From the IMG/VR virus record IMGVR_UViG_3300044633_003049, positions 124,001-188,000 of that record: a stretch of DNA of 64,000 nt, one strand, 5' to 3'. The notes under the pieces are model-generated. The model was not told the DNA's origin and did not search any database. It saw only the letters and a program-made list of their open reading frames with translations. Numbering within the stretch: the stretch's first letter is position 1; each line of letters starts with the position of its first letter. Made by a program: the position numbers and the translations under genes. Below, one piece after another: positions 1 to 64,000 of this stretch.

Positions 1-324
1 ATCTACCCTAATAATCGTATTATCAATAGTTGGGGTGAAAATTAAATCTTTGATTTGTTGGGGTAGATGAGCCGTGACCATATTTTCTCTTTGGAATAAG
101 AAATAAAATTTAATATGTTCGTCAATTAATATTGTATATAATTCTCGGTCGACCTCTATTGGTTCCATTTCAGAATCAAATATTACTATTATATTCTCTG
201 AATTTTCTATAATGAATCTAATTGATTTGATGACCTTGCTTTCACCTATAACATCAGTACAAAAATACTCGATATCCTCATGGTCATCGAACATACCAAA
301 AATAAATAATACGTATGTATTCAT
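1..324 (-). CDS. Hypothetical protein, 3'-truncated by the window edge (not in the ORF track)
   Basis: ATG at 324-322, 7 nt after the stop of the 332..979 gene. Open for 108 codons to position 1 (MNTYVLFIFGMFDDHEDIEYF...TIIRVD). Confidence 0.75.
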   Translation of the reverse strand, partial: MNTYVLFIFGMFDDHEDIEYFCTDVIGESKVIKSIRFIIENSENIIVIFDSEMEPIEVDRELYTILIDEHIKFYFLFQRENMVTAHLPQQIKDLIFTPTIDNTIIRVD

Positions 325-331
325 TTATGTG

Positions 332-979
332 TTATTTTTTGAGTTTAACTTTCCAATAAACACCTCCACCGATAAATGGAACCAATTTTCCATTAGTCCC
401 TTCGTCATCAACTCTATTCGTTACTCCAACACCTAATCTATACATATGTCTATCGTCTTTATTTTTAAATAAAACACTGATACCTACAATATTGATTACA
501 TTCGGTTTGTCAAATTTTGCGTCAATACCGAGGTACATTTCATTCTGTCTTGGTATTGGTGTGTACATTGTGTCTCTAACAATTTTTTGTTTTACGTCAC
601 TTTTAAATGAGCGACCGACTATTCTACTATTAGATATTGTATCAAATAAAGTAACCGTTCCTATATTGTTTGGTAATTTAAGAACGTCTTTCTTAAACAT
701 TTTCATTCCAATTGCATTTAATAATGCCGTCGTGTCAATTGGTTTATCTACCGGTACAGTATCGTGAACTGCATATGGAATCTGTACTTCTACGGGTATC
801 TCAACTTCCACAAGAGACTCAACTTCTACCGTATCATGAACAGGGACTTCAAATCCAACCGTATCTCGTATTAAAACCGTTCTATTTGGCATTATACCCT
901 TAGGATTAAGAAATTCTAAAATACATATTAATAATAAAATTAATATTATTATATGTCTGATGTCAAAAATTTTCTTCAT
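332..979 (-). CDS. Membrane-anchored protein with C-terminal amphipathic beta strands (possible lysis/spanin-like component)
   Basis: N-terminal hydrophobic helix (IIILILLLICILEFL), V/E/P-rich linker, and four alternating-pattern strands ending GGGVYWKVKLKK. Confidence 0.5.
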   Translation of the reverse strand: MKKIFDIRHIIILILLLICILEFLNPKGIMPNRTVLIRDTVGFEVPVHDTVEVESLVEVEIPVEVQIPYAVHDTVPVDKPIDTTALLNAIGMKMFKKDVLKLPNNIGTVTLFDTISNSRIVGRSFKSDVKQKIVRDTMYTPIPRQNEMYLGIDAKFDKPNVINIVGISVLFKNKDDRHMYRLGVGVTNRVDDEGTNGKLVPFIGGGVYWKVKLKK

Positions 980-980
980 T

Positions 981-1397
981 TTACTTAAGAAGATAAAGAG
1001 ATGTCATTATTATACCTGCAAAACTTCCAACCTTATAAAGAAACGTTTTTCTTCTTTGTCCTTTTAATTCTTTAAATAAACTTTCAGATTTTTGTCTTTC
1101 TAATCCAAATTGCTCATCTTTTTTAGTGATGATTAATTCAAGATTACCGATTTTTTGTTCTTTTAATGAATCCTTTTGTTTGTATAAACCAATTTGTTCA
1201 TCTTTTAATGATACAACTTTATTTAATTCAACAACTTCAGCAACGGCACCGTCACCTTTCATAAGGTCTTTGATAACTAATTTAGCTACCGGTACTTTTA
1301 ATGCTACGATAGTGTCTACGTTAGTTTTTGTAACGGTCTGAGAAAAACTTTTCAAGGTCACTAAAGTTATAATTGTTAACAGAATCAATTTTTTCAT
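981..1397 (-). CDS. Secreted coiled-coil protein with C-terminal hydrophobic anchor (spanin-like candidate)
   Basis: Signal peptide MKKLILLTIITLVTLKSFS/Q, heptad region, C-terminal VGSFAGIIMTSLYLLK. No Cys, so no lipobox. Confidence 0.5.
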   Translation of the reverse strand: MKKLILLTIITLVTLKSFSQTVTKTNVDTIVALKVPVAKLVIKDLMKGDGAVAEVVELNKVVSLKDEQIGLYKQKDSLKEQKIGNLELIITKKDEQFGLERQKSESLFKELKGQRRKTFLYKVGSFAGIIMTSLYLLK

Positions 1398-1659
1398 GTG
1401 TTTGGTTTTTAATAATAGTTATGTTTTTGGTAACGTTATTTACATTTGCATCGACTTTATCTATTTCTTTGTCGATGATAACCATTTGTTCGTTTAATTT
1501 AAGATTTTCATAATGAACAGAATCTATTTCATTTTGGATTGAATCTATTTTTTGGTTGTACCCCGCAACATCGGTTCTAATCCCGTTTGTTGTAAAAATA
1601 TTCCAAGCGGCCAAAACGATAATTATAACTAATAAAATGTTGGATTTATTTATCTTCAT
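1321..1659 (-). CDS. Type II membrane coiled-coil protein (i-spanin-like candidate)
   Basis: N-terminal TM segment (ILLVIIIVLAAWNIF) followed by a long coiled coil. Overlaps the next gene by 77 nt. TATTTAT motif upstream. Confidence 0.5.
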   Translation of the reverse strand: MKINKSNILLVIIIVLAAWNIFTTNGIRTDVAGYNQKIDSIQNEIDSVHYENLKLNEQMVIIDKEIDKVDANVNNVTKNITIIKNQTHEKIDSVNNYNFSDLEKFFSDRYKN

Positions 1660-1682
1660 ATCTATGTTTTATTATAAATATG

Positions 1683-1707
1683 AAGAAAGGGGGTTTTATC
1701 CCCCTTT
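1683..1707 (-). terminator. Intrinsic terminator after clpP
   Basis: Minus strand reads AAAGGGGG-ATAAAA-CCCCCTTTCTT immediately after the clpP stop. Confidence 0.7.
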
Positions 1708-1709
1708 AC

Positions 1710-2387
1710 TTACTTTTTCTTCTTTTTAACTATTTCGTCAATAATTCCATAGGAAAGTGCGTCTTCCGCATTTAACCACAAATCCCTTGAAGCGTCATTT
1801 TTAACCTGTTCTGCGGTTTTTCCACAATATTCACCTAATAATGTGAATAGAATTTCATTCACCTTTCTCCACTCTATCATGCTGATTTCAGCGTCTTGGA
1901 TGTTTCCAACTGCCCCACCTGATGATTGGTGTAACATGGTTTGGGAAAACCTCAATGACCCTCTTTTACCTTTGGTACCAGCCCCTAATAGGACCGAACC
2001 CATTGAAGCTGCCATACCTGTGTTGATGGTTCTGATGTCAGATGTAATATAATCCATAACATCTACAATTGATAGACCCGATTTAACACTTCCTCCTGGA
2101 CTATCGATGTGCATTGTAATGTCATTATGATCTAAACTATCCAAGAACATTAATTGTGCTTGACAAATAGTCGACATATGGTCATCTACACCACCAGCAA
2201 CCCAAATGATACGTTCCATCATCAATCTTGAGAACACATCCATTATTGTAACATTCATTTGTCTCTCCTCCAAAATATATGGAGTTAAACTATCTTGAAT
2301 TTTTTGATTGTGATAATGTAAATCTAAGGAGCTAATCCCTTTGTCTTTAGCATAAAGTCCAAATTGTTGGTAATCTTTTGGTGTCAT
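1710..2387 (-). CDS. clpP: ATP-dependent Clp protease proteolytic subunit
   Basis: DVFSRLMMERII, IDSPGGSV, catalytic Ser in AASMG, His in MLHQ, Asp in RDLWL, ending YGIIDEI. Confidence 0.95.
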   Translation of the reverse strand: MTPKDYQQFGLYAKDKGISSLDLHYHNQKIQDSLTPYILEERQMNVTIMDVFSRLMMERIIWVAGGVDDHMSTICQAQLMFLDSLDHNDITMHIDSPGGSVKSGLSIVDVMDYITSDIRTINTGMAASMGSVLLGAGTKGKRGSLRFSQTMLHQSSGGAVGNIQDAEISMIEWRKVNEILFTLLGEYCGKTAEQVKNDASRDLWLNAEDALSYGIIDEIVKKKKK

Positions 2388-2434
2388 AAAAGTAAATTTA
2401 GTTTATAGGACAAATATAATTAAGATATTTGAAA

Positions 2435-4771
2435 CTAAGAAATTTTTGTTGTGATAAAATCTATGGATGAAACATTTTCTTCTTTCTTAATCATAACAAT
2501 ATTATCAGACCAATTACGTATTAAAGAATTGTGTGATATGACAAGTATATGGTCAAAGTAATTTTTAATCTTTTTAAAGAATTCACCGACCATTTCCAAG
2601 TTCTCGTCAGCAATTTTACCGAACACCTCATCCATAACCACAATGTTAGGTTTAGGTAATGAAGATATTTTAGTTAATACACTACGAAGTGCCAATGAGG
2701 ATATGGTTCTTTCATAACCAGACCCCGCATTAAGGGGTTTAACGATTCGGGTCTCTGTATCTATCATTATAAATTCAACCTCATTCTTATCATTTATATT
2801 CATCTCTAAAATGAAATGACAACTATCCACTAACAAACGATACAATTCCTGATTGATTAATGGAATCATATTTTTAAGAATGATTTTAGATATTCCGTTT
2901 TTACCATAAACGGTTAAATAAATCTTAAACACGGCAGCCAATTCTTCCTCCGCCGTAATCTTTTTAATTAACTCCTCATTGATACCAACCTTACCATTCA
3001 TATTTGAAATGTTATTGGTGTGTTTTTCAATGTTAGTGTTTGTCTGTCTAATGTCTCCGTTTGCTGTTTCAATTTTAGTTTTAAGTGCAATCACTTCCGC
3101 ATCAATCTTTTGATTCTCCTCAAGTTTCTTTTTATTACTTTCGTAATTATCTAATCTTTTTTGTTTACCGTCAATCTCTAATTGTTTTTGTTCAATCTCT
3201 AACTCATATCTTTCCTTACGAAGTTTATTTCTTTCGTAACTTTCAAATTCAGTTTTTAATTTATCAAACCCTTCCGATTGTTCTTTTAATAAATCAAACT
3301 GTATTTGATTTAATTCCATTTCCTTTATGATGTCTTCAATTTCTTTTTTAATCTTTTCAATTTCATCTGTGTGGTCAACCTCATCTAACGCACGATTACA
3401 AGTAGGGCAAACTGTTCCTTCTTCAAATTGTTTGATTAATTTTTCTCTTTGGGTCTTTTCATATTTGGATACAACATCAATTCCTTGAAGATTTGCCATT
3501 TCACCTTTTAACTCTTTGTGTTGATCTTCATCATAGAATTGTGATGGTTCAACAACACTAACTCCGTCGGCGTTTGTTTGACTTACGTTTTTTTGAGTTA
3601 ATAGAAAAGTAACTTCTCTTTGTAATAAAGTTGGATTTGTATTCAGTAATTCTTTATCGACGTCATTATTTCTTTTTAAGAATACATCGTCCCTTTTCTT
3701 TTCTAACTTCTCTAAATCTTTTTCAAACTTACCTAATTCTTTTGTTAATTTTACAATCTCACTTTCCGAATTGGTAATACTTTCTTTGTACGTTTCATTA
3801 TCAGATTCTAAACTAACTTTGTTATATGTGTTGGACACCAATTTCTTACCCCAATCGTTATAAATTTCTTTTGCAAGTTCTTCTTTAATTTTTAAGTTTT
3901 CCAATCCCATGAACTTTGTTAAAATTTGTCCACGAGCGGTTGGTTTGGATTCAATTAATTCTTCCAAGTTATAACCAGTAGTTAATATAGTTGATAAGAA
4001 ATCTTCTTCCGTTCCAATTGCCGAAGATATAAACACTTCAGTTTCTCTTCTTTGTTCACCAGATAAATTTACAATTTCACCATCTTCAGTTTTTTTATAA
4101 AACTCCAATTCATTCTTAACGGTGTACTCACCAGACTTACCCATCTTACGAGATGTCTTTCTTTCAATAACATAATCGTCACCATCAATAGTAATTTCAC
4201 CACGAACACTCACATCGTTCTTATCGGTAAATCTATTAAAAATTTCACCGTTAGTTTTTGTCTTTGTTGTTGTATTAAAAAATAAGAACATTAAAAGGTC
4301 TACTGAAGATGTAGATTTACCACCGAAGTTCTTTGGTGTAGATTCGATTACCGTAATACCGTCCAACCCAGTAAAATCAATAACGTTATTATCTCCGAAT
4401 GATAGAAAATTAGAAAACTCCACTTTTCTAATATACCATTTATTATATCTAACTTTGTTTTCATTTAACTTATCAATTTGAATATTAACTTTATTATCCA
4501 ACCTATCAACCAATTCCCATTTAATATCAATTTCATTGTCCTTAATGAAATCTTTCATTAATTTCTTTTGATATTGGTGGTCTAAGATATTATCGGAAGC
4601 CTCTAACGATTCTAATCGTGTTTGATTAACACTAGTTAATGTTTTAGTGATTACTTGAACTGTCTTTGCATTATATTTTTTCTCAAAATAAGATTTCACC
4701 CTTCTGATTTTCTCAGGGGTGAAATTTTCGGGAACATCTTCCCATGTTACTTTTATAAATGGATTAGTCAA
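2435..4771 (-). CDS. sbcC: SbcC/Rad50/gp46-like SMC ATPase
   Basis: NFLSFG, Walker A NFGGKST, coiled coils around zinc hook CPTC, signature GSGYE, Walker B VVMDE, H-loop ISH. Confidence 0.92.
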   Translation of the reverse strand: MTNPFIKVTWEDVPENFTPEKIRRVKSYFEKKYNAKTVQVITKTLTSVNQTRLESLEASDNILDHQYQKKLMKDFIKDNEIDIKWELVDRLDNKVNIQIDKLNENKVRYNKWYIRKVEFSNFLSFGDNNVIDFTGLDGITVIESTPKNFGGKSTSSVDLLMFLFFNTTTKTKTNGEIFNRFTDKNDVSVRGEITIDGDDYVIERKTSRKMGKSGEYTVKNELEFYKKTEDGEIVNLSGEQRRETEVFISSAIGTEEDFLSTILTTGYNLEELIESKPTARGQILTKFMGLENLKIKEELAKEIYNDWGKKLVSNTYNKVSLESDNETYKESITNSESEIVKLTKELGKFEKDLEKLEKKRDDVFLKRNNDVDKELLNTNPTLLQREVTFLLTQKNVSQTNADGVSVVEPSQFYDEDQHKELKGEMANLQGIDVVSKYEKTQREKLIKQFEEGTVCPTCNRALDEVDHTDEIEKIKKEIEDIIKEMELNQIQFDLLKEQSEGFDKLKTEFESYERNKLRKERYELEIEQKQLEIDGKQKRLDNYESNKKKLEENQKIDAEVIALKTKIETANGDIRQTNTNIEKHTNNISNMNGKVGINEELIKKITAEEELAAVFKIYLTVYGKNGISKIILKNMIPLINQELYRLLVDSCHFILEMNINDKNEVEFIMIDTETRIVKPLNAGSGYERTISSLALRSVLTKISSLPKPNIVVMDEVFGKIADENLEMVGEFFKKIKNYFDHILVISHNSLIRNWSDNIVMIKKEENVSSIDFITTKIS

Positions 4772-5504
4772 TTTTTTTATTTTCTTCTTCTATTCTTTTT
4801 AAGATTATGTTATAATAATCTTCGTTATTTTCTATTCCAATATAGTTTCTTTTTGTTCTTATCGAAGCAATTGCGGTAGTACCTGACCCCATACAATTGT
4901 CTAATATTACATCATTTTCATTACTATACGTTTTTATTAACCATTCAAATAATGATATAGGTTTTTGTGTTGGGTGATATACTTTTCCTTCGGATTCCGC
5001 CGTTTTAAAATATTGAACTGATCTTGGATAACGTAAACCATCTTCATTTTTAACATGTATCTCACCCTTTTGTTCTCTATAAACTTCGGTTGGTCTATTT
5101 GCCTTACCTTTATCATATGGGTCACCTAAAGTTTTTTGTGGGTTGTACGTTGGTAAATTTTTATAAAAAACTAAAATATCTTCATGTGCCCTCATTGGCA
5201 TCTTTTTACTATTTAAATAACCAGTTGATTTTGATTTTTCCCAAACTAATGAATATCTAAACATTTTAATATTAGACATAACCAATGTAGAAGTAAATGG
5301 TTGTGTTGCCGTTAAAACAATGGCACCGTTACTTTTAATTATTCTATTATATTCTTTCCACAATTCATTAAATGGTATTATAGTGTCCCATTTACATTGT
5401 GTTGTTCCATATGGTAAATCACATAATATCATATCAATAGATTCGTCATCCATTTTTCTCATCTCTTCCAAACATTCCCCTAAAATTATTTTATTCAAAT
5501 TCAT
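4764..5504 (-). CDS. Beta-class amino (N6-A/N4-C) DNA methyltransferase
   Basis: Catalytic motif IV DLPY precedes HPTQKP and SAM-binding motif I DNCMGSGTT. Confidence 0.93.
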   Translation of the reverse strand: MNLNKIILGECLEEMRKMDDESIDMILCDLPYGTTQCKWDTIIPFNELWKEYNRIIKSNGAIVLTATQPFTSTLVMSNIKMFRYSLVWEKSKSTGYLNSKKMPMRAHEDILVFYKNLPTYNPQKTLGDPYDKGKANRPTEVYREQKGEIHVKNEDGLRYPRSVQYFKTAESEGKVYHPTQKPISLFEWLIKTYSNENDVILDNCMGSGTTAIASIRTKRNYIGIENNEDYYNIILKRIEEENKKID

Positions 5505-6090
5505 TTTTTATTTTATAAATAAAGTTTATCCTTTTTTCTACTAATTCTTGATCCAATTTAAATGGTGACTCACCACCATAAGTAAAATATTTACTTGCTG
5601 GTACTCTGTCATTTAAACATAATGGTTGGTAAATTAATTTTTGTTTCATCGCTTCTCTAATATCATTATTAAATAATCTTATTTGCTTATTAAAAATAAC
5701 ATCATATCTATTATAAGTAGTTGGGCAAGTTATTATAATATATGGTATAGTGTAATTACGTTCTATACATTCAAAAATTATTTCTCCAGCATTTGCCATT
5801 GCACGTTTCATAAAAGTTGAATCCAAATAATGTCCTTTATCTTCTTCAACAACAATAATTCTTGAGTATTCTCCAACAACAACATCAGGATTGAATTCAG
5901 TGTTTAAGATTTTTTTTGATTCTTCAAATATGGGCAAATCAAACGTGGTATATAATGATTTATTAAAATATTCAAAATTCTTACCAACAATATCTTTACC
6001 TGAACCTTTTTCACATTTCCATTGTTCGTAAGTTGGTGCAATAAATTTCTCTAAAAATAAATCTTCAAAATCTTTGAAATTAAAAATCAT
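5491..6090 (-). CDS. Putative PD-(D/E)xK restriction endonuclease
   Basis: FNPDVVV...IVVEEDKG fits PD-x(n)-ExK. Overlaps the MTase start by 14 nt. Confidence 0.5.
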   Translation of the reverse strand: MIFNFKDFEDLFLEKFIAPTYEQWKCEKGSGKDIVGKNFEYFNKSLYTTFDLPIFEESKKILNTEFNPDVVVGEYSRIIVVEEDKGHYLDSTFMKRAMANAGEIIFECIERNYTIPYIIITCPTTYNRYDVIFNKQIRLFNNDIREAMKQKLIYQPLCLNDRVPASKYFTYGGESPFKLDQELVEKRINFIYKIKNEFE

Positions 6091-6102
6091 GATTAATTAG
6101 AT

Positions 6103-6408
6103 TTATTTTTCTAATTTTTCAACCAAGACATTAAATGAATAGACTAAACCGCTGGTTAAAACGGCGTCAAAGAATAGACACATATACCAAGGACATAGAA
6201 AAAATTTATTTGTCAAACCACCAAGGACTAATGACATAAAAATGCCAACGTAAAAGGGTAGACACATCATACAATTCACCAGTTTTCCAAACCATTCTGA
6301 TTTTCTTGTAATCCATTCTCTTGGTGTATTAAATATACTACCAAACACCATAATGTTTGACATTCCATAGGAAATAAACAACCACATAATTAAATTCATC
6401 ATAATCAT
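6103..6408 (-). CDS. Small three-TM membrane protein with CxxC (DUF1360-like)
   Basis: Hydrophobic segments around IFNTPREW...LVNCMMCLPFYVG. Confidence 0.55.
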   Translation of the reverse strand: MIMMNLIMWLFISYGMSNIMVFGSIFNTPREWITRKSEWFGKLVNCMMCLPFYVGIFMSLVLGGLTNKFFLCPWYMCLFFDAVLTSGLVYSFNVLVEKLEK

Positions 6409-6467
6409 TAATTTATTATTTAAAATATAGATAAAACATTCCGTAAAAAAAAGTAAGTTGCCGGAAA

Positions 6468-7013
6468 TTATTCGTCGTACAGTGAATTCATATTACTATT
6501 CTTCATTAATCTACCCTTCCCTAACTTGGATAGTGAATTTGTAATGTTATCTAAATCTGTCTTAAGTTTTTCATTCTCTTTCATTAATCTATCTATCTCA
6601 TCATTGTTAACCACCTCCCTAACAACTTCCACAATTTTCTCAACAGGAACCTCTTTAATCACCTCTTTAGTTACGGTTTTACTCTTACCTTTCTTTTCAA
6701 CGATGACCTCTTTAATAACCTCCACAGGTACCTCTATTGTTATTTCTTTAATCACTTCCCTAATGACTTCAATGGGAACTTCAACAATACGTTCAACTAT
6801 CTTTTCAACAATAACTTCTTTGATTGTTTCTTTGGGTACTTCAACGATTTCTCTAATTTTATTACCATTTGGTATCTCACCATATTTTAACAAAGAAAAC
6901 CCTCTATTGAAGGTTTCTTGTGCTTGTTTATCAATATCTGTTATATTATTTAATTCACAAAATTGTGTGAACTCCTTATCCAAGATTAACGTGTGTTTCT
7001 TTTCCATCTTCAA
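6468..7013 (-). CDS. Hypothetical protein with V/E/K/I/P-rich (EKIVEVP-type) repeats
   Basis: EKIVERIVEVPIEVIREVIKE...KEVPVEKIVEVVREVV followed by a short coiled coil. Confidence 0.7.
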   Translation of the reverse strand: MKMEKKHTLILDKEFTQFCELNNITDIDKQAQETFNRGFSLLKYGEIPNGNKIREIVEVPKETIKEVIVEKIVERIVEVPIEVIREVIKEITIEVPVEVIKEVIVEKKGKSKTVTKEVIKEVPVEKIVEVVREVVNNDEIDRLMKENEKLKTDLDNITNSLSKLGKGRLMKNSNMNSLYDE

Positions 7014-7794
7014 TGTCTTTTATATCGTTTATTGAGAAATGAAGAAACGGTTGTTCATTATCCAAATCGTGAAATGTATATTCATTTGTTTCTATATCAT
7101 AAATACCATACCCGTGATGTTTAACTGTTTCACCAAAGTTTTGTTGTATTAAACTGCCAACCATAATTGCATGTCCTCCGTTTGGTAATGTAAATTGTTG
7201 TCTCTTGTGAATGTCACCACATAACAATAAATCTAAATCAACAAAGTTTAATTGGTCATACGCATCCTCAAACTCATATCCTAAATCAGTTGATAACCCC
7301 ATAATAGGTCCGTGAAATAATCCAACTGTTAATTTACTTTCATCTTTTGTAAACTCAGGACGTGAGTTATGTTGGTATAGTGAATAAACAACCCACTGAA
7401 TATTATCATCCATATAATCACCACTATCTTTATAATAAACAATAGTTGGGTCGTCTAATAACTGAACCACTGGTGTTATACTATCCATACGTTGTGTGTT
7501 ATTTTCCAAGAAATCGTGATTACCTGGTATAATTACAACTTTACCATATTTGGATAATTCTTTTAGGAACCAACTTGTTAATAATAACTGTTCATTAGAA
7601 ATATTTATTTTCTGATGCGCTATGTCCCCCGCAACAACTATACGAATTTCTTCATACTGAATACCTTCTTGATGCCACACGATATTATGTTCTCGTATCT
7701 CATCAATTAATGTTTCAAATTGTTCTCTATACAAATCATGCATTTGAATTGTACGAATATGTAAATCAGCAATGTGAATTATCTTTTTGACCAT
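6976..7794 (-). CDS. sbcD: SbcD/Mre11/gp47-like metallophosphoesterase nuclease
   Basis: ADLH, AGD, PGNHD, FHG, GDIH and GSLIQQNFGE motifs. Confidence 0.92.
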   Translation of the reverse strand: MVKKIIHIADLHIRTIQMHDLYREQFETLIDEIREHNIVWHQEGIQYEEIRIVVAGDIAHQKINISNEQLLLTSWFLKELSKYGKVVIIPGNHDFLENNTQRMDSITPVVQLLDDPTIVYYKDSGDYMDDNIQWVVYSLYQHNSRPEFTKDESKLTVGLFHGPIMGLSTDLGYEFEDAYDQLNFVDLDLLLCGDIHKRQQFTLPNGGHAIMVGSLIQQNFGETVKHHGYGIYDIETNEYTFHDLDNEQPFLHFSINDIKDIEDGKETHVNLG

Positions 7795-8648
7795 CTTGAA
7801 ATATATTTTGATAAATCCATTTGTAGGATTGCGTTATTAATTTGTGATGGGACTTTATATTCAACAAATGTTGCGTCGTCTTTTAATAAAACGACAACAT
7901 TACCCAATAATTTAGTGTCGTCATATTTTGTTCCTTCTAACATCTTACGCAACAATCTACCGTATAATGGTAATTGTAAATAATAATGACCTAAAGCATT
8001 ATCGTGATAGTTGTTGAATGGTGGATATAATCTACCAGTGTAATGATGAACCTCAAAGTTTTTTGGTTGATTCGTCTTCCAATCTGTAATAACAAAACCA
8101 AATCCATCTTTCTCTTTGTTTTGCATCAACCATACTTTATCAGGTTGTCCTGTGTATTGTTCTGTCGGGTCACCTAATACGATTTCAGTATCTAATAATA
8201 CCCCACCTCGTTCTAACATTAAATCAAGAAATTGTTTTCCCGCAATAATCATGTTATCACTCTTACGTTGTTGTTCTTCATTGATTTCAAATATTGGTTG
8301 TCTAACTTCTTTGTAGTTATCAAAACGACCAATTAATTCAGATTCCAATTCAAAGTGAACACGACTACCCATATTAGTTGATAGGTCACCCGCTTGTTTC
8401 CATTCAGCAAGTAATTGTGATTGTCCTTCAGGGTCTCCTTTTGCCATTTTAAGTGCCATACCATCAGCATCAAATGGTTTGTGAAATTTCTTAACAATTT
8501 TAGATACAGATGGAAAGTTCTTTTTGACTTCACCATCAACATCTTTCATATAGTAAATGTGTTCTTCTTCTATGAATGTTAATTCTAATTCTTGTCTTCT
8601 CTTTTCTAATAAATCATTTATCTCTAATGAGATGTCTTTTAAATTCAT
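7779..8648 (-). CDS. PD-(D/E)xK (RecB-like) exonuclease
   Basis: PSVS, GSRVH, GQPD, ITDWKT, YYLQLPLY. Lacks the four Fe-S cysteines of Cas4. Confidence 0.85.
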   Translation of the reverse strand: MNLKDISLEINDLLEKRRQELELTFIEEEHIYYMKDVDGEVKKNFPSVSKIVKKFHKPFDADGMALKMAKGDPEGQSQLLAEWKQAGDLSTNMGSRVHFELESELIGRFDNYKEVRQPIFEINEEQQRKSDNMIIAGKQFLDLMLERGGVLLDTEIVLGDPTEQYTGQPDKVWLMQNKEKDGFGFVITDWKTNQPKNFEVHHYTGRLYPPFNNYHDNALGHYYLQLPLYGRLLRKMLEGTKYDDTKLLGNVVVLLKDDATFVEYKVPSQINNAILQMDLSKYISRWSKR

Positions 8649-8649
8649 G

Positions 8650-9591
8650 TTATTCTATTTGTTTCATTTTATATTCACTTAAGTTTCCTTGCAAATCGGC
8701 GATGTCTTTATCCCCTTCTAATTTAATACTCCAAACTTTCCCCATTAGTTTTCCACAATTCAATCTATGATATAATCTCTCTTGGTCGTTCCACGCATCG
8801 GGGTCAAGTACTATAATTATTTTTTTTGCATTATCGTATAGTTTTTTAAATAAATGTTCACTCATAAACTTTCCCAACATTGGGATTGCGTTGGGAATGA
8901 AAATACTGTCGAACGCTCCTTCAACTATATAAACAGGTTCGTCCCAATTAATTAAACTTTCATTGAAAATAATAACCTCCTTTTGTACCACGGGGTTCAT
9001 ATACTTTCTATTTGTTTTATTTAAAAAAGAACGGGCAATAAAATAATTCAATCTTCTGTTTTCATCATATGAAGGAATGATAATTCTATTTTCATAAGGT
9101 CCTGTTGCACAAAATCCAATATTATAAAGTTGTAACATCAAATCTGTTATATTTCTTTTTTTGATGTAATTGAGTGCCTGCTTATACCCTGGTGTTAATT
9201 TCATTCCAAAACTTGCATCTTTAAATGAAATAAATTCTTTTGGTAATTTAACTGGTTTATATTCTTTTTTATTCCCATCTTCATCTTCTTCTGGTTTTAA
9301 TAAAATATATTTTTTAAGTTGTTTAGGATTACCAAACTTCTTAATTAACTTATAAATTGAACCGTGTGTTTCGTGAGATTCGGCACATACCCAACACTTA
9401 TAAACACCGTATTTGTAATTGATTTCCAAATTGCCCTTACCATCACCTTTTTCTAACCCTTTGATTTCATGAGAACACACAGGACAGTCAAAAGAAACTT
9501 GGTATCTATAATCATTATGATTCTTATAGTCACCAAATATGTCTTCCAAAATTTCAAATACTGCGGAATAATCTACTTCTTGGGTGTTCAT
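8650..9591 (-). CDS. DnaG-type DNA primase
   Basis: Zn finger CPVC...CWVC, RIIIP, TOPRIM motifs VEGAFD and LDPD, then KDIAD. Confidence 0.92.
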   Translation of the reverse strand: MNTQEVDYSAVFEILEDIFGDYKNHNDYRYQVSFDCPVCSHEIKGLEKGDGKGNLEINYKYGVYKCWVCAESHETHGSIYKLIKKFGNPKQLKKYILLKPEEDEDGNKKEYKPVKLPKEFISFKDASFGMKLTPGYKQALNYIKKRNITDLMLQLYNIGFCATGPYENRIIIPSYDENRRLNYFIARSFLNKTNRKYMNPVVQKEVIIFNESLINWDEPVYIVEGAFDSIFIPNAIPMLGKFMSEHLFKKLYDNAKKIIIVLDPDAWNDQERLYHRLNCGKLMGKVWSIKLEGDKDIADLQGNLSEYKMKQIE

Positions 9592-9619
9592 GTTGTATAT
9601 TATAACAAAAAAATCTTAT

Positions 9620-9692
9620 AAAAAAAAATGGAGGCCAGACACCACGCTGACCTCCTACCAACCAAACAAGGCTTTTAACCCTTGTCCCGTCC
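9620..9692 (-). ncRNA. Candidate small structured RNA (two hairpins, the second a terminator)
   Basis: GC-rich island in an AT-rich spacer: GGACGGG-ACAAGG[GTTAAAAG]CCTTGT-TTGGTTGGTA-GGAGGTCAG[CGTGGTGT]CTGGCCTCC-A-T9. Confidence 0.45.
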
Positions 9693-9746
9693 TATTATTA
9701 AATATATCATTGATAAATCGTAATATAAAATCTAAGTTGCCAAATA

Positions 9747-10358
9747 TTATTTATCCAATTGTTTTATCATATTGAAGTGACCAATAACCGCAGTGGCAGC
9801 ATCACTCATATCAAAATTTTCTTTTTTTAATTTACCGTTCTTATCATACAACCATTGAACATCAGGACATACGTCATTAACGTGATCCCAAATAACTTGT
9901 TTCTTATCAATGTCTTTTGGGTATCCACCAAACAATACATTTCGTCCTTTTTCATTTGGACCCACTAAATCTGGAAATGCATATTTTCTTGCATTATATG
10001 TTGAAATGAATGTTGGAACAATCTCAAAAATATCATAAATCAGTTTACATATCATTGTATTGTATCTCAATAAAGTTCCAACTGTATAAACGTTATTAGA
10101 ATTTAATAATGGTTCCTCAATGATAACACGAGTGATTCCCATATCTTTATATCCTTCCAAATGTCTTTGAAATGTATTGGCCTTCATCATAAGTTCTTCC
10201 AACTTATCTTCAGGTTGTGGTTTAATTTTAGGGGAAAAATGCGTTAGTTCTAATAATTTAGAACCTGAAATATCAAACAAAGCAAACCCAATGGTTTTTG
10301 TACTAATATCAAGTCCCAGTATCTTTGGCTTATTCTTAAATTTTACATCTATACTCAT
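9747..10358 (-). CDS. RuvC-like Holliday junction resolvase
   Basis: ILGLDISTKTIG, VIIEEP and C-terminal DMSDA acidic motifs. Confidence 0.85.
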   Translation of the reverse strand: MSIDVKFKNKPKILGLDISTKTIGFALFDISGSKLLELTHFSPKIKPQPEDKLEELMMKANTFQRHLEGYKDMGITRVIIEEPLLNSNNVYTVGTLLRYNTMICKLIYDIFEIVPTFISTYNARKYAFPDLVGPNEKGRNVLFGGYPKDIDKKQVIWDHVNDVCPDVQWLYDKNGKLKKENFDMSDAATAVIGHFNMIKQLDK

Positions 10359-10364
10359 AATTCT

Positions 10365-10393
10365 AATATAAAGTAAATTAAAATAAATGTAAA
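10365..10393 (-). promoter_or_regulatory. Sigma70-like promoter for the resolvase gene
   Basis: TTTACA-N17-TATATT on the minus strand, ending 6 nt before the ATG. Confidence 0.5.
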
Positions 10394-10396
10394 TCG

Positions 10397-11899
10397 TTAG
10401 AAATCAATTTTTACCGACACAATTTGAGCACCAACTCTTGGTATTGGTGATGCCAATTTACCCATAACCAATGTTTCTTTATTATTATTCAATAAAGCAA
10501 CTTCGGTCATCGTTGGATTTCCAGTGGTATATGTTGGGTTTTGAGACTTATCAAAAACTCCATTGGGTAAATTCAAATCAAAACTCATTTCTTCAACATC
10601 ACTTGCCCTAACTAAATTAACCGTTCCAAATGTCGTTCCACTTGTATTTGGGAAAGTTGTTAATGATGAAGTATATTGTGTTCCGCTCGCAATTTTAGTT
10701 TGATTTAACGTAAATGTATATCCTGTTTTTAAATCATTTATAGAATTCAATTCACTTGTTAAATTAATTATATTCCATGAAGTATGACTTGGGGTATTTC
10801 CTGTGGTGAATTGATAAAGTACATTAAATTGATTTCCGGTATATCCATTATTTAAATAATTAAAACTATTACCACTAAATTGAACGGTAACAACTTCGTT
10901 ATTTGACGACCCCGTTACTTTCATAAAATAATTACATGGTAATTTAGTGGTGTCTAAGGTATATGTAATCCAAAGAGTTTGTCCAGTTGTTAAACTTGTA
11001 ATTGGATCACTATTAGATACTAATGTATTAACAAATGGTGCAGGTAACGTATAAGTTCTACTTGAAGCTTGGTCTAACGCTACCACAATTTCTTCATCGT
11101 CAATAACTATTAATTTATGATTTTGAAATATTTTACCAACTACATTCGCAGTATTACCTGTTGAGTCTACTAAATCCATATAGTCGATTGTTAATCTACT
11201 ATTTAAATTTGAAACTATAGTTTTTGAACTACCAGTTGTCATGTAAAATGTTGTTCCCGTACTTCTATGGTATTTTAAATCGGGTATTGTTACACTAAAA
11301 TATTGTTTGTCGGTTTTTGTATTTGGTGATGTAACACCTGTATATGTACTAATATAGTCATCATATTTAAAGAAACTATTAACATCAGTACCACCACTAT
11401 AATGTAAAATTGCAATTGCTTTTTGTTCTTCTGGAGATATTACAACTTGATTACCAATTGTATTAGTAATTGTTGTTCCTGTATTTGATGTTTGTCCCGA
11501 AGATGATGAATAACCAAAAAATGATTTTATTCCCAAATATTTACTATTTGAAAAATTTGTAAATCCAGTAGTTGCGTAGCCAATTGGATTTTTTTCCCAA
11601 ACAACATTTGATGTCCATCCAGTGTCTGTCATAACATTTCTACAAACTGATGTTATTTGATTACTTATTGGAACACCAAAAAATGTACTACCACTTGTAT
11701 ACCAAAAAGGGTATTTTACATTTATATCTTTATCAAATGGTTCCAACGTAGTTTGTGTACTTGGTCCACTGTAGTTATATTCTGAATCACCAACTGCAAA
11801 ATAACTAACATTAAAATTACCAGATGCAATTGCATTTCTACCTTTTTGTGTTAATCTTGCGGCCACTGTTGCCGAATATGTTGGGTTTAAAAAGCTCAT
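10397..11899 (-). CDS. Virion structural protein (baseplate/fibre attachment type)
   Basis: N-terminal RLTQKGR...YFAVGD and C-terminal TEVALLN...GKLASPI...VKIDF resemble the two ends of a tail-fibre base domain. S/T/G-rich middle. Confidence 0.65.
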   Translation of the reverse strand: MSFLNPTYSATVAARLTQKGRNAIASGNFNVSYFAVGDSEYNYSGPSTQTTLEPFDKDINVKYPFWYTSGSTFFGVPISNQITSVCRNVMTDTGWTSNVVWEKNPIGYATTGFTNFSNSKYLGIKSFFGYSSSSGQTSNTGTTITNTIGNQVVISPEEQKAIAILHYSGGTDVNSFFKYDDYISTYTGVTSPNTKTDKQYFSVTIPDLKYHRSTGTTFYMTTGSSKTIVSNLNSRLTIDYMDLVDSTGNTANVVGKIFQNHKLIVIDDEEIVVALDQASSRTYTLPAPFVNTLVSNSDPITSLTTGQTLWITYTLDTTKLPCNYFMKVTGSSNNEVVTVQFSGNSFNYLNNGYTGNQFNVLYQFTTGNTPSHTSWNIINLTSELNSINDLKTGYTFTLNQTKIASGTQYTSSLTTFPNTSGTTFGTVNLVRASDVEEMSFDLNLPNGVFDKSQNPTYTTGNPTMTEVALLNNNKETLVMGKLASPIPRVGAQIVSVKIDF

Positions 11900-11927
11900 A
11901 TATTATAAATATTATTTTTTTATTTTA

Positions 11928-14900
11928 TTAACATTGTGGTATGTGGTAATTAAATACTCCCGAATTTAACTCCCAACTTGTATTAGACGAATCGATAAAA
12001 CAACTAGTTGTTATAGGATTACCAATGCTATTTCTAGCTATAGCGGTACAAGTTGTTGAAGAACCTCCACCTAAACCATTAAATAAATTACCATTTGCAA
12101 CAAATAAATTATAATCTACACTATCGAGGAATATCCTCATAATTGTACCATTTGTACATCCATCTGAATCACATGTCGTGCCAATGTCGGCCAAATTATT
12201 TGTCAAACCGTTTGATGTTGGTGTTGGTGTTGGTGTCGGTGTATTAGTTGATGTATTTGTAGGTGTATTTGTAGGTGTATTAGTAGGTGTATTAGTTGGT
12301 GTAACCGTATTAGTTGGTGTGTTAGTTGGTGTTTTAGTAGGTGTAGGAGTATTGGTAGGTGTTTTGGTAGGTGTAGGGGTATTGGTAGGTGTTTTAGTAG
12401 GTGTTATAGTTGGGGTAGGTGTATTAGTTGGAGTATGTGTAGGTCTAGGTGTTTGTGGTATAGGATTTGAACAGTTATATTGATCATCATTGTAATCAAT
12501 ACCAACTGGATTTGTTAAACCATATCTTGGTTTTTGATATTTATATTTACATCTATTGAATATTGTATTAGAAATTAAATTTCCACCTGTCCATAATGTT
12601 GTCGCTGGTACAAATTGTTCAACCACTTTTACCCAATATGGACTCATTTTATTTATATATTCATTTATCGAAATGAAATCATATGGTGTAAATCCTGTGT
12701 TAGTGTTGGTAATGTAACTATTAAATACTTCCGTTAAACCAGTATATGATTTATCGTATTTTGATGTATTTGAATTTATCACCAATGTGTTTAATATGTT
12801 TTCAATATATTCATTAAATGTTACACCTGTTTGTGGTGTTAAACCTCCAAAGGATAATTCTAAATTTCTTGATTGTCTATAAACGTCATATTCAATTCCT
12901 TGTGATGGTGATAAATGGACACTAATATTTTTTCTATTTAAAACAAGTTGTTGGTCATTTACATTAACTTTTTTATTATCAATTTTTGATGTTAAATCAA
13001 ACCCATAATCTAATCCAGGTAAAGTTCTAAATGTGTCAAAATAATCTTCACCATATGTGTATGGTTTTGACATTGTTTTAATATATTTTGTTCGACCTGT
13101 TAATTGAAAAACTCCGTTTACAAATGACCCGCTTGATAAATTTGTATCAATTATATCTGACGACCTATGGTCAAGTGTTGTATCGTACCAACCAGAACCT
13201 TTTCCAAAAAATATATCACTTTGGGTATTTGTTGTTTTTCTAGGTAATCCATTTTCATCAATTGGATATTCATCTCTACTTAATGTTGATGAACTTATTG
13301 TTAATCCAGTTAGATATGTGTATCCCGATGTTGTATCCGTAAGTCCTGAACTATTTACGTACATAGTATATTCAAACCCACTACCTATTGTATATCCAGT
13401 AACTACTGTATCAACTTTTGTTCCTTGGATTACGTCGTATAAATCGGTTTCTAAATTAGGGTTGTTTGGTAATTTTGTTACATTATAAACAAACTCATTA
13501 ATTTTAATTATTGGTTCGGGAGCTCCGATAAACTTTAAAAAGAATTCCAAAGACGCTCGTGTTCCTTTTGATTTATATATGTAAGCAAGATTAACTAATA
13601 ATCTTCTATAAAATTCATATTCAGCTTCCACTAAAGTTTTACCTAATGATATACCATTAAACACAGTATCTTGTCTTAAGTATAAAGTATCCTCTAATGA
13701 TTTTTCATCAAATAAATTAATGGTTGATAATCCTAATGTTTGTGAAAGATTCTTCAATAAAATATCAGGAAAATTATTTATTCCATCATAACTTACATTA
13801 CGCATGTAAGCAATATTATCAATATATTTTTTTACTCTATCGAATGATTGACCATATAATTGAAAGATGGATTGTGCCTTTTGGTCGTCAGTATCAAATT
13901 CAAATAATTGTGGTGCTGTTAAAAATCTTACAATTAAGTTAGATTTATAATCATCTATCTCATCACCTAAACTACTTAATTGACTAATATAATCAGCATA
14001 ATCAATACCGACTATTTGTAAATTCCAACCATCTTTCGTTGTTGGCCAATTAACATATACATTAACAATTTCAGTTTTAGTTTCATCAAAACTATCTTTC
14101 GGTACCTTAAAACTTGCTTGATATTTTGGGTTAGTTTCTCTATTTAATAAAAGAGTTTCTAATTCGTCTAACCCACTAAAAAATTCTTCGGTAATTCCAT
14201 TATTTGGCCTTATTAAAACATTTTCAGTAAATCCTGTTAACCCATTAAATGGATTTCCTTTAACTTTTAATTTAATTAAATTAGAACTATCAGGTTCGGT
14301 ATATGAAACAATATCATATGTTAAACCACTATATTCACTATTATCTAAACGTTGTATGGTGTATTTTGTATATGATGAATAAAAATTTCTAATTGTATTA
14401 TCCACATTAGGTAAAGTATTACTTAATGGTTTAATAAGTGTAATATCAAAAGGATTAAATAAAATTGATTTTTGAATGTAAAATTCAGTTGTCTTTGCAT
14501 TTTCACTATAAGTTATTCCCGATAATGTTACGTCAATACTTTTAATGGGACTATCTTTATCAACTAATATAGCTGCAGGAAAGTTTGTGATAATATTTGA
14601 TATAGATACTTGTAATCTTTGTTTTAATGAACCGTATAAAGATTTTCCGGCATCGTTAATCCCACCTTTAAATTTAATTTTTTCTTTTTTCTTTACACTA
14701 CCATTTTGTGTTGTTTCACCACTTAACTCTTCTTTTAAATCTTTTAATGTTAAGAAATCGGAAAATGGTTGTGATTTAAAATTTTTGCTATCTTTTTCAG
14801 GAATGACTCTATTAATATCAAAGTTCGTATTAGTCAGTTGACTAGTACCATCTGTAATCTGTGTACCAACTAATTTATCGCTAAACGTTTCTACACCACT

Positions 14901-14939
14901 AGCAGCTTCACTTGGAACTTTATATCTTACTTTAGCCAT
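11928..14939 (-). CDS. Baseplate wedge protein (P2 gpI/T4 gp7-like segment) with C-terminal Pro/Thr stalk
   Basis: YRRLLVNLAYIYKSKGTRASLEFFLKFIG segment, TPTN repeats, and a Cys-containing terminal domain. Confidence 0.65.
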   Translation of the reverse strand: MAKVRYKVPSEAASGVETFSDKLVGTQITDGTSQLTNTNFDINRVIPEKDSKNFKSQPFSDFLTLKDLKEELSGETTQNGSVKKKEKIKFKGGINDAGKSLYGSLKQRLQVSISNIITNFPAAILVDKDSPIKSIDVTLSGITYSENAKTTEFYIQKSILFNPFDITLIKPLSNTLPNVDNTIRNFYSSYTKYTIQRLDNSEYSGLTYDIVSYTEPDSSNLIKLKVKGNPFNGLTGFTENVLIRPNNGITEEFFSGLDELETLLLNRETNPKYQASFKVPKDSFDETKTEIVNVYVNWPTTKDGWNLQIVGIDYADYISQLSSLGDEIDDYKSNLIVRFLTAPQLFEFDTDDQKAQSIFQLYGQSFDRVKKYIDNIAYMRNVSYDGINNFPDILLKNLSQTLGLSTINLFDEKSLEDTLYLRQDTVFNGISLGKTLVEAEYEFYRRLLVNLAYIYKSKGTRASLEFFLKFIGAPEPIIKINEFVYNVTKLPNNPNLETDLYDVIQGTKVDTVVTGYTIGSGFEYTMYVNSSGLTDTTSGYTYLTGLTISSSTLSRDEYPIDENGLPRKTTNTQSDIFFGKGSGWYDTTLDHRSSDIIDTNLSSGSFVNGVFQLTGRTKYIKTMSKPYTYGEDYFDTFRTLPGLDYGFDLTSKIDNKKVNVNDQQLVLNRKNISVHLSPSQGIEYDVYRQSRNLELSFGGLTPQTGVTFNEYIENILNTLVINSNTSKYDKSYTGLTEVFNSYITNTNTGFTPYDFISINEYINKMSPYWVKVVEQFVPATTLWTGGNLISNTIFNRCKYKYQKPRYGLTNPVGIDYNDDQYNCSNPIPQTPRPTHTPTNTPTPTITPTKTPTNTPTPTKTPTNTPTPTKTPTNTPTNTVTPTNTPTNTPTNTPTNTSTNTPTPTPTPTSNGLTNNLADIGTTCDSDGCTNGTIMRIFLDSVDYNLFVANGNLFNGLGGGSSTTCTAIARNSIGNPITTSCFIDSSNTSWELNSGVFNYHIPQC
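12214..12460 (-). repeat. Coding low-complexity repeat encoding ([12 protein letters not shown])n
   Basis: Degenerate 12-nt periodicity (gtattagttggt-type units). Confidence 0.9.
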
Positions 14940-15847
14940 TATCCTGTTATGTTATCTAAATTTAAGGTTTCATCAACGCTTGTTCTTTCTTCACGAACTT
15001 CATATAATGTCTCATTAAATTGGTCTTTAATTTCGTAAAGATTGTATTGTTTATAGATATTTTTATCCTTATCGTAGATTGTGTAAATACCTGGAGCAAT
15101 TGCCTTAGTTTGGTCACCGTAAAGTGCGTGTGCCAATGTTGATGCATCATGTTCAACCATTTCAATTTCAACCGTTGTTGGGTTGAAAAATGTATTTGTT
15201 AAAATAATAGTTTGACCTGGTTCGCCGATAAATGGAACCACATTAGGTCTACTTGATGGTGATGAACTTGGTGTTACTGTTAAAAATATAAAATTAGATT
15301 GGGAATCGGTATATTGATACCTAATTGCCTTATCTGTTGAGTTTGATAAATTTGCGGTAGTTGGTACACAATAAAAAGAAGAAGTTACCAATCTATAAAA
15401 GTTTGGAACTTTTTGATTATTATTATTATTAATGTATTCAATTCTATAACCAACTAAACCTTGTGGTGTGAATTTTCCTTGGTCGTCCACCGGTACATTA
15501 CCAATGTCAATAACCAATCCTCTAACTGATGGAAGTGAAGCTAAAACTCCACAATCCATAATATTTGTCCTAACTTGTTTAGGACGTAAATGTAATGTGT
15601 AAATTCCCAATTCGGAGAATTGTCCTGCTTGTAATTTTAAATTATATAATCCACCTAAAATTTCTTTGTTTGCAACTCCACCTGTCGTTTCATTATGAAA
15701 CACCGGTGTTAATATTGCTGTCGAGTCTAATTTTGTTAATGTTGGTGTAACGTTCGCAGTTCTATCTGAAACGTAATGATATAATATCTCTACGTCTGCT
15801 GGTGATACGTCTGCGGGTCTTACAATACCATATGATCCTACTGCCAT
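14939..15847 (-). CDS. Putative virion structural protein
   Basis: 302 aa inside the structural cluster. TATTTAT upstream. TAATG coupling to the next gene. Confidence 0.6.
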   Translation of the reverse strand: MAVGSYGIVRPADVSPADVEILYHYVSDRTANVTPTLTKLDSTAILTPVFHNETTGGVANKEILGGLYNLKLQAGQFSELGIYTLHLRPKQVRTNIMDCGVLASLPSVRGLVIDIGNVPVDDQGKFTPQGLVGYRIEYINNNNNQKVPNFYRLVTSSFYCVPTTANLSNSTDKAIRYQYTDSQSNFIFLTVTPSSSPSSRPNVVPFIGEPGQTIILTNTFFNPTTVEIEMVEHDASTLAHALYGDQTKAIAPGIYTIYDKDKNIYKQYNLYEIKDQFNETLYEVREERTSVDETLNLDNITG

Positions 15848-15872
15848 TTTCTTTTATTAATAAATATAAATC

Positions 15873-16436
15873 TTATTGTTTTCTAACTTTAAAATACCCA
15901 TTTCCATATATACTCAATTCACCCATACTATCAATTTCACTTAACCTGAAGTTCCTTTCCATAACTCCCAATTTACCTCGTTCCACAAAAATGTCCGAAT
16001 AAACGGTTGGTTGTTCCACAAACCCCAAGAAATGTTCGTTTCTTGTTAGGGTATAGTTAATCACTTCCTCCTTGGTAAACCCCGTAGTGCTACCTGTAAT
16101 CATGGTGTACCCATCAGAATAATCTCTATATTGTAAACTTGTGGAACCAGTTGTATTGTATGTATAATCAAATGTATAACCTGTCCAAGTTGTCCCTCCT
16201 GTTATTGATCCACTTGTTAATGTTTGTGTGTATCCTGTTGCTCCGTATTTTTTTAATTCGGATAACTTACTACCACCAATACCTAAATAGGTGAAACCTG
16301 TTGTGGTATAACCCGTTGCAGGGTTATATTCATAGTCATTTAAATAATCCGAACCACTATTTGGTGTTAGTGTGTCTGACGATATGTTCGTATATGGAAT
16401 TGTGAATCCAGTAAGTGTTCCAAAAAAAGTTGACAT
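15873..16436 (-). CDS. Putative virion protein (possible C-terminal half of a split gene)
   Basis: Nine TGxT motifs. Ends DIFVERGK...YGNGYFKVRKQ. Has its own TATTTAT motif. Confidence 0.6.
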   Translation of the reverse strand: MSTFFGTLTGFTIPYTNISSDTLTPNSGSDYLNDYEYNPATGYTTTGFTYLGIGGSKLSELKKYGATGYTQTLTSGSITGGTTWTGYTFDYTYNTTGSTSLQYRDYSDGYTMITGSTTGFTKEEVINYTLTRNEHFLGFVEQPTVYSDIFVERGKLGVMERNFRLSEIDSMGELSIYGNGYFKVRKQ

Positions 16437-16516
16437 ATAAATTATTTACACCTATAAATATCTTTATTAGGTTTTAGGTAATATAAAGATTAATTTAATG
16501 TAAATAAAGGGATAGA

Positions 16517-17242
16517 TTAAACGGCCGCAGGAATATACCAATAATCAAAATCAACATAATTAGTTGTTGAGTTATGTGTTAACCTCATGGTTCCTTTTAT
16601 GGAAACAGGATCAGAATCTAATGATGTATTAGCACTACCCGTTAATGTAAACGTTTTACCTGATTTAGTGATAGAAAAACTACTAAATGGTCCGTATTGA
16701 TAATCGCCATAAACTGTGACTCCTCCCGATGTTCCACTCACATAAGATAATGTAAAACCTGTAGCATCTATATATGATAAAGTATCAAAAGTACCAACAA
16801 CGTAATTACCTACAATCTTTCCATTAGATTCCGAAAACCCATTGTATGTATAACCTGTACCTGTTTGATTAAAAGTATTAACTTGTGCTGTTGTAGGGTA
16901 ACCGTTATATATGTTGGTGAATGTTCCTGTATTTGGTTGATACACCGTTAATGCTGCCGTTGTAATGTCTTGTGTTGCAGTTGTACTACATGAGGTTGTA
17001 CTTGTTAATTTAACATAGTTATCTAAACCTGTTATACCTGAAATTCCATAACCATTAAGTAATGTGCCACCATTTACCGATGAAGTTGCGGTTTTAGTTA
17101 AACCTGTAACAATGGTTCTATCATAAACCGCAGCATCAGTTGCGACATCCCATCTATAGATTTCAACTGTAAAATTATTTGGTACTGATGATGTTCCTGT
17201 TAATTGTACACTAACTTGAGAACTTGGTAAAAATACTGGCAT
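16517..17242 (-). CDS. Thr/Ser/Gly-rich beta protein (appendage component)
   Basis: 241 aa with extracellular-type composition. TATTTAT upstream. Confidence 0.55.
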   Translation of the reverse strand: MPVFLPSSQVSVQLTGTSSVPNNFTVEIYRWDVATDAAVYDRTIVTGLTKTATSSVNGGTLLNGYGISGITGLDNYVKLTSTTSCSTTATQDITTAALTVYQPNTGTFTNIYNGYPTTAQVNTFNQTGTGYTYNGFSESNGKIVGNYVVGTFDTLSYIDATGFTLSYVSGTSGGVTVYGDYQYGPFSSFSITKSGKTFTLTGSANTSLDSDPVSIKGTMRLTHNSTTNYVDFDYWYIPAAV

Positions 17243-17277
17243 TTTTTAAATTTTTATTTCTTTTATAATAAATATCC

Positions 17278-20200
17278 TTAATCTATAATTTGAGTAATAT
17301 TTCGTTTATTTGTTCCCGCAGTTGAATCGTCATATTGTAATTGGAATACACCACCAGAAGACGGTGAAGTTTTATTGACATTGAAAGTATAATTTGCTCC
17401 ACTAGGTAATGCCCAATAACCTGAATATGTCGTTTGGTTAGGACCGGTGATATTCACTGAAATACTATATGAGGATGCCGCTCCTGATGGATCTAACACT
17501 CCATATCCAGATAACGTTCCTGAACTGGCGAATGTTGAATTACCATATAACCATATATATTTAGTTGCACCACTAGTATTTGTTACTGTAATTGTCGCGG
17601 TACCATTACTTGTTACCGGGTATGTACCGGATACAACGGTATATGCGAATTGTGATGCACATATGATTTCACTATGTGATGAATATGTAACACATCCATT
17701 TGCGTCTGTCACTCTTAAGTAATAATAACCACAACCTAATGAAGCATATCCCTCTGATGGTGACGATCCTGGTACGTTAAGTGTATTAACAATTAAAGTA
17801 TCATTTGCATAATCGTAATCAGTGTAAGAAGTTGCGGTGGTGTCTTTATATAATGTATAAGTTTTAGGGAAAACTCCACCTGTTGAGGTTACTTGAAGTG
17901 ATCCGTTTCCTGGTACCGTTTCATTAACTACCGATGTTATTGTTGCAGTTTGTACTGTTGGTTGTGTTATTGTTTGTGAATATGAATGTACACAACCTAA
18001 ACTATCTTTAACATAAACTGAATGTGCTGCAGCAGTTAATGAATTAAATGTTTTATCTAACGCAAAATATGTAACATTATCTATTGAAGTGCTGTATCCA
18101 GTTCCTGACCCACCTGACCCACCTGTTACCGCTATTGAACCATTTGAACCACCATTACAACTTACATTTGTAATTGTAAATGTCGCATTTGGTGCGGTTT
18201 TTGCTAAGTTACCAACTGAAACTGAAGCTACAGTTCCAACTCTATTATTATTTCTAGCATAACCAGTGTATGTGCCTCCAGCTAAACTACTAAATGTTCC
18301 ACTAGCTTGCCAATTATCATTATCTCTTGAATACTCATATGGTGCACCATTACCACCACTTGCGGTTAATGTAAATGCGGCAGTACTATCATCATAACAT
18401 GTTTGAACCGTTGAACTGCTACTTACCGTTAATGCCGGTAGTGATGGTGTAGGAGTTGGTGTTCCTGTAGGAGTATTAGTTGGTGTCGCTGTGTTAGTTG
18501 GGGTATTAGTTGGAGTATTAGTTGGAGTATTGGTCGGAGTATTTGTTGGTGTTGGTGTATTGGTCGGAGTATTAGTTGGTGTATTAGTTGGTGTGTTAGT
18601 AGGTGTTACCGTATTTGTTGGTGTGTTAGTAGGTGTGTTAGTAGGTGTGTTAGTAGGTGTGTTGGTTGGAGTTACTGTATTAGTTGGGGTAGGTGTTGGG
18701 GTTGGTCCTAACACAACAATACTAATACCGAATGAACAGTTTACTGTTGGTGTTGGGGTATTAGTTGGTGTAGGGGTATTGGTCGATGTAGGTGTGTTAG
18801 TTGGGGTATTAGTTGGCGTATTTGTCGGTGTGTTAGTAGGGGTTGGTGTGTTAGTAGGTGTGTTAGTAGGAGTATTAGTTGGTGTATTAGTATTAGTCGG
18901 AGTATTAGTTGGTGTGTTGGTTGGCGTTGCAGTATTAGTCGCAGTTGGGGTTGGGGTTGGTCCTAACACAACAATGCTAATACCAAATGAACAGTTTACA
19001 GTTGGTGTTGGTGTATTGGTTGGTGTAGGTGTGTTGGTCGGAGTATTAGTTGGTGTTACAGTATTAGTCGGAGTATTAGTTGGTGTGTTGGTAGGTGTAT
19101 TAGTAGGTGTTACCGTATTGGTCGGAGTATTAGTTGGGGTATTAGTTGGTGTTACCGTATTTGTTGTCGTAGGTGTTGGAGTTGGTGCTAACACAACAAT
19201 GCTAATACCAAATGAACAGTTTACAGTTGGTGTTGGAGTATTAGTTGGAGTTACAGTTGGGGTAACCGTATTAGTTGGTGTATTAGTAGGGGTTGGTGTA
19301 TTGGTAGGTGTTGGAGTTGGACTTAATATTGCAACACTAACACCGAATGAACAGTTTACTGTTGGAGTTGGTGTATTGGTTGGAGTTATAGTTGGTGTAA
19401 CCGTATTAGTTGGTGTTGGAGTTGGTGTTGGTACGACATAACAAACTCCTGTTTCTAAAATTCTAATATTTGCGGGTGGATAATACGTTTCAGTATCTAC
19501 AACAGGAACTAATGATTGATATTGAATTGGGTCTGTAATTTCATATATAGCCTCAGAGACATAAATAACTTCAGTTATAAAACCATTATTAATCGTATTA
19601 AATCTATTGTATTGTACATAACCATATGAATCGACAATATATGTTGTTCCCGTATAATATTCACAAGCAGTCACACCCGTACTTTGTGTAAATCCACTTT
19701 GAATAAAAGTTATTTTATCAAACGGGTTTTCAGATTCATAATCTGTTATGTTGTATGACGTTAGTGTACCTCCTGTTTGAGGGATATTTAAATATAAAAA
19801 CTGATTCGTTTCATTTGGACCAATTGTTATTTTTTCAGATGTAAGTAAACTCGTTGACCCTGTAAAAATATTAACATTAAAAGTAACACCAACGTATGAT
19901 GGTACAGTGTTACCACTAATATCGGTTAAATAAAAATTTATACCATTATCATCATTATCAAGGTCACTAATTTCTTCTGCATTAATTAAAATCGTAAAAG
20001 GATTACGATATGTAAATTTACCACTACTAAATGGAAAAATCTCTCTATAAATTGAATCCGAGGCCTCGGTATATCCTGTTCCGGTTAAATTATTATTGTA
20101 AAGAAAAAAACTTGTAGGTTCAGTTCTATTATCCACAAAACCTCTACTGACTGTTGCACCAGTAGTTGCTCCTGTGTAAAATGTATTTGTATTCCAATTT

Positions 20201-23200
20201 GTAATTAATCCGTCAATATTATTTTCTAAACTTAAAGTTAATAAACTATAATCATATGAGTCTATATACCATGCACTTGTATGATCAAGATTTGTTGTTG
20301 ATATGTTATGGGTACCAGTTGTTGCCGATGTTACTGTCGCATCATTACTATTTTGCCATATTAAAACATCGGTTACAACACCATTTACCATTTTGTATAT
20401 GGTTCTGAATGGACTCGTTCCAACTAAAGAATAATAACCATTTAATGCTGTTGAGTCACCATGAACGTCATAATATAATTTCTTACCAATAGTAATACCT
20501 AATCCATTTGAATTATCATAATTTATTACCGTTAAATTTGGTAAGTTTTCAGATTTTATTTCATGTGTGAAATTTAATTCTATGTCAGTAACGCCGGGTT
20601 TTTCTTCATAAGAATATAATGTATCAATTGTGTTTCCTGATAGTGAAGAAAGATATGCTGCCGCTTGATTATCGGCATCATTTTGTGAAACTGTTGATGT
20701 TATAAATCCTTCAGGTATAGTATATATAATCGGTAATGGATTATTTAATTCCCCAACTATTGAACTACCTTGAGTGTACGTTATTGTTAATGAATTACTT
20801 GAGTATGTGGTTGGGGTTGTTGTATATTTAACAGGATATCCCGCAGTGTAAGATAGAAACCACAATTTAAGTGTTTCTGTGATATAATTTGTTTTAGACG
20901 TATCTATAACATTTAGTGAATATTCATTTATGGAATTTTTAGTTGTATATGATAATGTTTTTGTTGTTGGTTTTCCGTCACTTGAATTAGACGGAATATT
21001 ATAAAAATACGCTCCATCATTATATATACCTCTATCCCATGAAGATAAATCGTCTTTTTTATAAATTGTTGATCCGGTTGTTATGTATGGTGTTGTTGCG
21101 TATCTACTGAAAAAATAACTAAATTTTTCTTTAAAATCTTTTGTCTGTGCTGTTAAAGCCAAAATTAAAAAAAACGCTAAAGCCGCAACTGCAATAACTA
21201 AACCAACAATTGGTACAAATACAGATGCTCCGGCACTTGCTATTGATCCACCACCGCTTATTAAAGCCGAAGTTTTTATTATACTTGCCGTAAACCCATA
21301 AACAAATCCCGCAGATAAAACAGATCCACCTAAAGCCGCATAAACCCCTGCGTCATCTTCTAATAATTTAAATAATTCGGGAACTCCAGAACCTAAAATG
21401 TATCCTTTATTAAGTTTTATCACCATATGTTGTACACCTGTAATACCGGAAGAAGTTTCATTCGCAAAATTCCACGCATTGAAAAATGGATTATTAGCGT
21501 TAGTTTCCGTATAACCCGAAGTGTACCCTAAATGATATTTGTAAACCGATGGTTGTAGATAATCTGATGTTGATAAAATTTTATTAACTAAACCAACACC
21601 AGTCATTGACGGTTCAACACCTGTTGGTACTAATAATTCATTTGCTATTAATGTTTCATCGCCTCTATTCTTAAGATTTGTAAAATCTTTTGGTCCTGTA
21701 ACCACGTCTGACGTTTTTCTTGGTCCAAATAATTTTTTAGTTACTTTATAGTCGGTATGTGTACCGAATTCTCTTTTTAATATATTTCCAACTTGATATA
21801 CTTTATTTGTGGGTGACGTTCTAACATTATCACCGTAAAAATACGGTAAAGCAAGTGATGTTAATAAACTATCATTATAAACATTAGTTCCTTTTATAGT
21901 GTAATTATTTGTTGATCCACTCCAATTTGAAATTGATACATTTGACCATAATTTAGTTACCGCTATTGGATTGTTATATGAGTCATATGGTGAATAAGGG
22001 TGAACTCCCATATCATATCCGTAAATCTCGTCTCCACATCCGACAGTAATTGATGTTGTAATTGATGCTCCGTTATATGATTTATTTTGTCCGACGGCAA
22101 TTCTAACTCTAACTTGTCCACTATTAGTTACAACATATATTGTTTTAGTTTTTGATGTTTTAGGAATTTTAATTGATGTTACATCGATAAAACCTATAAA
22201 ATATGGTTGTTGTCTACTATATGATTCGGTATAACTTACCTTTCCGGTAGTGTTGTTATTTACGCCATCACCAATTGAAAAACAAACGTCATCAGCGGTA
22301 CCTGTGTATGTAACCGTTACTGGAACAATTCTGTAACTAGATTCTAAAGTAAAAATAGTATCTTGTACTGAATATTTTAATCCGTTGCTTGCTAATGGAT
22401 TTACAATTGGAATATATTGATGTGTGTATGTATATCCACTAATATAATGTGTTTGTGAACTATTACCACAACCTAATGAAGCTCCAATACAACTTGACTG
22501 AAATACAAAAGAATGTGTAGATGGATTATATGTGTATATTGATCTTTTTTCAATATCTCCAGAAGCATAAGAATATGTTACACCTGAAGGTGCTTCAATT
22601 GTTAATCCATTATCCAAATACCAAGGTCCTGTCGTGAAAGGTGAGAAATTACTAAATCCGGAATTAATATCCAAAATACCATTTATTGGTGGTAAATTTG
22701 GTGTTTTAGCCCTATATAATGTTACAACTGTTGGACATGTTGTACAATAATAACTTGGGCTTGTAAATCCAGTACAAAATTCAGCACTTATTATTACAGG
22801 GTCACAATCAATTTCACAATACATTTGTCCACTCGTTCCACCTGATGTAATGATATCTAAAGTTAGTGAAATGTCATCATTTTTATTTTCATCAAAATAA
22901 AGTGTAATATATTTTGAAGTCTCAGTAGATAGTGTATTTAAATTTTCAACATCTACTAACGTATAAACACCGTTTATTTTTTGATTAATATTAATAGTAA
23001 TATTTGAACCGTTATTTGAACCTGGTGTGAATGTAAATTTAAATAACTTTTTGACTTTTGGTTTTATGAAAACATAAACCGGAATTTTGTTATTTAATTG
23101 ATTATAATTGAAGAAATAACTTTGTATGTTTGATTTAGTTCCAGCATTAGACCATGTTAAAGTTTTTTGAACTCCACAATCGTTTGTTGATGATGTGACG

Positions 23201-23247
23201 TCACTTTCTAAACAATCAATACTAAATGTACCTCCGGTTATACTCAT
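17278..23247 (-). CDS. Giant adhesin-like virion protein: hydrophobic hairpin, DUF5977-like motif, mucin-like Pro/Thr stalk, SprB-like repeats
   Basis: About 65-aa G/A-rich hydrophobic segment; [19 protein letters not shown]; over 300 aa of TPTN repeats; [12 protein letters not shown]...VKDSLGC and VTDANGC. Confidence 0.7.
18440..19440 (-). repeat. Coding repeat: (TPTN)n tracts punctuated by four VNCSFG(I/V)S(I/V)xxL modules
   Basis: The sequence aatgaacagtttac recurs near 18731, 18986, 19211 and 19347 within 12-nt-periodic DNA. Confidence 0.9.
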
Positions 23248-23249
23248 TT

Positions 23250-23546
23250 TTATAAACTTTTAATTCCGTAAGTTTCCGATTTTTGACCAGGAACATGTCT
23301 TAATTTGACAGTATCAGTTATAACTGAACTATCAGATGATTTATTATATGTTTTTCTATACATTTCTTCATTACTCCCTTTATTAAATATTACAATATTA
23401 ATATCTGTTGATTGATTTGGTGTGATAAATAAATTAACCGCAAACGTGCCTGTTATACCTGTAACATCAAACCAAATAACTTTATTAACCGTTCCGAAAT
23501 TGGTGCTTATTTGTTTTACAGGTATGGGTGTATATGTTGTACTCAT
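23250..23546 (-). CDS. Hypothetical 98-aa beta-rich protein
   Basis: Tightly packed (1-2 nt gaps) between two appendage genes. Confidence 0.6.
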
Positions 23547-23547
23547 G

Positions 23548-24843
23548 TTATAATATTTGATAAAAATTCCCTAGTGCCGTGGTTGTGAATGTGGTTCCTC
23601 TTTCAACAAATCTTGATTGAAAAAATCCGTCACAATCTATCCAAGATACGGTGTCACTATATTCTTGATTTGCATTAAATGTTATGGTTCTACAATTTAC
23701 TGTTGTTCCTGTTGATGATGTTTCTGAACCTGACGTATCTACTGTAATTGAATTACAACTACTTCCTGTTACTACATTATTATATGCCGCAACACTAATT
23801 AGTGGATAACCTGGTGATAATGTATTAATTAATATACAATCATTAATCGTATATGTGCCTGTTGATGTTATATTTCTAAATACAAATCCATTTATGGTAT
23901 CATATTTAATATTTCCTATTGCCGTTACGTTAATTGTTGTCCCACTATAATATGTTGTACCTGTTGTTGCACTTGAACAATCAACACCGTCAGGACATGA
24001 CGCGGTAAATACCACATTAAATGGTGTAAATGTATTACCCGTTGTTGTTGAATAAACCACAACGTCTAATGTTGTTTTTGTGTCATTACTAATGAAACCT
24101 ACCGTATCAGATATACTTTGAGCCCCCGTACCAAATGCGTATGTGGTACCATAACTCTCAGCTACATTACCGACGAATATTTCATTATTTGAGTTTGTAT
24201 TTCCACTAATGTTAATTGTAATATCTACATTACCATAAGTTTGATTTAATTCAAAAAGTTGTGTTGGGGTGTTATATCCTTGTGTCGCAACATTGTATGT
24301 TAATGAACCTGAACAAACTAATGTTGTTCTTAATGTTGATAATGCACAATTGCCCGCTAATTCAACATAACTTGAATCTGTTAATGTCATACCTCCATCA
24401 TAATTTGAAAATAAATATGGTTCTGTATCGGCACAACTTTGAGCACAAATATAATCTGTAAATGTTCCTGGATATGAAAAAGTTAGATATGATGTCTCAC
24501 CACTATAAGTTCCACAAGGATAATAATATAAATAAATCTTATTATCGGTTTCACCTGATATATTGTTTAAATCACTCTGATTAATAACGATATTATATGA
24601 TGTACATTCGTCACAAGGTTTTTTAATATCTTCTTTAGTAATTAATTGATTGGATAATTTTTCACTATATGAAACATGTAGGGGATTAATATTAATATAT
24701 TGTAGTGCACGTTCTTTTGTAACTCCTTTATCTGTTGTTGGAATCGTTGTTTTTGATGTTAAAAAACCATCTTCAGCGGCTCTATTAATATCACTATCAG
24801 TTAATATTTTATTTTTGGTTATCCCTGTCCATGATAATGACAT
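23548..24843 (-). CDS. Cys-rich modular fibre-associated protein
   Basis: Overlaps the fibre gene by 35 nt. Several Cys-bounded S/T-rich modules. Confidence 0.6.
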   Translation of the reverse strand: MSLSWTGITKNKILTDSDINRAAEDGFLTSKTTIPTTDKGVTKERALQYININPLHVSYSEKLSNQLITKEDIKKPCDECTSYNIVINQSDLNNISGETDNKIYLYYYPCGTYSGETSYLTFSYPGTFTDYICAQSCADTEPYLFSNYDGGMTLTDSSYVELAGNCALSTLRTTLVCSGSLTYNVATQGYNTPTQLFELNQTYGNVDITINISGNTNSNNEIFVGNVAESYGTTYAFGTGAQSISDTVGFISNDTKTTLDVVVYSTTTGNTFTPFNVVFTASCPDGVDCSSATTGTTYYSGTTINVTAIGNIKYDTINGFVFRNITSTGTYTINDCILINTLSPGYPLISVAAYNNVVTGSSCNSITVDTSGSETSSTGTTVNCRTITFNANQEYSDTVSWIDCDGFFQSRFVERGTTFTTTALGNFYQIL

Positions 24844-27139
24844 ACAATGACTCTATTTTATTTTCTAATTGTTTTATTTTATTTTCCAATTGATGTATTT
24901 TGAGAGTATGGACATCGTTATAGTTGACACTCATTGGTAAATCACCAACGACTAAGTCAGAACAAGCTTCTTTAACACTTTGAGCCGAATAACCATATCT
25001 TACTTGATTATCACCTTTTAATGTGAATTGTATAACATCTAATGTTGATAAATCCACATTTGGATTAACTGATATAATATCTTTATATCTAATATCTGAT
25101 ACTTCGTAATACGCAGCAGCACTTACACTACCTGTAACAGATAATGATCCTGAAATTATTTGATTTCCTTTAAATGTATTTGAACCAGTTGTTGCAAAAT
25201 CTCCATAATTTTTTATTTGTATTGAACTAGACACAATACCTGAAGGTATTCCATTCAAACCGCTATATGTAATCTGTGAACTACCTGAAACTAAAGATGG
25301 TTTGTCGATAATACCATTGAATGATATTTGACCTGAACCGGACACTACACTTATACCATTAAAAAATGAACCTGAATGTATAGTTGTTCCACCCAATACT
25401 TGTGAAGAACCTGATACCAAACCTGGTGGAACATCTGTAATACCGGTGAATGATATTTGTGATGAACCTGATATTACACCATCAGTTAATCTTAATAATT
25501 TTGATTCGGACCCCAAAGGACCAGCCATCCAATAATCATTTGTTGTATTCCATAATAACGAACCTGATACTAATGATGCGGTAGTTGCATCCCTAACAAC
25601 CAAACCCGCATTTGCGGCTCCTGAACCATTTAACGATATAATATTATCACCAATTTCAAGTGTTGTTGAATTGATTGTTGTAGTTGTGCCAGATACAATT
25701 AAATTACCACCAATAGTAACTGTTGTACCGTCATCTGTTATTGATGAGTCACCTACAGTTGATGAGGAAGTAAATTTAACTACTTTATTGTTAGTACCTG
25801 ATGTTGTAATTGAAGTTCCTGAACTTCCGTCTGTTCCATTAGAACCACTAGACCCTGAAGACCCGTCAGTACCATTACTACCTGATGAACCACTAGTACC
25901 ATCTGTTCCATTAGAACCACTAGTACCAGAACTACCATCAGTACCATTGGAACCTGATGAACCATTAGAACCTGAACTACCGTCTGTTCCGTTAGAACCA
26001 CTAGTTCCTGAAGTACCATCTGTTCCATTACTTCCACTACTTCCCGAAGACCCGTCAGTTCCATTAGAACCTGAAGAACCAGAAGAACCATCTGTTCCAT
26101 TAGAACCAGATGAACCTGAAGAACCTGAAGAACCAGAAGAACCATCTGTTCCATTAGAACCAGATGAACCTGAAGAACCTGAAGAACCAGAAGAACCATC
26201 TGTTCCATTAGAACCAGATGAACCTGAAGAACCTGAAGAACCTGAAGAACCATCTGTTCCATTAGAACCAGATGAACCTGAAGAACCTGAAGAACCAGAA
26301 GAACCATCTGTTCCATTAGAACCAGATGAACCTGAAGAACCTGAAGAACCAGAAGAACCATCTGTTCCATTAGAACCAGATGAACCTGATGTTGATGCGT
26401 TTGTTTTTGTTTCTAATCTACCTGATGTTGTATTATAAACAATAACTTCTGTTGATGTTGATCCTGATGTTAATCCTGTAATATAAATTGAACCTGTGAA
26501 TTGATGTGTGTCGTCATTGGTATCACCAAATTTTGTTGAACCTGATGAATATAAAACAGATGATGTAACATATGTCATATAAAGTTCGTCAGCCGTAATC
26601 GCACCTTTAACTTTAAATGAACCTGTTACTTCTAAATTGTTTGTTGTGTAATAATACCCTGCACCTGATATAAATAAAGAATCACCTGATGTACCTGAAG
26701 AACCGTTGGTTCCATTAGACCCTGAAGAACCATTTGTTCCGTTAGAACCACTAGAACCTGAAGAACCGTTGGTTCCGTTAGAACCTGATGTACCATGTGT
26801 TCCTGGATTTCCTTGATTACCCTGAGCTCCGGCCTCCCCATCACTACCTGATGTTCCAGAAGTTCCACTTGTTCCAGAAATACCTGATGAACCTGATGAA
26901 CCATTTGTTCCATTATTTCCCGTGTCACCTTTTGTTCCACTTGAACCACTTGTTCCGCTAGACCCTATTCCTGATGTTCCAGATGTACCATTACTTCCAT
27001 CACTAAATCCAGTTAAAAATAATTCTCTTTTAATTCTAGACGTTACCGTTTGACCGGAATTATTTACAATTAACCATGAACCTGATATGTCTCCCTCAAA
27101 TAAGGGTAATTCACTAATTGGTATATCTGTTCCTGCCAT
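24809..27139 (-). CDS. Tail fibre with collagen-like G-S-S/G-T-D repeats and C-terminal S74 intramolecular chaperone
   Basis: N-terminal IPISELP, two long Gly-X-Y tracts, SDIRYK autocleavage motif, GYSAQSV, then a terminal coiled coil. Confidence 0.85.
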   Translation of the reverse strand: MAGTDIPISELPLFEGDISGSWLIVNNSGQTVTSRIKRELFLTGFSDGSNGTSGTSGIGSSGTSGSSGTKGDTGNNGTNGSSGSSGISGTSGTSGTSGSDGEAGAQGNQGNPGTHGTSGSNGTNGSSGSSGSNGTNGSSGSNGTNGSSGTSGDSLFISGAGYYYTTNNLEVTGSFKVKGAITADELYMTYVTSSVLYSSGSTKFGDTNDDTHQFTGSIYITGLTSGSTSTEVIVYNTTSGRLETKTNASTSGSSGSNGTDGSSGSSGSSGSSGSNGTDGSSGSSGSSGSSGSNGTDGSSGSSGSSGSSGSNGTDGSSGSSGSSGSSGSNGTDGSSGSSGSSGSSGSNGTDGSSGSSGSNGTDGSSGSSGSNGTDGTSGTSGSNGTDGSSGSNGSSGSNGTDGSSGTSGSNGTDGTSGSSGSNGTDGSSGSSGSNGTDGSSGTSITTSGTNNKVVKFTSSSTVGDSSITDDGTTVTIGGNLIVSGTTTTINSTTLEIGDNIISLNGSGAANAGLVVRDATTASLVSGSLLWNTTNDYWMAGPLGSESKLLRLTDGVISGSSQISFTGITDVPPGLVSGSSQVLGGTTIHSGSFFNGISVVSGSGQISFNGIIDKPSLVSGSSQITYSGLNGIPSGIVSSSIQIKNYGDFATTGSNTFKGNQIISGSLSVTGSVSAAAYYEVSDIRYKDIISVNPNVDLSTLDVIQFTLKGDNQVRYGYSAQSVKEACSDLVVGDLPMSVNYNDVHTLKIHQLENKIKQLENKIESLYVIIMDRDNQK
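26081..26388 (-). repeat. Near-perfect 54-bp tandem repeat (about 5.5 copies) encoding GSSGSSGSSGSSGSNGTD
   Basis: ccattagaacc recurs at 26097, 26151, 26205, 26259, 26313 and 26367. Confidence 0.93.
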
Positions 27140-27177
27140 AACTATTGATTAACTAATAAATATATTAGTTTTTGGTT

Positions 27178-28050
27178 CTAATCGACATTTATGTAATTAT
27201 TATTTTCAGTTTTAATAGGATTGAGGTCTTCAGTATTAATTCTCATATAACTCGCAGCACTTTCACCACAATTAACAACCTTAACAACTTGATTTGTTAG
27301 ATACGGTGATTCAAAAACTATTCTAATTGTTTTCTCTTCAGCAACATCAAATGATTTTGTTACACTACCATTAATTCCAATTGGTGATGTGGTTTCGTCT
27401 CCCCAATGTACCGTAAATGATGACCCCGATATTGATAAATCTTGTCCGTCAATTATTATATATTCAGACAATTCGTTCTTAATTTGTTGGGGGTATTCAG
27501 ATGTCAAATTTCTAACACCTGTTACATTCGTTGTTCCGTCTGGATTTGTATCATTAGCTAAAATGATATTAACTAATTGATACGTTGTTGTATTGTTAAT
27601 TGTTATTGTGCTACCAGTTTCAGTACAAACACTTTCATATGCGAAGTTTGCACTAATTTTATTATGTCCAATATTTTTATCAAACTCAACCATATCTCCC
27701 ATTTCATCGGCCGTTGCTTCTAAAAATAATGGTAGTTGGAAATCGTCATAAACTTGACTATTAATATGTGTTTCTATTTCTTGTTCTGTCGTACCAGTAC
27801 CAATAATTAAATTCCATGTGTCTCCTGTTGTTGGTGTATTCCATTTATAATATCCACTTGTTACGGTACCACCTGTTACATTAAAAACTAAAAAACCTGT
27901 GTCGGGTGTAAATCCGGTAGCTAAAAAGTCGGTCGCTCCCGTCCATGAAATCGGCGTATCATTAGAATCATACCATGTCTTTCCCGTTAATGAAACTAAT
28001 TTCACTTCAGGTATTTTTTTTCTTCTAATGGTATGGTTAATTCTTTTCAT
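27178..28050 (-). CDS. Putative virion protein with PKD-like WGD motif (possible N-terminal half of a split gene)
   Basis: FTVHWGD motif, seven [ST]GxT motifs, C-terminal INTEDLNPIKTENNNYI peptide. Confidence 0.6.
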   Translation of the reverse strand: MKRINHTIRRKKIPEVKLVSLTGKTWYDSNDTPISWTGATDFLATGFTPDTGFLVFNVTGGTVTSGYYKWNTPTTGDTWNLIIGTGTTEQEIETHINSQVYDDFQLPLFLEATADEMGDMVEFDKNIGHNKISANFAYESVCTETGSTITINNTTTYQLVNIILANDTNPDGTTNVTGVRNLTSEYPQQIKNELSEYIIIDGQDLSISGSSFTVHWGDETTSPIGINGSVTKSFDVAEEKTIRIVFESPYLTNQVVKVVNCGESAASYMRINTEDLNPIKTENNNYINVD

Positions 28051-28855
28051 AAAACTTTATCGGGGTATTTGTTATTCCTGATTTTGTCCCTCTACTAATT
28101 CCGTTATATTTGTAAACTTGGTATGAATAATCTCTTTTATCAATATCAACTTGGTAGTACATATCATTTTGTTCAGTAATAGTGTGACTCGTACTATAAC
28201 TATCATTTGTAAAATCTAAAATTGTACCTTCTTTTGCGTTATAAAACTTTGCTGTCATAAAAAAGGTGTTACTTGTCGTTGTACCACTTAAATTTGTTTC
28301 AGTTAAAACACTCTCATCTTGGAACCAAAAGAAATACATATTTTCTTTGTTACTATAATTTGATCCTCTAAAAACAGGTAAATGTATATAACCATTAAGT
28401 GAATTATAAAACATTTTTTCACCTAACGGTAACGACAAATTTTTTGCAAATATTAATTTTCTATTTTGTCTTGTTGGTGGTTCACATGTTAATACATTAC
28501 CTGAGACGGTTCCTGGTGTTTTAAAAAATTCCAATCTAAAAAAACTTTCGGTGGCCTGTTTCAACATACTTTCATTTTCTTGTGAACTTATACCTTGTGG
28601 GGTATAATCTTGAGTATATGTTCCATCACTTAAAAAATAAAAATAAAACCAAATATCGGTTTGCGCTACACCATCAGATAAATATGGTTTATGGATATAT
28701 CTAACCGTTTCGTAATTCTCAATTGGATTAATAATATCACTTAACACTTCGGTTTCAAATTCTTTCAAATTTTCTTCCCAACCGAGATTTGTTTGAAAAT
28801 CAGTTTCAGTATTTAATAATATATTTAAATCAGTATCTTTTCTTAATATTTTCAT
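28037..28855 (-). CDS. Putative virion structural protein
   Basis: 272 aa, translationally coupled within the baseplate cluster. Confidence 0.6.
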   Translation of the reverse strand: MKILRKDTDLNILLNTETDFQTNLGWEENLKEFETEVLSDIINPIENYETVRYIHKPYLSDGVAQTDIWFYFYFLSDGTYTQDYTPQGISSQENESMLKQATESFFRLEFFKTPGTVSGNVLTCEPPTRQNRKLIFAKNLSLPLGEKMFYNSLNGYIHLPVFRGSNYSNKENMYFFWFQDESVLTETNLSGTTTSNTFFMTAKFYNAKEGTILDFTNDSYSTSHTITEQNDMYYQVDIDKRDYSYQVYKYNGISRGTKSGITNTPIKFYEKN

Positions 28856-28856
28856 G

Positions 28857-30647
28857 TTAACAATCTGAATTACTATTTTTATTATTTATATCCATGAAAC
28901 TCGTTATTCCATTTGATTTATTTTTATAATATCTTTCATTTCTTAAATAGAAATTAATGTTTGCTTTAACATAATGATTACCATTCATAAAAGGAAAATC
29001 TGTTCCGAATCCATCGGAATCAACGTAACCGTGATCATATATATCTCTCCATCTCCAAACTTTATCATATGGGTCATACTTTGCATTTTCAGGTAAATTG
29101 AAAATATCATTAGTATTTGCAGTTTCGGTATATGGTGATAATTCCCTTAATTTAATTCTATAATGTGGTTGATATATTAATCCTTCTAAATTTGTTGATG
29201 ACGCATATGTTGAACCCGATGTTTGTCCGTGATTAAATATTGTTATTGGATTTGTGATTTTATGAAATGATTCACTTACAATTCTCTCAGTCATTTCTTT
29301 TGGGTTATATTCAACAAAGGCACCATTTAATATTGAACCTATTGGTAATGTTTGTCCACTTAAAAATGTAAATCCAGTGTATCCAGGTAAATTTGTGTTT
29401 CCAGTAAATGACGTACTCGTTAATCCAATTTCGTTTGATGTGGTTCCACTAAAATGTTCATCAATCCATGTATCGTGAAAATGAAATTTATATCCAACCT
29501 TTGGTGGATAATTAAAATATCCATTTCCATTTCTAAAAATTGCAGTAACAAAAACATTTGTTGGACTAAATCCTAAATTATTTGTTAATCCACTTAATTT
29601 TAATGGTTCCTTAAAATCATATAAAACAGATTCCATTCTATTTCTTTCAACTATAACATCATTTGTACCTACACTATTTTCAAATAGTATTTTTTTCTCG
29701 TCTTCAAACACTGGACTTTCAAATCCAAGTGAATCCATTATATATCCACCTTCATTAGTTAATGTTTTATGTTTGTGAACATAATATTTGGAAGTTGAAG
29801 CAACAATGTTATTAAAATCTTTACATCTTTTACCTAACATAATTGTACTGAATGTTGTTCCCGTTTTTATTTGTGACTTTATAATATTAATGACATATTT
29901 TTTAGAATCAAACGTTTCATTACCAACTGAATTGATATAAAAGGTTCTACCTGTTAATGTTAATCCTGTTAATGTACTACCAGATAGAACCACATGTTCA
30001 CCTTCGCTCATTCCATGTTCAACTGGTGATGTTAATTCATAATATGTGGTATAATCCACGACTCTAAATGGAATACCATCTTTAGCGGTGAAACTAACTT
30101 TAGTTCCGCCTGTTAGCGTATAGTCCATTTTAAATTCACTATCACCACTATAAACATAACTTAAATATAAATTCCAGTTTTGGTATGGTGCCGATATTGG
30201 TGTTACGGTTGTGTGTGCTGTTGATCCTGATTTTACTATGTTTGGTGTAAAGGTACCTAATGTATTTCCCGTTACCGGTAAATTAACTTCTCTATAAACG
30301 TCTCTTCTTAAAAATGCAAATTCGTCATATGGTAAATAACCATCAAAAACAGTACTATCTTGTATGTTACTACCGTCACCCGTTAAATATAATCTTTGTT
30401 TTAAATAAGAATAAGGTGTCGATCCAGAATATAAATTACGAAAAACCATTTTTAACTTTCCATATATCTTATAATTTATACTTTCATTACGTTCTTTATA
30501 ATATTGTTCATCTATATCTAATATTATGTCCCTTTCACCTATTCGCATAAGTGTATCACTATTGTCAAGATTTAGTTTTAATTCTAATTCTTGGTCATCC
30601 GCCTTTGCGAATTTTTTACTTGGTAATATGATTTGTTTCTTTTCCAT
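28857..30647 (-). CDS. Putative virion structural protein
   Basis: 596 aa with 14 [ST]GxT motifs. TAATG coupling to the upstream gene. Confidence 0.6.
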   Translation of the reverse strand: MEKKQIILPSKKFAKADDQELELKLNLDNSDTLMRIGERDIILDIDEQYYKERNESINYKIYGKLKMVFRNLYSGSTPYSYLKQRLYLTGDGSNIQDSTVFDGYLPYDEFAFLRRDVYREVNLPVTGNTLGTFTPNIVKSGSTAHTTVTPISAPYQNWNLYLSYVYSGDSEFKMDYTLTGGTKVSFTAKDGIPFRVVDYTTYYELTSPVEHGMSEGEHVVLSGSTLTGLTLTGRTFYINSVGNETFDSKKYVINIIKSQIKTGTTFSTIMLGKRCKDFNNIVASTSKYYVHKHKTLTNEGGYIMDSLGFESPVFEDEKKILFENSVGTNDVIVERNRMESVLYDFKEPLKLSGLTNNLGFSPTNVFVTAIFRNGNGYFNYPPKVGYKFHFHDTWIDEHFSGTTSNEIGLTSTSFTGNTNLPGYTGFTFLSGQTLPIGSILNGAFVEYNPKEMTERIVSESFHKITNPITIFNHGQTSGSTYASSTNLEGLIYQPHYRIKLRELSPYTETANTNDIFNLPENAKYDPYDKVWRWRDIYDHGYVDSDGFGTDFPFMNGNHYVKANINFYLRNERYYKNKSNGITSFMDINNKNSNSDC

Positions 30648-33600
30648 TATTCAGCTGACGGGAATGCTCCCTTTGGACCAAATAGGTCAATAAATTTATC
30701 CATACCTGTTTTACCCGCATTTAATCCAAAGTAAAATTGGAATGGGGTTGAAAGTATTTGTTTATTTCCACTATAATAATCTTGTGTTCTTTTAATTGTA
30801 AATGTCGTGTTAGTCCAATTTGTAGATTGCCAAGTGCCAGCATCACCATATCTTGTATATAATGTTCCTGATGTTGGGTTTGTTTCCGAATTAGCAAATA
30901 AATAAGTAAATCCAGGATATTGTGTGTCATAACTTGTATGGTCGTCAACATCTGAAATCACATCAAATTCTATAGTTGTTCCTGATATTTCACTATTTCC
31001 CGTTATAGTTAAACCGCTAAATGTATATGTCATCGGTAATAAAAGATATTGGTCTGATGGGTCATTAGGTGATTCCGTATATCTATATCCATATGTCATA
31101 CCTTGTAAAGGTTGTGATTGTACTCCACTATAATCCCATGATTGATTATTTTTATTTGTTCCATAATCACCAAATCCATTTCCTTTTTTATCCCATAAAT
31201 AAAATGGGACATTTTGTGACGATTCAGTTAATCTACCAGGCTCATTTAAACAAGATCTAATTCTTTGTCCATCTTCTGATAATTCCAATGTAAGAGGTAA
31301 TGGTCCGTAAATTGATGTTCCTCCTTTAAAAACTTGTGGATATTCTTCCGGATCTAAAACATTAAATTGGTATCCGAGATATTGTGGATTTTGTAAATCA
31401 AATTCTTCAATTCCAGTTTCATTATTTATAGATAATAGTTGTAAAATATCACCATCTAAAACATTTGATATTCCTACTCCACTTGAAAATCCTTTATTAT
31501 CAAAAAACATATTTAAATTGCCGTTAGCATTTGCAACATCCATTCTATAGTTAATTGCTAACCCTAATAATTCACCTAAATCTTGATATGATGTCGCACC
31601 GATTGAACGTGATACTGAACAGTTTGGGTCTAATTTTGGATCAATACAAATTTCTTTAATAAATTCATCTCTTGGACCTAAATCAACAAATGTTGTTGGT
31701 TTTTTTATATTATCTACACTAAACGATAACCCATTTGATGTTGGGGCCGAACAATAATATAGTCTTTTTTGTCCGACCACTAGACGTGCAATGTCTCTAC
31801 AATAATTTGCGGTATTTTGATTATTACGATTAATTGCCGTTATTACTCTTTTAGCTTTGAATTGAGTGAAATACAATGAGCCGGATAACCAATTATCGAT
31901 AAATGCGTAATTCACAATTCCACCACAAAACATCTTTCCAACTCTTTTTCTTCTATAATATTCGTTTATTATTTTAATCAATCTAGACAATGTGTGAGTA
32001 CCTGGTACTATATAAAAAATACCATTCATAAATTCGCTTCTATGGCTGGCCGGAATTGGTAGTCTACTAAAAACTTCACTTTCAATATCTCTTATATTTT
32101 TATTTGAACTATAATTAGGAAATGGTATATGGGTCATAGAATCACCACCCGCCAATAATGTCGCAACTACTTTATCACCGGTGGATGGACTTGGTTTATA
32201 CGTTCTTCCTCCAATACCATTATCAACATAAACACCCGTTATTATCGCATCATTATATACTGTGTCGTACAATGCACATCCCTCTTCCGCAACAATACTT
32301 ACATCTTGTGCACATTCAGTACATTCTGGAAAATTTATTAATGATAATTTTGTTGTGTTATCTATTTGCATATTACTTACAAATCTTCTTAAATCTCTAC
32401 CCGCACCTTTAGTTACACCAATATCAATTAATAATTCCGCAAATGGACCTAAAATATCTTTTACTAAAATATTTAACGTTGTTAGAATAATAAGTTTTAA
32501 TACATAATCTAATAATAAAAGAAAATCTGCAATTAATAATGTAAATGTATAATTCTTAAATCCAAAATTTGATGGTGGTGTTAGTTTATCTCCACAATCC
32601 TCTTCCTCTGATGGATGTAATTCATTTATGTTTGCAAAATTTCCACCAACTTGGTAATTACTATGAAACGATGAAACAGTATAAACTTTATTATAATTAA
32701 ATCTATAAAAATAATCTCTTGGATAATATTCTCCCATTTCACTATATAAAATACCGTAATTAGAATTAGTGCTAACGGCATTTGTTGGATATCCACTCCA
32801 TTGTGTACCGAAATAATATGACGCATCTATCTCACTTTCAGATGAATTAAATTCTCTAATATTTGGAATTAGGTAGTCAGCGTTAGCTCTTGCTCTACTT
32901 AAATCATTATCGTTCATACCGATTCTAAAACGATAACACGCGGAAGTTGGTACACCTTTATTTGGATCATTAGTAATTTCATTTTCACCAAACTCATTTG
33001 TATAAACATAATCCATATTCATTTCAATTGGAAACACAAAACCTCCGTCGTCGGGTATATCTTCTTCTAAATTAACCTCTTCTAATATTGGTGCCGTAAT
33101 TGATGTTCCGGATATTATTATGGTCTCTTTTTTTGGTGTAAATCTAATTGCTTCAATCTTACCAGATTTGGCAACCAAATCACATTTTCTACCCATTTTC
33201 TTTTTGGGTCTACAGTTTTTATTAACTGCACTTTTACCGTTATCACCGTATATTCCACCAATAATAAATGCTGTTGGTGTTATATTAATTCCTTTCTCTG
33301 ATAAATCAAAATCAGTTCTTGTTAAACCAATTTCACAAAAATCATCATTACCCCAAAAAGGATAAACTTCAATTGTTTTATCAAATGAAACAATTTGTGG
33401 TAACGTACTTAAATCTTCAGATGATTTAAATGTGTATTTGTTTTTAAATTTATCCACTCCATCACCTTGTCTCATGAAATCGTAAGGTCTTAAAGAGAAA
33501 CAACCAATATCGGACAAATCAACATCAACGTGAATTGTTTGTTGTCCTAATGGAACTCCCCAAATCATAAAATCACCAGAACTATTTGTTTTAACTGTAT

Positions 33601-34027
33601 ACGAATAATAAGTTTCATACACCTCTAAAACTTCTTCTCTTGTTAAAATATCTTCTTGGTCAAAGAATGTACCGGTGGGTTCATGTCCGCCATGTTGTTT
33701 TCTTGATGGTAACAAATTGTATCTATAATTGTTACTATCTTTGCCCCCGATTTCAGTATAGGGATATAATGCAGATATAACTGGGTCATTTGAATGAATT
33801 TCTAATTGTGGAATAAATAACGATACTCTGGCATTTGGTACGCCCAAACCATTATTAACTGAAATACGACCACACACAACCCCATAATCCGAACACATAG
33901 ATGAATAAACATCCTTTTGAGTGAATCTTAACGATAGAACTTCCAAAAAATCAAAATCTTGTTTTAATTCAAGATTGACTATTTGGTCCTTCCCAATGTT
34001 TGTGGATATTCTATGCTTCTGTATCAT
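30647..34027 (-). CDS. Large Cys-rich baseplate-associated protein with a prealbumin-like N-terminal domain and a hydrophobic segment
   Basis: GRISVNNGLGVPNARVS...TNSSGDFMIWGVPLG, and TLLIADFLLLLDYVLKLIILTTLNILV. Confidence 0.55.
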   Translation of the reverse strand: MIQKHRISTNIGKDQIVNLELKQDFDFLEVLSLRFTQKDVYSSMCSDYGVVCGRISVNNGLGVPNARVSLFIPQLEIHSNDPVISALYPYTEIGGKDSNNYRYNLLPSRKQHGGHEPTGTFFDQEDILTREEVLEVYETYYSYTVKTNSSGDFMIWGVPLGQQTIHVDVDLSDIGCFSLRPYDFMRQGDGVDKFKNKYTFKSSEDLSTLPQIVSFDKTIEVYPFWGNDDFCEIGLTRTDFDLSEKGINITPTAFIIGGIYGDNGKSAVNKNCRPKKKMGRKCDLVAKSGKIEAIRFTPKKETIIISGTSITAPILEEVNLEEDIPDDGGFVFPIEMNMDYVYTNEFGENEITNDPNKGVPTSACYRFRIGMNDNDLSRARANADYLIPNIREFNSSESEIDASYYFGTQWSGYPTNAVSTNSNYGILYSEMGEYYPRDYFYRFNYNKVYTVSSFHSNYQVGGNFANINELHPSEEEDCGDKLTPPSNFGFKNYTFTLLIADFLLLLDYVLKLIILTTLNILVKDILGPFAELLIDIGVTKGAGRDLRRFVSNMQIDNTTKLSLINFPECTECAQDVSIVAEEGCALYDTVYNDAIITGVYVDNGIGGRTYKPSPSTGDKVVATLLAGGDSMTHIPFPNYSSNKNIRDIESEVFSRLPIPASHRSEFMNGIFYIVPGTHTLSRLIKIINEYYRRKRVGKMFCGGIVNYAFIDNWLSGSLYFTQFKAKRVITAINRNNQNTANYCRDIARLVVGQKRLYYCSAPTSNGLSFSVDNIKKPTTFVDLGPRDEFIKEICIDPKLDPNCSVSRSIGATSYQDLGELLGLAINYRMDVANANGNLNMFFDNKGFSSGVGISNVLDGDILQLLSINNETGIEEFDLQNPQYLGYQFNVLDPEEYPQVFKGGTSIYGPLPLTLELSEDGQRIRSCLNEPGRLTESSQNVPFYLWDKKGNGFGDYGTNKNNQSWDYSGVQSQPLQGMTYGYRYTESPNDPSDQYLLLPMTYTFSGLTITGNSEISGTTIEFDVISDVDDHTSYDTQYPGFTYLFANSETNPTSGTLYTRYGDAGTWQSTNWTNTTFTIKRTQDYYSGNKQILSTPFQFYFGLNAGKTGMDKFIDLFGPKGAFPSAE

Positions 34028-34081
34028 TCTTTTAATAAATAGAAAAAAGGAGATTTTCTACTATTATAAACAAAAAACATT

Positions 34082-35914
34082 TTAATATGTAGTCGTTCCT
34101 AATGTTTTGGTTCTAACTCTAATATCAGTATTAGGGAACCTTATTTGGAATATTTGATTAGACTTCATAAAAATGGTCATATCTGACTGTAATATTTCCT
34201 TAGTTAATGTGTCTTTGTATGCCATTGCGGTTTCTGATGAAGAATATAACCCACCAATCTTATTATACGCCCTGATATCAATTACATTCACTACTCCAGG
34301 TATTTGACCAATATGTCTAATTAAATCTCCAATGAATAATGGGTCACCCATTTTTCTTTTAGAAATGTCAAAGAAATCTGTTGTATCGTTAATTGCTGTT
34401 TTAACGACATCTGTTGGGTTTTCATTTTTGTCGATGACAATATCCATTTCCAATGATAAGTCAATAACTTCCCCACTTGCAATGTCAATATAATCATTTA
34501 TCATTCTATATTCAGAAAGATATTCTATAATATTACTTTTTAATGTATTTGAAACTGTGTCAGATAAATTACCATTATCGTCATAGGATAAAATTTTAAT
34601 TTTTACCTTATTGTCTTCTTCAACGACGTTCACTTTTGCTGGTGCTCCAAATGTTGCTGGCATCACCTCAATTATTGATTTATAGTCATTTAAAGTAACC
34701 GCTCTATTTTGTGCAGCAAAATTATAAGAAATCATGTTTCTCAATTCTTCAATCGTTGGTTGATCTGCCCCACCGACAGCTGGAGTTACATTTGTAACCC
34801 TCATAGATTGTGTCACTTGTGTGTTAATGGTAGATTGAGGTCCGTTGATATCTAATTCCACATTATCAATACTCGTGATAACATTCACACCTAAATTGGA
34901 ATCTTTTCCTCCACCAACTCTGTATTTTATGAATAAGGTTGTACTTGATTTTGGTATTGCCCCCAATGACATATTATTAAGATAGGTTGAAAGATTAACT
35001 TTCATTGTACCATTCATATAACTATCTAAATTGTCTAATGGATCAACATTACCCGAACCAAATGTAACTGAAAAATATCCTTCTGGTGTATATTCAGTTA
35101 TAAATTTATTTGTAACAATTTTATTAGTTCCAGCCTTAAAATTATTTTTATCTGATACTGCGGTCGGGTCCGGTACAAAAACTTTATCCTGTACCAAACT
35201 TTTAACTTCATACCATTTGTTTGTTAAATCACTAAATTCATTTGAAGTAGGATTAGTACCAAAGTTAGTACCATCTTTATGTATAATACTACTAACACCT
35301 AACACATCTTGTTCGGGTAAATACAATTTTAAAAATGGCTTTTGGTCTAATGATGTGATTACTCTCCTATATATTCTTGTAACCCCATTAACTACCGCTT
35401 CTCTTTTTGTAATTGTATATGACACCAATGAATTATTTGCATTGAAATTTGGTATTTTTAATCTATTTGGTTCACCCTTACTATTAAATGGGTCTGAAAA
35501 ATCTACATCCTCTACGGTTTCAAAAATTTGTCCTCCTCCTGATACTTGTGTTCCTGATCTCATAATTCCCAAATATCTATCATCTTCTTTATCACCTCTA
35601 ACTGGTACATTTATTGAGAAATCACATAACGCAACTGAAGGTCTTTTGCATGGTATTTTCATACCATAAGTTTTTGCAATATGAAATAATGATTGTCTTT
35701 GTTGAGCAAAATCTAACATTGTTTCTTGCCAAACTCTATCTATATGGAAGTGTAAGTTATCTGCTACCGCAGCATTTAAATCCAATAATACTGAAAATAT
35801 TGATGCGTCGTTGGTATTTTTAACCAAGTCAGGATAATATTGTGTTGTTAGATTTACTAACTCTTCTCTTAAACCTGCAAAATCTCTTGTTGCGTATGAT
35901 ATTTTTTTACTCAT
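34082..35914 (-). CDS. Baseplate wedge protein (T4 gp6/baseplate J family)
   Basis: YATRDFAGLR, YRVGGG, GGAD...AQNRAVTLNDY. Directly follows the gp25-like gene. Confidence 0.9.
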   Translation of the reverse strand: MSKKISYATRDFAGLREELVNLTTQYYPDLVKNTNDASIFSVLLDLNAAVADNLHFHIDRVWQETMLDFAQQRQSLFHIAKTYGMKIPCKRPSVALCDFSINVPVRGDKEDDRYLGIMRSGTQVSGGGQIFETVEDVDFSDPFNSKGEPNRLKIPNFNANNSLVSYTITKREAVVNGVTRIYRRVITSLDQKPFLKLYLPEQDVLGVSSIIHKDGTNFGTNPTSNEFSDLTNKWYEVKSLVQDKVFVPDPTAVSDKNNFKAGTNKIVTNKFITEYTPEGYFSVTFGSGNVDPLDNLDSYMNGTMKVNLSTYLNNMSLGAIPKSSTTLFIKYRVGGGKDSNLGVNVITSIDNVELDINGPQSTINTQVTQSMRVTNVTPAVGGADQPTIEELRNMISYNFAAQNRAVTLNDYKSIIEVMPATFGAPAKVNVVEEDNKVKIKILSYDDNGNLSDTVSNTLKSNIIEYLSEYRMINDYIDIASGEVIDLSLEMDIVIDKNENPTDVVKTAINDTTDFFDISKRKMGDPLFIGDLIRHIGQIPGVVNVIDIRAYNKIGGLYSSSETAMAYKDTLTKEILQSDMTIFMKSNQIFQIRFPNTDIRVRTKTLGTTTY

Positions 35915-35915
35915 C

Positions 35916-36368
35916 TTAAATGTTTAGTATTATAAAATCCGAAGACGTAAAAGCTCCGTTATTTACTGTATATTCAATTTTAACTACAGCCGTATGTGGT
36001 TTTTCAGAATCGCTTGAAACTCTAAAAAGTCTATTATCTTCATTTTCTTGTAGTGAATTAATTTGGTCTGGATCATCTTCCGCTGATACAACTACTATTG
36101 AGGTTAAATCCAAATTAGGAATATATTTTTTTACAGAATCTCGAATTTCACTTTCAATTAAACCGAATGTAACCGCATCGTTTTGGTCAAAGATGTATTG
36201 ATATAATCTAGTACCAAAATCAGGTAAAAAATATCTACTACCCTTCTTTGTCAATAGGAGGTGTATTAAATCCGCTCTAATCTCTCTTTCGGGAGTACCA
36301 GTCATCTTTAAAAACTTTCCTTCTAAACTATCCCTAAATGGGAAATCTATTCCGTAGGTTGCTGCCAT
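35916..36368 (-). CDS. Baseplate gp25/GPW-like protein (start moved to ATG 36368)
   Basis: GIDFPF and LLLTKKGSRYFLPDFGTRL. The track's start at 36374 is a TTG abutting the TATTTAT motif. Confidence 0.9.
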   Translation of the reverse strand: MAATYGIDFPFRDSLEGKFLKMTGTPEREIRADLIHLLLTKKGSRYFLPDFGTRLYQYIFDQNDAVTFGLIESEIRDSVKKYIPNLDLTSIVVVSAEDDPDQINSLQENEDNRLFRVSSDSEKPHTAVVKIEYTVNNGAFTSSDFIILNI

Positions 36369-36398
36369 ATTCAATAAATATAAACAATACGAAAATGG

Positions 36399-36563
36399 TT
36401 ATGTATCTTCTTTTATTTTTGTATTCCCTTTTTGATGTGGAGGTAAGTAAGGACATCCTGAACATCCATTACCACAACAGTACCCTCTCTTTAATAAAAA
36501 AAGAGAAGTCAGAACCATAAGTCCTGACTTCCCATCTATGTAATAATCTACCCCTTCTACCAT
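36399..36563 (-). CDS. 54-aa Cys-rich protein, DUF5522-like (not in the ORF track)
   Basis: MVEGVDYYIDGKSGLMVLTSLFLLKRGYCCGNGCSGCPYLPPHQKGNTKIKEDT. ATG overlaps the nrdJ stop (TAATG). Confidence 0.85.
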   Translation of the reverse strand: MVEGVDYYIDGKSGLMVLTSLFLLKRGYCCGNGCSGCPYLPPHQKGNTKIKEDT

Positions 36564-38824
36564 TAGATACTTGTAATTTCACAACTTCCACCAGAACATG
36601 CTTGAGCCGCAAAGTCACTAATATCTTTATATTGAGGTCTGTCTAAAATTTCACCAAAATTAACTTCTTTAAATTGACGAGTGATGGTTTCCCACTTATA
36701 AAATAAATGGACGTCTTTTAAACAATAAACCATTTTCTTCATATCACCTTTAAAGTAATTCTTTGCAAATTTCTTCGCTCTTGATAACCAATATTCTTTT
36801 AATAAAACTTGTTCTCTTGTTCCTGTTAAAGTTATACTTCTATCCAATAAAGTATCACAAGCTAACCATAAGTTTTGATTAAAGTAATGTAAACCATCAA
36901 TGATTAAACCTGACGCTAAAATTGAACCTTTACCATATTGTTCAATAATATCTTCTAAATTCAATACTGAAGTGAATGGTGCTTGGTTAAAATCTTTATC
37001 TCCGTAATCAGACATAAAACTTACAGCAGTAAAGAAATCTCTTTCTTCCCAAATGTAATCAACAATCGCATCTTTGTCATCAATAATGACGGTACAAGAT
37101 GTATTATGATTAACTCCTTTGTAAGCACATAATTCATGATTAGTTCCGGCATTTACCCAATGTTGTTGAACTAATTTAATTAATTCAAGATGTTTAATTC
37201 CTTTCATGTCCTTTTTGAATAAACCAACTTTTGGGTTTTCAACAGGAACAAAAACAACGTAATCACTTTTAGTTGATGACCATACACTCTCTTCCAATAA
37301 GAATCCCATATTGTCAACTAACCATTTTGCGGTGTTACTTTCTTTATTCAATTGCATAATACGGAAATACTTTTCAGAATGTTCAGGGTGAATACCTGAA
37401 GCGGTTCCTAATACAACTGATGCGTTACCTGAAGGTTTAACACAAGTAGTTCTTGCAGCTTGGTTAATACCAATAACCGCAGCAACTTCTTTATTTGTGT
37501 CTTTTACCATTTGAGCACCTTCTTCTAATAATTCTGCATTGAATAATTTTGGATTGTTCATCCAACCTGTAATACTAACACCTAATAAAGCCTCCCTTTC
37601 AAAAATCTTTCTACTTGTTTCACCTAAGTAAGGGAAACTTGTATATCCTGCTTGTAGTGTACCTAAGATAGACGCATCTTTACAAGCCTTTAAAAATTTA
37701 TCTTTTGTAGTTGCCTTCTCCGCATTAATTTCAGTTAAGTTACAACCTTGAATACCAAATTTTTCTTTATTGTTTTTAACATATTCTTCAACATCATCAT
37801 ATTTGATTTTAGAAAAATCTACAGTATCTAATACAGGTATTTTTAAAATTTCAAAACATGGGTTGAACATATCAAACCAACTATTTGCAAATACGAATCC
37901 AATATCGTTAGCACCATCATTAAGTTGTACCAAGTAATTAAATTGTTCTTTTTGAACTTCACTTCTTAATAACAAAACTGAGTTATTACTACGACCTCTT
38001 TGTGGATTTTCATTTCTCCAATTCCCTGTTTTAGCGTGAATCATTTCAGTATCGTTAGGGTCAACAATCATATTCAACGCTGAACGTCTAACACCACCTG
38101 ATAATACAGCATCTGCCGAATGACAAATAATATCAAACGCTAAAATTGGTCTGATTTTATTTCCTTCATTAGTTAACCACTTTTCAATTAACGCTTCTAT
38201 CTTTTCTAAAGATTGTTTTAATCCTTCGGGGCCAGGTGCTTTAAAACCACCACTAATGAATGCTCCTTTTTCTCTGATTTGTGAATAATCAAATTTTACT
38301 TCATATCCAGCAAATTCAGGGAAAGGTTGTTCATCAACAAAATATGATGACATAATAACTCCCAATGAGTTTGCCCATCCTTCAATACTATCTTCAATTA
38401 CATATGTTTTAGTACCTAAAGTTCTTTTTTGAATTTTACTTAAATTATTAACAAATGGAATTGATAGTCCTCCACCGAAACCACAACCAGATAATGCAAG
38501 ATAAAATATCTCTTGAAATACTCTATTACGAGCAATGTGTCCTGATGTACAGTTAAACATTCTCGTGTTGTGTTTCATAATTTGTTCGTGTCTGTATTGT
38601 AAATTTCTTTGTGAAGCCAATACCGCCTGATCTTTCATACTTTCTAACGCCGACTCTAAATACGGTTCCACCGTTTTTTTATAGTTCACATATTTTTTTC
38701 TGTGTCCATCTATGATATTTTCACATGCGTCTTCCCATGTTTCATACCTTCCTTTATCTTCCAACCATTTGAAATAGTCCGAGTGTAACTTCAAGTCACT
38801 CAGAAATTTTTTACCTTTCTGCAT
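36563..38824 (-). CDS. nrdJ: Class II (adenosylcobalamin-dependent) ribonucleotide reductase
   Basis: FNC, GGVRRSA, NPCFEI, CNLTE, TTCVKPSG and C-terminal CSGGSC. No C-terminal YY pair and no adjacent nrdB. Confidence 0.88.
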   Translation of the reverse strand: MQKGKKFLSDLKLHSDYFKWLEDKGRYETWEDACENIIDGHRKKYVNYKKTVEPYLESALESMKDQAVLASQRNLQYRHEQIMKHNTRMFNCTSGHIARNRVFQEIFYLALSGCGFGGGLSIPFVNNLSKIQKRTLGTKTYVIEDSIEGWANSLGVIMSSYFVDEQPFPEFAGYEVKFDYSQIREKGAFISGGFKAPGPEGLKQSLEKIEALIEKWLTNEGNKIRPILAFDIICHSADAVLSGGVRRSALNMIVDPNDTEMIHAKTGNWRNENPQRGRSNNSVLLLRSEVQKEQFNYLVQLNDGANDIGFVFANSWFDMFNPCFEILKIPVLDTVDFSKIKYDDVEEYVKNNKEKFGIQGCNLTEINAEKATTKDKFLKACKDASILGTLQAGYTSFPYLGETSRKIFEREALLGVSITGWMNNPKLFNAELLEEGAQMVKDTNKEVAAVIGINQAARTTCVKPSGNASVVLGTASGIHPEHSEKYFRIMQLNKESNTAKWLVDNMGFLLEESVWSSTKSDYVVFVPVENPKVGLFKKDMKGIKHLELIKLVQQHWVNAGTNHELCAYKGVNHNTSCTVIIDDKDAIVDYIWEERDFFTAVSFMSDYGDKDFNQAPFTSVLNLEDIIEQYGKGSILASGLIIDGLHYFNQNLWLACDTLLDRSITLTGTREQVLLKEYWLSRAKKFAKNYFKGDMKKMVYCLKDVHLFYKWETITRQFKEVNFGEILDRPQYKDISDFAAQACSGGSCEITSI

Positions 38825-38843
38825 TTCTAAACTTTGTTTTTTT

Positions 38844-40229
38844 TTATTTACTTATTATTTGTGTCTTCTTCTCTTGTGCCTTTTTGTAAACTTCGGCAAC
38901 TCTATTAGCTCTTTTTTGTACCTCGTCTTGTTCATGACCTAATAAGGTATTTTGTGATTCCGTATCAATAATTAAAAATTCATTATTAAATTTACAATTT
39001 TGAAATACCACACCATCTTTACCAATACGTGATTTCAATAATGTAAGTGTTGCCAAATTATGTTCCTTTTGTTCTAATGTTTTACCAATAGATAATATAA
39101 CGTGAGCAATTTGAGCCTTCTTAATTGAACCTCCCATTTGGTCACCAGTCACAACTTCGCTTGAAATAGATTCACGGTTACCTTGTGTTGCCGTCCATAT
39201 TGCCATTTCAAATTCACCCGTCATAGATTCCAAACTTCTCATAACCGAACCCTCTCCTTTCCATTCTTCACCATTTGTTGATTTGTCAGATGAAATACAA
39301 TCAACATAATCTAACACTAATAAATCCACTTTAATTCCATCTGAATTCATCTTTCTGATTTTATTTTTAATTTCAGAAACAGTTACATTATCACTCGCCA
39401 ATTTCAATAATTTCAAACTTCCTTTTGATCTTGTTTGTGCTTCCTCAACTTTTTCTTTAACCATATCTTTAAATTCTGGTTGTTGGTCTGGAGCAATTTC
39501 TGACCAAATAGTATAATGTTTTCTTTTAATATTACCTGGGTTGTCTTCAAAAAATATTTGAACTACGTTATAACCTAAGTTATAAGCCGTGTTTGCAAAC
39601 TTCGTAAGTAAGGTAGTTTTACCAGTACCAGTAGGTGCTAATACAACTCCTAATTCTCCTATCCCTAACCCACCCTTAAGTAAGTTGTCAATTCCCACAA
39701 TGCCTGTCGGTAATGGGTGTCTAAAGTCCTGTTCTAACGCTGCATCAATATCGTGGAATACATCAGTTGTTTCATCATTAGAAATACCAACTTGTAATGC
39801 TTTTTGGATAATTTCTTCAATCTTATTATACGCTTCAAATTCACCACTTTCAATAATACTCTGTACGTTTTTTAACTCTCTTTTCAAGTTTTGTTGTTTA
39901 CAGAAATTAAGTGCAGTGTCTTTTACATATTCAATTTGTGATTCATTATTTTTAATTGCCTCTAATGTATCTACGTGAACTTTGGAAGAGTCTTTGTTAC
40001 CACCTTCAGCCATAATTTTCTGTGCCAATGTATTGTAATCAGGAATTTTATTATATGCCTTATATAATTCCTTTGTATTTTCCATAATAAATTTAAATGA
40101 ACTGTTGTCAAAAAATTTACTTTCTAATACATCAATAATGGTCTCACCATATTTCTTATCTTCAATAATCGCTTTTATTAGGGATTGTTGAAACGAAAAT
40201 CCCAAATACCCAAAATTCCTTTCTTCCAT
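38844..40229 (-). CDS. dnaB: DnaB/gp41-like replicative helicase
   Basis: PTGIVGID, Walker A APTGTGKT, VLDYVD, TATQGNR, LLKSRIG. Confidence 0.93.
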   Translation of the reverse strand: MEERNFGYLGFSFQQSLIKAIIEDKKYGETIIDVLESKFFDNSSFKFIMENTKELYKAYNKIPDYNTLAQKIMAEGGNKDSSKVHVDTLEAIKNNESQIEYVKDTALNFCKQQNLKRELKNVQSIIESGEFEAYNKIEEIIQKALQVGISNDETTDVFHDIDAALEQDFRHPLPTGIVGIDNLLKGGLGIGELGVVLAPTGTGKTTLLTKFANTAYNLGYNVVQIFFEDNPGNIKRKHYTIWSEIAPDQQPEFKDMVKEKVEEAQTRSKGSLKLLKLASDNVTVSEIKNKIRKMNSDGIKVDLLVLDYVDCISSDKSTNGEEWKGEGSVMRSLESMTGEFEMAIWTATQGNRESISSEVVTGDQMGGSIKKAQIAHVILSIGKTLEQKEHNLATLTLLKSRIGKDGVVFQNCKFNNEFLIIDTESQNTLLGHEQDEVQKRANRVAEVYKKAQEKKTQIISK

Positions 40230-40254
40230 GTTTTGTTTTTATATATGTTTTAAA

Positions 40255-40713
40255 TTATAGCTCGTGTTGTAGATATTTCGTCTCTAATTCTTCGGTTGAT
40301 AAAATGTCAGTTAAATCTGACAAAATTGTTTTCAATCTCGGACGAATGTCTACCGTATATCTTACTTTCGGATGGTAATAATATGCGGGGAATATCCTTT
40401 GAATAAATACATCGTCCCCCAACTTAATTTCCATTAAAAAATGTTCTTTTTCTTTGGTTTCATCACTTTCCACAGAGTCCATATTAAGGATATAGTTTTG
40501 ATTCTCACATAGATAGTTGGAACTTTTTATTTTCAAATCGTGTGAAATATCTTCACAAATATTTTTTATATAGTAGTGAAGGTCCATTGAACGTCTCGCT
40601 TGGTCAACGTGGTCTCTCACGTTAAAAAATCTTTGACACACAATGTGTCCTTCTAAAGACAAAAGAAATTCAAATTTCGTAATGTTGTCTTGGTTTTGGT
40701 AATCTCTACTCAT
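40255..40713 (-). CDS. Hypothetical protein in the replication block
   Basis: 152 aa, overlaps the exonuclease stop. No motif recognised. Confidence 0.7.
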   Translation of the reverse strand: MSRDYQNQDNITKFEFLLSLEGHIVCQRFFNVRDHVDQARRSMDLHYYIKNICEDISHDLKIKSSNYLCENQNYILNMDSVESDETKEKEHFLMEIKLGDDVFIQRIFPAYYYHPKVRYTVDIRPRLKTILSDLTDILSTEELETKYLQHEL

Positions 40714-41734
40714 TGGTTTTTACTTTAATTGTTTTTGTTTTTATTTTATTTTTTTCTTTTCTTGTTAAACGTAAGAATGGATTTAAAAACTTTGTCCATG
40801 CGTCATCTGATTTGGGTAACATATTGAACAGTCCATCGTCCATCATCATTTTCATTGCGTTTTTATAAGATCTTCCTTCTTGGTCTAATGACTCGTTTAT
40901 TAGAAGGTCAATGTTTTCTTTCGCCTCATCACTTAAAAAAGGTTCATCCAAACTCACGATACGATTGTTTACGTCAAAGAACTCTTCCCCAAATACTCCG
41001 TGTTTAGTAACACCTGTTAGTAAATTTGTAATTAATTTGTTGTGTTTGTCTTGTTCAAAAAGAAGTTCACTCCTTTCTTTAACTTGTTGAACTGAGATTG
41101 ATTCGGTTCTAAGTTCAGGGAAAAAAGATAGAAATCTTTTAACACCCATTCCTTTAATTCCTGCAATGTTGTCTGACGAATCACCACATATCATCTTAAC
41201 CAACCTAACGTTTTCAATTAAGATGTCTTCTTTGTCATAAACTATCGTATCATTTTGTTTGTATAACTTTCCGTGAGACGGATTGTAAATTTGTGTGTTT
41301 TCTGAAACCAATTGGGTGAGGTCTCCGTCTGAAGAATAAATTATTTTATTTTCATCTGGTGAGTTTTGTGTGTAATAAGCAATGTTATCATCTGTCTCAC
41401 AAAATTCATATTCACCCTGTCTTACATATAGTTCTTCAAGATATTGTTTAACCCTATCTCTTTGACTTAAATAAGATTGTAATTCTTCTTCCGACCTTAA
41501 TCTTGAACGTCGGTTTTCCTTGTAATGAATGTATATTTTCTTTCGGTTTTGTGAACCTTCGTGTCCATCCCAAAATACTACAATCTTATCTAAATGGTAG
41601 TACTCAAACGCTCTCCTAAGAGTATTAAGGAAATGATATATTCCCCCAACATGTTGTCCTTTATGAAAAGCATTTTTGACACCGTAAAAACCAATTGTGA
41701 GTAGATTGTCTCCATCAACAAGTAAAACCGACAT
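40706..41734 (-). CDS. 5'-3' exonuclease/flap endonuclease (T4 RNase H/PolI N-terminal type)
   Basis: LVDGDN, VFWDG, YKENR, ETDD, SSDGDLTQL, GDSSDNIAGIKGMG. Confidence 0.93.
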   Translation of the reverse strand: MSVLLVDGDNLLTIGFYGVKNAFHKGQHVGGIYHFLNTLRRAFEYYHLDKIVVFWDGHEGSQNRKKIYIHYKENRRSRLRSEEELQSYLSQRDRVKQYLEELYVRQGEYEFCETDDNIAYYTQNSPDENKIIYSSDGDLTQLVSENTQIYNPSHGKLYKQNDTIVYDKEDILIENVRLVKMICGDSSDNIAGIKGMGVKRFLSFFPELRTESISVQQVKERSELLFEQDKHNKLITNLLTGVTKHGVFGEEFFDVNNRIVSLDEPFLSDEAKENIDLLINESLDQEGRSYKNAMKMMMDDGLFNMLPKSDDAWTKFLNPFLRLTRKEKNKIKTKTIKVKTNE

Positions 41735-41744
41735 TTAAAATAAT

Positions 41745-42725
41745 TTATAGATCACTTTCTTCTGTTACAACTTCTACGTCTGCGATGTCTGTAACATTAA
41801 CACCTAACATCTTACTGATGTAATCACCACTTTCTTTTTTATATTCCTCGATAGATTTCTTCTCTTCAGCGTCTTCTCTACCTGGCATAAATCCGTGTGA
41901 TGTAACCAAGATACGTCCATCCTCATATCCTAAACCATTGATGTGGTTTTTCATAATTGAGATTTTTGTTCTTGTTGCAATTTTAACTTTTCTCTTATCT
42001 TTAGTGATAGAGATTTTAGTTGTTCCCGCTCCTTTTTGATTACCAAATAAGAATACAATACTTGAGTTTAACCAAATTGCTTCACCGCCCTTTGCTTTAA
42101 TCTTTGGTTGTCCAAAAGGATTGTCAGGTAATTCTACCCAAGGTTGGTTTACAATGATTAACGTGTTTGTATAAGGTTTATCTGTTCTTCTTGAACCTGA
42201 GATACGTTGATTAATACCCATTCCAATTTTGTCAGCTAATACCGACGCATTGTGTTGTTTACCACCTTTACCATCATATGTCATCTTACATGGAACTGAA
42301 CCAACCGAATCCCAAAGAATTAATAAATCGTGAGGTAAATCACCTTTTTCTTGTGCATCTAATAGTTCATTTATATATTCTGTAATTTGCTCAATATACT
42401 CAAAATCACTATTAAAAAGGTAGTCTCCGTCTTTATTAAACCCCATTAATTCGGCGTGGTCCCAACTCCATTTTTGTTCTGTAATTACAAACACAGGAAC
42501 AACACCTTTCTTTTGTGCATCTACCGCTGCCTTTACAAGTGCTGTAGTTTTACCCGTATCACTATGTCCTAATAACATATTGATGTGTCCCATTGCAGGA
42601 CCTGGAATACCACAAGCATCCAAGAAAGCATCTCCCAAATCAAAGAAACGGTCTGGTTTATATTCGGCCTCTTTTGAGAATTTTTTTTTAATTGCTGAAA
42701 AATCTGTTTTTTTAATACCTGCCAT
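41745..42725 (-). CDS. recA: RecA/UvsX-like recombinase
   Basis: Walker A GHSDTGKT, LWDSVGS, IVNQ, KGGEA. Confidence 0.9.
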   Translation of the reverse strand: MAGIKKTDFSAIKKKFSKEAEYKPDRFFDLGDAFLDACGIPGPAMGHINMLLGHSDTGKTTALVKAAVDAQKKGVVPVFVITEQKWSWDHAELMGFNKDGDYLFNSDFEYIEQITEYINELLDAQEKGDLPHDLLILWDSVGSVPCKMTYDGKGGKQHNASVLADKIGMGINQRISGSRRTDKPYTNTLIIVNQPWVELPDNPFGQPKIKAKGGEAIWLNSSIVFLFGNQKGAGTTKISITKDKRKVKIATRTKISIMKNHINGLGYEDGRILVTSHGFMPGREDAEEKKSIEEYKKESGDYISKMLGVNVTDIADVEVVTEESDL

Positions 42726-42737
42726 GTTTTTGTTTTT

Positions 42738-42765
42738 AAAAATGGGGCGGATATTTCACCACCCC
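42738..42765 (-). terminator. Hairpin/terminator between the ssb and recA genes
   Basis: GGGGTGG-TGAAATAT-CCGCCCC-ATTTTT on the minus strand. Confidence 0.6.
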
Positions 42766-42774
42766 GTTAAATAA

Positions 42775-43617
42775 TTAGAACGGAAGATCTCCATCTACAT
42801 CCGCATCGTCTTGTGGGTCAACCACAGGAGTAGAAGATTTCGGTGCTCCGATAGTTTCTTCTGTTGTCAAATTAGAAACCCATTTGCTACTTGCGGTGTC
42901 CCAACGTGGAACCTCACCTCTTGCAACCATTTCCAAATAATCTTCACCCTTTTTAGAGTAAACATCAGACCAAGTTAATTCATCTTCTAACCACGTTTTT
43001 GCAACGTCAGCGTCAGTATGTAATGGACTTGGGTCATCATTTAATACTGAATTAATAACAGTGTACTCTTTTCCTGTACCTGCCTTTGTTAAGGTTAAAG
43101 ACAAGATTAAGTCACGACCTGTTTCAGAATTGGTAACATCACCTTTATTACGGAAGATTGGGAATACTTTGTCGATAACACCATCACCTTTATGGTTGTG
43201 TTTAAATCTCCAAAATTTAACTCCGTCAGATTCGTGGTCTCTATCTATAACTTTAACGATATAGAATTTACGAGAACGATATTGACGTGCGGCTTCTCTA
43301 TCAGCCTCAACACCCGTACCCATTAAAGCTTCATTAACCTCATTTAATGGTGAACGTTTTCCTTCTTGTTTTGGGTCATATAATTTAACCCATTTTCCAT
43401 CCACTTGAATTTCGTGGAAGTAAACCTCAACAAACGGAGAAGAACCGTCTTTTGTTGGTAAAATACGAATACGTCTTTCTTCACCCTTAGAACCCTTAGG
43501 TAATACGGTTGTGAAATAACGTTTCATTCTGTCCTCTGAGGACATTTTGTTGCTATTGCCACTTGTGGCGTTTTTGTTTTTCTCGTACTGTGCAAGTACT
43601 GCGTCAAATGTAGACAT
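42775..43617 (-). CDS. gp32-like single-stranded DNA-binding protein
   Basis: RIRILP, GRDL and acidic tail DDADVDGDLPF. Lies directly upstream of the recombinase. Confidence 0.8.
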   Translation of the reverse strand: MSTFDAVLAQYEKNKNATSGNSNKMSSEDRMKRYFTTVLPKGSKGEERRIRILPTKDGSSPFVEVYFHEIQVDGKWVKLYDPKQEGKRSPLNEVNEALMGTGVEADREAARQYRSRKFYIVKVIDRDHESDGVKFWRFKHNHKGDGVIDKVFPIFRNKGDVTNSETGRDLILSLTLTKAGTGKEYTVINSVLNDDPSPLHTDADVAKTWLEDELTWSDVYSKKGEDYLEMVARGEVPRWDTASSKWVSNLTTEETIGAPKSSTPVVDPQDDADVDGDLPF

Positions 43618-43655
43618 GTGATTTTGATTTAAATTTTAATAATCATTTATGATAT

Positions 43656-43693
43656 AATATACATAAAAAAACCCAGACTGTGAAATCTGGGTT
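43656..43693 (-). promoter_or_regulatory. Terminator hairpin overlapping a sigma70-like promoter for the replication operon
   Basis: AACCCAGA-TTTCACAG-TCTGGGTTTTTTT. The same bases give TTCACA-N17-TATATT (43684-43656). Confidence 0.55.
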
Positions 43694-43718
43694 GAATTAT
43701 TTTTAAAGTATTTTTTTA

Positions 43719-43946
43719 TTACCAACTAATCACATAATCGTTATTGGTACCCATAAAATTGTTCTTAGTCTGAATTTTATAACCATAATTTGTTAATGTG
43801 GTTACTATCGCGTCATTCACGTATCTTGGGTCTAAGGTAATTTGATATAGTCCTTGAGATGTTGCCCCTGATATTAAACCATCAATATAAGCTAACGACC
43901 CTGTTGATGTATTTGACGCTGTTCTAGCTGCTGATCCTGATTGCAT
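43719..43946 (-). CDS. Hypothetical 75-aa protein
   Basis: Plausible ORF packed between the Dps-like gene and the terminator. Confidence 0.65.
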   Translation of the reverse strand: MQSGSAARTASNTSTGSLAYIDGLISGATSQGLYQITLDPRYVNDAIVTTLTNYGYKIQTKNNFMGTNNDYVISW

Positions 43947-43966
43947 TTTTTAATATTTTTTAATTT

Positions 43967-44338
43967 TTATTCTAATGTTAATAGATATTGTAGTTTATTT
44001 ACTTCACCTAAGATTTCGTCCCTTATGTTCATAAGATTAGTATCTGTAGATTCAAATTCTTCTGTAAATTGAATTAAAGCGTCTTTAGTTGTTTTTAACA
44101 TTCCTTTAAGGTCAAGTTCCGCTAAGTTCTGTAAATTGATTGTTTTACTTTCATCATCTAAAACGAATCTACCGTATTTTCCCATTGACTCTTCAACAAA
44201 CCTATCAATTAAATCTCCTAATGCATCATATATTCCACCAAATGCATTATGTCTTGAGAACTCTTTAGTTTGCCAATGATTAATCCTGAATTGTACTTGA
44301 ACCTCCAAGAGGAACTTTACTTTAGTAGCTATATTCAT
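43967..44338 (-). CDS. Ferritin/Dps-like four-helix protein (DUF5856-like)
   Basis: HWQT...RHNAFGGIYDALGDLIDRFVEE...NIRDEI...YLLTL. Confidence 0.75.
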   Translation of the reverse strand: MNIATKVKFLLEVQVQFRINHWQTKEFSRHNAFGGIYDALGDLIDRFVEESMGKYGRFVLDDESKTINLQNLAELDLKGMLKTTKDALIQFTEEFESTDTNLMNIRDEILGEVNKLQYLLTLE

Positions 44339-44978
44339 CTTTCTCTTCTTCTGGGTTAAACGATGCCTTTATTGTTGGGTTATAATTTTCAACATCATCT
44401 TTAGTTAAAATGTATTCATTTTTTCCACTAGCTCTCATTTCACCTTGTTTGTGGTCAAAAAATTCTGCTGGTTTTTCATTAAATGGGTATGAATCTAAAG
44501 AACGCATTTCTAATTTCTCAACAGGAGTTTCAGGTTTGATTTGTTGAACCTCAACACCTAATTGGTCAATTTTAGCCATTACTTGATCCATTTGAGCAAG
44601 TTTTTGTTCTAACTCACCTAATTTACTAAACACATCATCCATTTTATTAACAATAGTACCGTGGTCTTGTTGTTTATTCTCTAAATCTCTCTTTATACTT
44701 TTAGTCATGTCAACTAAATCTGTAATATCAATTTCTTCCGTACTGTCCATTTCAGGTGATGGTGGAGTGTCCATAGACATATCAGCATCAGGTGTTGGTG
44801 GTAAATCCGTAGGAACGTCGCCAGCCGGTGGTGGAGGAGGAACATCCGTAGGTGCCGCAGCATCTGGTGCTGGTGGAACATCTGTAGGAGGTACGTCTTG
44901 CTCCATTATCATCGTTTTACCATATTTGTTAATGGCTTTGTAACGATTTAATTCTTCTTGTAGTTTTTGCTCTAACAT
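44322..44978 (-). CDS. Acidic Pro-rich coiled-coil protein (possible scaffold/internal head protein)
   Basis: P/D/A-rich disordered tract, EEIDITDLV, coiled coil, LEMRSLDSYPFN. Confidence 0.55.
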   Translation of the reverse strand: MLEQKLQEELNRYKAINKYGKTMIMEQDVPPTDVPPAPDAAAPTDVPPPPPAGDVPTDLPPTPDADMSMDTPPSPEMDSTEEIDITDLVDMTKSIKRDLENKQQDHGTIVNKMDDVFSKLGELEQKLAQMDQVMAKIDQLGVEVQQIKPETPVEKLEMRSLDSYPFNEKPAEFFDHKQGEMRASGKNEYILTKDDVENYNPTIKASFNPEEEKDEYSY

Positions 44979-44982
44979 AGTA

Positions 44983-45186
44983 TTAATCTTGTAATAATTG
45001 TCTACCGTCGTTTGTGACGTATTTTTTATTTATTCTTTCAACGATTCCGTCTTTTTCTCTGATTGTATAACATTCTCCAGTCATCAAATCACATTCTTCT
45101 CTTTCCATTCCGTCTTGAGAAACTCTCTTAACATTCTTTGGAGTTAAGAATTGATCTACCGTATTATTTAATTTATTATTTTCCAT
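44983..45186 (-). CDS. Hypothetical 67-aa protein with CxxxxxxC
   Basis: ECDLMTGECY. TATTTAT motif upstream. Confidence 0.7.
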   Translation of the reverse strand: MENNKLNNTVDQFLTPKNVKRVSQDGMEREECDLMTGECYTIREKDGIVERINKKYVTNDGRQLLQD

Positions 45187-45234
45187 AATATTTCTTTTAT
45201 TAATATAAATATCCTAAATATTGTTATTATTCAA

Positions 45235-48200
45235 TTATTTGTATAAAGGAAGGTCATCATCTCTAAAATACACCACGTCACCGTCTTTTAAACCTAATGC
45301 TATCATTAATTTTTTAGACAATGCAACGCCATAACCTGCAACTGATGGCCCAACACTAATCGGACCTGTTAGGTTATCAATACGCATTTCTGATTCACTA
45401 ATTGGGGGTACGGTTACCGTTTTTCCGTTTTCAGGGTTTTTAAATAACGTTGATGTAGATATGATTCTATTAGGTGTTATTTTATTAGATAAGAACTTTG
45501 TGGAATAGAATAATTTACTATTTGATACAGTTTTAACTGACTCCCATAGTAATGGTAATGGTTTTATTTTTAATGTATTAAGTTGGTTATTTCCGTATCT
45601 ATCGACACCATTTAATAAACTCATTTCTATTTTATCATCCAACGGATTTTTTGTACCTCCCATTTCAACCGCAATTGCTCTTAACCATATTCCACTATTA
45701 CTTACTTGTTGAATGTACTTCTCATCTTCAAATCCATTATATGGAATACCAAAACTACTAATACCTGTTTTATATATTAATGTTTCACCATTAATACTTT
45801 TACCTCCGTTATCAACAGTAACGGATCCGATATCTGTTTGTATTGATTTTTCGTTTTTATTAGAACCTATTAAACTATCAGCTTGTTTTACTTTAGCCAC
45901 CGCACTGTTTGTTATTTTATCAAAATAAACCCTATAACTTGAGAAGAACGAATCTTTAGGGTCAGGTAACGATGCGTATGGTATTCTTGTTCCTTTAAAT
46001 GAAGTACTGATTTTATTTCCTTGAATGCTATGTGATACTTCGGTAATCCAATATGAACCTCTAAACATTGGTACATTCTTTAAATAGAAAAACATTGTTG
46101 GTTGAATCATCACATTACCCATACATGAAACTTCACAGGTATATGAAGCTTGTCTATAAACATCAAATAAACCGATATCAACATTATATGTTGCACCACC
46201 ACTTTCAGAACGTCCCATATTTTCATATACGGCGAACGATTCACTTGTATTTCTAATTGAGTTTTGATCAAGTTTTACTCCTTTGAATATTCCTTGATTT
46301 TGGTCACCAATACTAACTTCAAATGCAACAACTTTATTAGATTTACTTAAATCTCCAGTTTTGAAAACTTCAGGTATGGTAATTGATAGGGGTCCACCTT
46401 GTCCATTAAATAAATTACCACTATCATTTTTAAATTTGTATTTTTCACTAATGTCAGATAATTCCAAATGTTTTGATGTTGGTCCCGTATATTGAAGAAC
46501 TATCTTTGGTGCGGATTCTTGGTAATCAACTTCTAAAAATGTTCCAAATATATTTTTAGCAACTTGTTTTGATGAAGTTACTTTAGATTTATTTGTAAAG
46601 TTAGTTCCGTTAAAGTTTACATATGCAGGTAATGCCCTCATATCAAATCCAGTTCCTGAAATTAACATACCAATAACACTATACAAATCTACGTTGTCAT
46701 TTTTAGGGTCTTCTAATGCTATAAGTTTATCTAATGAAATGTAAGCTTGACTACCAATATCTTTATTGGCTTTATCAATAAATAAAAACTCTTCCAATAG
46801 TCCTCTTTGACCTATGGAATTTCCAGACGACCATTTATCATTAAACGACTTAAAGTGATTGTATAATTCCAATTTACCTAATAAATCGTTATAACCATTT
46901 GTAATTGTTAATTTATTATTGGAAGTTCCTTTTGACACAAAATCAGGAGATTTAATTTTATCAATAATTTGTTGTAGATATATGTTAAATCTATATTCAA
47001 ATTCAGTTAATACATTATCCTTTATATATGTTTGGAATCCAATTTTAGTGGTGAATTTATCTCCATATCCACCAGCAAAAATTAAAATTAAAGGTCTAAA
47101 TAATTTGATATTATCTTCACTTAATATTATATTATTTGTGATAAAAAATTGTTTATATTTTAAATCTAAATCTTCACCGACATATATTTTAATGTAATCT
47201 TCGGTTCCAGGAATCCAATTACCATCAATATATTGACCTGAAGTATATTGTGATTGATTGTATTCATTATATGTAAACGTGTTACCTGTTGAAAATTTTG
47301 TAAATCCATCCCAAACATATAATTTAATTTCTTTAGGATTTCCTAATGTAATTTTAATTAAATTATCATTAGTTAAAATATCATTTGTAATTGTTTTTAG
47401 ATTATCTTCTTGTATTGTTCTAATTGAACTATACACGTCTTTTGTTGAGTCAATTTTAGTACTGTCAACAGTAACGATTGATTTTAAAAGATTTTGAAAA
47501 TTATCATATCTAATATAATGTCTATGTCCTGATGATGTTTCAATATAATCGGGGAATATTTTTCTTTCAACCTCAACATTTACTCTTTCAGATGCAAACT
47601 CTATAAAATACGTTTCAAATAAATCTAAAATATCAGGACTAAAGGTTCCAATTAAATCAATTACTTTTCTTTTATTTTCACTAACTGAATAATGATTATC
47701 TAAATTTCTATCATCAATATTTAAACTTCTATTATATTCGTATGGTGTGTTAAATGTTTTTCCACTAAAAGATTCACCATTTGTATTTTCATCTTCGTAC
47801 CAAACAACTCTGAAATTAGATTGTTCACCTTGATTAAAGTCGATAATATCAATTTCAATATTATTTATTAAATCAACATAAAAATCGTTATATGTATTTA
47901 GATATTCTTGTTTGTTAGACCCATCACAAGGTAATAATGTATAATAGGTACTACCAGTTAATATTTTAGAATTATCCACATATGATGTCCAATAATTTAT
48001 TCCATCATTTATTTTATTTGTTCTACTTCTACCAACATATGTGCTCCCACTTACTGAACTATAGAAACTATCTGTACTTCCCGTTGAAAAATTAAAATAA
48101 CTATACCCATTAACAACATTGTGAAATACATTGTCATAATATGGGTGTAACCCAATATTGGTTTTTCCACTATATGTTACAACATTTGTAATTTCTGAGT

Positions 48201-51078
48201 TAGTTGGATAAAATAGATTACCATTAAAATCAAAAAACGTACTTCCTACAATTGGAGTCGTTACTCCTGATAATATATCAACGTTATCTAAAATTTGTCT
48301 TTTATACCTATGATATAATGACCCCCATTTTAACATCAAATGATACGGAACGTAATGTGTTCCTCCAACTTCTTTAAACATTGAAGACATATTAACCGAA
48401 TTTCCACTAAATGTTAACGTATCTTCTAAATCTTTGAATGGTAATGAGTTCAATAACAAATATGCTGAACCAATATATTTTCCATTTGATGTTTGTATTA
48501 AAAAGTCATCATTCAATTGTTTATGGAAATAAGGGGTATTGAGTATGTTAATTTTTGAATCTCCTATTTCTAATTTTTGACTAAATAAATTTGTTGTGTA
48601 ATCACTTTTAACCCATGATTGGGGTTCTAATGGTGTACAAATAAATCCTGATTTTGTATCAATCTGAAATATATTTGTGAACTTCAAACTGTCATCAAAA
48701 GATGTTTTATTTAAATAACTTAAGTACTCGGTAGAATTAAATGGATAAATGTTTTTTCTATAATCTTCAATTTTATAATCTTCAAGTAATTTTTTTAAAC
48801 TACCAAATGAACTTGATTTATCCGTTTTAAACTCATTACCGTAAGATTGTTTTATTTCAAATGGTGTTTCTATAACATCTTTTATGTATTGTACCGTATC
48901 TAAATTGTCTAAATAATATGGGAACCTTTCCAATGGTGAAAATGATAAAAGATAATTTTTTAATATATCTATTGTGGACACTCCTTTAATTAAATTAATT
49001 AAATCATAATCTTCATTAAATGAAAATCTAATATTTTCAAATTCAATGTTAGCTAAATCTTGTAATGTTTTAGGGTTATTAAATGTATCAAATAATGTGG
49101 CGTTTTTTGCCCTCTCATATATCTCATAAAAAATATTTGATATTGATTTATCATTATATGGTAACCTAAAAGATAAATTTAATAAATTTGAGGTTGGTGT
49201 GTAATTTTTTTCATCAACATTAGATTCAAAAACAAAACTCACGTTACCTACACCTCCTTCTTTTTCGGCCAATGTGTCTAATCTTTTAGTGGATACTCCG
49301 ACATAGTTTTCAATAAAATCAATTTCAGGCCAAAGTGTTTTATTATCTGATCTTAATTTTTTCTGTAGGTCAGGGTCTCCAGGATATGCCAATACTTTTC
49401 TCTTATCTGAACCAGTTTGTTTTTTAATTTCGGGCCAAGGATATATGTTATCACCACCAGGCGCTTCGTCAACTAAACCATTTAAAATATTCTTTCTTTG
49501 TGCTGATACGTCAAAAGCTGACTTGTGTACGTCTTTCATTAAACGAATATAAACATCGGCGTTAGCCAAGATAACCGCAAAAATATTTCTAATTGTAGGG
49601 TCAAATCCAATACCTATACCATTATTTGGGTCTTTTATAATGGTATTCATTTTTTCTTCTACACTTTTTTGTAACTTATCTCTTTCTTTTACAAATGATG
49701 ATTGAATTTCGTATATGTCAGATAATATTAAATTTTTTGCAATAACATATTGTGATTCAAATGGTTTATAATATTGATTGATTTTTTTAATATTAGTAAT
49801 TAAATTAAATGTTTCTTTTTTGAAATCTACATTAATTGATTTAACACCATTTTTGTCCTTTTTTATTAAATCGTCGGTAAAGATTTGAATTTCTTTTAAC
49901 TCCTTTTGATAATTTATTATTAAGTATTCTAAAGTATTTGTACCTGTTCCTGTTATTTTTTCTAATGTATTTTTTTCTTTTGCTTGACCTTTTAATTTGA
50001 AATAAACTGTATCCGTGTCGGTAAAATTAACAACTTCATCTGTTAAATTAATATTAGACCATGCTGTAATTGAATTTTCAAAATCAATTATTTTTTTCTC
50101 AAACTCTTTAACTCCATTAAATAATTTAAAATCAACAACTTGGTCAAAAATAGTTCTTTCTAAAATTTTGTCTAAACTTTTAGCAATTGCAATAACTTCC
50201 CTAAGTGTTTTAACTGGAAAATCTTTTGGTAATAATCCTTTGGCCTTATATTCATCGTAAACGGTTTTAAGTATTGAATACCCTTTTGATGATTTTTTAA
50301 CTCTTTTCTCGTTTATACCAGTTTTATTATTAAATTTTATTTCACTATCACTTTCAATGTAATACATATACGGGGCGTTTAACATACCCGATAGTGGAAT
50401 ATCATTTAAATATGCATATGTTGAACCGACAAACGTACATGTTATATCAAAATTTCCATTTGATTCGTTATATCTAGATGTAAAATTTGTCATATGTAAA
50501 CGATATCTTATCGCCTTACCATAATAACCCTTAACCGTTAAATAATATATCGGCCACGGTAAATGAAAGAATGCTTTATATGGTGAATCTTTAGGTGATT
50601 CAAATAATGTTTTACCTCTAACATCAACAAAATTTATTGTGATTTGAGGGATAAAATTAGCACCTTTAATTGCAATGTTAATACTATCAATACCAAAAGA
50701 TTGTCCTGAAGAATCTGATTGTTCAAATTCACCAGTAAACTCTCCTGTTTTATTGTTTTTTACTTCTTCTGAATTTAAAAATGAATCTGTCCATGATGTA
50801 TCAAAATCCTGACCATTTTGATTTCTAAGGAAATTCAAAGTTCCTTTAGCAATTGAAGACAACGAACCAACTATGTTTTGTCCTCCTGACGCTGTTAATA
50901 TTGATCTTGGTACTAAGTCCGCCTCTAAATTAACGTACATCACAAAATTTTCAGGAATTACACCTCTAGTTTCAACGGTATTTCCGTTGACAATACTATT
51001 AGGGTCAATATATATTAGGTTATTTTCATCAACCTTAACTAATATATTTTCACTACCATTTAAATTATTGTTCGCCAT
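45235..51078 (-). CDS. Giant baseplate hub protein (gp27/VgrG/gpD-like ends with a very large insertion)
   Basis: N-terminal FGIDSINI...ITINFVDVRG and C-terminal YTCEVSCMGNVMIQP...GSYWITEVSHSI...TSFKGTR. Follows the LysM/gp53-like gene. Confidence 0.65.
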   Translation of the reverse strand: MANNNLNGSENILVKVDENNLIYIDPNSIVNGNTVETRGVIPENFVMYVNLEADLVPRSILTASGGQNIVGSLSSIAKGTLNFLRNQNGQDFDTSWTDSFLNSEEVKNNKTGEFTGEFEQSDSSGQSFGIDSINIAIKGANFIPQITINFVDVRGKTLFESPKDSPYKAFFHLPWPIYYLTVKGYYGKAIRYRLHMTNFTSRYNESNGNFDITCTFVGSTYAYLNDIPLSGMLNAPYMYYIESDSEIKFNNKTGINEKRVKKSSKGYSILKTVYDEYKAKGLLPKDFPVKTLREVIAIAKSLDKILERTIFDQVVDFKLFNGVKEFEKKIIDFENSITAWSNINLTDEVVNFTDTDTVYFKLKGQAKEKNTLEKITGTGTNTLEYLIINYQKELKEIQIFTDDLIKKDKNGVKSINVDFKKETFNLITNIKKINQYYKPFESQYVIAKNLILSDIYEIQSSFVKERDKLQKSVEEKMNTIIKDPNNGIGIGFDPTIRNIFAVILANADVYIRLMKDVHKSAFDVSAQRKNILNGLVDEAPGGDNIYPWPEIKKQTGSDKRKVLAYPGDPDLQKKLRSDNKTLWPEIDFIENYVGVSTKRLDTLAEKEGGVGNVSFVFESNVDEKNYTPTSNLLNLSFRLPYNDKSISNIFYEIYERAKNATLFDTFNNPKTLQDLANIEFENIRFSFNEDYDLINLIKGVSTIDILKNYLLSFSPLERFPYYLDNLDTVQYIKDVIETPFEIKQSYGNEFKTDKSSSFGSLKKLLEDYKIEDYRKNIYPFNSTEYLSYLNKTSFDDSLKFTNIFQIDTKSGFICTPLEPQSWVKSDYTTNLFSQKLEIGDSKINILNTPYFHKQLNDDFLIQTSNGKYIGSAYLLLNSLPFKDLEDTLTFSGNSVNMSSMFKEVGGTHYVPYHLMLKWGSLYHRYKRQILDNVDILSGVTTPIVGSTFFDFNGNLFYPTNSEITNVVTYSGKTNIGLHPYYDNVFHNVVNGYSYFNFSTGSTDSFYSSVSGSTYVGRSRTNKINDGINYWTSYVDNSKILTGSTYYTLLPCDGSNKQEYLNTYNDFYVDLINNIEIDIIDFNQGEQSNFRVVWYEDENTNGESFSGKTFNTPYEYNRSLNIDDRNLDNHYSVSENKRKVIDLIGTFSPDILDLFETYFIEFASERVNVEVERKIFPDYIETSSGHRHYIRYDNFQNLLKSIVTVDSTKIDSTKDVYSSIRTIQEDNLKTITNDILTNDNLIKITLGNPKEIKLYVWDGFTKFSTGNTFTYNEYNQSQYTSGQYIDGNWIPGTEDYIKIYVGEDLDLKYKQFFITNNIILSEDNIKLFRPLILIFAGGYGDKFTTKIGFQTYIKDNVLTEFEYRFNIYLQQIIDKIKSPDFVSKGTSNNKLTITNGYNDLLGKLELYNHFKSFNDKWSSGNSIGQRGLLEEFLFIDKANKDIGSQAYISLDKLIALEDPKNDNVDLYSVIGMLISGTGFDMRALPAYVNFNGTNFTNKSKVTSSKQVAKNIFGTFLEVDYQESAPKIVLQYTGPTSKHLELSDISEKYKFKNDSGNLFNGQGGPLSITIPEVFKTGDLSKSNKVVAFEVSIGDQNQGIFKGVKLDQNSIRNTSESFAVYENMGRSESGGATYNVDIGLFDVYRQASYTCEVSCMGNVMIQPTMFFYLKNVPMFRGSYWITEVSHSIQGNKISTSFKGTRIPYASLPDPKDSFFSSYRVYFDKITNSAVAKVKQADSLIGSNKNEKSIQTDIGSVTVDNGGKSINGETLIYKTGISSFGIPYNGFEDEKYIQQVSNSGIWLRAIAVEMGGTKNPLDDKIEMSLLNGVDRYGNNQLNTLKIKPLPLLWESVKTVSNSKLFYSTKFLSNKITPNRIISTSTLFKNPENGKTVTVPPISESEMRIDNLTGPISVGPSVAGYGVALSKKLMIALGLKDGDVVYFRDDDLPLYK

Positions 51079-51391
51079 AATATAAGTTATACAATTCTAC
51101 GCCGTTTTTATAATCTTGTAAAGAGGTTACCAAAGGAAACGGTACCCTTATATAAGAATTATCTGGTATTTCAAATTCAATACTACCCACGGATGGGTTT
51201 GCTGATAATATTAACCAACCAAACATTGGTGAGTTGTAATATTCTTGTGATAAAATATCTAATCTATGTTTTCCTTTTTTATATTGGAAAAATTTATCTG
51301 TTGATTTAATTGGTATTTCTATTCCAGGGACAATTCTAAATTTTCCGTCGGTAATATAATCTTGGTATCTATTGTAATAATTTCTACTCAT
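51065..51391 (-). CDS. LysM/gp53/P2 gpX-like baseplate protein
   Basis: RLDILSQEYYNSPMFGWLILSANP...IPDNSYIRVP. Confidence 0.8.
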   Translation of the reverse strand: MSRNYYNRYQDYITDGKFRIVPGIEIPIKSTDKFFQYKKGKHRLDILSQEYYNSPMFGWLILSANPSVGSIEFEIPDNSYIRVPFPLVTSLQDYKNGVELYNLYYGEQ

Positions 51392-54300
51392 TATTTATAA
51401 AAATTTAAAGTGGTTCCAAGGTTATTTTTTGATGAGAATATTTTAAATATATCATCTGATTTTGTTAAATCTGAAACCTCACTAGATGGTGAAGTTTCAT
51501 ATTCTATTGGTGTTTCATTACTTCTAATAGGTGCAACATCAATTGTTAATGTTGTTTTATTATTTGTGTTAACAAATAAATCAAATTTTTCATAAAAATT
51601 TTGTGTGGTATATTGTAACAATTCATCACCAATCCAACGATTAACAAGTGGGTCCACAATATCTGATTTATGTCCAATTAGGAATACTTGTAATATTGAT
51701 TTAATATCTTCATTTGAAATTGTTGCAGATTCAAGATATACTGTGTTAAAATCAATTGATGAGTTAAATAATGAAGTAGTTTTTAAATCAAAACTTCTTA
51801 AATAATCAATAACTACATTGTAGTTTGATGTGAATCCTGATTGATTAAATCCCGTTAAAGGTGTTTTTACCAATGTTGTTTCAACAATTTTAGTGTCTCC
51901 TGAATATATTGCAATGTAGTTTAATTTATCTATTATTGATACAGTTTCATTTCTCGATGTTTCAACTTCTTTTATTGATTTTAATGTTGAAAATTCATCA
52001 ATAATGTCAGATACTATTTTATTAATAATAGGTTTAATTATATCTTCCGCCTCTTTTGATACATCCTCACCACCCATTTCAAACCCTAACATATCCATAA
52101 GTTCTTTAGTTGGTAATGTTGTGATTGAATATGTTAATGTGTTTTTAAATGCGTTAGAATAAAAAGATAAATTATTATTTCCACTATATTCTCCTAACAT
52201 ATTAATAACATCACCTTCTTCAATATTAATATTTAACTCATTAATTGTTCTATAATCTGGTGAGAAAAATAATCCAACTACTTTAGGACCATATTTTTCA
52301 TAAATTGATTCATATGTAGATTTATATTTTTTAGTATAGTTATCCGCTAATTTATATAATTCATTTATTAAGGTTGTGTATACTAATTTAGTACCACTAC
52401 CAACACCAATATATGTGCCTTGTACTATTTTATTCGGGTCCGTCGAAACTGATGGGGTTTTTGCTATGTCAATATTATTTAATGTTTGTAAAAATTCTTT
52501 TGTGAACTTTTCTCTATTCTCATATCCAATTCTACCATCAGTTGGTATTGACCTTTCATCATACATTTCTGTATTTGCAAAGAAATTAGACGATAACGCA
52601 TTTTGTAATTTTTCAACAGGTCTATCTAATCCTTGTCCTCCAATAAAATTAACTTGTAACTGAACGTTAGCAATCATTGGTTGTACACCAATACCTTCAG
52701 GATTAAAATCCCAAACACCTTCTTCATATGTTATATTAATGTCTTTAATAATAATTTTTGAATGGTAGAAATCACCAATTCTCAATACACAAATTGGTGG
52801 TGGTCCAAAGGTTGTGTTTCTTGCACCAATATCATTATTATCTGAAAGTCCTTTAATTGGTATGGTATCACCAGGTCTTAAACATTGTAATAAAAATGTT
52901 AATCTACTATTCAAACCTTCTGGTGTTGTTGAGTGAAAAGATGGGTGAAAATATTTTAATTTTTCTGTTAAAGATTTAAATGCTACCGGTGAGTCCTCCT
53001 CTAATTTTTTAAAATAAAAACACTCCGATAATGTTTTCATTATAATTCTTTTCATAACATCTATCGATGGTTTCTTTTTTGTAATGTCTACCGTATCCCT
53101 TGAAACTACTAATTTTAGAGGTGGAATGTTAATCTTTTGTACTGTTTTTTCACCCGCACTTTTTGTATATTTAATTTTTACTTTACCCTCTCTACAATAA
53201 AATGCCGTTGGTGAATATACCTTTAATAATGTATTTGTAAATGGTTTAGAACAATCAACATTTGTTTCTCCTCCAGCATTATCTAACACATAACTTTCAC
53301 CAAATGTACTAACATTAAATTTTATTTGTCCATCCACATCATAACCAAAATCTTTAAAACTTTTTGTAATTGGTAAAGTGTTAAATCGTAAACCATCCTT
53401 TACAAATGGGTCAAGTTTAAGTTGGTCGAACCAAACTAAACTTGGTGGGTTATTATTTTTAGTTATATAACCAATAATGTATTTTAGTAATGAATGTATT
53501 CTTCTTATACCTAAATAGAAATTTTTATTTTCATCTCCCGCTTCAGATGTTGTAGTTAAAATTTGAATTTCAGCATCTCCAACAATAGTTTTACCTGATA
53601 AAACCGTTTTTAAATCATCTAATTGTTTATTTAATTCGGTAAAATTTACACCTAACTCGGTGAATCCACTTGTTATTTTACCAGTTATTTCGGTGATAAC
53701 ACTTGGAGTTGATGTTGATCCGGTACTTCCTATTAGTAAAAGTTTATCTGATGAATTTAACGAACTATTCATTGCTGTCGTTAAATTAGTGACACATGTA
53801 CCTGACGTTCCACTATAAGATGTGATTTGTGAACCGTAATCTCCATCTGAAATTGTTAATGAATTTCCTTGTTTACTTGGTATGTCATTTTCAAAATAAA
53901 ATGAATTTTTTATATTATACTCTATATTTGTAAATTTATTATTATCAGTATCTCCATTGTCGGCTGGTAATGGTTCACTGGTAAATTTAATATTAGTTAT
54001 TGCCTGTTTTTCAATTCCAGCATTAAGATATTGTTGGATTAAATCTCTATCGTTTTGGTCTAAAGTGGTGTATGTTTGTATTAAAGAATAGAAGTCAACA
54101 TCTTGTGCACCAGCGAAAAACGCATTTATATAGTTATCTGATTCTTCATCTGACATTCCTTTGAAATGTTCTCTAACCAATAAATTCATAATACTTGGGT
54201 GGTCAACAACTACTTTAAATGAAACTTGTCCGGTTCTTTCGGTATTTTGATATGTGTAAATCGGTTCGGGTCTTCCAATAAAAGAATTCTTTTCCCAACT

Positions 54301-56151
54301 TGCACTATTTTGTTCTGACATTTTTAAATCATATGGTGGAAACCACATGACTCTTCCTCCGTTATTACCTCTTTCACATGCTGGTAAATCGCTAACTTGA
54401 AATCCTTTTAAATTAGATGTTTTCCATGCTAAATTCTCAATTGATAACATATATTTTTTAGCGTAGAAATCACCATTACCTATATTTTTTTCAACAATAT
54501 TTGTTGACGTATCAAATGATTTTTTACCATTAGACATCGGTGCCATATTCAAATTCCATGTGTCGTCTAATACACTTGAATTGAATCGTCTTATATTACC
54601 TCTTCTATATTTTCTTCCTGTTTGTTTGTATTTTTTTGTGTTAATATCTTTTTGATTTGTCGCCAATGGCATCGTATCAAAATTTGTCATATATGGTCTA
54701 TCTTTCGTCCAAACTCTAGCATATTCAACTCCACTTTCTTCTCCTGTAAATTTGTCCGTATACTTAACTGCAGAACCTCTCGATATTCTTGTGTCTCCAT
54801 CTTGGAAAACTCTACTTGTTTGGTCAATAACATTTGCAACATGTGAACGTGCTGCACCTCCATCTGAAGGCATTGAATCTAATAATTCTTGTGTAATTCC
54901 TAAAATTGAATCGGACCTAAATTTATAATTAATTGATGTACTACCAGTAAATAATGAAGCTTGATAGCTATCGTTATTAGCACCTAATTTATTTTTGGAG
55001 TTTTTACTAATCCAAGATAACTTACCGCCGATTGACCCTCCCTCTGTAATATTTTTATTTGTGTGAAATAATTCAGCTGACACTTTATCAAACATTAACG
55101 TTAAAAAATAGTTACTCTTTACGGGTCTATCATTAAAATCGTTCATCTCATATTTTACATCCTCACCTCTATCATCTCCAATATATGCTTTTCCTGTAGG
55201 TGCCTCAACACCTAAAATATTTTTTACCCCTTGTGCAACTTTATCGACAAAATTAAAAATTTTAGATGTGTTTTGTGACCTTGCTGTTGTGGTATAATTT
55301 GGTGCATATGTGGAATATCGTAATAGGTCATATAACCTGTTTTTTTGACCACTTCCCATATGTTCAATCAAAAGGTCAGATGGTTTCCTTGACAACAATG
55401 GTCGTCTTTGTATTCCGATTAATGAACCTAATACGCCTGTTACGTCTTGATATAATGCACCTAATTGTGATGACGCTTGTGGTCTATAATTAATTGGGTT
55501 TCTTGGATTGCTTAAATAATCACCCGGTATTTGACTAAAGGGTAATTGTACTCCCGACACCGTTCTTAAAAAATCAACCGCTTGACCTGGTATACTTAAT
55601 GTATTATCAACCGTGATTGTGTAATTTGATTCAATTAATGGTTCTCTACCTGTTATTATGTTAACCGCGGTGGCTGTGTTACCATTAAGAGCATCCAATA
55701 TTCTCACACGACCATATGTATTTTTTTCTACATTTTGAGCTATTCTACTATAAACGGGTCCTTGTGGGTCATTTTTAATTAAACTAGTTGAAAACTTAAC
55801 TAATTCAGATTCAGTTTCATAATTTGAATTACTAATGATACCGAATAAACTTAAATCTGTTTGAACAAAACTTGGGTATAACTTTAAATTAACTGAACGA
55901 GGTAATGTGTTAATAACTTCACCAATAAAATATTCGTCAGGTTTATATATGTTTGAGTTTTTTGGTATTCTTAAATCACTACCTCTGTTGGTATCTACCT
56001 GACCTTGTAATAAATTAGGAATGTCACTTAGATTTTGTTCAATATATGAACTGTTTGTAAACGTTTGGGGTCCATTAGGTTGTTGTAAGGTCTTACCTAA
56101 TATATGGTTTCTAAACTGTTTTGTTGTGTTAAAATCTAAATAACTCGGCAT
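51391..56151 (-). CDS. Large baseplate/tube-initiator protein with a degenerate OmpA_C-like domain
   Basis: Tube-like segments (WEKNSFIGRPEPIYTYQNTER; PPICVLRIGDFYHSKIII...) flank FYFEND...NFYLGIRRIHSL...FGE...CR. Confidence 0.6.
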   Translation of the reverse strand: MPSYLDFNTTKQFRNHILGKTLQQPNGPQTFTNSSYIEQNLSDIPNLLQGQVDTNRGSDLRIPKNSNIYKPDEYFIGEVINTLPRSVNLKLYPSFVQTDLSLFGIISNSNYETESELVKFSTSLIKNDPQGPVYSRIAQNVEKNTYGRVRILDALNGNTATAVNIITGREPLIESNYTITVDNTLSIPGQAVDFLRTVSGVQLPFSQIPGDYLSNPRNPINYRPQASSQLGALYQDVTGVLGSLIGIQRRPLLSRKPSDLLIEHMGSGQKNRLYDLLRYSTYAPNYTTTARSQNTSKIFNFVDKVAQGVKNILGVEAPTGKAYIGDDRGEDVKYEMNDFNDRPVKSNYFLTLMFDKVSAELFHTNKNITEGGSIGGKLSWISKNSKNKLGANNDSYQASLFTGSTSINYKFRSDSILGITQELLDSMPSDGGAARSHVANVIDQTSRVFQDGDTRISRGSAVKYTDKFTGEESGVEYARVWTKDRPYMTNFDTMPLATNQKDINTKKYKQTGRKYRRGNIRRFNSSVLDDTWNLNMAPMSNGKKSFDTSTNIVEKNIGNGDFYAKKYMLSIENLAWKTSNLKGFQVSDLPACERGNNGGRVMWFPPYDLKMSEQNSASWEKNSFIGRPEPIYTYQNTERTGQVSFKVVVDHPSIMNLLVREHFKGMSDEESDNYINAFFAGAQDVDFYSLIQTYTTLDQNDRDLIQQYLNAGIEKQAITNIKFTSEPLPADNGDTDNNKFTNIEYNIKNSFYFENDIPSKQGNSLTISDGDYGSQITSYSGTSGTCVTNLTTAMNSSLNSSDKLLLIGSTGSTSTPSVITEITGKITSGFTELGVNFTELNKQLDDLKTVLSGKTIVGDAEIQILTTTSEAGDENKNFYLGIRRIHSLLKYIIGYITKNNNPPSLVWFDQLKLDPFVKDGLRFNTLPITKSFKDFGYDVDGQIKFNVSTFGESYVLDNAGGETNVDCSKPFTNTLLKVYSPTAFYCREGKVKIKYTKSAGEKTVQKINIPPLKLVVSRDTVDITKKKPSIDVMKRIIMKTLSECFYFKKLEEDSPVAFKSLTEKLKYFHPSFHSTTPEGLNSRLTFLLQCLRPGDTIPIKGLSDNNDIGARNTTFGPPPICVLRIGDFYHSKIIIKDINITYEEGVWDFNPEGIGVQPMIANVQLQVNFIGGQGLDRPVEKLQNALSSNFFANTEMYDERSIPTDGRIGYENREKFTKEFLQTLNNIDIAKTPSVSTDPNKIVQGTYIGVGSGTKLVYTTLINELYKLADNYTKKYKSTYESIYEKYGPKVVGLFFSPDYRTINELNINIEEGDVINMLGEYSGNNNLSFYSNAFKNTLTYSITTLPTKELMDMLGFEMGGEDVSKEAEDIIKPIINKIVSDIIDEFSTLKSIKEVETSRNETVSIIDKLNYIAIYSGDTKIVETTLVKTPLTGFNQSGFTSNYNVVIDYLRSFDLKTTSLFNSSIDFNTVYLESATISNEDIKSILQVFLIGHKSDIVDPLVNRWIGDELLQYTTQNFYEKFDLFVNTNNKTTLTIDVAPIRSNETPIEYETSPSSEVSDLTKSDDIFKIFSSKNNLGTTLNFYK

Positions 56152-56180
56152 TTTTTATTTTATTATAAATAGGTTTAATA

Positions 56181-58109
56181 CTATTTTTTATTGTTAGCGG
56201 CTAATTTTGGTGTGGTATAATCACTTTTATGTCCCCATTCAGTTATTGCTGTTGGGTTTTTCATAACTTCTTTATTAATACCGTCCATAATTGATGAAGT
56301 AATTAAATTATGATTTACTGTTAATGTTGAATTTTGCGGTGTGTTATTATCGCTAACTCCATTTTTCACTTTTTCAAATTCTTTATTAAGTGATTCTGTT
56401 ATTTTTTTAACCGTTGCATTTTGTGCTCCATATATTTCAGTTAAAACATTTAATTTTGTTATTTGTTCCTGAACTTGTGGTAAGTTTTTAAAATCTTCGA
56501 CGGCCGCCGCTATTCTTTCTTTATTATTATCATTAAATGGTCCCCTTTTTTCTTTTAAAAAAGTATCAGTATAATTTGATACATTTCTCATCGCATCAGC
56601 ACCAAGTTCATTTAAATTTAAACCTTTTTTTCCTGCCCCCATACTTACAGCCTCTATTTTTTGTAATGCCCACATTGATGCCAAATCTCTTTCTATGTTT
56701 TTAACTGATGTGACTTGGTCTCTAGCTATGTCTGCTGGACTCATGGCTTCAAATGCTTTTCTATTATCTTGTAATACTTCAATTTGTTTTTGTGTCAAAT
56801 CAGATAGCGCTATTTTACTTTTACCTTCAAAATCTTGTGATAATGTTTTAGGTATTTCAATTACCATTTTACCATTATCCATTTTAGATAAATTGGTAAT
56901 AAATTCTTTATCTTCTTCTTTGATACTAAAACCTTTAGCCATTAAATCATTTGATGCTGCTAATCTTTCTTGTGACGCAACGGCACCTCTAGTTAAACTT
57001 TCATATGAAATACCTAATTCATCCGCCATCGCCTTCGCTCTTCTAATATTAATACCTGTAATTTCAAATCTACCTTGTTTGTCATTATATGTTGCCAATG
57101 AACCTGAAGCCTTTATAATTGCATCTTGTAATCCCTCAACATTGTTAGTGGCCATGTACATCAACTTAAGAGGGTCATTAAAATCGCCAATTGCACCACC
57201 TAAAACTTGTAAATTAGCGGTTAATGCTATTGCCTTTTCAGGGTCCATTACTTTATCTGCAATGATGAAGGCATCACCAATATCCATTCTAAATTCTTTT
57301 GCCCTTCTTGACATAGTTGCTAAACCTTCAATACCCTCTTTAAATCCGTATTTATTTAACTTCTCAATATTTTCTCTAATATCCGTAATTGTTTTTTTAG
57401 CTACAAGTCCTAACGATAATGAATTCTTACCAGCCTGATTAATTGAATCAATAGCATTACCAGCACCAATTCCAACCTTTTCAAATTCGGTAAACGACTT
57501 ACCCATATCACCTAAACTACCCACAAATGCCCTTGCCGAATCAAAACTTTTTGTTAATGTTTCTGAAGAAATTAAATTAAATCTACCTGATGACTCCATC
57601 ATGTTGGTTACCAATTCAGTTACTTGTGCAATACCATATCCCATTCTAATCGCGGCGGGATACGAATCTATCATTTCTTTTCTTAAACCTTGAGATAATT
57701 CACCACTAATACCAATTTTTTCGTTTACTTCAGTTCTAACTTGATTTTCTAATTGTAGTTGTTGAAATATTTCATTACCAGCAACTTTTAAATCTTTAAA
57801 TAAATTTGCACCGTTCTTACTTAATGCACTTAATATGTCACCTGGAGTGGTAACCTCATCACCATATGTGTTAGATTGTGTAACATTAAACGCTGCAGTA
57901 AAACTAGTTGCTTTTTGTGCGTACGCAGTTTGAGATGAACCACTTGAAGTATTTTTACTATTTCCTGTAGATGTTGCGGAAACTCCTGCTAACGCAGTTA
58001 ATACTTGTGGTTGAGATGCCCCTTCTTTATCTAAATATTTTGATAACCCTTTAGGGTCATTTTTATATTTATTTACCGCATCCTTTACTTGTTGATCTGT
58101 TAGTGCCAT
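56181..58109 (-). CDS. Tape-measure-like protein
   Basis: Helical A/G/K/E-rich sequence (RAKAMADELGIS). Position after the tube and chaperone genes. Confidence 0.7.
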   Translation of the reverse strand: MALTDQQVKDAVNKYKNDPKGLSKYLDKEGASQPQVLTALAGVSATSTGNSKNTSSGSSQTAYAQKATSFTAAFNVTQSNTYGDEVTTPGDILSALSKNGANLFKDLKVAGNEIFQQLQLENQVRTEVNEKIGISGELSQGLRKEMIDSYPAAIRMGYGIAQVTELVTNMMESSGRFNLISSETLTKSFDSARAFVGSLGDMGKSFTEFEKVGIGAGNAIDSINQAGKNSLSLGLVAKKTITDIRENIEKLNKYGFKEGIEGLATMSRRAKEFRMDIGDAFIIADKVMDPEKAIALTANLQVLGGAIGDFNDPLKLMYMATNNVEGLQDAIIKASGSLATYNDKQGRFEITGINIRRAKAMADELGISYESLTRGAVASQERLAASNDLMAKGFSIKEEDKEFITNLSKMDNGKMVIEIPKTLSQDFEGKSKIALSDLTQKQIEVLQDNRKAFEAMSPADIARDQVTSVKNIERDLASMWALQKIEAVSMGAGKKGLNLNELGADAMRNVSNYTDTFLKEKRGPFNDNNKERIAAAVEDFKNLPQVQEQITKLNVLTEIYGAQNATVKKITESLNKEFEKVKNGVSDNNTPQNSTLTVNHNLITSSIMDGINKEVMKNPTAITEWGHKSDYTTPKLAANNKK

Positions 58110-58124
58110 ATACTAATAAATAGA

Positions 58125-58286
58125 TTAATTAGGATTTTCTAACTCTAATAAGAAGTTAATATAATATCTTCTAACATATATGGGCATAGATAGGATATCG
58201 CCATATGTAAACCCCTTTTTAATGAGGTATAAAATCTCGTCTAATTGATTTTTTTTATATTCCGTAGAAAGGTCGAAAAAACTCAA
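58125..58286 (-). CDS. Tail-assembly chaperone second ORF (gp51/gpT-like), no ATG start (not in the ORF track)
   Basis: +1 frame relative to 58255..59004: ...FDLSTEYKKNQLDEILYLIKKGFTYGDILSMPIYVRRYYINFLLELENPN*. Only TTG codons lie upstream in frame. Confidence 0.7.
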   Translation of the reverse strand: MSFFDLSTEYKKNQLDEILYLIKKGFTYGDILSMPIYVRRYYINFLLELENPN

Positions 58287-59004
58287 CCCCAAATCCAATG
58301 TCAATTTGGACTATATCTCCTGATGGGGTGGTTACTGTTTGGGTTAAATCTAACCCTGGTTTATTATCTTTGATAAATTTTCTAAATTCTTGTGAATCTT
58401 TAATCGGCATATTCTCAACAAAGTTCCTAATGTTCATTTGGTCTTTGTTACCTGCAACCGTTTTAATCATAAATTCAAGTTGTTTTGTAACAATTGGAGC
58501 CACCCCATTACCATTCCAACTTTCCTTTATATCTTCAATTTCCTTTTCTTGTTTTTGAGTTAAAAACTTGAAGGTGATATCTATTTTACTCTTTTCCATG
58601 TAATATTGATATTCACCATTACTATCTTCTTTCAAGTTAAAATCCTTCATCTTTAATTCAGATAAATCAATTTCAACCGTAAATTGTTCTTGTGTCTTTG
58701 AGTCAGTTGTGGTTAAGTTATATATTGAACCAAAACCTGTATTTCTTAAAAATATAAGAATGGCTTGTCTATCTTCATCCACAATATCATCTACTTGTAA
58801 ATCTTTATCCAAAACCTTTCTTCTTAAAAGTTCATTGATAACACCGTTATTCGCAATTAAGTTTGGAGCAGAAAGAATATTTTCATCTGCAGCAGTTAAA
58901 TAAGCAACTCTTACTGATTTCTTTTTACTTGGGTAATGTATACCTCTACTTGGTAGTTCTACTACGTCGTATGCAATTGTTGGGTCTATTTTATATTCGT
59001 CCAT
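58255..59004 (-). CDS. Tail/baseplate assembly chaperone (T4 gp26-like)
   Basis: VELPSRG, LTAADENIL, DRQAILIFLR, PGLDL, ending FGVEFFRP. Between the tube and tape-measure genes. Confidence 0.8.
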   Translation of the reverse strand: MDEYKIDPTIAYDVVELPSRGIHYPSKKKSVRVAYLTAADENILSAPNLIANNGVINELLRRKVLDKDLQVDDIVDEDRQAILIFLRNTGFGSIYNLTTTDSKTQEQFTVEIDLSELKMKDFNLKEDSNGEYQYYMEKSKIDITFKFLTQKQEKEIEDIKESWNGNGVAPIVTKQLEFMIKTVAGNKDQMNIRNFVENMPIKDSQEFRKFIKDNKPGLDLTQTVTTPSGDIVQIDIGFGVEFFRPFYGI

Positions 59005-59049
59005 AATATAAGTTTATACTATAACTATGATAAAGTAAAGTTTTTAAAT

Positions 59050-59084
59050 AAAAAAACCGATACCCATTTCTGGTATATCGGTTT
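59050..59084 (-). terminator. Intrinsic terminator after the tail tube gene
   Basis: AAACCGATATACCA-GAAA-TGGGTATCGGTTTTTTT on the minus strand. Confidence 0.75.
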
Positions 59085-59105
59085 CTCATATGAAAAATTA
59101 TTATA

Positions 59106-59594
59106 TTAATAAACTTGGATACAACGGTCCATTCTTAATGAAGCGTCAATTGTTGCCAAATCATCTCTTGAGTAATCTAAATCACCGAAGTTCAAACTTG
59201 TTAAGAAACAACCTTGTAAAATCCATTTTTCAACCACAACTCCCGTTGGGTCTAACATCTCCAATTCAATGTCTTTCTTATAACCCGCAGCATATCCCAT
59301 ACGACCTGTAACTGACTCCGCATGTAAACGGAACCATTCCATAAGTGCTTGAGAAGCAGAAGGACCAATTGGGTCTTTAAATTGAACTTTAATCTCTTCC
59401 CACTCAAATTGACCAGCAACATAAGTTTTTGTGTTCAAGAAAGGAATCTCAACTGATTTAATTTTAGCAGATGGTCTCGCTGTGGAGAATACATACCACT
59501 CATTTATTCCTAAAGATGATGGAAATCTTAGGATAAATCTATTTTTTCTTTTCGGTTCGTAAGGAACCGGCATTTTCATTAATAAATCTGCCAT
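59106..59594 (-). CDS. Tail tube protein (T4 gp19-like)
   Basis: EPKRKNRF, WEEI...DPI, YKKDI...LDPTG...W.LQGCF...FGDLDY. Follows the sheath gene. Confidence 0.9.
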   Translation of the reverse strand: MADLLMKMPVPYEPKRKNRFILRFPSSLGINEWYVFSTARPSAKIKSVEIPFLNTKTYVAGQFEWEEIKVQFKDPIGPSASQALMEWFRLHAESVTGRMGYAAGYKKDIELEMLDPTGVVVEKWILQGCFLTSLNFGDLDYSRDDLATIDASLRMDRCIQVY

Positions 59595-59726
59595 ATTGTA
59601 TTTGTTAAAGTTTTTAAGTTATTTACTTTCTTATAAATATATCTATATTGGAAAATAATTTTATTTTAAGTTTTTTATTGGAAATACTTGTTTATGTCAA
59701 TTATTTTTCGTAGTTTTTTACAGGCT

Positions 59727-59862
59727 CCAGTATCTAGTTCCAGTTTACTACTCTCCTTTAATAATTTAATATTTCAATAATAAATACTAGTATATCTAGT
59801 TCCAGTATTCTGGGTATAATATAATAGTATAATTGTTATATAATATGGTTCTACGTGGAGCA
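59727..59862. other. Non-coding direct repeats plus parS-like palindrome
   Basis: TATCTAGTTCCAGT at 59731-59744 and 59793-59806. GGTTCTACGTGGAGCA at 59847-59862 matches TGTTCCACGTGGAACA at 13/16. Confidence 0.45.
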
Positions 59863-59864
59863 TT

Positions 59865-59895
59865 AAAAAAGGGTACCATTTCTGATACCCTTCTT
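59865..59895 (-). terminator. Intrinsic terminator after the tail sheath gene
   Basis: AAGGGTATCA-GAAA-TGGTACCCTTTTTT on the minus strand. Confidence 0.75.
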
Positions 59896-59918
59896 ATTTT
59901 TATATATCTCCTTTTAGA

Positions 59919-62750
59919 TTAGATATTGTCAAATGAAGCTCCTGTTGGAGTGATTACAAATTCCAAATCAATGAATTCTAAAGAACGAGTTGGTTTGATA
60001 TAAATCTTACCTCTTAATGTGTTAGCATCGATGTCCTCTGGATCATTAGATACACTCACACGGAAGTCATACAAACCTCTTTCTTTCTTAATTGATTCCA
60101 AGATAGGATTTACTAATCTTAAGAACTCTTGTCTTACTTGGTCGTCATTTTGTTCAAACAATAACCTTACAGCTACCGCAGAAATCAATTTTCTAGCTCT
60201 TAATAATAATCTTCTTACGTTGATTCTATCTAAAGCCGACTCTCTAACTTGTAACGTTTTATTACCCCATATAATGGTACCTGTATCAGAGAATGTTGCA
60301 ATTGGGTTGATTCTCGCCTTATATAACTCATCTCTTTCGTCAAGAGTAAGTTTCTTTTGTGCTTTGATTGCGTTTACCAAACCTCTACTGTAACCCGCAA
60401 CTGCGAACCAAGGATAAGATACGTTGTCAGTTAAGGCGATGTTCTTAACAACCTCACCTGTTGGTGGAATATATAATTGAGTTGCATTATCCGTGTCTCT
60501 TACTTGAATCCAAGGCCAATATGTGGCTGAATAGTTTGAGTCAACTGCGATACCGTCTAAATCGTCAATAACGTTAGATGCAATAGTTTCATTTGGTGCT
60601 CCAATTATATAAATTGAATCCGCTCTATCAGTTTCAATCATGTCAATTGCTTGAGTTGTTAATGAACTATGGTCGTAGAAGTTAATACCTGGAGTTGCAA
60701 ATACGTTAATATCTACGGCCTCAGGATTTGCATATGTTTGAATACCTTCTAAATAAGCATAATAATCAGAGTTTCCATTTGCAGTGTCAAACAATCCACC
60801 ATTTGTTGTAAGACCTGAAATATATGTTAATTTTCCAAATATATAACCGTCACCATATGTTCTTACTTGTCTGTAAATGTCCCAACCATCAAAACCACCA
60901 CATACGGCAAATGTAAATTTACGGAAGTTAATACTATCTAATTTACCTTTATCGGTACCTTCTAAATCATAAGGTGTTGTTTGGTACATTAATCCTGAAA
61001 CTGTATTTCCAGTTATTGTAGCTGCGTTTATAGATAAGTGAAATCCGTCTGTTGATCCTTTTTGAGTTGCTTCTGTTGAACATTTATATTTAAACAAATC
61101 GGAGTCAAAATTAAAATTACCATCAGAAGATAAACCTAAAGATGTTTTTCTAAATTTATCACCATTACTTGTTATGTCATCATAAATTGTTTCACCAGAA
61201 TCAAAAAATTCAGTTTTATAAAGAACACTACCTAATGTTGTTGAACCTGATAAAGTTGCATTTGTAAAACCTTTAAATCCTGCAGGAAATGCATTTGATG
61301 GTGCGTTAGAGTCCATAAGTAACATAATGTATTTAGAATTCAAAGTATACTCACCAGTTGATGTACCTATTTTTCTAGCAACATATCCTGCAACGTCTGG
61401 ATTCATTGAACATCTTGAGAATTTTTCCAAAACAACCATGTTTTCATCGGAATCATTAAAATCTCTAACTAATATATCAAATTCACCTGTTTCAATATTA
61501 ATATTTTGAATTGTGATTTTAATTTCCTGATTTGCGGCGTTTCCGTCAGAAATTGTAATAACATCAAATAAATCATCAACTTTACCACCACGAACTTCAG
61601 AAACCACAGTAGGTGACTTTGGTGTGTCCCAAGTATTTGAGAAGTTGTCACCTTCCGCATTATATACTTCAGTTAGGCTTAAACCTCTAATTAAACCTTG
61701 ATTATATAAGTTTTTTGTTAAGTTCGGATAAACTTCGTGAACATATAATGGAACATCGTTACCATCTTTATCATATGGACTTGTTCCTAAAACTTTAGTT
61801 ATGTATTTTGTTGACGTTGAATCTAAACTACACGTGAAAACCTTAGCACCTGTAGTTCCTGTAACATAAATATTAAATTCCGATAATGGGTCACTTGTTA
61901 ACGTTGCCCCACTAATAGTAAAAGATGTGTTTCCAGTAACTTGAAAATTTAAAGATTCTTGTGAATAATTTCCTCTTGATCTTAATGCCGCCATAACAAT
62001 TTCCTTATCATATACTGAAGTTGCGGTATATGTATATTTTGTTGTGGTAAAATTCATTGAACTAGCAGCATAAACAAATAAGTAACTATACACTTCGGTA
62101 CCGTTAGTATTGGTAAACACGTTATTCCAATTTTTTATAGTTGCGGTTCCAATAGGACTTGTTTTTTGATTTCCCGTTAAACCTGATGTTGCTGATGATG
62201 GAACATTTCCAATTGTAAACCAATCACCTGTAGATAAACCGCTACCGTAATTAGTGACTATATAATTTGTAACCGTTGTACCAGTTGAATTGGTTTTACC
62301 AGATAATGAACTATAAAAAGTACTATATGTTGGGTTTACAATGTCCTCAGCTGTTGGTGTTGTAATACCTGTAGTTGAACTTGGAGTTTGTGTTAAGTCA
62401 ACAGATATACCACCTATTGTTTTAATGCCGAATGTTTTTCCTGCTTTGTAACCTGTCTTACCTAATACTCTTGTTACAAATAATTGATTTGACTCTTGTA
62501 AATAAGATTTAGCGACATAACCTAATTCATATTTTGGATTGCCAGCACCATCTTTTTCAGGTGAGGTTGGTCCGAAGTATGTTTTAAATTCGTCAAAATT
62601 TGAAATTAATATTGGTTCAAAAGCGGGACCTTTTAAGGTTTCACCCACTAATCCCAATGTTGTAACACCTATACTTTGTGCTACGAATGTTAGATCTTTC
62701 TCTGATGTATAAACACCAGGAGACACGAAAACTCTGTTATTACTTGCCAT
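59919..62750 (-). CDS. Contractile tail sheath protein
   Basis: SPGVYTSEKD, GETLKGPAFEP, YWPW, PWFAVAGYSRG, INPI, WGNKTL, RINVRRLL, FEQND. Confidence 0.96.
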   Translation of the reverse strand: MASNNRVFVSPGVYTSEKDLTFVAQSIGVTTLGLVGETLKGPAFEPILISNFDEFKTYFGPTSPEKDGAGNPKYELGYVAKSYLQESNQLFVTRVLGKTGYKAGKTFGIKTIGGISVDLTQTPSSTTGITTPTAEDIVNPTYSTFYSSLSGKTNSTGTTVTNYIVTNYGSGLSTGDWFTIGNVPSSATSGLTGNQKTSPIGTATIKNWNNVFTNTNGTEVYSYLFVYAASSMNFTTTKYTYTATSVYDKEIVMAALRSRGNYSQESLNFQVTGNTSFTISGATLTSDPLSEFNIYVTGTTGAKVFTCSLDSTSTKYITKVLGTSPYDKDGNDVPLYVHEVYPNLTKNLYNQGLIRGLSLTEVYNAEGDNFSNTWDTPKSPTVVSEVRGGKVDDLFDVITISDGNAANQEIKITIQNINIETGEFDILVRDFNDSDENMVVLEKFSRCSMNPDVAGYVARKIGTSTGEYTLNSKYIMLLMDSNAPSNAFPAGFKGFTNATLSGSTTLGSVLYKTEFFDSGETIYDDITSNGDKFRKTSLGLSSDGNFNFDSDLFKYKCSTEATQKGSTDGFHLSINAATITGNTVSGLMYQTTPYDLEGTDKGKLDSINFRKFTFAVCGGFDGWDIYRQVRTYGDGYIFGKLTYISGLTTNGGLFDTANGNSDYYAYLEGIQTYANPEAVDINVFATPGINFYDHSSLTTQAIDMIETDRADSIYIIGAPNETIASNVIDDLDGIAVDSNYSATYWPWIQVRDTDNATQLYIPPTGEVVKNIALTDNVSYPWFAVAGYSRGLVNAIKAQKKLTLDERDELYKARINPIATFSDTGTIIWGNKTLQVRESALDRINVRRLLLRARKLISAVAVRLLFEQNDDQVRQEFLRLVNPILESIKKERGLYDFRVSVSNDPEDIDANTLRGKIYIKPTRSLEFIDLEFVITPTGASFDNI

Positions 62751-62789
62751 TGATTTTTGTTTGGTTAAATTGTTTTTATTACTTATCTA

Positions 62790-62863
62790 ATAAATATCTT
62801 TGTTTTTACCAAAGATTTCCTAACTTTTATTAAAAAGATAGTTATTTATCTTTAATTATCTTT
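62790..62863. promoter_or_regulatory. Divergent promoter region with ATCTTT/AAAGAT operator-like array
   Basis: TATTTAT on each strand (62796-62790 minus, 62843-62849 plus). Inverted repeats at 62796-62816 and 62834-62853, plus an extra copy at 62857-62863. Confidence 0.55.
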
Positions 62864-62866
62864 TAT

Positions 62867-63025
62867 ATGGAAAACAAACAAAAAAACGTTAAAATAGGTC
62901 AGAAACACCACGAAATGTTAAAAAATTTTTGTGATAAAAATGGATTAAAAATTTATAAAGTATTGGAAAAACACATTGAGGAACTTTGTAAACCTAAAAA
63001 GAAGGACATTTACGGAGATGATTAG
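62867..63025 (+). CDS. 52-aa ribbon-helix-helix DNA-binding protein (not in the ORF track; only credible plus-strand gene)
   Basis: MENKQKNVKIGQKHHEMLKNFCDKNGLKIYKVLEKHIEELCKPKKKDIYGDD: strand KNVKI, helix, Gly turn, helix. Confidence 0.7.
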   Translation: MENKQKNVKIGQKHHEMLKNFCDKNGLKIYKVLEKHIEELCKPKKKDIYGDD

Positions 63026-63525
63026 TATAGATAAGATATACTAATTTTTGACCCAACTTTAGGATTGGAGAGATATGTAATTTCATCGTCTCCCGTAATC
63101 TCAAACCCAACTGACTCTTCTTCAGCTAATCCATTGGTTTCAACTGTTATTAAACTATTGATGTAATTACTTAAGTTAAACACCGTTGATGTAGAGTAAA
63201 TAAACTCTTCTTTTTCATATTGTAATAATTTACCCTTATTATCTAATATTACACTATTAATTCCTTTATAAAATTGTACCGTTATTATTGAGTTATTTAA
63301 CGGAGGTTCAATAAAAGTAATCGTACTTGTAAAGTTTATAAACGTAAAACTTAAATCTCTTATTTGACCAATACCGTTCATTGAAACTGAAAATAAGGTT
63401 CCGATATTAGTTCCAACACTAAAATTAGTTTGTGTTCCGTCCGCAACAAAACTGACCGTTGTTATATTAATCGGCATGTTTTGACTCTGACTTGAAACGA
63501 CATTATCTTTTATAAATTCGTACAT
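63022..63525 (-). CDS. Beta-sandwich virion protein, paralogous to its upstream neighbour
   Basis: Two DGxQTxF...NG...P...I.I.Y-type modules. Confidence 0.65.
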   Translation of the reverse strand: MYEFIKDNVVSSQSQNMPINITTVSFVADGTQTNFSVGTNIGTLFSVSMNGIGQIRDLSFTFINFTSTITFIEPPLNNSIITVQFYKGINSVILDNKGKLLQYEKEEFIYSTSTVFNLSNYINSLITVETNGLAEEESVGFEITGDDEITYLSNPKVGSKISISYLY

Positions 63526-63535
63526 AGATTATAAT

Positions 63536-64000
63536 TTAAAATAAATATCCTACCGATATATTTGAATTTATTGATGGTCTATCCGATAAAATAATATACG
63601 AGTTATCATCTGAAACAATAAATCCGATACCTTGTTGTTCTGCCAATCCATTAATCTCAACTGTAACAACACTATTAATCATTTCATTTGTATCAAACAT
63701 TGGTCTATTATTGGTTGGTGGGTCAAAAAAAGATCCCGAACCTGTGAATTGAAACTCTTCTCTAACAAAACTAAAAATTGTACCTGATGTTCCTACTATT
63801 CTACTATTTTTACTTTTATAATAAACAATGGTGAGTTTACTTCCGGCGGTTGGGATATATGGAGAAACAAATTCTATTTTTGAAGTGTAAGTAATATGTA
63901 AATAATTTGTATTTTTTGTTTGTAATACATCATTTACATAAACACCGAATAATGTACCAATACTTTCACCAACATCAAAAACAGTTTGAATTCCGTCAAC
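63536..64000 (-). CDS. 5'-truncated virion protein (not in the ORF track)
   Basis: Open for 155 codons: VDGIQTVFDVGESIGTLFGVYVN...VTVEINGLAEQQGIGF...ISVGYLF*. Confidence 0.8.
   Translation of the reverse strand, partial: VDGIQTVFDVGESIGTLFGVYVNDVLQTKNTNYLHITYTSKIEFVSPYIPTAGSKLTIVYYKSKNSRIVGTSGTIFSFVREEFQFTGSGSFFDPPTNNRPMFDTNEMINSVVTVEINGLAEQQGIGFIVSDDNSYIILSDRPSINSNISVGYLF

What the first reader, a model, noticed from the sequence alone, without database searches (positions are those of the whole stretch)
10397..62750. [S/T]-G-x-T motif saturates exposed virion proteins: candidate virion-wide glycosylation/modification sequon
Seen (hand counts from the translations): 14 of 16 SG/TG dipeptides in the 596-aa protein (28857..30647) have T at the fourth position. 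There are 13 motifs in the 500-aa protein (10397), 12 in the 1003-aa wedge protein, 9 within about 125 residues of the 187-aa protein, 7 in the 290-aa protein, and 11 in the sheath, where they lie in the variable middle and not in the conserved C-terminal core. Controls: none in NrdJ, SbcC, tape measure, tube or gp6/J, and only the Walker A TGKT in DnaB and RecA. The carriers have unrelated folds and the motifs are scattered and aperiodic, so one repeat fold does not explain them. Established: some phages, such as certain mycobacteriophages, glycosylate virion proteins with their own glycosyltransferases, and the Bacteroidota host O-glycosylation sequon is different (D-S/T-hydrophobic). Inference: this is a recognition sequon for a phage-encoded enzyme that coats the particle, for example as a glycan shield or adhesion layer. 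No such enzyme lies in this window.
Basis: partly seen in the sequence, partly recalled or inferred. Interest (0 to 1): 0.85.

Follow-up and report, generated by a model that had tools for sequence, protein, structure and literature searches.

The report
Short threonine motif saturating phage tails
A four-residue pattern (Ser/Thr-Gly-any-Thr) is packed into the outer tail and baseplate proteins of an abundant group of giant freshwater phages that also carry many sugar-adding enzymes, so it may be an address label for coating the virus with sugars, though this is not yet proven.

Summary
Ten unrelated virion proteins in the window hold 101 [ST]GxT motifs against 18 expected. After [ST]Gx the next residue is Thr in 115 of 233 cases, against 12 of 158 in other proteins. 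The signal is at protein level (normal codon usage), directional (the reverse is 1.5x), and chemically specific (NGxT, DGxT, [ST]GxS/V/I are not enriched). It occurs in every relative examined, sits in variable outer modules and never in conserved cores, and is absent from three other myoviruses. Carrier families share no detectable homology.

The window holds no enzyme, but the same genome has a conserved trio of soluble glycosyltransferases and a roughly 45-kb sugar/modification island. The island includes a TibC-like protein O-glycosyltransferase that keeps the catalytic and iron-finger residues. That enzyme is paired with Ser/Thr-rich collagen-like fibre genes, so it probably serves those fibres rather than the motif.

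No outgroup contrast or chemical evidence links any enzyme to [ST]GxT. Several sites are old and position-conserved, so a lineage-specific structural turn remains a serious rival.

Confidence:
- modification sequon: about 0.42
- structural idiom: about 0.30

The parts
28857..30647 (-). 596-aa baseplate-module protein with no Pfam or PHROG family: 14 motifs among 16 [ST]G
   Evidence: Its 73 distinct homologs carry 3-18 motifs. 15 sites hold the motif in at least 30% of them, and others are gained or lost by point substitution. In the confident AF2 region (160-300) the motifs lie in loops at strand ends.
10397..11899 (-). 500-aa protein: 13 motifs (1.3 expected)
   Evidence: The homolog in L020 has 19 of 31.
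11928..14939 (-). 1003-aa peripheral baseplate or fibre protein: 12 motifs. Shares one domain (phrog_15511) with 17278..23247
   Evidence: Homologs hold 7-22 motifs and are still 14/23 in the low-motif lineage.
15873..16436 (-). 187-aa protein: 9 motifs in residues 9-121. The conserved C-terminal 60 residues are motif-free
   Evidence: I-T-G-x-T at 113-117 is invariant in 17 homologs. Other sites are replaced in L039/L048.
16517..17242 (-). 241-aa protein: 5 motifs (p = 0.006)
17278..23247 (-). 1989-aa protein: 20 motifs, mostly in residues 1000-1200, plus a (T-P-T-N)n linker at about residues 1270-1600
23548..24843 (-). 431-aa protein: 8 motifs (1.4 expected)
27178..28050 (-). 290-aa protein: 7 motifs, six of them in residues 22-88
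28037..28855 (-). 272-aa protein: 2 motifs here, 0-10 in homologs, which gain variable C-terminal extensions
59919..62750 (-). Tail sheath (943 aa): 11 motifs, all in the variable inserted domains (residues 127-300 and 501-648)
   Evidence: The Mel-JY01 sheath (33% identical) has 0 of 7.
45235..51078 (-). 1947-aa protein with a local cluster of 7 motifs in residues 937-1267 (8 in all)
30647..34027 (-). 1126-aa protein: 2 motifs here. Relatives carry up to 14, all in two variable regions, one of which is missing or shortened in this copy
34082..35914 (-). Negative control: gp6-like inner baseplate wedge (610 aa), 0 motifs here and 0-1 in every relative
59106..59594 (-). Negative control: tail tube (gp19-like), 0 motifs
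24809..27139 (-). Negative control: collagen-like (G-[S/T]-S)n fibre protein. It has 81 [ST]G but only 6 motifs (6.0 expected)

Best explanation
[ST]-G-x-T is a short recognition element read by a trans-acting factor encoded by this phage lineage. The factor is most likely a soluble cytoplasmic glycosyltransferase that O-glycosylates one of the two hydroxyl residues while virion proteins fold and assemble.

The element sits where a beta-strand ends (a hydrophobic or Thr residue at -1), turns at Gly, and starts the next strand at Thr, in the variable outward-facing modules of the sheath, peripheral baseplate and fibre-like proteins. Selection for many such sites has created them independently in unrelated proteins.

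Which enzyme does this is inferred. The clade-core trio (406-aa phrog_7162 GT, 354-aa GT-B related to AmGGT/Agt, 259-aa GT2) is the best candidate for the conserved step. Strain-specific island enzymes (GT7-lectin fusions, methyl-, carbamoyl- and sulfate-related enzymes) would elaborate the glycan.

Shown: the motif statistics, its specificity, its distribution, and the existence and conservation of the enzymes. Inferred: the covalent modification, the acceptor residue, the enzyme-motif pairing, and the biological role (shielding, stability or adhesion).
For: 1. Enrichment is 5.6x in ten proteins, against 1.3-1.6x for reversed or permuted arrangements.
2. Chemical specificity: SGxT 5.9x and TGxT 5.5x, but NGxT 1.1x, DGxT 0.8x, [ST]GxS 1.4x, [ST]GxV 1.0x and [ST]GxI 0.4x. 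Neither a generic turn nor a beta-branched strand start explains it.
3. Codon usage inside the motif equals background, and both Ser codon families are used.
4. Carrier families are unrelated (phmmer; hhalign at most 1.1%), so the enrichment is convergent.
5. The motif is present in all relatives at 51-100% identity, with turnover by point substitution and arrival with variable modules. Conserved cores and inner parts stay at 0-1.
6. It is absent from structural modules of Mel-JY01, megaphage LR756508 and the T-rich Flavobacterium phage immuto.
7. The three positions are coupled: T at position 4 is kept in 88% of cells when positions 1 and 2 are intact, against 46% otherwise.
8. The same genome encodes a GT trio without TM segments, kept in the same order at 55-100% identity in all 78 loci found.
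9. It also encodes a large sugar-nucleotide and GT island, partly conserved in about 24 related contigs.
10. It encodes a TibC-family protein O-glycosyltransferase module that keeps D110, T226, K230, W305 and four iron-finger Cys. That family recognises strand-loop-strand with the acceptor at the loop start (PMC3835316, PMC4358343). So protein glycosylation is plausible in this lineage.
11. In the confident part of the AF2 model the motifs lie in loops at strand ends.
Against: - There is no chemical evidence of modification.
- No enzyme is tied to the motif. The GT trio is universal in the clade, so there is no presence/absence contrast, and it could act on DNA or another target (its neighbours are dUTPase and PhoH).
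- The TibC-like enzyme is operon-paired with collagen-like (G-[S/T]-S)n fibres in 49 of 78 loci. Those fibres and the enzyme's flanks are not motif-enriched.
- The GT7-lectin pair is strain-specific.
- About 15 sites in the 596-aa family are position-conserved. Gly is invariant at several, and distant homologs (90-350 bits) keep 3.7-4.5x enrichment, as expected of structural sites.
- When position 1 is lost it is replaced mainly by D, G or N, the classic turn formers.
- Strict Thr with Ser disfavoured at position 4 is unusual if that residue only needs a hydroxyl.
- Exposure is not shown: AF2 mean pLDDT was 56 and 46.
Confidence: 0.42

Rival explanations
1. Lineage-specific structural idiom. 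[ST]-G-x-T is a compact turn or strand-initiation unit (a hydroxyl cap at position 1, left-handed Gly, Thr opening the next strand). It stabilises the Thr/Tyr/Asn-rich beta modules these phages use for their outer decorations. It is inherited at old sites and re-invented as new modules evolve, with no modification involved.
For: - Many sites are position-conserved, with invariant Gly.
- Residual 3.7-4.5x enrichment persists in distant homologs of the 596-aa family.
- Replacements at position 1 are D, G and N.
- Flanking positions favour L/Y at -1 and F/Y at +1, as in strands.
- AF2 puts the motifs at loop-strand junctions.
- Tandem units with a period of 5-6 residues occur, for example residues 222-235 of the 596-aa protein.
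Against: - A turn idiom should accept Asn or Asp at position 1 and Val or Ile at +3. NGxT, DGxT, [ST]GxV and [ST]GxI are not enriched, although NG and DG are as common as expected.
- The same folds manage without it: the Mel-JY01 sheath has 0 of 7, and low-motif relatives of the 596-aa protein have 3.
- T-rich proteins of another AT-rich phage and T-rich fibres of this genome lack it.
- Convergence in at least five unrelated families within one lineage needs a lineage-wide cause.
Confidence: 0.3
2. Non-covalent recognition element. The motif is a docking or binding patch for a partner that is not an enzyme: an assembly chaperone, a decoration protein (for example the Laminin_G_3 lectin-like proteins), or host-surface polysaccharide (weak multivalent adhesion).
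For: - The motif is confined to outer modules of adsorption-related proteins.
- Its sites are hydroxyl- and aromatic-rich, like carbohydrate-binding surfaces.
- Several Laminin_G_3 proteins are encoded near the fibre genes.
Against: - No partner was identified.
- A four-residue patch scattered aperiodically in unrelated folds is a poor binding site.
- The motif is also abundant in sheath insertion domains that do not contact the host first.
Confidence: 0.1
3. Sequon for a modification other than glycosylation, such as phosphorylation, methylation-linked chemistry, sulfation or hydroxylation, carried out by other island enzymes.
For: The island holds an APS-kinase domain, a SET-domain protein, several 2OG-Fe(II) oxygenases and three radical-SAM proteins.
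Against: - No Ser/Thr kinase was seen in the roughly 178 kb examined.
- SET and 2OG enzymes usually act on Lys, Pro or Asp, not Ser or Thr.
- Glycosyltransferases dominate the repertoire.
Confidence: 0.06
4. Composition, low-complexity or DNA-level artefact.
For: The carriers are rich in T, S and G, and the genome is 30% G+C.
Against: - The enrichment survives shuffles and permutation and reverse controls.
- Codon usage inside the motif is background.
- G/S/T-rich collagen-like fibres and a T-rich Flavobacterium phage are not enriched.
- The motifs are aperiodic.
Confidence: 0.02

Closest known systems
Mycobacteriophage virion glycosylation (Freeman et al. 2023, Cell Host Microbe 31:1216; cited in PMC12619734; paper not held, details from that citation and my own knowledge)
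   Same: Phage-encoded glycosyltransferases are proposed to modify virion proteins in the cytoplasm. A glycan coat would shield the particle.
   Different: In mycobacteriophages the glycans sit on C-terminal extensions of capsid and tail-tube subunits, and no short sequon is defined. Here the tube has no motif and the head proteins are unidentified. The candidate sites are internal loops of sheath, baseplate and fibre-like proteins, with a defined four-residue pattern. Nothing has been shown chemically.
Aah/TibC autotransporter heptosyltransferases (BAHT family; PMC4358343, PMC3835316)
   Same: - They are cytoplasmic O-glycosyltransferases that hyper-glycosylate Ser/Thr at the start of short loops between beta-strands.
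- The phage genome encodes a module with E = 2e-58 to TibC that keeps the catalytic Asp, three of four sugar-binding residues and the four iron-finger Cys.
- The GT gene lies directly upstream of its likely substrate gene.
   Different: - The phage module is the C-terminal third of a 998-aa protein that also has GT4 and methyltransferase domains.
- Arg-286 and the donor-selectivity Pro-300 are changed.
- The adjacent substrate candidate is a collagen-like (G-[S/T]-S)n fibre, not an autotransporter beta-helix.
- Aah has no sequence consensus, whereas [ST]GxT is a sharp one.
- There is no evidence that this enzyme reads [ST]GxT.
N-x-[S/T] sequon with cytoplasmic NGT/HMW1C plus the Agt extension enzyme (PMC12159676, PMC3012730)
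   Same: A short acceptor-x-x-hydroxyl logic with Thr as a determinant. The modification is cytoplasmic and hits many sites on a large surface protein. The phage 354-aa GT is a distant relative (E = 4e-6) of AmGGT, whose Agt homologs extend glucose on glycopeptides.
   Different: The acceptor here would be Ser or Thr, not Asn. No GT41/HMW1C homolog was seen in the part of the genome examined.
Autonomous glycosylation in giant viruses: chlorovirus capsid protein with atypical sequons, and Mimivirus fibril and collagen glycosylation (PMC9614988, PMC4691112; specifics from my own knowledge)
   Same: The virus encodes its own sugar-nucleotide pathways and transferases. The sequons are non-canonical. 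Collagen-like proteins occur together with 2OG oxygenases and GTs.
   Different: Those are eukaryotic viruses.
Bacteroidota general O-glycosylation sequon D-[S/T]-[A/I/L/V/M/T] (my own knowledge)
   Same: A three-residue O-glycosylation sequon in the presumed host phylum.
   Different: - The pattern differs: there is no Asp before the hydroxyl, and Gly is required after it.
- The host system is periplasmic, whereas virions assemble in the cytoplasm.

Membership tests
Enzyme-read protein O-glycosylation sequon | Motif over-represented in substrates beyond composition, with order and spacing specificity | tested here: met
   5.6x against 1.3-1.6x for permutations; Fisher 9e-20.
Enzyme-read protein O-glycosylation sequon | An obligatory hydroxyl acceptor that non-hydroxyl turn formers cannot replace | tested here: met
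   SGxT 5.9x and TGxT 5.5x, against NGxT 1.1x and DGxT 0.8x.
Enzyme-read protein O-glycosylation sequon | Sites solvent-exposed on the assembled particle | tested here: inconclusive
   The motifs lie only in variable inserted modules of the sheath and of the 1126-aa family, and in loops in the confident AF2 segment. The models are poor (pLDDT 56 and 46) and give no accessibility data.
Enzyme-read protein O-glycosylation sequon | Cognate transferase co-distributed with the motif, with both absent together in outgroups | tested here: inconclusive
   The GT trio is present in all 78 clade loci. GT2 has no homolog in 50,697 cultured phage records, and three such phages lack the motif. No clade member lacking either feature was found, so there is no real contrast.
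Enzyme-read protein O-glycosylation sequon | Covalent glycan demonstrated on the motif residue | not testable with these tools
   Needs mass spectrometry or glycan staining of virions or co-expressed proteins.
BAHT (TibC/Aah) protein O-heptosyltransferase: 998-aa protein L272:14252-17248, outside the window | Homology across the catalytic domain | tested here: met
   E = 1.8e-58, 201 bits; query residues 655-997 against TibC 38-386 of 406.
BAHT (TibC/Aah) protein O-heptosyltransferase: 998-aa protein L272:14252-17248, outside the window | Catalytic base Asp-110 and the four iron-finger cysteines (339, 342, 358, 370) | tested here: met
   All are conserved in the HMMER alignment. The residue list is from PMC4358343.
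BAHT (TibC/Aah) protein O-heptosyltransferase: 998-aa protein L272:14252-17248, outside the window | ADP-heptose-binding residues Thr-226, Lys-230, Arg-286 and Trp-305 | tested here: inconclusive
   T226, K230 and W305 are conserved. R286 is Val (with Lys at the preceding position), and the selectivity residue P300 is Gly. The donor sugar may differ.
BAHT (TibC/Aah) protein O-heptosyltransferase: 998-aa protein L272:14252-17248, outside the window | Substrate is an autotransporter beta-helix encoded next to the enzyme | tested here: not met
   The adjacent gene is a collagen-like (G-[S/T]-S)n fibre with a Peptidase_S74 C-terminus, in 49 of 78 loci. The gene layout is the same but the substrate class differs.
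Mycobacteriophage-type virion glycosylation | Glycans on C-terminal extensions of the major capsid and tail-tube subunits | tested here: not met
   The tube has 0 motifs and no extension. Head proteins were not identified.
Generic ST/Asx beta-turn followed by a strand | Asp or Asn equivalent to Ser or Thr at the capping position; any beta-branched residue favoured at the strand start | tested here: not met
   NGxT 1.1x, DGxT 0.8x, [ST]GxV 0.96x and [ST]GxI 0.40x, although NG and DG are at expected frequency. However, D, G and N are the commonest replacements when a site is lost.
Glycosyltransferase family 2 (Pfam PF00535): 259-aa protein L060:11341-12120 | Score above the Pfam gathering threshold, and a DxD motif in the GT-A domain | tested here: met
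   28.1 bits against 23.3. D-V-D at residue 111 and no TM segment. The acceptor is unknown.
Bacteroidota general O-glycosylation sequon | Asp immediately before the acceptor and a hydrophobic residue or Thr after it | tested here: not met
   Position -1 is L, Y, T or I, and the position after the hydroxyl is always Gly.

The most novel reading that the evidence does not exclude
An abundant, uncultured lineage of 200-335-kb freshwater myoviruses uses a defined four-residue O-glycosylation sequon, [S/T]-G-x-T. A conserved set of soluble phage glycosyltransferases reads it and coats the outward-facing modules of the sheath, baseplate periphery and fibre-like proteins with glycans. A second, separate system (a TibC-like transferase plus a downstream (G-[S/T]-S)n collagen-like fibre) glycosylates the fibres. 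This would be the first sequence-defined protein glycosylation code in a bacteriophage. Sites could then be predicted from sequence alone across hundreds of metagenomic genomes.
Probability: 0.35. Interest if true: 0.88.

Novelty: new variant of a known kind. Interest (0 to 1): 0.72.

Why it matters
Glycosylation of phage particles is known from only a few mycobacteriophages and has no sequence rule there. If this motif marks modification sites, glycan shielding, stability or adhesion in environmental phages could be predicted from sequence. It would also explain why these jumbo phages spend about 45 kb on sugar chemistry, and it would give glyco-engineering a compact cytoplasmic sequon-enzyme pair.

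If the motif proves purely structural, it is still a useful case: a four-residue element convergently fixed in at least five unrelated protein families of one viral lineage.

The pairing of a TibC-family transferase with collagen-like fibres, seen in at least 49 viral contigs, is a testable enzyme-substrate prediction in its own right.

Tried and rejected
- **DNA-level signal:** rejected. Motif codons follow background usage, and Ser uses both TCN and AGY codons.
- **Composition or low complexity:** rejected.
- **Avoidance of deamidation-prone NG/DG:** rejected. NG and DG are 1.17x and 1.14x expected.
- **A shared hidden domain:** rejected by phmmer and hhalign, apart from one known paralogous domain between 11928 and 17278.
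- **GT7-lectin pair as the universal enzyme:** rejected. It is found only in this strain.
- **TibC-like enzyme as the motif reader:** not supported. Its flanks are not enriched, and it pairs with collagen-like fibres.
- **A motif-free clade member for contrast:** not found. Even 'low' lineages keep 14/23 in one protein.
- **Outgroup search by alignment scan:** returned only the closest 80 of 405 matches. The representative search gave distant homologs but no genomic context.
- **Structure mapping:** both AF2 models were weak and Foldseek gave nothing.
- **Literature:** searches for the motif string and for glycosylated phage tail proteins found nothing relevant.
- **Identity with the published 'moraphages':** could not be verified.
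- **Other dead ends:** an early BLAST run and one hhalign parse returned empty output and were redone. Contigs sharing only a DegT/epimerase cassette were unrelated viruses. The Phapecoctavirus context of the GT406 homolog was uninformative.

Full report
**What is in the window.** All large ORFs lie on the minus strand of a 30% G+C sequence.
- PHROG and Pfam matches identify a tail sheath (59919..62750), a tube (59106..59594), a baseplate hub (58255..59004), a gp6-like wedge (34082..35914), a collagen-like fibre (24809..27139), NrdJ, DnaB, a RecA/UvsX-like protein, an exonuclease and gp32.
- Most proteins between 10.4 and 34 kb have no family at all.
- The window is 100% identical to part of a 211,784-bp IMG/VR contig. 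From the coordinates of L013 it corresponds to about positions 124,001-188,000.
- No close relative exists among 50,697 cultured phage records. The best sheath match is Microcystis phage Mel-JY01 at 33%.

**The observation.**
- Ten proteins (10397, 11928, 15873, 16517, 17278, 23548, 27178, 28037, 28857, 59919) hold 101 [ST]GxT motifs against 18.0 expected from their own composition. For the main carriers none of 2000 shuffles reached the observed value.
- Given an [ST]G dipeptide, the residue two positions after the Gly is Thr in 115 of 233 cases in carriers and 12 of 158 elsewhere. Fisher's test gives 9e-20, and the binomial against a 14.5% Thr frequency gives 3e-36.
- All remaining window proteins together have 12 motifs against about 10.8 expected.
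- The DnaB and RecA sites are Walker A boxes. Sheath motifs lie only in residues 100-300 and 500-650.

**Specificity.**
- After a TPTN tandem repeat in the 1989-aa protein, TGxT and SGxT are the most over-represented a-b-x-c patterns.
- The signal is directional and register-specific: the reverse is 1.5x, [ST]xGT 1.6x, G[ST]xT 1.3x and [ST]GxxT 1.3x.
- It is chemically specific at both ends. SGxT is 5.9x and TGxT 5.5x, but NGxT is 1.1x and DGxT 0.8x, although NG and DG dipeptides occur at expected rates. [ST]GxS is 1.4x, [ST]GxV 0.96x and [ST]GxI 0.40x.
- Codons within the motif follow background usage, with both Ser codon families used. The constraint is therefore on the protein.
- Flanks favour L/Y/T at -1 and F/Y at +1, and spacing is aperiodic.

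**Are the carriers related?** phmmer finds one shared domain only, between 11928 and 17278. Profile-profile comparison of seven family alignments gives probabilities of at most 1.1%. The motif has therefore accumulated independently in unrelated families.

**Relatives.**
- The 596-aa protein has 50 related viral loci at 51-100% identity, and 405 matches with a profile.
- Its homologs carry 3-18 motifs, with a median of 11 in 73 distinct sequences.
- Fifteen sites hold the motif in at least 30% of sequences. Others appear or vanish by point substitution, for example DYTT/TGST, VSFT/SGFT and TAHT/TGHT.
- At conserved sites position 1 is S 526, T 291, D 47, G 46, N 42. Position 2 is G 845 of 1095. 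Position 4 is T 795, S 119.
- The three positions are lost together: T4 is kept in 88% of cells when positions 1 and 2 are intact and in 46% otherwise. Some of this coupling reflects shared ancestry.
- Across loci, homologs of 11928, 15873, 28037, 28857 and 30647 are enriched nearly everywhere. The gp6-like wedge, the 302-aa protein, the 152-aa protein and NrdJ stay at 0-1.
- In the 1126-aa family the motifs sit only in two variable regions, one of which is missing or shortened in the window's copy.
- Even the least enriched lineage keeps 14 of 23 in one protein.
- Distant homologs from the 50%-clustered library still show 3.7-4.5x enrichment, against 11.9x for close representatives. [DN]GxT stays at 2-8%.

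**Controls in other phages.** ORFs in the structural modules of Mel-JY01 (5 of 105), megaphage LR756508 (5 of 54) and the T-rich Flavobacterium phage immuto (38 of 225, within expectation) are not enriched. Within this genome the G/S/T-rich collagen-like fibres are not enriched either.

**Structure.**
- AF2 on the 596-aa family gave mean pLDDT 56, with a confident segment at 160-300. There the motifs at 179, 222, 227, 232 and 262 lie in loops or short turns at strand ends.
- The 187-aa family gave pLDDT 46. In its better part the motifs again sit at loop-to-strand junctions.
- Foldseek found nothing. Exposure is thus inferred from domain variability, not shown.

**Enzymes.** I examined about 178 kb of the 212-kb genome by walking along the same contig.
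- *Right of the window:* a motif-rich 713-aa virion protein (12 of 20), then a trio of transferases.
  - A 406-aa protein matching phrog_7162 'glycosyltransferase' at 9e-42.
  - A 354-aa protein related to the Actinobacillus glucosyltransferase AmGGT at 4e-6, whose Agt homologs extend glucose on glycopeptides (PMC12159676).
  - A 259-aa GT2 above the Pfam threshold, with D-V-D at residue 111.
  - None has a hydrophobic segment. The trio is kept in the same order at 55-100% identity in all 78 loci found. The GT2 family has 1,756 metagenomic members, all unnamed, and no homolog in cultured phages.
- *Left of the window,* beyond further fibre genes, lies a modification island of about 45 kb. It contains:
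  - a Methyltransf_24 protein
  - two beta4GalT-like catalytic domains fused to Laminin_G_3 (E = 8e-29 to beta4GalT7)
  - two twitch radical-SAM proteins and a third radical-SAM protein
  - DegT aminotransferases, five SDR epimerase/dehydratases and a UDP-glucose dehydrogenase
  - a carbamoyltransferase, an APS-kinase domain and a SET-domain protein
  - several 2OG-Fe(II) oxygenases and another GT2
  - a 998-aa multidomain protein
- The GT7-lectin pair is strain-specific. About 24 other contigs share a sugar-nucleotide block in the same gene order.

**The TibC-like enzyme.**
- Residues 655-997 of the 998-aa protein match TibC (PDB 4rap) at E = 1.8e-58. TibC is the cytoplasmic autotransporter heptosyltransferase.
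- Using the residue list in PMC4358343, the alignment keeps the catalytic Asp-110, Thr-226, Lys-230, Trp-305 and all four iron-finger cysteines. Arg-286 is Val and Pro-300 is Gly, so the donor sugar may differ.
[quoted passage not shown] This is the context in which [ST]GxT occurs.
- A profile scan finds at least 564 viral matches, including five contigs already assigned to this clade.
- However, the flanks of these genes are not motif-enriched (506 observed against 620 expected).
- Instead, 49 of 78 loci have a collagen-like ORF on the same strand, in most listed cases starting 50-100 bp after the transferase stop. The control sets give 0 of 78, 0 of 42 and 12 of 101.
- Those fibres are (G-[S/T]-S)n repeats, and their non-collagen parts are not enriched (103 against 84.6).
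- By the tibC-tibA and aah-aidA precedent (my own knowledge), this enzyme most likely glycosylates the fibres.

**Interpretation.**
- The convergent, lineage-restricted and chemically sharp enrichment argues for a lineage-wide trans-acting reader. Its confinement to variable outer modules points the same way.
- The lineage's heavy investment in soluble transferases, including a family that is known to glycosylate proteins, makes O-glycosylation the most likely reading (0.42).
- The enzyme-motif link is entirely inferred. The conserved trio could act on DNA or another acceptor.
- The position-conserved sites, the residual enrichment in distant homologs and the D/G/N replacements keep a structural idiom alive (0.30).
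- Non-covalent binding (0.10), another modification (0.06) and artefact (0.02) follow.

**Known relatives of the idea.** Phage virion glycosylation is established for mycobacteriophages (Freeman et al. 2023, cited in PMC12619734), but at C-terminal tails and without a sequon. PMC12619734 describes freshwater 'moraphages' of 200-307 kb with predicted Flavobacteriia hosts and four core glycosyltransferase orthogroups. They may be the same or a related lineage, but no shared accession could be found. No paper in the library mentions this motif.

Noticed in passing
L272:14252-17248 and L272:17315-19126 (same genome, left of the window); L279-L356: A TibC-family protein O-glycosyltransferase module (E = 2e-58, catalytic Asp and iron-finger Cys kept) lies directly upstream of a collagen-like (G-[S/T]-S)n fibre gene in 49 of 78 viral loci. 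At least 564 viral contigs encode such a module. This is a likely enzyme-substrate pair, analogous to tibC-tibA.
   Followed up: partly
L143, L199, L206, L207, L272 (same genome, about 30-95 kb of the 211,784-bp contig): A modification island of about 45 kb: five SDR epimerase/dehydratases, DegT aminotransferases, UDP-glucose dehydrogenase, carbamoyltransferase, an APS-kinase domain, a SET-domain protein, Methyltransf_24, three radical-SAM proteins (two twitch-type), and several GTs.
   Followed up: partly
L143:12508-13959 and L143:13956-15374: Two tandem paralogs fuse a beta4GalT-like (GT7) catalytic domain (E = 8e-29 to beta4GalT7) to a Laminin_G_3 lectin-like domain. They have no match in cultured phages and occur only in this strain among viral contigs.
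   Followed up: partly
window 18447-19437 (residues about 1270-1600 of the 1989-aa protein, minus strand); also residues 800-900 of 11928..14939: A mucin-like (T-P-T-N)n linker, interrupted by short V-N-C-S-F-G units, at 40-44% Thr. It explains the local G+C and skew bump and the spurious plus-strand ORF 18491..19441. It could itself be an O-glycosylation target.
   Followed up: no
L272:9524-12768: Four small tandem 2OG-Fe(II) oxygenase paralogs (158, 171, 184 and 165 aa; weak hits) flank a radical-SAM gene, a few kb from the collagen-like fibre gene. This is reminiscent of collagen hydroxylation and glycosylation in Mimivirus (my own knowledge).
   Followed up: no
window 16517-28050: In many relatives the 28037 homolog is followed directly by the 15873 homolog. 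This phage has about 11 kb inserted between them, with five fibre-like genes (290, 776, 431, 1989 and 241 aa). Four of the five are motif carriers.
   Followed up: partly
L060:894-3035 (minus strand; right of the window): A 713-aa 'virion structural protein' (phrog_8510) outside the window is another strong carrier (12 motifs among 20 [ST]G). It shares the phrog_15511 domain with 11928 and 17278.
   Followed up: partly
L060:12121-12819: A late-sigma-like protein (phrog_234; weak Sigma70_r2) lies immediately downstream of the GT354-GT2 pair in all clade loci. A second sigma-70-type gene lies left of the window (L051:11151-11966).
   Followed up: no
whole clade: The lineage is very abundant in metagenomes: 405 viral stretches match the 596-aa family, and 1,756 proteins match the GT2. 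Contigs reach 335 kb. It is possibly the same as or related to the 'moraphages' of PMC12619734, but this is unverified.
   Followed up: partly

Follow-up and report, generated by a model that had tools for sequence, protein, structure and literature searches.

A probable single fission of a structural gene by an inserted appendage cassette in uncultured lake phages

The window analysed here, a 64,000-nt stretch of a 211,784-bp genome record, belongs to an uncultured lake-water T4-like phage whose record is estimated to be 63% complete and carries the IMG/VR class 'provirus'. An ORF check confirmed the seven open reading frames of the locus, all on the minus strand and ordered on it as a 290-aa gene (27178..28050), five genes of 776, 431, 98, 1989, and 241 aa (together 16517..27139), and a 187-aa gene (15873..16436). 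We refer to the two outer genes as the N-half and the C-half, and to relatives in which both parts lie in one protein as fused. Conserved minus-strand genes border the locus on either side. The upstream gene (272 aa; 28037..28855) is 87–99% identical within the window's clade and bears variable C-terminal extensions in relatives, while the downstream gene (302 aa; 14939..15847), used as an independent tree marker, is 97–98% identical within the window's clade, with identity falling to 67–76% over the fused clade and to 58% in the outgroup. Two baseplate wedge genes (35916..36374, phrog_261/43, and 34082..35914, phrog_219/6; gp25-like and gp6-like) and a tail sheath gene (59919..62750, phrog_23) lie near the locus and mark a T4-type contractile tail. 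From gene position we infer that the split protein is a candidate component of the baseplate region.

The N-half (P0001) comprises an N1 domain (approximately residues 1–85; 27796..28050, minus strand), a conserved segment, a predicted PKD-fold domain with a WGD motif (approximately residues 135–262; 27265..27648, minus strand), and a short tail. The N-half gene begins inside the 3′ end of the upstream 272-aa gene, an overlap that the intact gene of relatives shows as well. N1 is the part best conserved in the window's clade (82–98% identity over residues 1–45), and the PKD-fold domain contains a clade-specific variable insert at residues 166–210. The codon for Cys142 (27625..27627, minus strand) specifies the first of a cysteine pair confined to split-type N-domains; that for Cys261, in the sequence 'KVVNC' (27268..27270, minus strand), lies directly past the last PKD strand, at a position where the chain in sister lineages either ends or runs on into a Pro/Thr-rich linker. 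Both cysteines of the pair are present in 26/30 split-type N-domains and neither is found in 15/15 fused forms; because the pair is confined to a single clade, its tie to the fission counts as one evolutionary event and not as a repeated correlation. The protein ends soon past the WGD domain in a TE-x6-TE peptide, within a new C-terminal tail (residues 263–290; 27181..27264, minus strand) that has no counterpart in fused proteins and is semi-conserved. The TE-x6-TE tail is present in L004, L007, and L010, divergent in L011, and absent from L008 and L009, where the N-half terminates in '..KVVNGNNTI' and the gene directly downstream encodes a collagen fibre whose conserved N-terminus is the same.

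The C-half (P0002, 187 aa; minus strand) starts abruptly, its protein beginning MSTFFGTLTGFTIP, with a methionine in place of a linker residue and the rest aligning position by position with the C-part of fused proteins. The former inter-domain linker now forms a hypervariable N-terminal arm (residues 1–30; 16347..16436, minus strand), which has 23–27% identity to L023, L029, and L032 and a dN of 0.79 vs. 0.011 in the remainder of the gene. The C-terminal segment (residues 116–187, TRNEHFLGF..FVERGK..YGNGYF; 15876..16091, minus strand) is the family's most conserved part and is presumed on that ground to be the virion-anchoring part; it is poorly modelled as a monomer. The promoter-like motif ATATTTAT (16454..16461, minus strand) stands 18 nt upstream of the C-half ATG at the right cassette boundary, and a second copy (27156..27163, minus strand) marks the left boundary, where it precedes the fibre gene by 17 nt. 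The total count of the motif in the window is not above chance, and on the minus strand 8/14 copies precede a gene start by at most 60 nt, in positions that together make up 3.8% of the window. The motif also stands before neighbouring structural genes. The contigs from RNA libraries are limited to the 3′ portion of the C-half and a piece of the 241-aa gene; they may stem from DNA, and are compatible with transcription of the C-half without proving it.

The 10.7-kb insert between the halves encodes five proteins on the minus strand, among which Pfam and PHROGs gave no endonuclease family match. The first gene (24809..27139) encodes a 776-aa collagen-like tail fibre (Pfam collagen match, E 2.5e-42) whose N-terminus is of a conserved ISELP type and whose C-terminus weakly matches the Peptidase_S74 chaperone (E 0.028; 15.1 bits, under the 22-bit cut-off). 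The 431-aa gene (23548..24843) keeps its position in the window's clade and in the L041 group, and the 98-aa gene (23250..23546) invariably follows it. The fourth gene (17278..23247) encodes a giant 1989-aa protein with a Pro/Thr-rich linker region (residues 1266–1608), one strongly hydrophobic segment (residues 680–698), and repeated C-terminal domains common to other appendage proteins. The fifth gene (241 aa; 16517..17242) has a homolog immediately upstream of the C-half at many of the split loci; in L069, a member of the fused clade, the 241-aa homolog lies downstream of a homolog of the 1003-aa gene. The 431-, 98-, and 241-aa proteins gave nothing usable when scanned against Pfam and PHROGs.

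Relatives carry the two outer genes as one. At L012:6368..7696, a single 442-aa ORF matches the N-half over its residues 1–222 and the C-half over its residues 235–442 (tblastn E 2e-35 and 9e-57, far beyond chance), and is flanked by homologs of the window's 272-aa and 302-aa genes. An earlier note on this DNA had taken the N- and C-part motifs to belong normally to one polypeptide, and all of them are found in this ORF (LPIFLE..DEMG..FD, WGD, (S/K)R/KL.E..(K/R)YG, and FVERGK..YGNGYF). The locus survey, which covered 81 IMG/VR loci and the window (82), found one 300–442-aa ORF with both parts in 48/82 loci, where the window's two ORFs match adjacent, non-overlapping parts of single proteins and the intact gene sits between the same flanking genes as the window's halves; a stand-alone C-half of 168–210 aa is found in 34/82. 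More widely, a search of 1.8 billion representatives returned 1581 hits for the family (E up to 0.001). PKD and C domains occur in one protein in 59 among the 149 best representatives of a global HMM search, and in 22/22 distant representatives that have both domains these are fused.

In every split form the cut lies at the same alignment position, the N-domains ending in a '..VKVVNC'-like sequence and the C-halves beginning at the same column. Fused relatives carry in-frame linker inserts of 226, 156, and 864 aa at this point (P0014, P0075, and P0114), that of P0014 being a Fib_succ_major domain (E 6e-23). Because of these inserts, together with a low linker pLDDT in a model with pTM 0.38, the linker is predicted to be insertion-tolerant and surface-exposed. 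A 193-aa 'C-only' protein, P0136, was considered as an independent outgroup fission and rejected, as it reflects a frameshift in the L093 fused gene at a run of lysine codons. In P0135, a C domain lies behind a different N-terminus on an 873-bp contig without context.

AlphaFold modelling with 29 sequences gave a pLDDT of 52, too poor to use, and with 102 sequences gave models usable for domains only; fold comparisons used model m20079a43b043 of the fused relative L034, whose PKD domain has a pLDDT of approximately 90. Residues 107–205 of this model, like PKD domains in also having the WGD motif, superpose on PKD1 of Vibrio PrtV (4l9d_A; VIA-align Z 9.8, rmsd 2.4 Å over 78 residues), and the domain reaches Foldseek TMt values of 0.72–0.73 against PKD1 domains. 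On this modelling, the WGD-containing domain is a predicted PKD fold (Ig-like beta-sandwich), which implies nothing specific on function. Neither P0001 nor L034 matches Pfam PKD above the gathering score, and the family profile does match multi-PKD giants in the global HMM search. The PKD domain dominates the results of fold searches with the L034 model; the ESM Atlas fold search returned only PKD or unnamed viral clusters, and the Atlas feature search one unnamed viral cluster at 0.81. Searches of either half against Pfam and PHROGs returned nothing usable, GenBank phages yielded no tblastn match to either half or to the 302-aa neighbour, and a profile search against PDB sequences gave chance-level matches only.

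Four sister lineages have the N-domain as the N-terminus of 999–2228-aa proteins with Pro/Thr-rich linkers, and it carries appendages in loci L026, L073, L075, L078, L086, and L089. These covalent proteins show that the N-domain can carry an appendage; attachment of the window's own fibre to it does not follow, and an N-half serving as appendage platform in the window's phage is plausible without being probable. The earlier note had read the locus as a plug-in appendage. The collagen-like fibre, the fast-evolving cassette, and the carrying capacity of the N-domain agree with that picture, to which attachment of the window's fibre to the N-domain would be a further step. The note's proposal that the TE-x6-TE tail was gained as a docking peptide for the ISELP-type fibre is not supported, since the tail is semi-conserved and L008 and L009 keep the fibre without it.

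The fission may instead have been incidental, with the halves assembling independently as before, the cassette fibres attaching elsewhere on the baseplate, and neither half docking anything. The L034 monomer model (pTM 0.38) has no confident N/C interface, which fits this reading, as does the retention of the fibre in the tail-less L008. Prediction of an N-half and C-half complex from custom alignments scored 0.00, a value that counts neither for nor against binding, and direct contact between the halves is somewhat doubtful. The 272-aa and 1003-aa neighbours bear variable appendage-like C-terminal extensions in relatives, so the whole region may be a general hot spot for such modules. What an incidental fission fits poorly is the N-domain covalently heading long appendage-like proteins in four sister lineages, as well as the pattern of divergence around the insert. 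Inserts across split loci comprise 4.6–11.9 kb of appendage genes, and in the window most cassette genes have 30–62% identity to most relatives vs. 97–99% for the flanks. This gradient extends into both halves, whose cassette-near parts co-diverge with the cassette whereas their distal parts are 96–100% identical, and the C-half arm has a dN/dS of approximately 1.2. No link of C-half arm type with tail type or 241-aa type was seen among the few genomes with both sides known. On this evidence we regard a purely incidental fission as unlikely.

The direction of change was read from two rooted trees. In a tree of concatenated PKD and C domains with the 22 distant fused proteins as outgroup, the split forms make up one clade (SH-aLRT 100) nested among fused forms. 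The tree of the neighbouring 302-aa gene was rooted on the outgroup phages L094 and L093 (58% identity, fused genes), a root placement that depends on outgroups picked by lower similarity; here too the split forms are one clade (UFboot 99, SH-aLRT 96), fused lineages branch below, and one change is obtained in 100% of bootstrap trees. More distant outgroup phages hold the intact gene in the same gene context. The nesting of the split clade in both rooted trees therefore points to a whole ancestral gene and a single fission. An opposite history would begin with two separate genes, a small C gene and an appendage gene bearing the N-domain, and the 300–442-aa genes would be fusions made by deletion of the DNA between them. 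Deletions joining neighbouring ORFs are common in phages, and the unrooted 302-aa tree shows split and fused forms as two sides of one branch, leaving the direction open without a root. Yet the outgroups, at 58% in the 302-aa gene vs. 67–76%, have the fused gene in the same context, the distant representatives with both domains are uniformly fused, and, with the split clade nested inside fused lineages, ancestral separation would call for no fewer than two or three seamless fusions that arose independently and yet hit the same residue. We consider such a history improbable.

The split of an ancestral gene with retention of both halves, as the earlier note had proposed, agrees with the collinear matches, the nested trees, and purifying selection. 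That an ancestral gene was split is very probable, and the fuller statement of one ancestral gene, one fission by insertion, and both halves kept is only slightly less so. That the insertion caused the fission, and did not invade a gene already split, has one argument, namely that no split locus without an insert was seen in the loci surveyed. The dN/dS values are 0.25–0.32 for the N-half and 0.05–0.35 for the C-half, the N-half and C-half ORFs are intact in all independent split contigs compared, and an intact copy of the gene is absent from the genome record, in which the halves are the only copies. Because of the low dN/dS and the missing intact copy, both halves are, as judged from sequence, functional and under purifying selection.

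Rejoining of the halves through a split intein, trans-splicing, or translational bypass, so that the virion holds one polypeptide, is very improbable. The N-half has a cysteine directly after its last conserved strand and then approximately 29 residues, superficially like a short N-intein fragment, and metagenomic fractured genes with split inteins are known (PMC2677866). The C-half, however, aligns with fused proteins from residue 2, leaving no space for a C-intein of approximately 100 aa, and the terminal HN-Cys/Ser/Thr junction is absent. The tail itself is missing in L008 and replaced elsewhere by Pro/Thr-rich linkers; five genes with their own starts, and with promoter-like motifs in two cases, lie between the halves; and the N-half and the fibre start are in different reading frames, with stop codons in between. 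It is likewise highly improbable that the split is an artefact of chimeric assembly, or that the halves are decaying pseudogenes of a defective provirus, despite the metagenomic origin, estimated incompleteness, and 'provirus' class of the record, because identical or related split arrangements recur in many independent IMG/VR contigs and samples, and both ORFs are intact throughout with dN/dS well below 1 outside the arm. Each of 13 lake or freshwater metagenome runs contains at least half of the sampled words from the junction of the 241-aa gene, the C-half, and the 302-aa gene.

In the mechanism that we propose for a single fission by insertion, an ancestral gene of the T4-like myovirus baseplate-peripheral module, with the order N1, PKD, flexible linker, and conserved C domain, would have been cut once, at its linker, by inserted appendage-coding DNA in the common ancestor of a single clade of uncultured freshwater phages. 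The resulting N-half ends right after the last PKD strand, with the cysteine pair new in the split clade, and the C-half has its own start codon behind ATATTTAT. To judge from conservation, the last 70 residues of the C-half, which are near-invariant, and the N1 domain may keep both pieces in the baseplate, with both cut ends presumably facing outward. The N-domain would anchor appendages, covalently in sister lineages and at most non-covalently in the window's phage. The half-genes could act as conserved homology arms between which the five-gene fibre cassette is exchangeable by recombination, and such exchange would account for divergence that rises from both flanks toward the cassette. We suggest, tentatively and as an unlikely though coherent extension, that the fission made a two-piece baseplate socket, in which a putative disulfide-stapled PKD end and the C-half arm would recruit the cassette fibres and the conserved outer parts of the half-genes would be the homology arms for swapping host-range cassettes between phages. 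If this were true, a structural gene would have become a place where receptor-binding modules are integrated and displayed.

Among the receptor-binding and baseplate proteins of phages, domain insertion and module shuffling pair a conserved anchor domain with distal modules that can be exchanged, and G7C and CBA120 are examples of phages with branched fibre systems. The locus resembles module-shuffled receptor-binding proteins in its conserved virion-proximal domain, its variable distal modules, and the swapping of variable DNA between otherwise near-identical phages. Unlike in module-shuffled fibres, the exchangeable module lies inside a former single gene, between its halves, and not at the 3′ end of a fibre gene. 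Gene halves parted by inserted genes also occur in environmental phage-like DNA, in fractured genes that carry split inteins (PMC2677866), but the window's halves have neither intein motifs nor space for any.

The closest parallel lies in the 'genes in pieces' of T4-like phages, namely nrdA split by mobE in Aeromonas phage Aeh1, topoisomerase 39/60 with mobA in T4, and 43A/43B in 25/44RR (PMC2988022). There, as here, a gene contiguous in relatives is cut into two separately translated ORFs, and the pieces are retained and presumably cooperate. Those genes encode enzymes and are cut by one homing-endonuclease gene or by a short spacer that is not translated, whereas the window's target is, by position, a virion structural gene and its insert consists of appendage genes without an endonuclease match. 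The window's cut further differs in lying at a domain boundary and being fixed across a whole clade, and its N-piece is reused as the head of long fibre-like proteins. Set beside the known T4-like split genes, in which homing endonucleases cut enzymes, the locus thus offers a clean, phylogenetically polarised case of a presumed virion gene, cut in all probability by a multi-gene host-recognition cassette and fixed in a clade of abundant lake phages. It appears to mark a surface-exposed, insertion-tolerant linker in an uncharacterised, widespread baseplate-region family, with an anchor domain reused for long appendages. It also suggests a route by which host-range modules may be swapped as cassettes between homology arms, and bears on how metagenomes are read for host range and on which sites of phage tails can take up new binding modules.

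The split locus lies among the structural genes of a phage with a contractile tail, near genes for a gp25-like protein (35916..36374), a gp6-like wedge protein (34082..35914), and the tail sheath (59919..62750), the sheath sharing just ~33% identity with that of its closest cultured counterpart, Microcystis phage Mel-JY01. On the minus strand, the locus genes run in the order 272-aa gene (28037..28855), 290-aa ORF (N-half, P0001; 27178..28050), a tightly packed cassette of five genes encoding 776, 431, 98, 1989, and 241 aa (16517..27139), 187-aa ORF (C-half, P0002; 15873..16436), 302-aa gene (14939..15847), and 1003-aa gene (11928..14939). The literal details of the earlier note were all found, namely the C-terminal TE-x6-TE of the N-half, the MSTFFGTLTGFTIP start of the C-half, and the TATTTAT-containing motif upstream of it. 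Searches of GenBank phages with the N-half, C-half, and 302-aa gene returned zero matches. The genome record (G000), a lake-water viral contig of 211,784 bp, is classed in IMG/VR as a provirus with an estimated completeness of 63%; the genes in the window (sheath, baseplate, RNR, helicase, primase, UvsX-like, and SbcCD-like) have the appearance of a lytic T4-like myovirus. Two more giant ORFs are found upstream in the structural region, at 45235..51078 (1947 aa) and 51391..56151 (1586 aa).

The proposal that the two ORFs are parts of a single protein is borne out by relatives. Scans of IMG/VR recovered the N-half at 16 loci and the C-half at 197, of which 80 were kept. At locus L012, a single 442-aa ORF (6368..7696) matches the N-half over residues 1–222 and the C-half over residues 235–442, and the synteny also agrees, with this fused gene flanked by homologs of the same 272-aa and 302-aa genes. 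Among 81 surveyed loci with the C-part plus the window, the C-part forms the C-terminus of one 300–442-aa ORF that also contains the N-part in 48 cases, and is a stand-alone gene of 168–210 aa in 34. Alignment with the fused proteins joins the halves seamlessly: the N-half aligns up to and including the final strand of the second domain (‘..QVVKVVNC’), followed by ~29 residues with no counterpart in fused proteins, while the C-half methionine falls in the linker and ‘STFFGTLTGFTIPYTNI’ pairs with ‘..NPLGTFSGFTIPYTNI’. Recurrence of the split in independent contigs, together with purifying selection on the halves (dN/dS 0.25–0.32 for the N-half and 0.05–0.35 for the C-half), rules out a misassembly or a pair of pseudogenes. 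Both halves were retained, and they are the sole copies in the genome record. Freshwater metatranscriptome contigs cover the 3′ part of the C-half together with the beginning of the 302-aa gene, as well as a portion of the 241-aa gene, and are compatible with expression of the C-half and the 241-aa gene, short of proof.

The ATATTTAT motif is found 18 nt upstream of the C-half, as well as before the fibre, 241-aa, 302-aa, sheath, and other genes. Its total count in the window shows no excess over chance, yet 8 of the 14 on the minus strand fall in the 60 nt preceding a gene start, and such zones cover 3.8% of the window. It is a candidate late-promoter element of this phage group. Copies 6–40 nt before eight structural-gene starts on the minus strand are at 11905, 15860, 16454, 17268, 27156, 59633, 62790, and 63541, and TATTTAT variants occur upstream of genes starting at 34027, 56151, and 58109.

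The N-half tail carrying TE-x6-TE had been proposed as a docking peptide for the ISELP-type fibre, the 776-aa cassette product. The evidence does not support this: L004, L007, and L010 have a semi-conserved version of the tail, L011 a divergent one, and L008/L009 none, while the N-terminal 45 residues of the fibre are conserved across all of these loci. The tail is therefore dispensable for whatever the fibre N-terminus binds. Rejoining of the halves, by a split intein or otherwise, is excluded by the alignment, which leaves no space for a C-intein; in addition, the tail is expendable and the reading frames do not fit together.

In an unrooted tree of the 302-aa gene, excluding identical rows and loci without this gene, a single branch (SH-aLRT 95) separates all 21 distinct split rows from all 32 fused rows. 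Among 1.84 billion representative proteins, a profile search recovered 1581 relatives (E up to 0.001), including a distant group set apart by domain-wise rescoring (C-domain 64–104 bits vs. 140–260 bits for the in-group), in which the PKD and C parts occur in one protein without exception. One member, P0044, is encoded directly upstream of a 302-aa gene homolog with 58% identity to that of the window (in-group, 67–76%). Distant-group phages served as outgroups for two rooted trees. In the concatenated PKD+C tree, split forms make up one clade (SH-aLRT 100) that lies within the fused forms; in the 302-aa gene tree, from a careful search, they are again a single clade (UFboot 99, SH-aLRT 96), with fused lineages diverging below it (support 93/86 and 92/86), and 100% of bootstrap trees need just one change. 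The reading that single genes arose by fusion is disfavoured, since both rooted trees oppose it. Because both nest the split clade among fused forms, there is strong evidence that the fused gene is ancestral and that fission happened once. The cut position is identical across split lineages, consistent with a single fission. The insert between halves ranges from ~4.6 to 11.9 kb, and none of the split loci examined was without intervening genes. In a distant fused homolog at L093 (1..201 and 32..691), a frameshift coincides with a run of lysine codons at the end of the PKD domain and makes P0136 an apparent stand-alone protein; its cause may be either a genuine slippery site or an error in sequencing.

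An AlphaFold model of the fused relative L034 (102 sequences; mean pLDDT 77.7, pTM 0.38) is usable domain by domain; given this pTM, fixed packing of the N and C parts is not predicted. It contains an N1 domain (residues 10–80, pLDDT about 90), a PKD-fold domain (107–205; Z 9.8 to 4l9d_A, Foldseek TMt 0.72–0.73 to PKD1 domains), a low-confidence linker (205–245), a beta-rich C domain (245–310), and C-terminal 70 residues that are near-invariant in sequence and poorly modelled. The linker is a natural insertion site: at this point the fused relatives P0014, P0075, and P0114 are lengthened in frame, P0014 by 226 aa (a Fib_succ_major domain, E 6e-23), P0075 by 156 aa, and P0114 by 864 aa. Of the 149 best representatives, not counting the two window halves, 59 combine PKD and C in a single chain, 33 have the N part only (14 of these extended to 340–1296 aa), 27 have the C part only (including many fragments), and 29 are unrelated multi-PKD giants. 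N1 is present in some fused genes (360–442 aa) and missing from others (300–327 aa), as in L038 (9566..10486) and L064 (9590..10495) compared with L034 (9371..10510); the two forms are mixed on the tree (7–8 changes), and no separate N1 gene was seen in fused-clade loci.

The cassette is a fast-evolving module bordered by the half-genes. Within the window’s clade, flanking genes share 97–99% identity and cassette genes just 30–62% with most relatives, and divergence climbs within both halves toward the cassette. Against L011, the N-half is 96% identical over residues 1–45, 16% over 166–210, and 25% in the tail; against L023, the C-half is 27% identical over residues 1–30 (dN 0.79) and 95–100% over the remainder (dN 0.011). 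Recombinational cassette exchange, with breakpoints in the conserved outer parts of both halves, would be expected to produce such a gradient. L069, a 335-kb fused-clade contig, has a 241-aa gene homolog (17231..17968; 58% identity) away from the split site, downstream of the 1003-aa gene’s homolog, and distal domains of the 1989-aa protein recur in extensions of the 1003-aa gene in fused-clade genomes. Since cassette components thus occur elsewhere in fused-clade genomes, the probable source of the insert is the set of appendage modules that these phages already possess.

Homologs of the 272-aa gene carry variable C-terminal extensions (482–1111 aa in total; L026 610..2244, L073 643..3978, L086 1386..2957, L004 8180..9991, and L007 7988..9988), and the 1003-aa gene joins a conserved 770-aa N-part to a hypervariable C-part (totals of 802–2661 aa); there are thus three adjacent sites of appendage-module addition. 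Long Pro/Thr(/Asn)-rich linkers occur in the 1989-aa (18424..19452, with four repeated ‘NCSFG..’ blocks) and 1003-aa (12223..12435) proteins, and the plus-strand ORFs over them (18491..19441 and 12178..12483) resemble antisense artefacts of repeats. Residues 680–698 of the 1989-aa protein (21154..21210) are strongly hydrophobic and transmembrane-like (mean Kyte-Doolittle 3.1 over 19 residues), odd for a fibre or adhesin and located midway along a giant protein that in other respects resembles a virion appendage. In the collagen-like fibre gene, a 54-bp unit repeated 6.0 times at 99% identity (26066..26389) suggests recent repeat expansion.

After fission, the N-domain is the N-terminus of 999–2228-aa proteins in six loci (L026, L073, L075, L078, L086, and L089), where ‘..VN(x)C’ is followed by long Pro/Thr-rich linkers and variable distal domains; in the window’s clade the chain ends after the short tail, and the next gene encodes the collagen-like fibre separately. 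A cysteine pair is present in 26/30 split-type N-domains vs. 0/15 fused, a trait of a single clade. Cys142 lies in the first PKD hairpin and Cys261 directly past the last PKD strand; Ig-fold topology puts both at the same pole, where a disulfide could plausibly staple the new chain end. From these observations we infer a mechanism linking the split halves to the appendages; that the fission was incidental, with the halves playing no part in holding the cassette products, is a live alternative. Among known arrangements, this locus comes closest to the ‘genes in pieces’ of T4-like phages (PMC2988022), from which it differs in that the target is a virion gene, the insert is a multi-gene fibre cassette without an endonuclease, and one piece was later reused as an appendage anchor.
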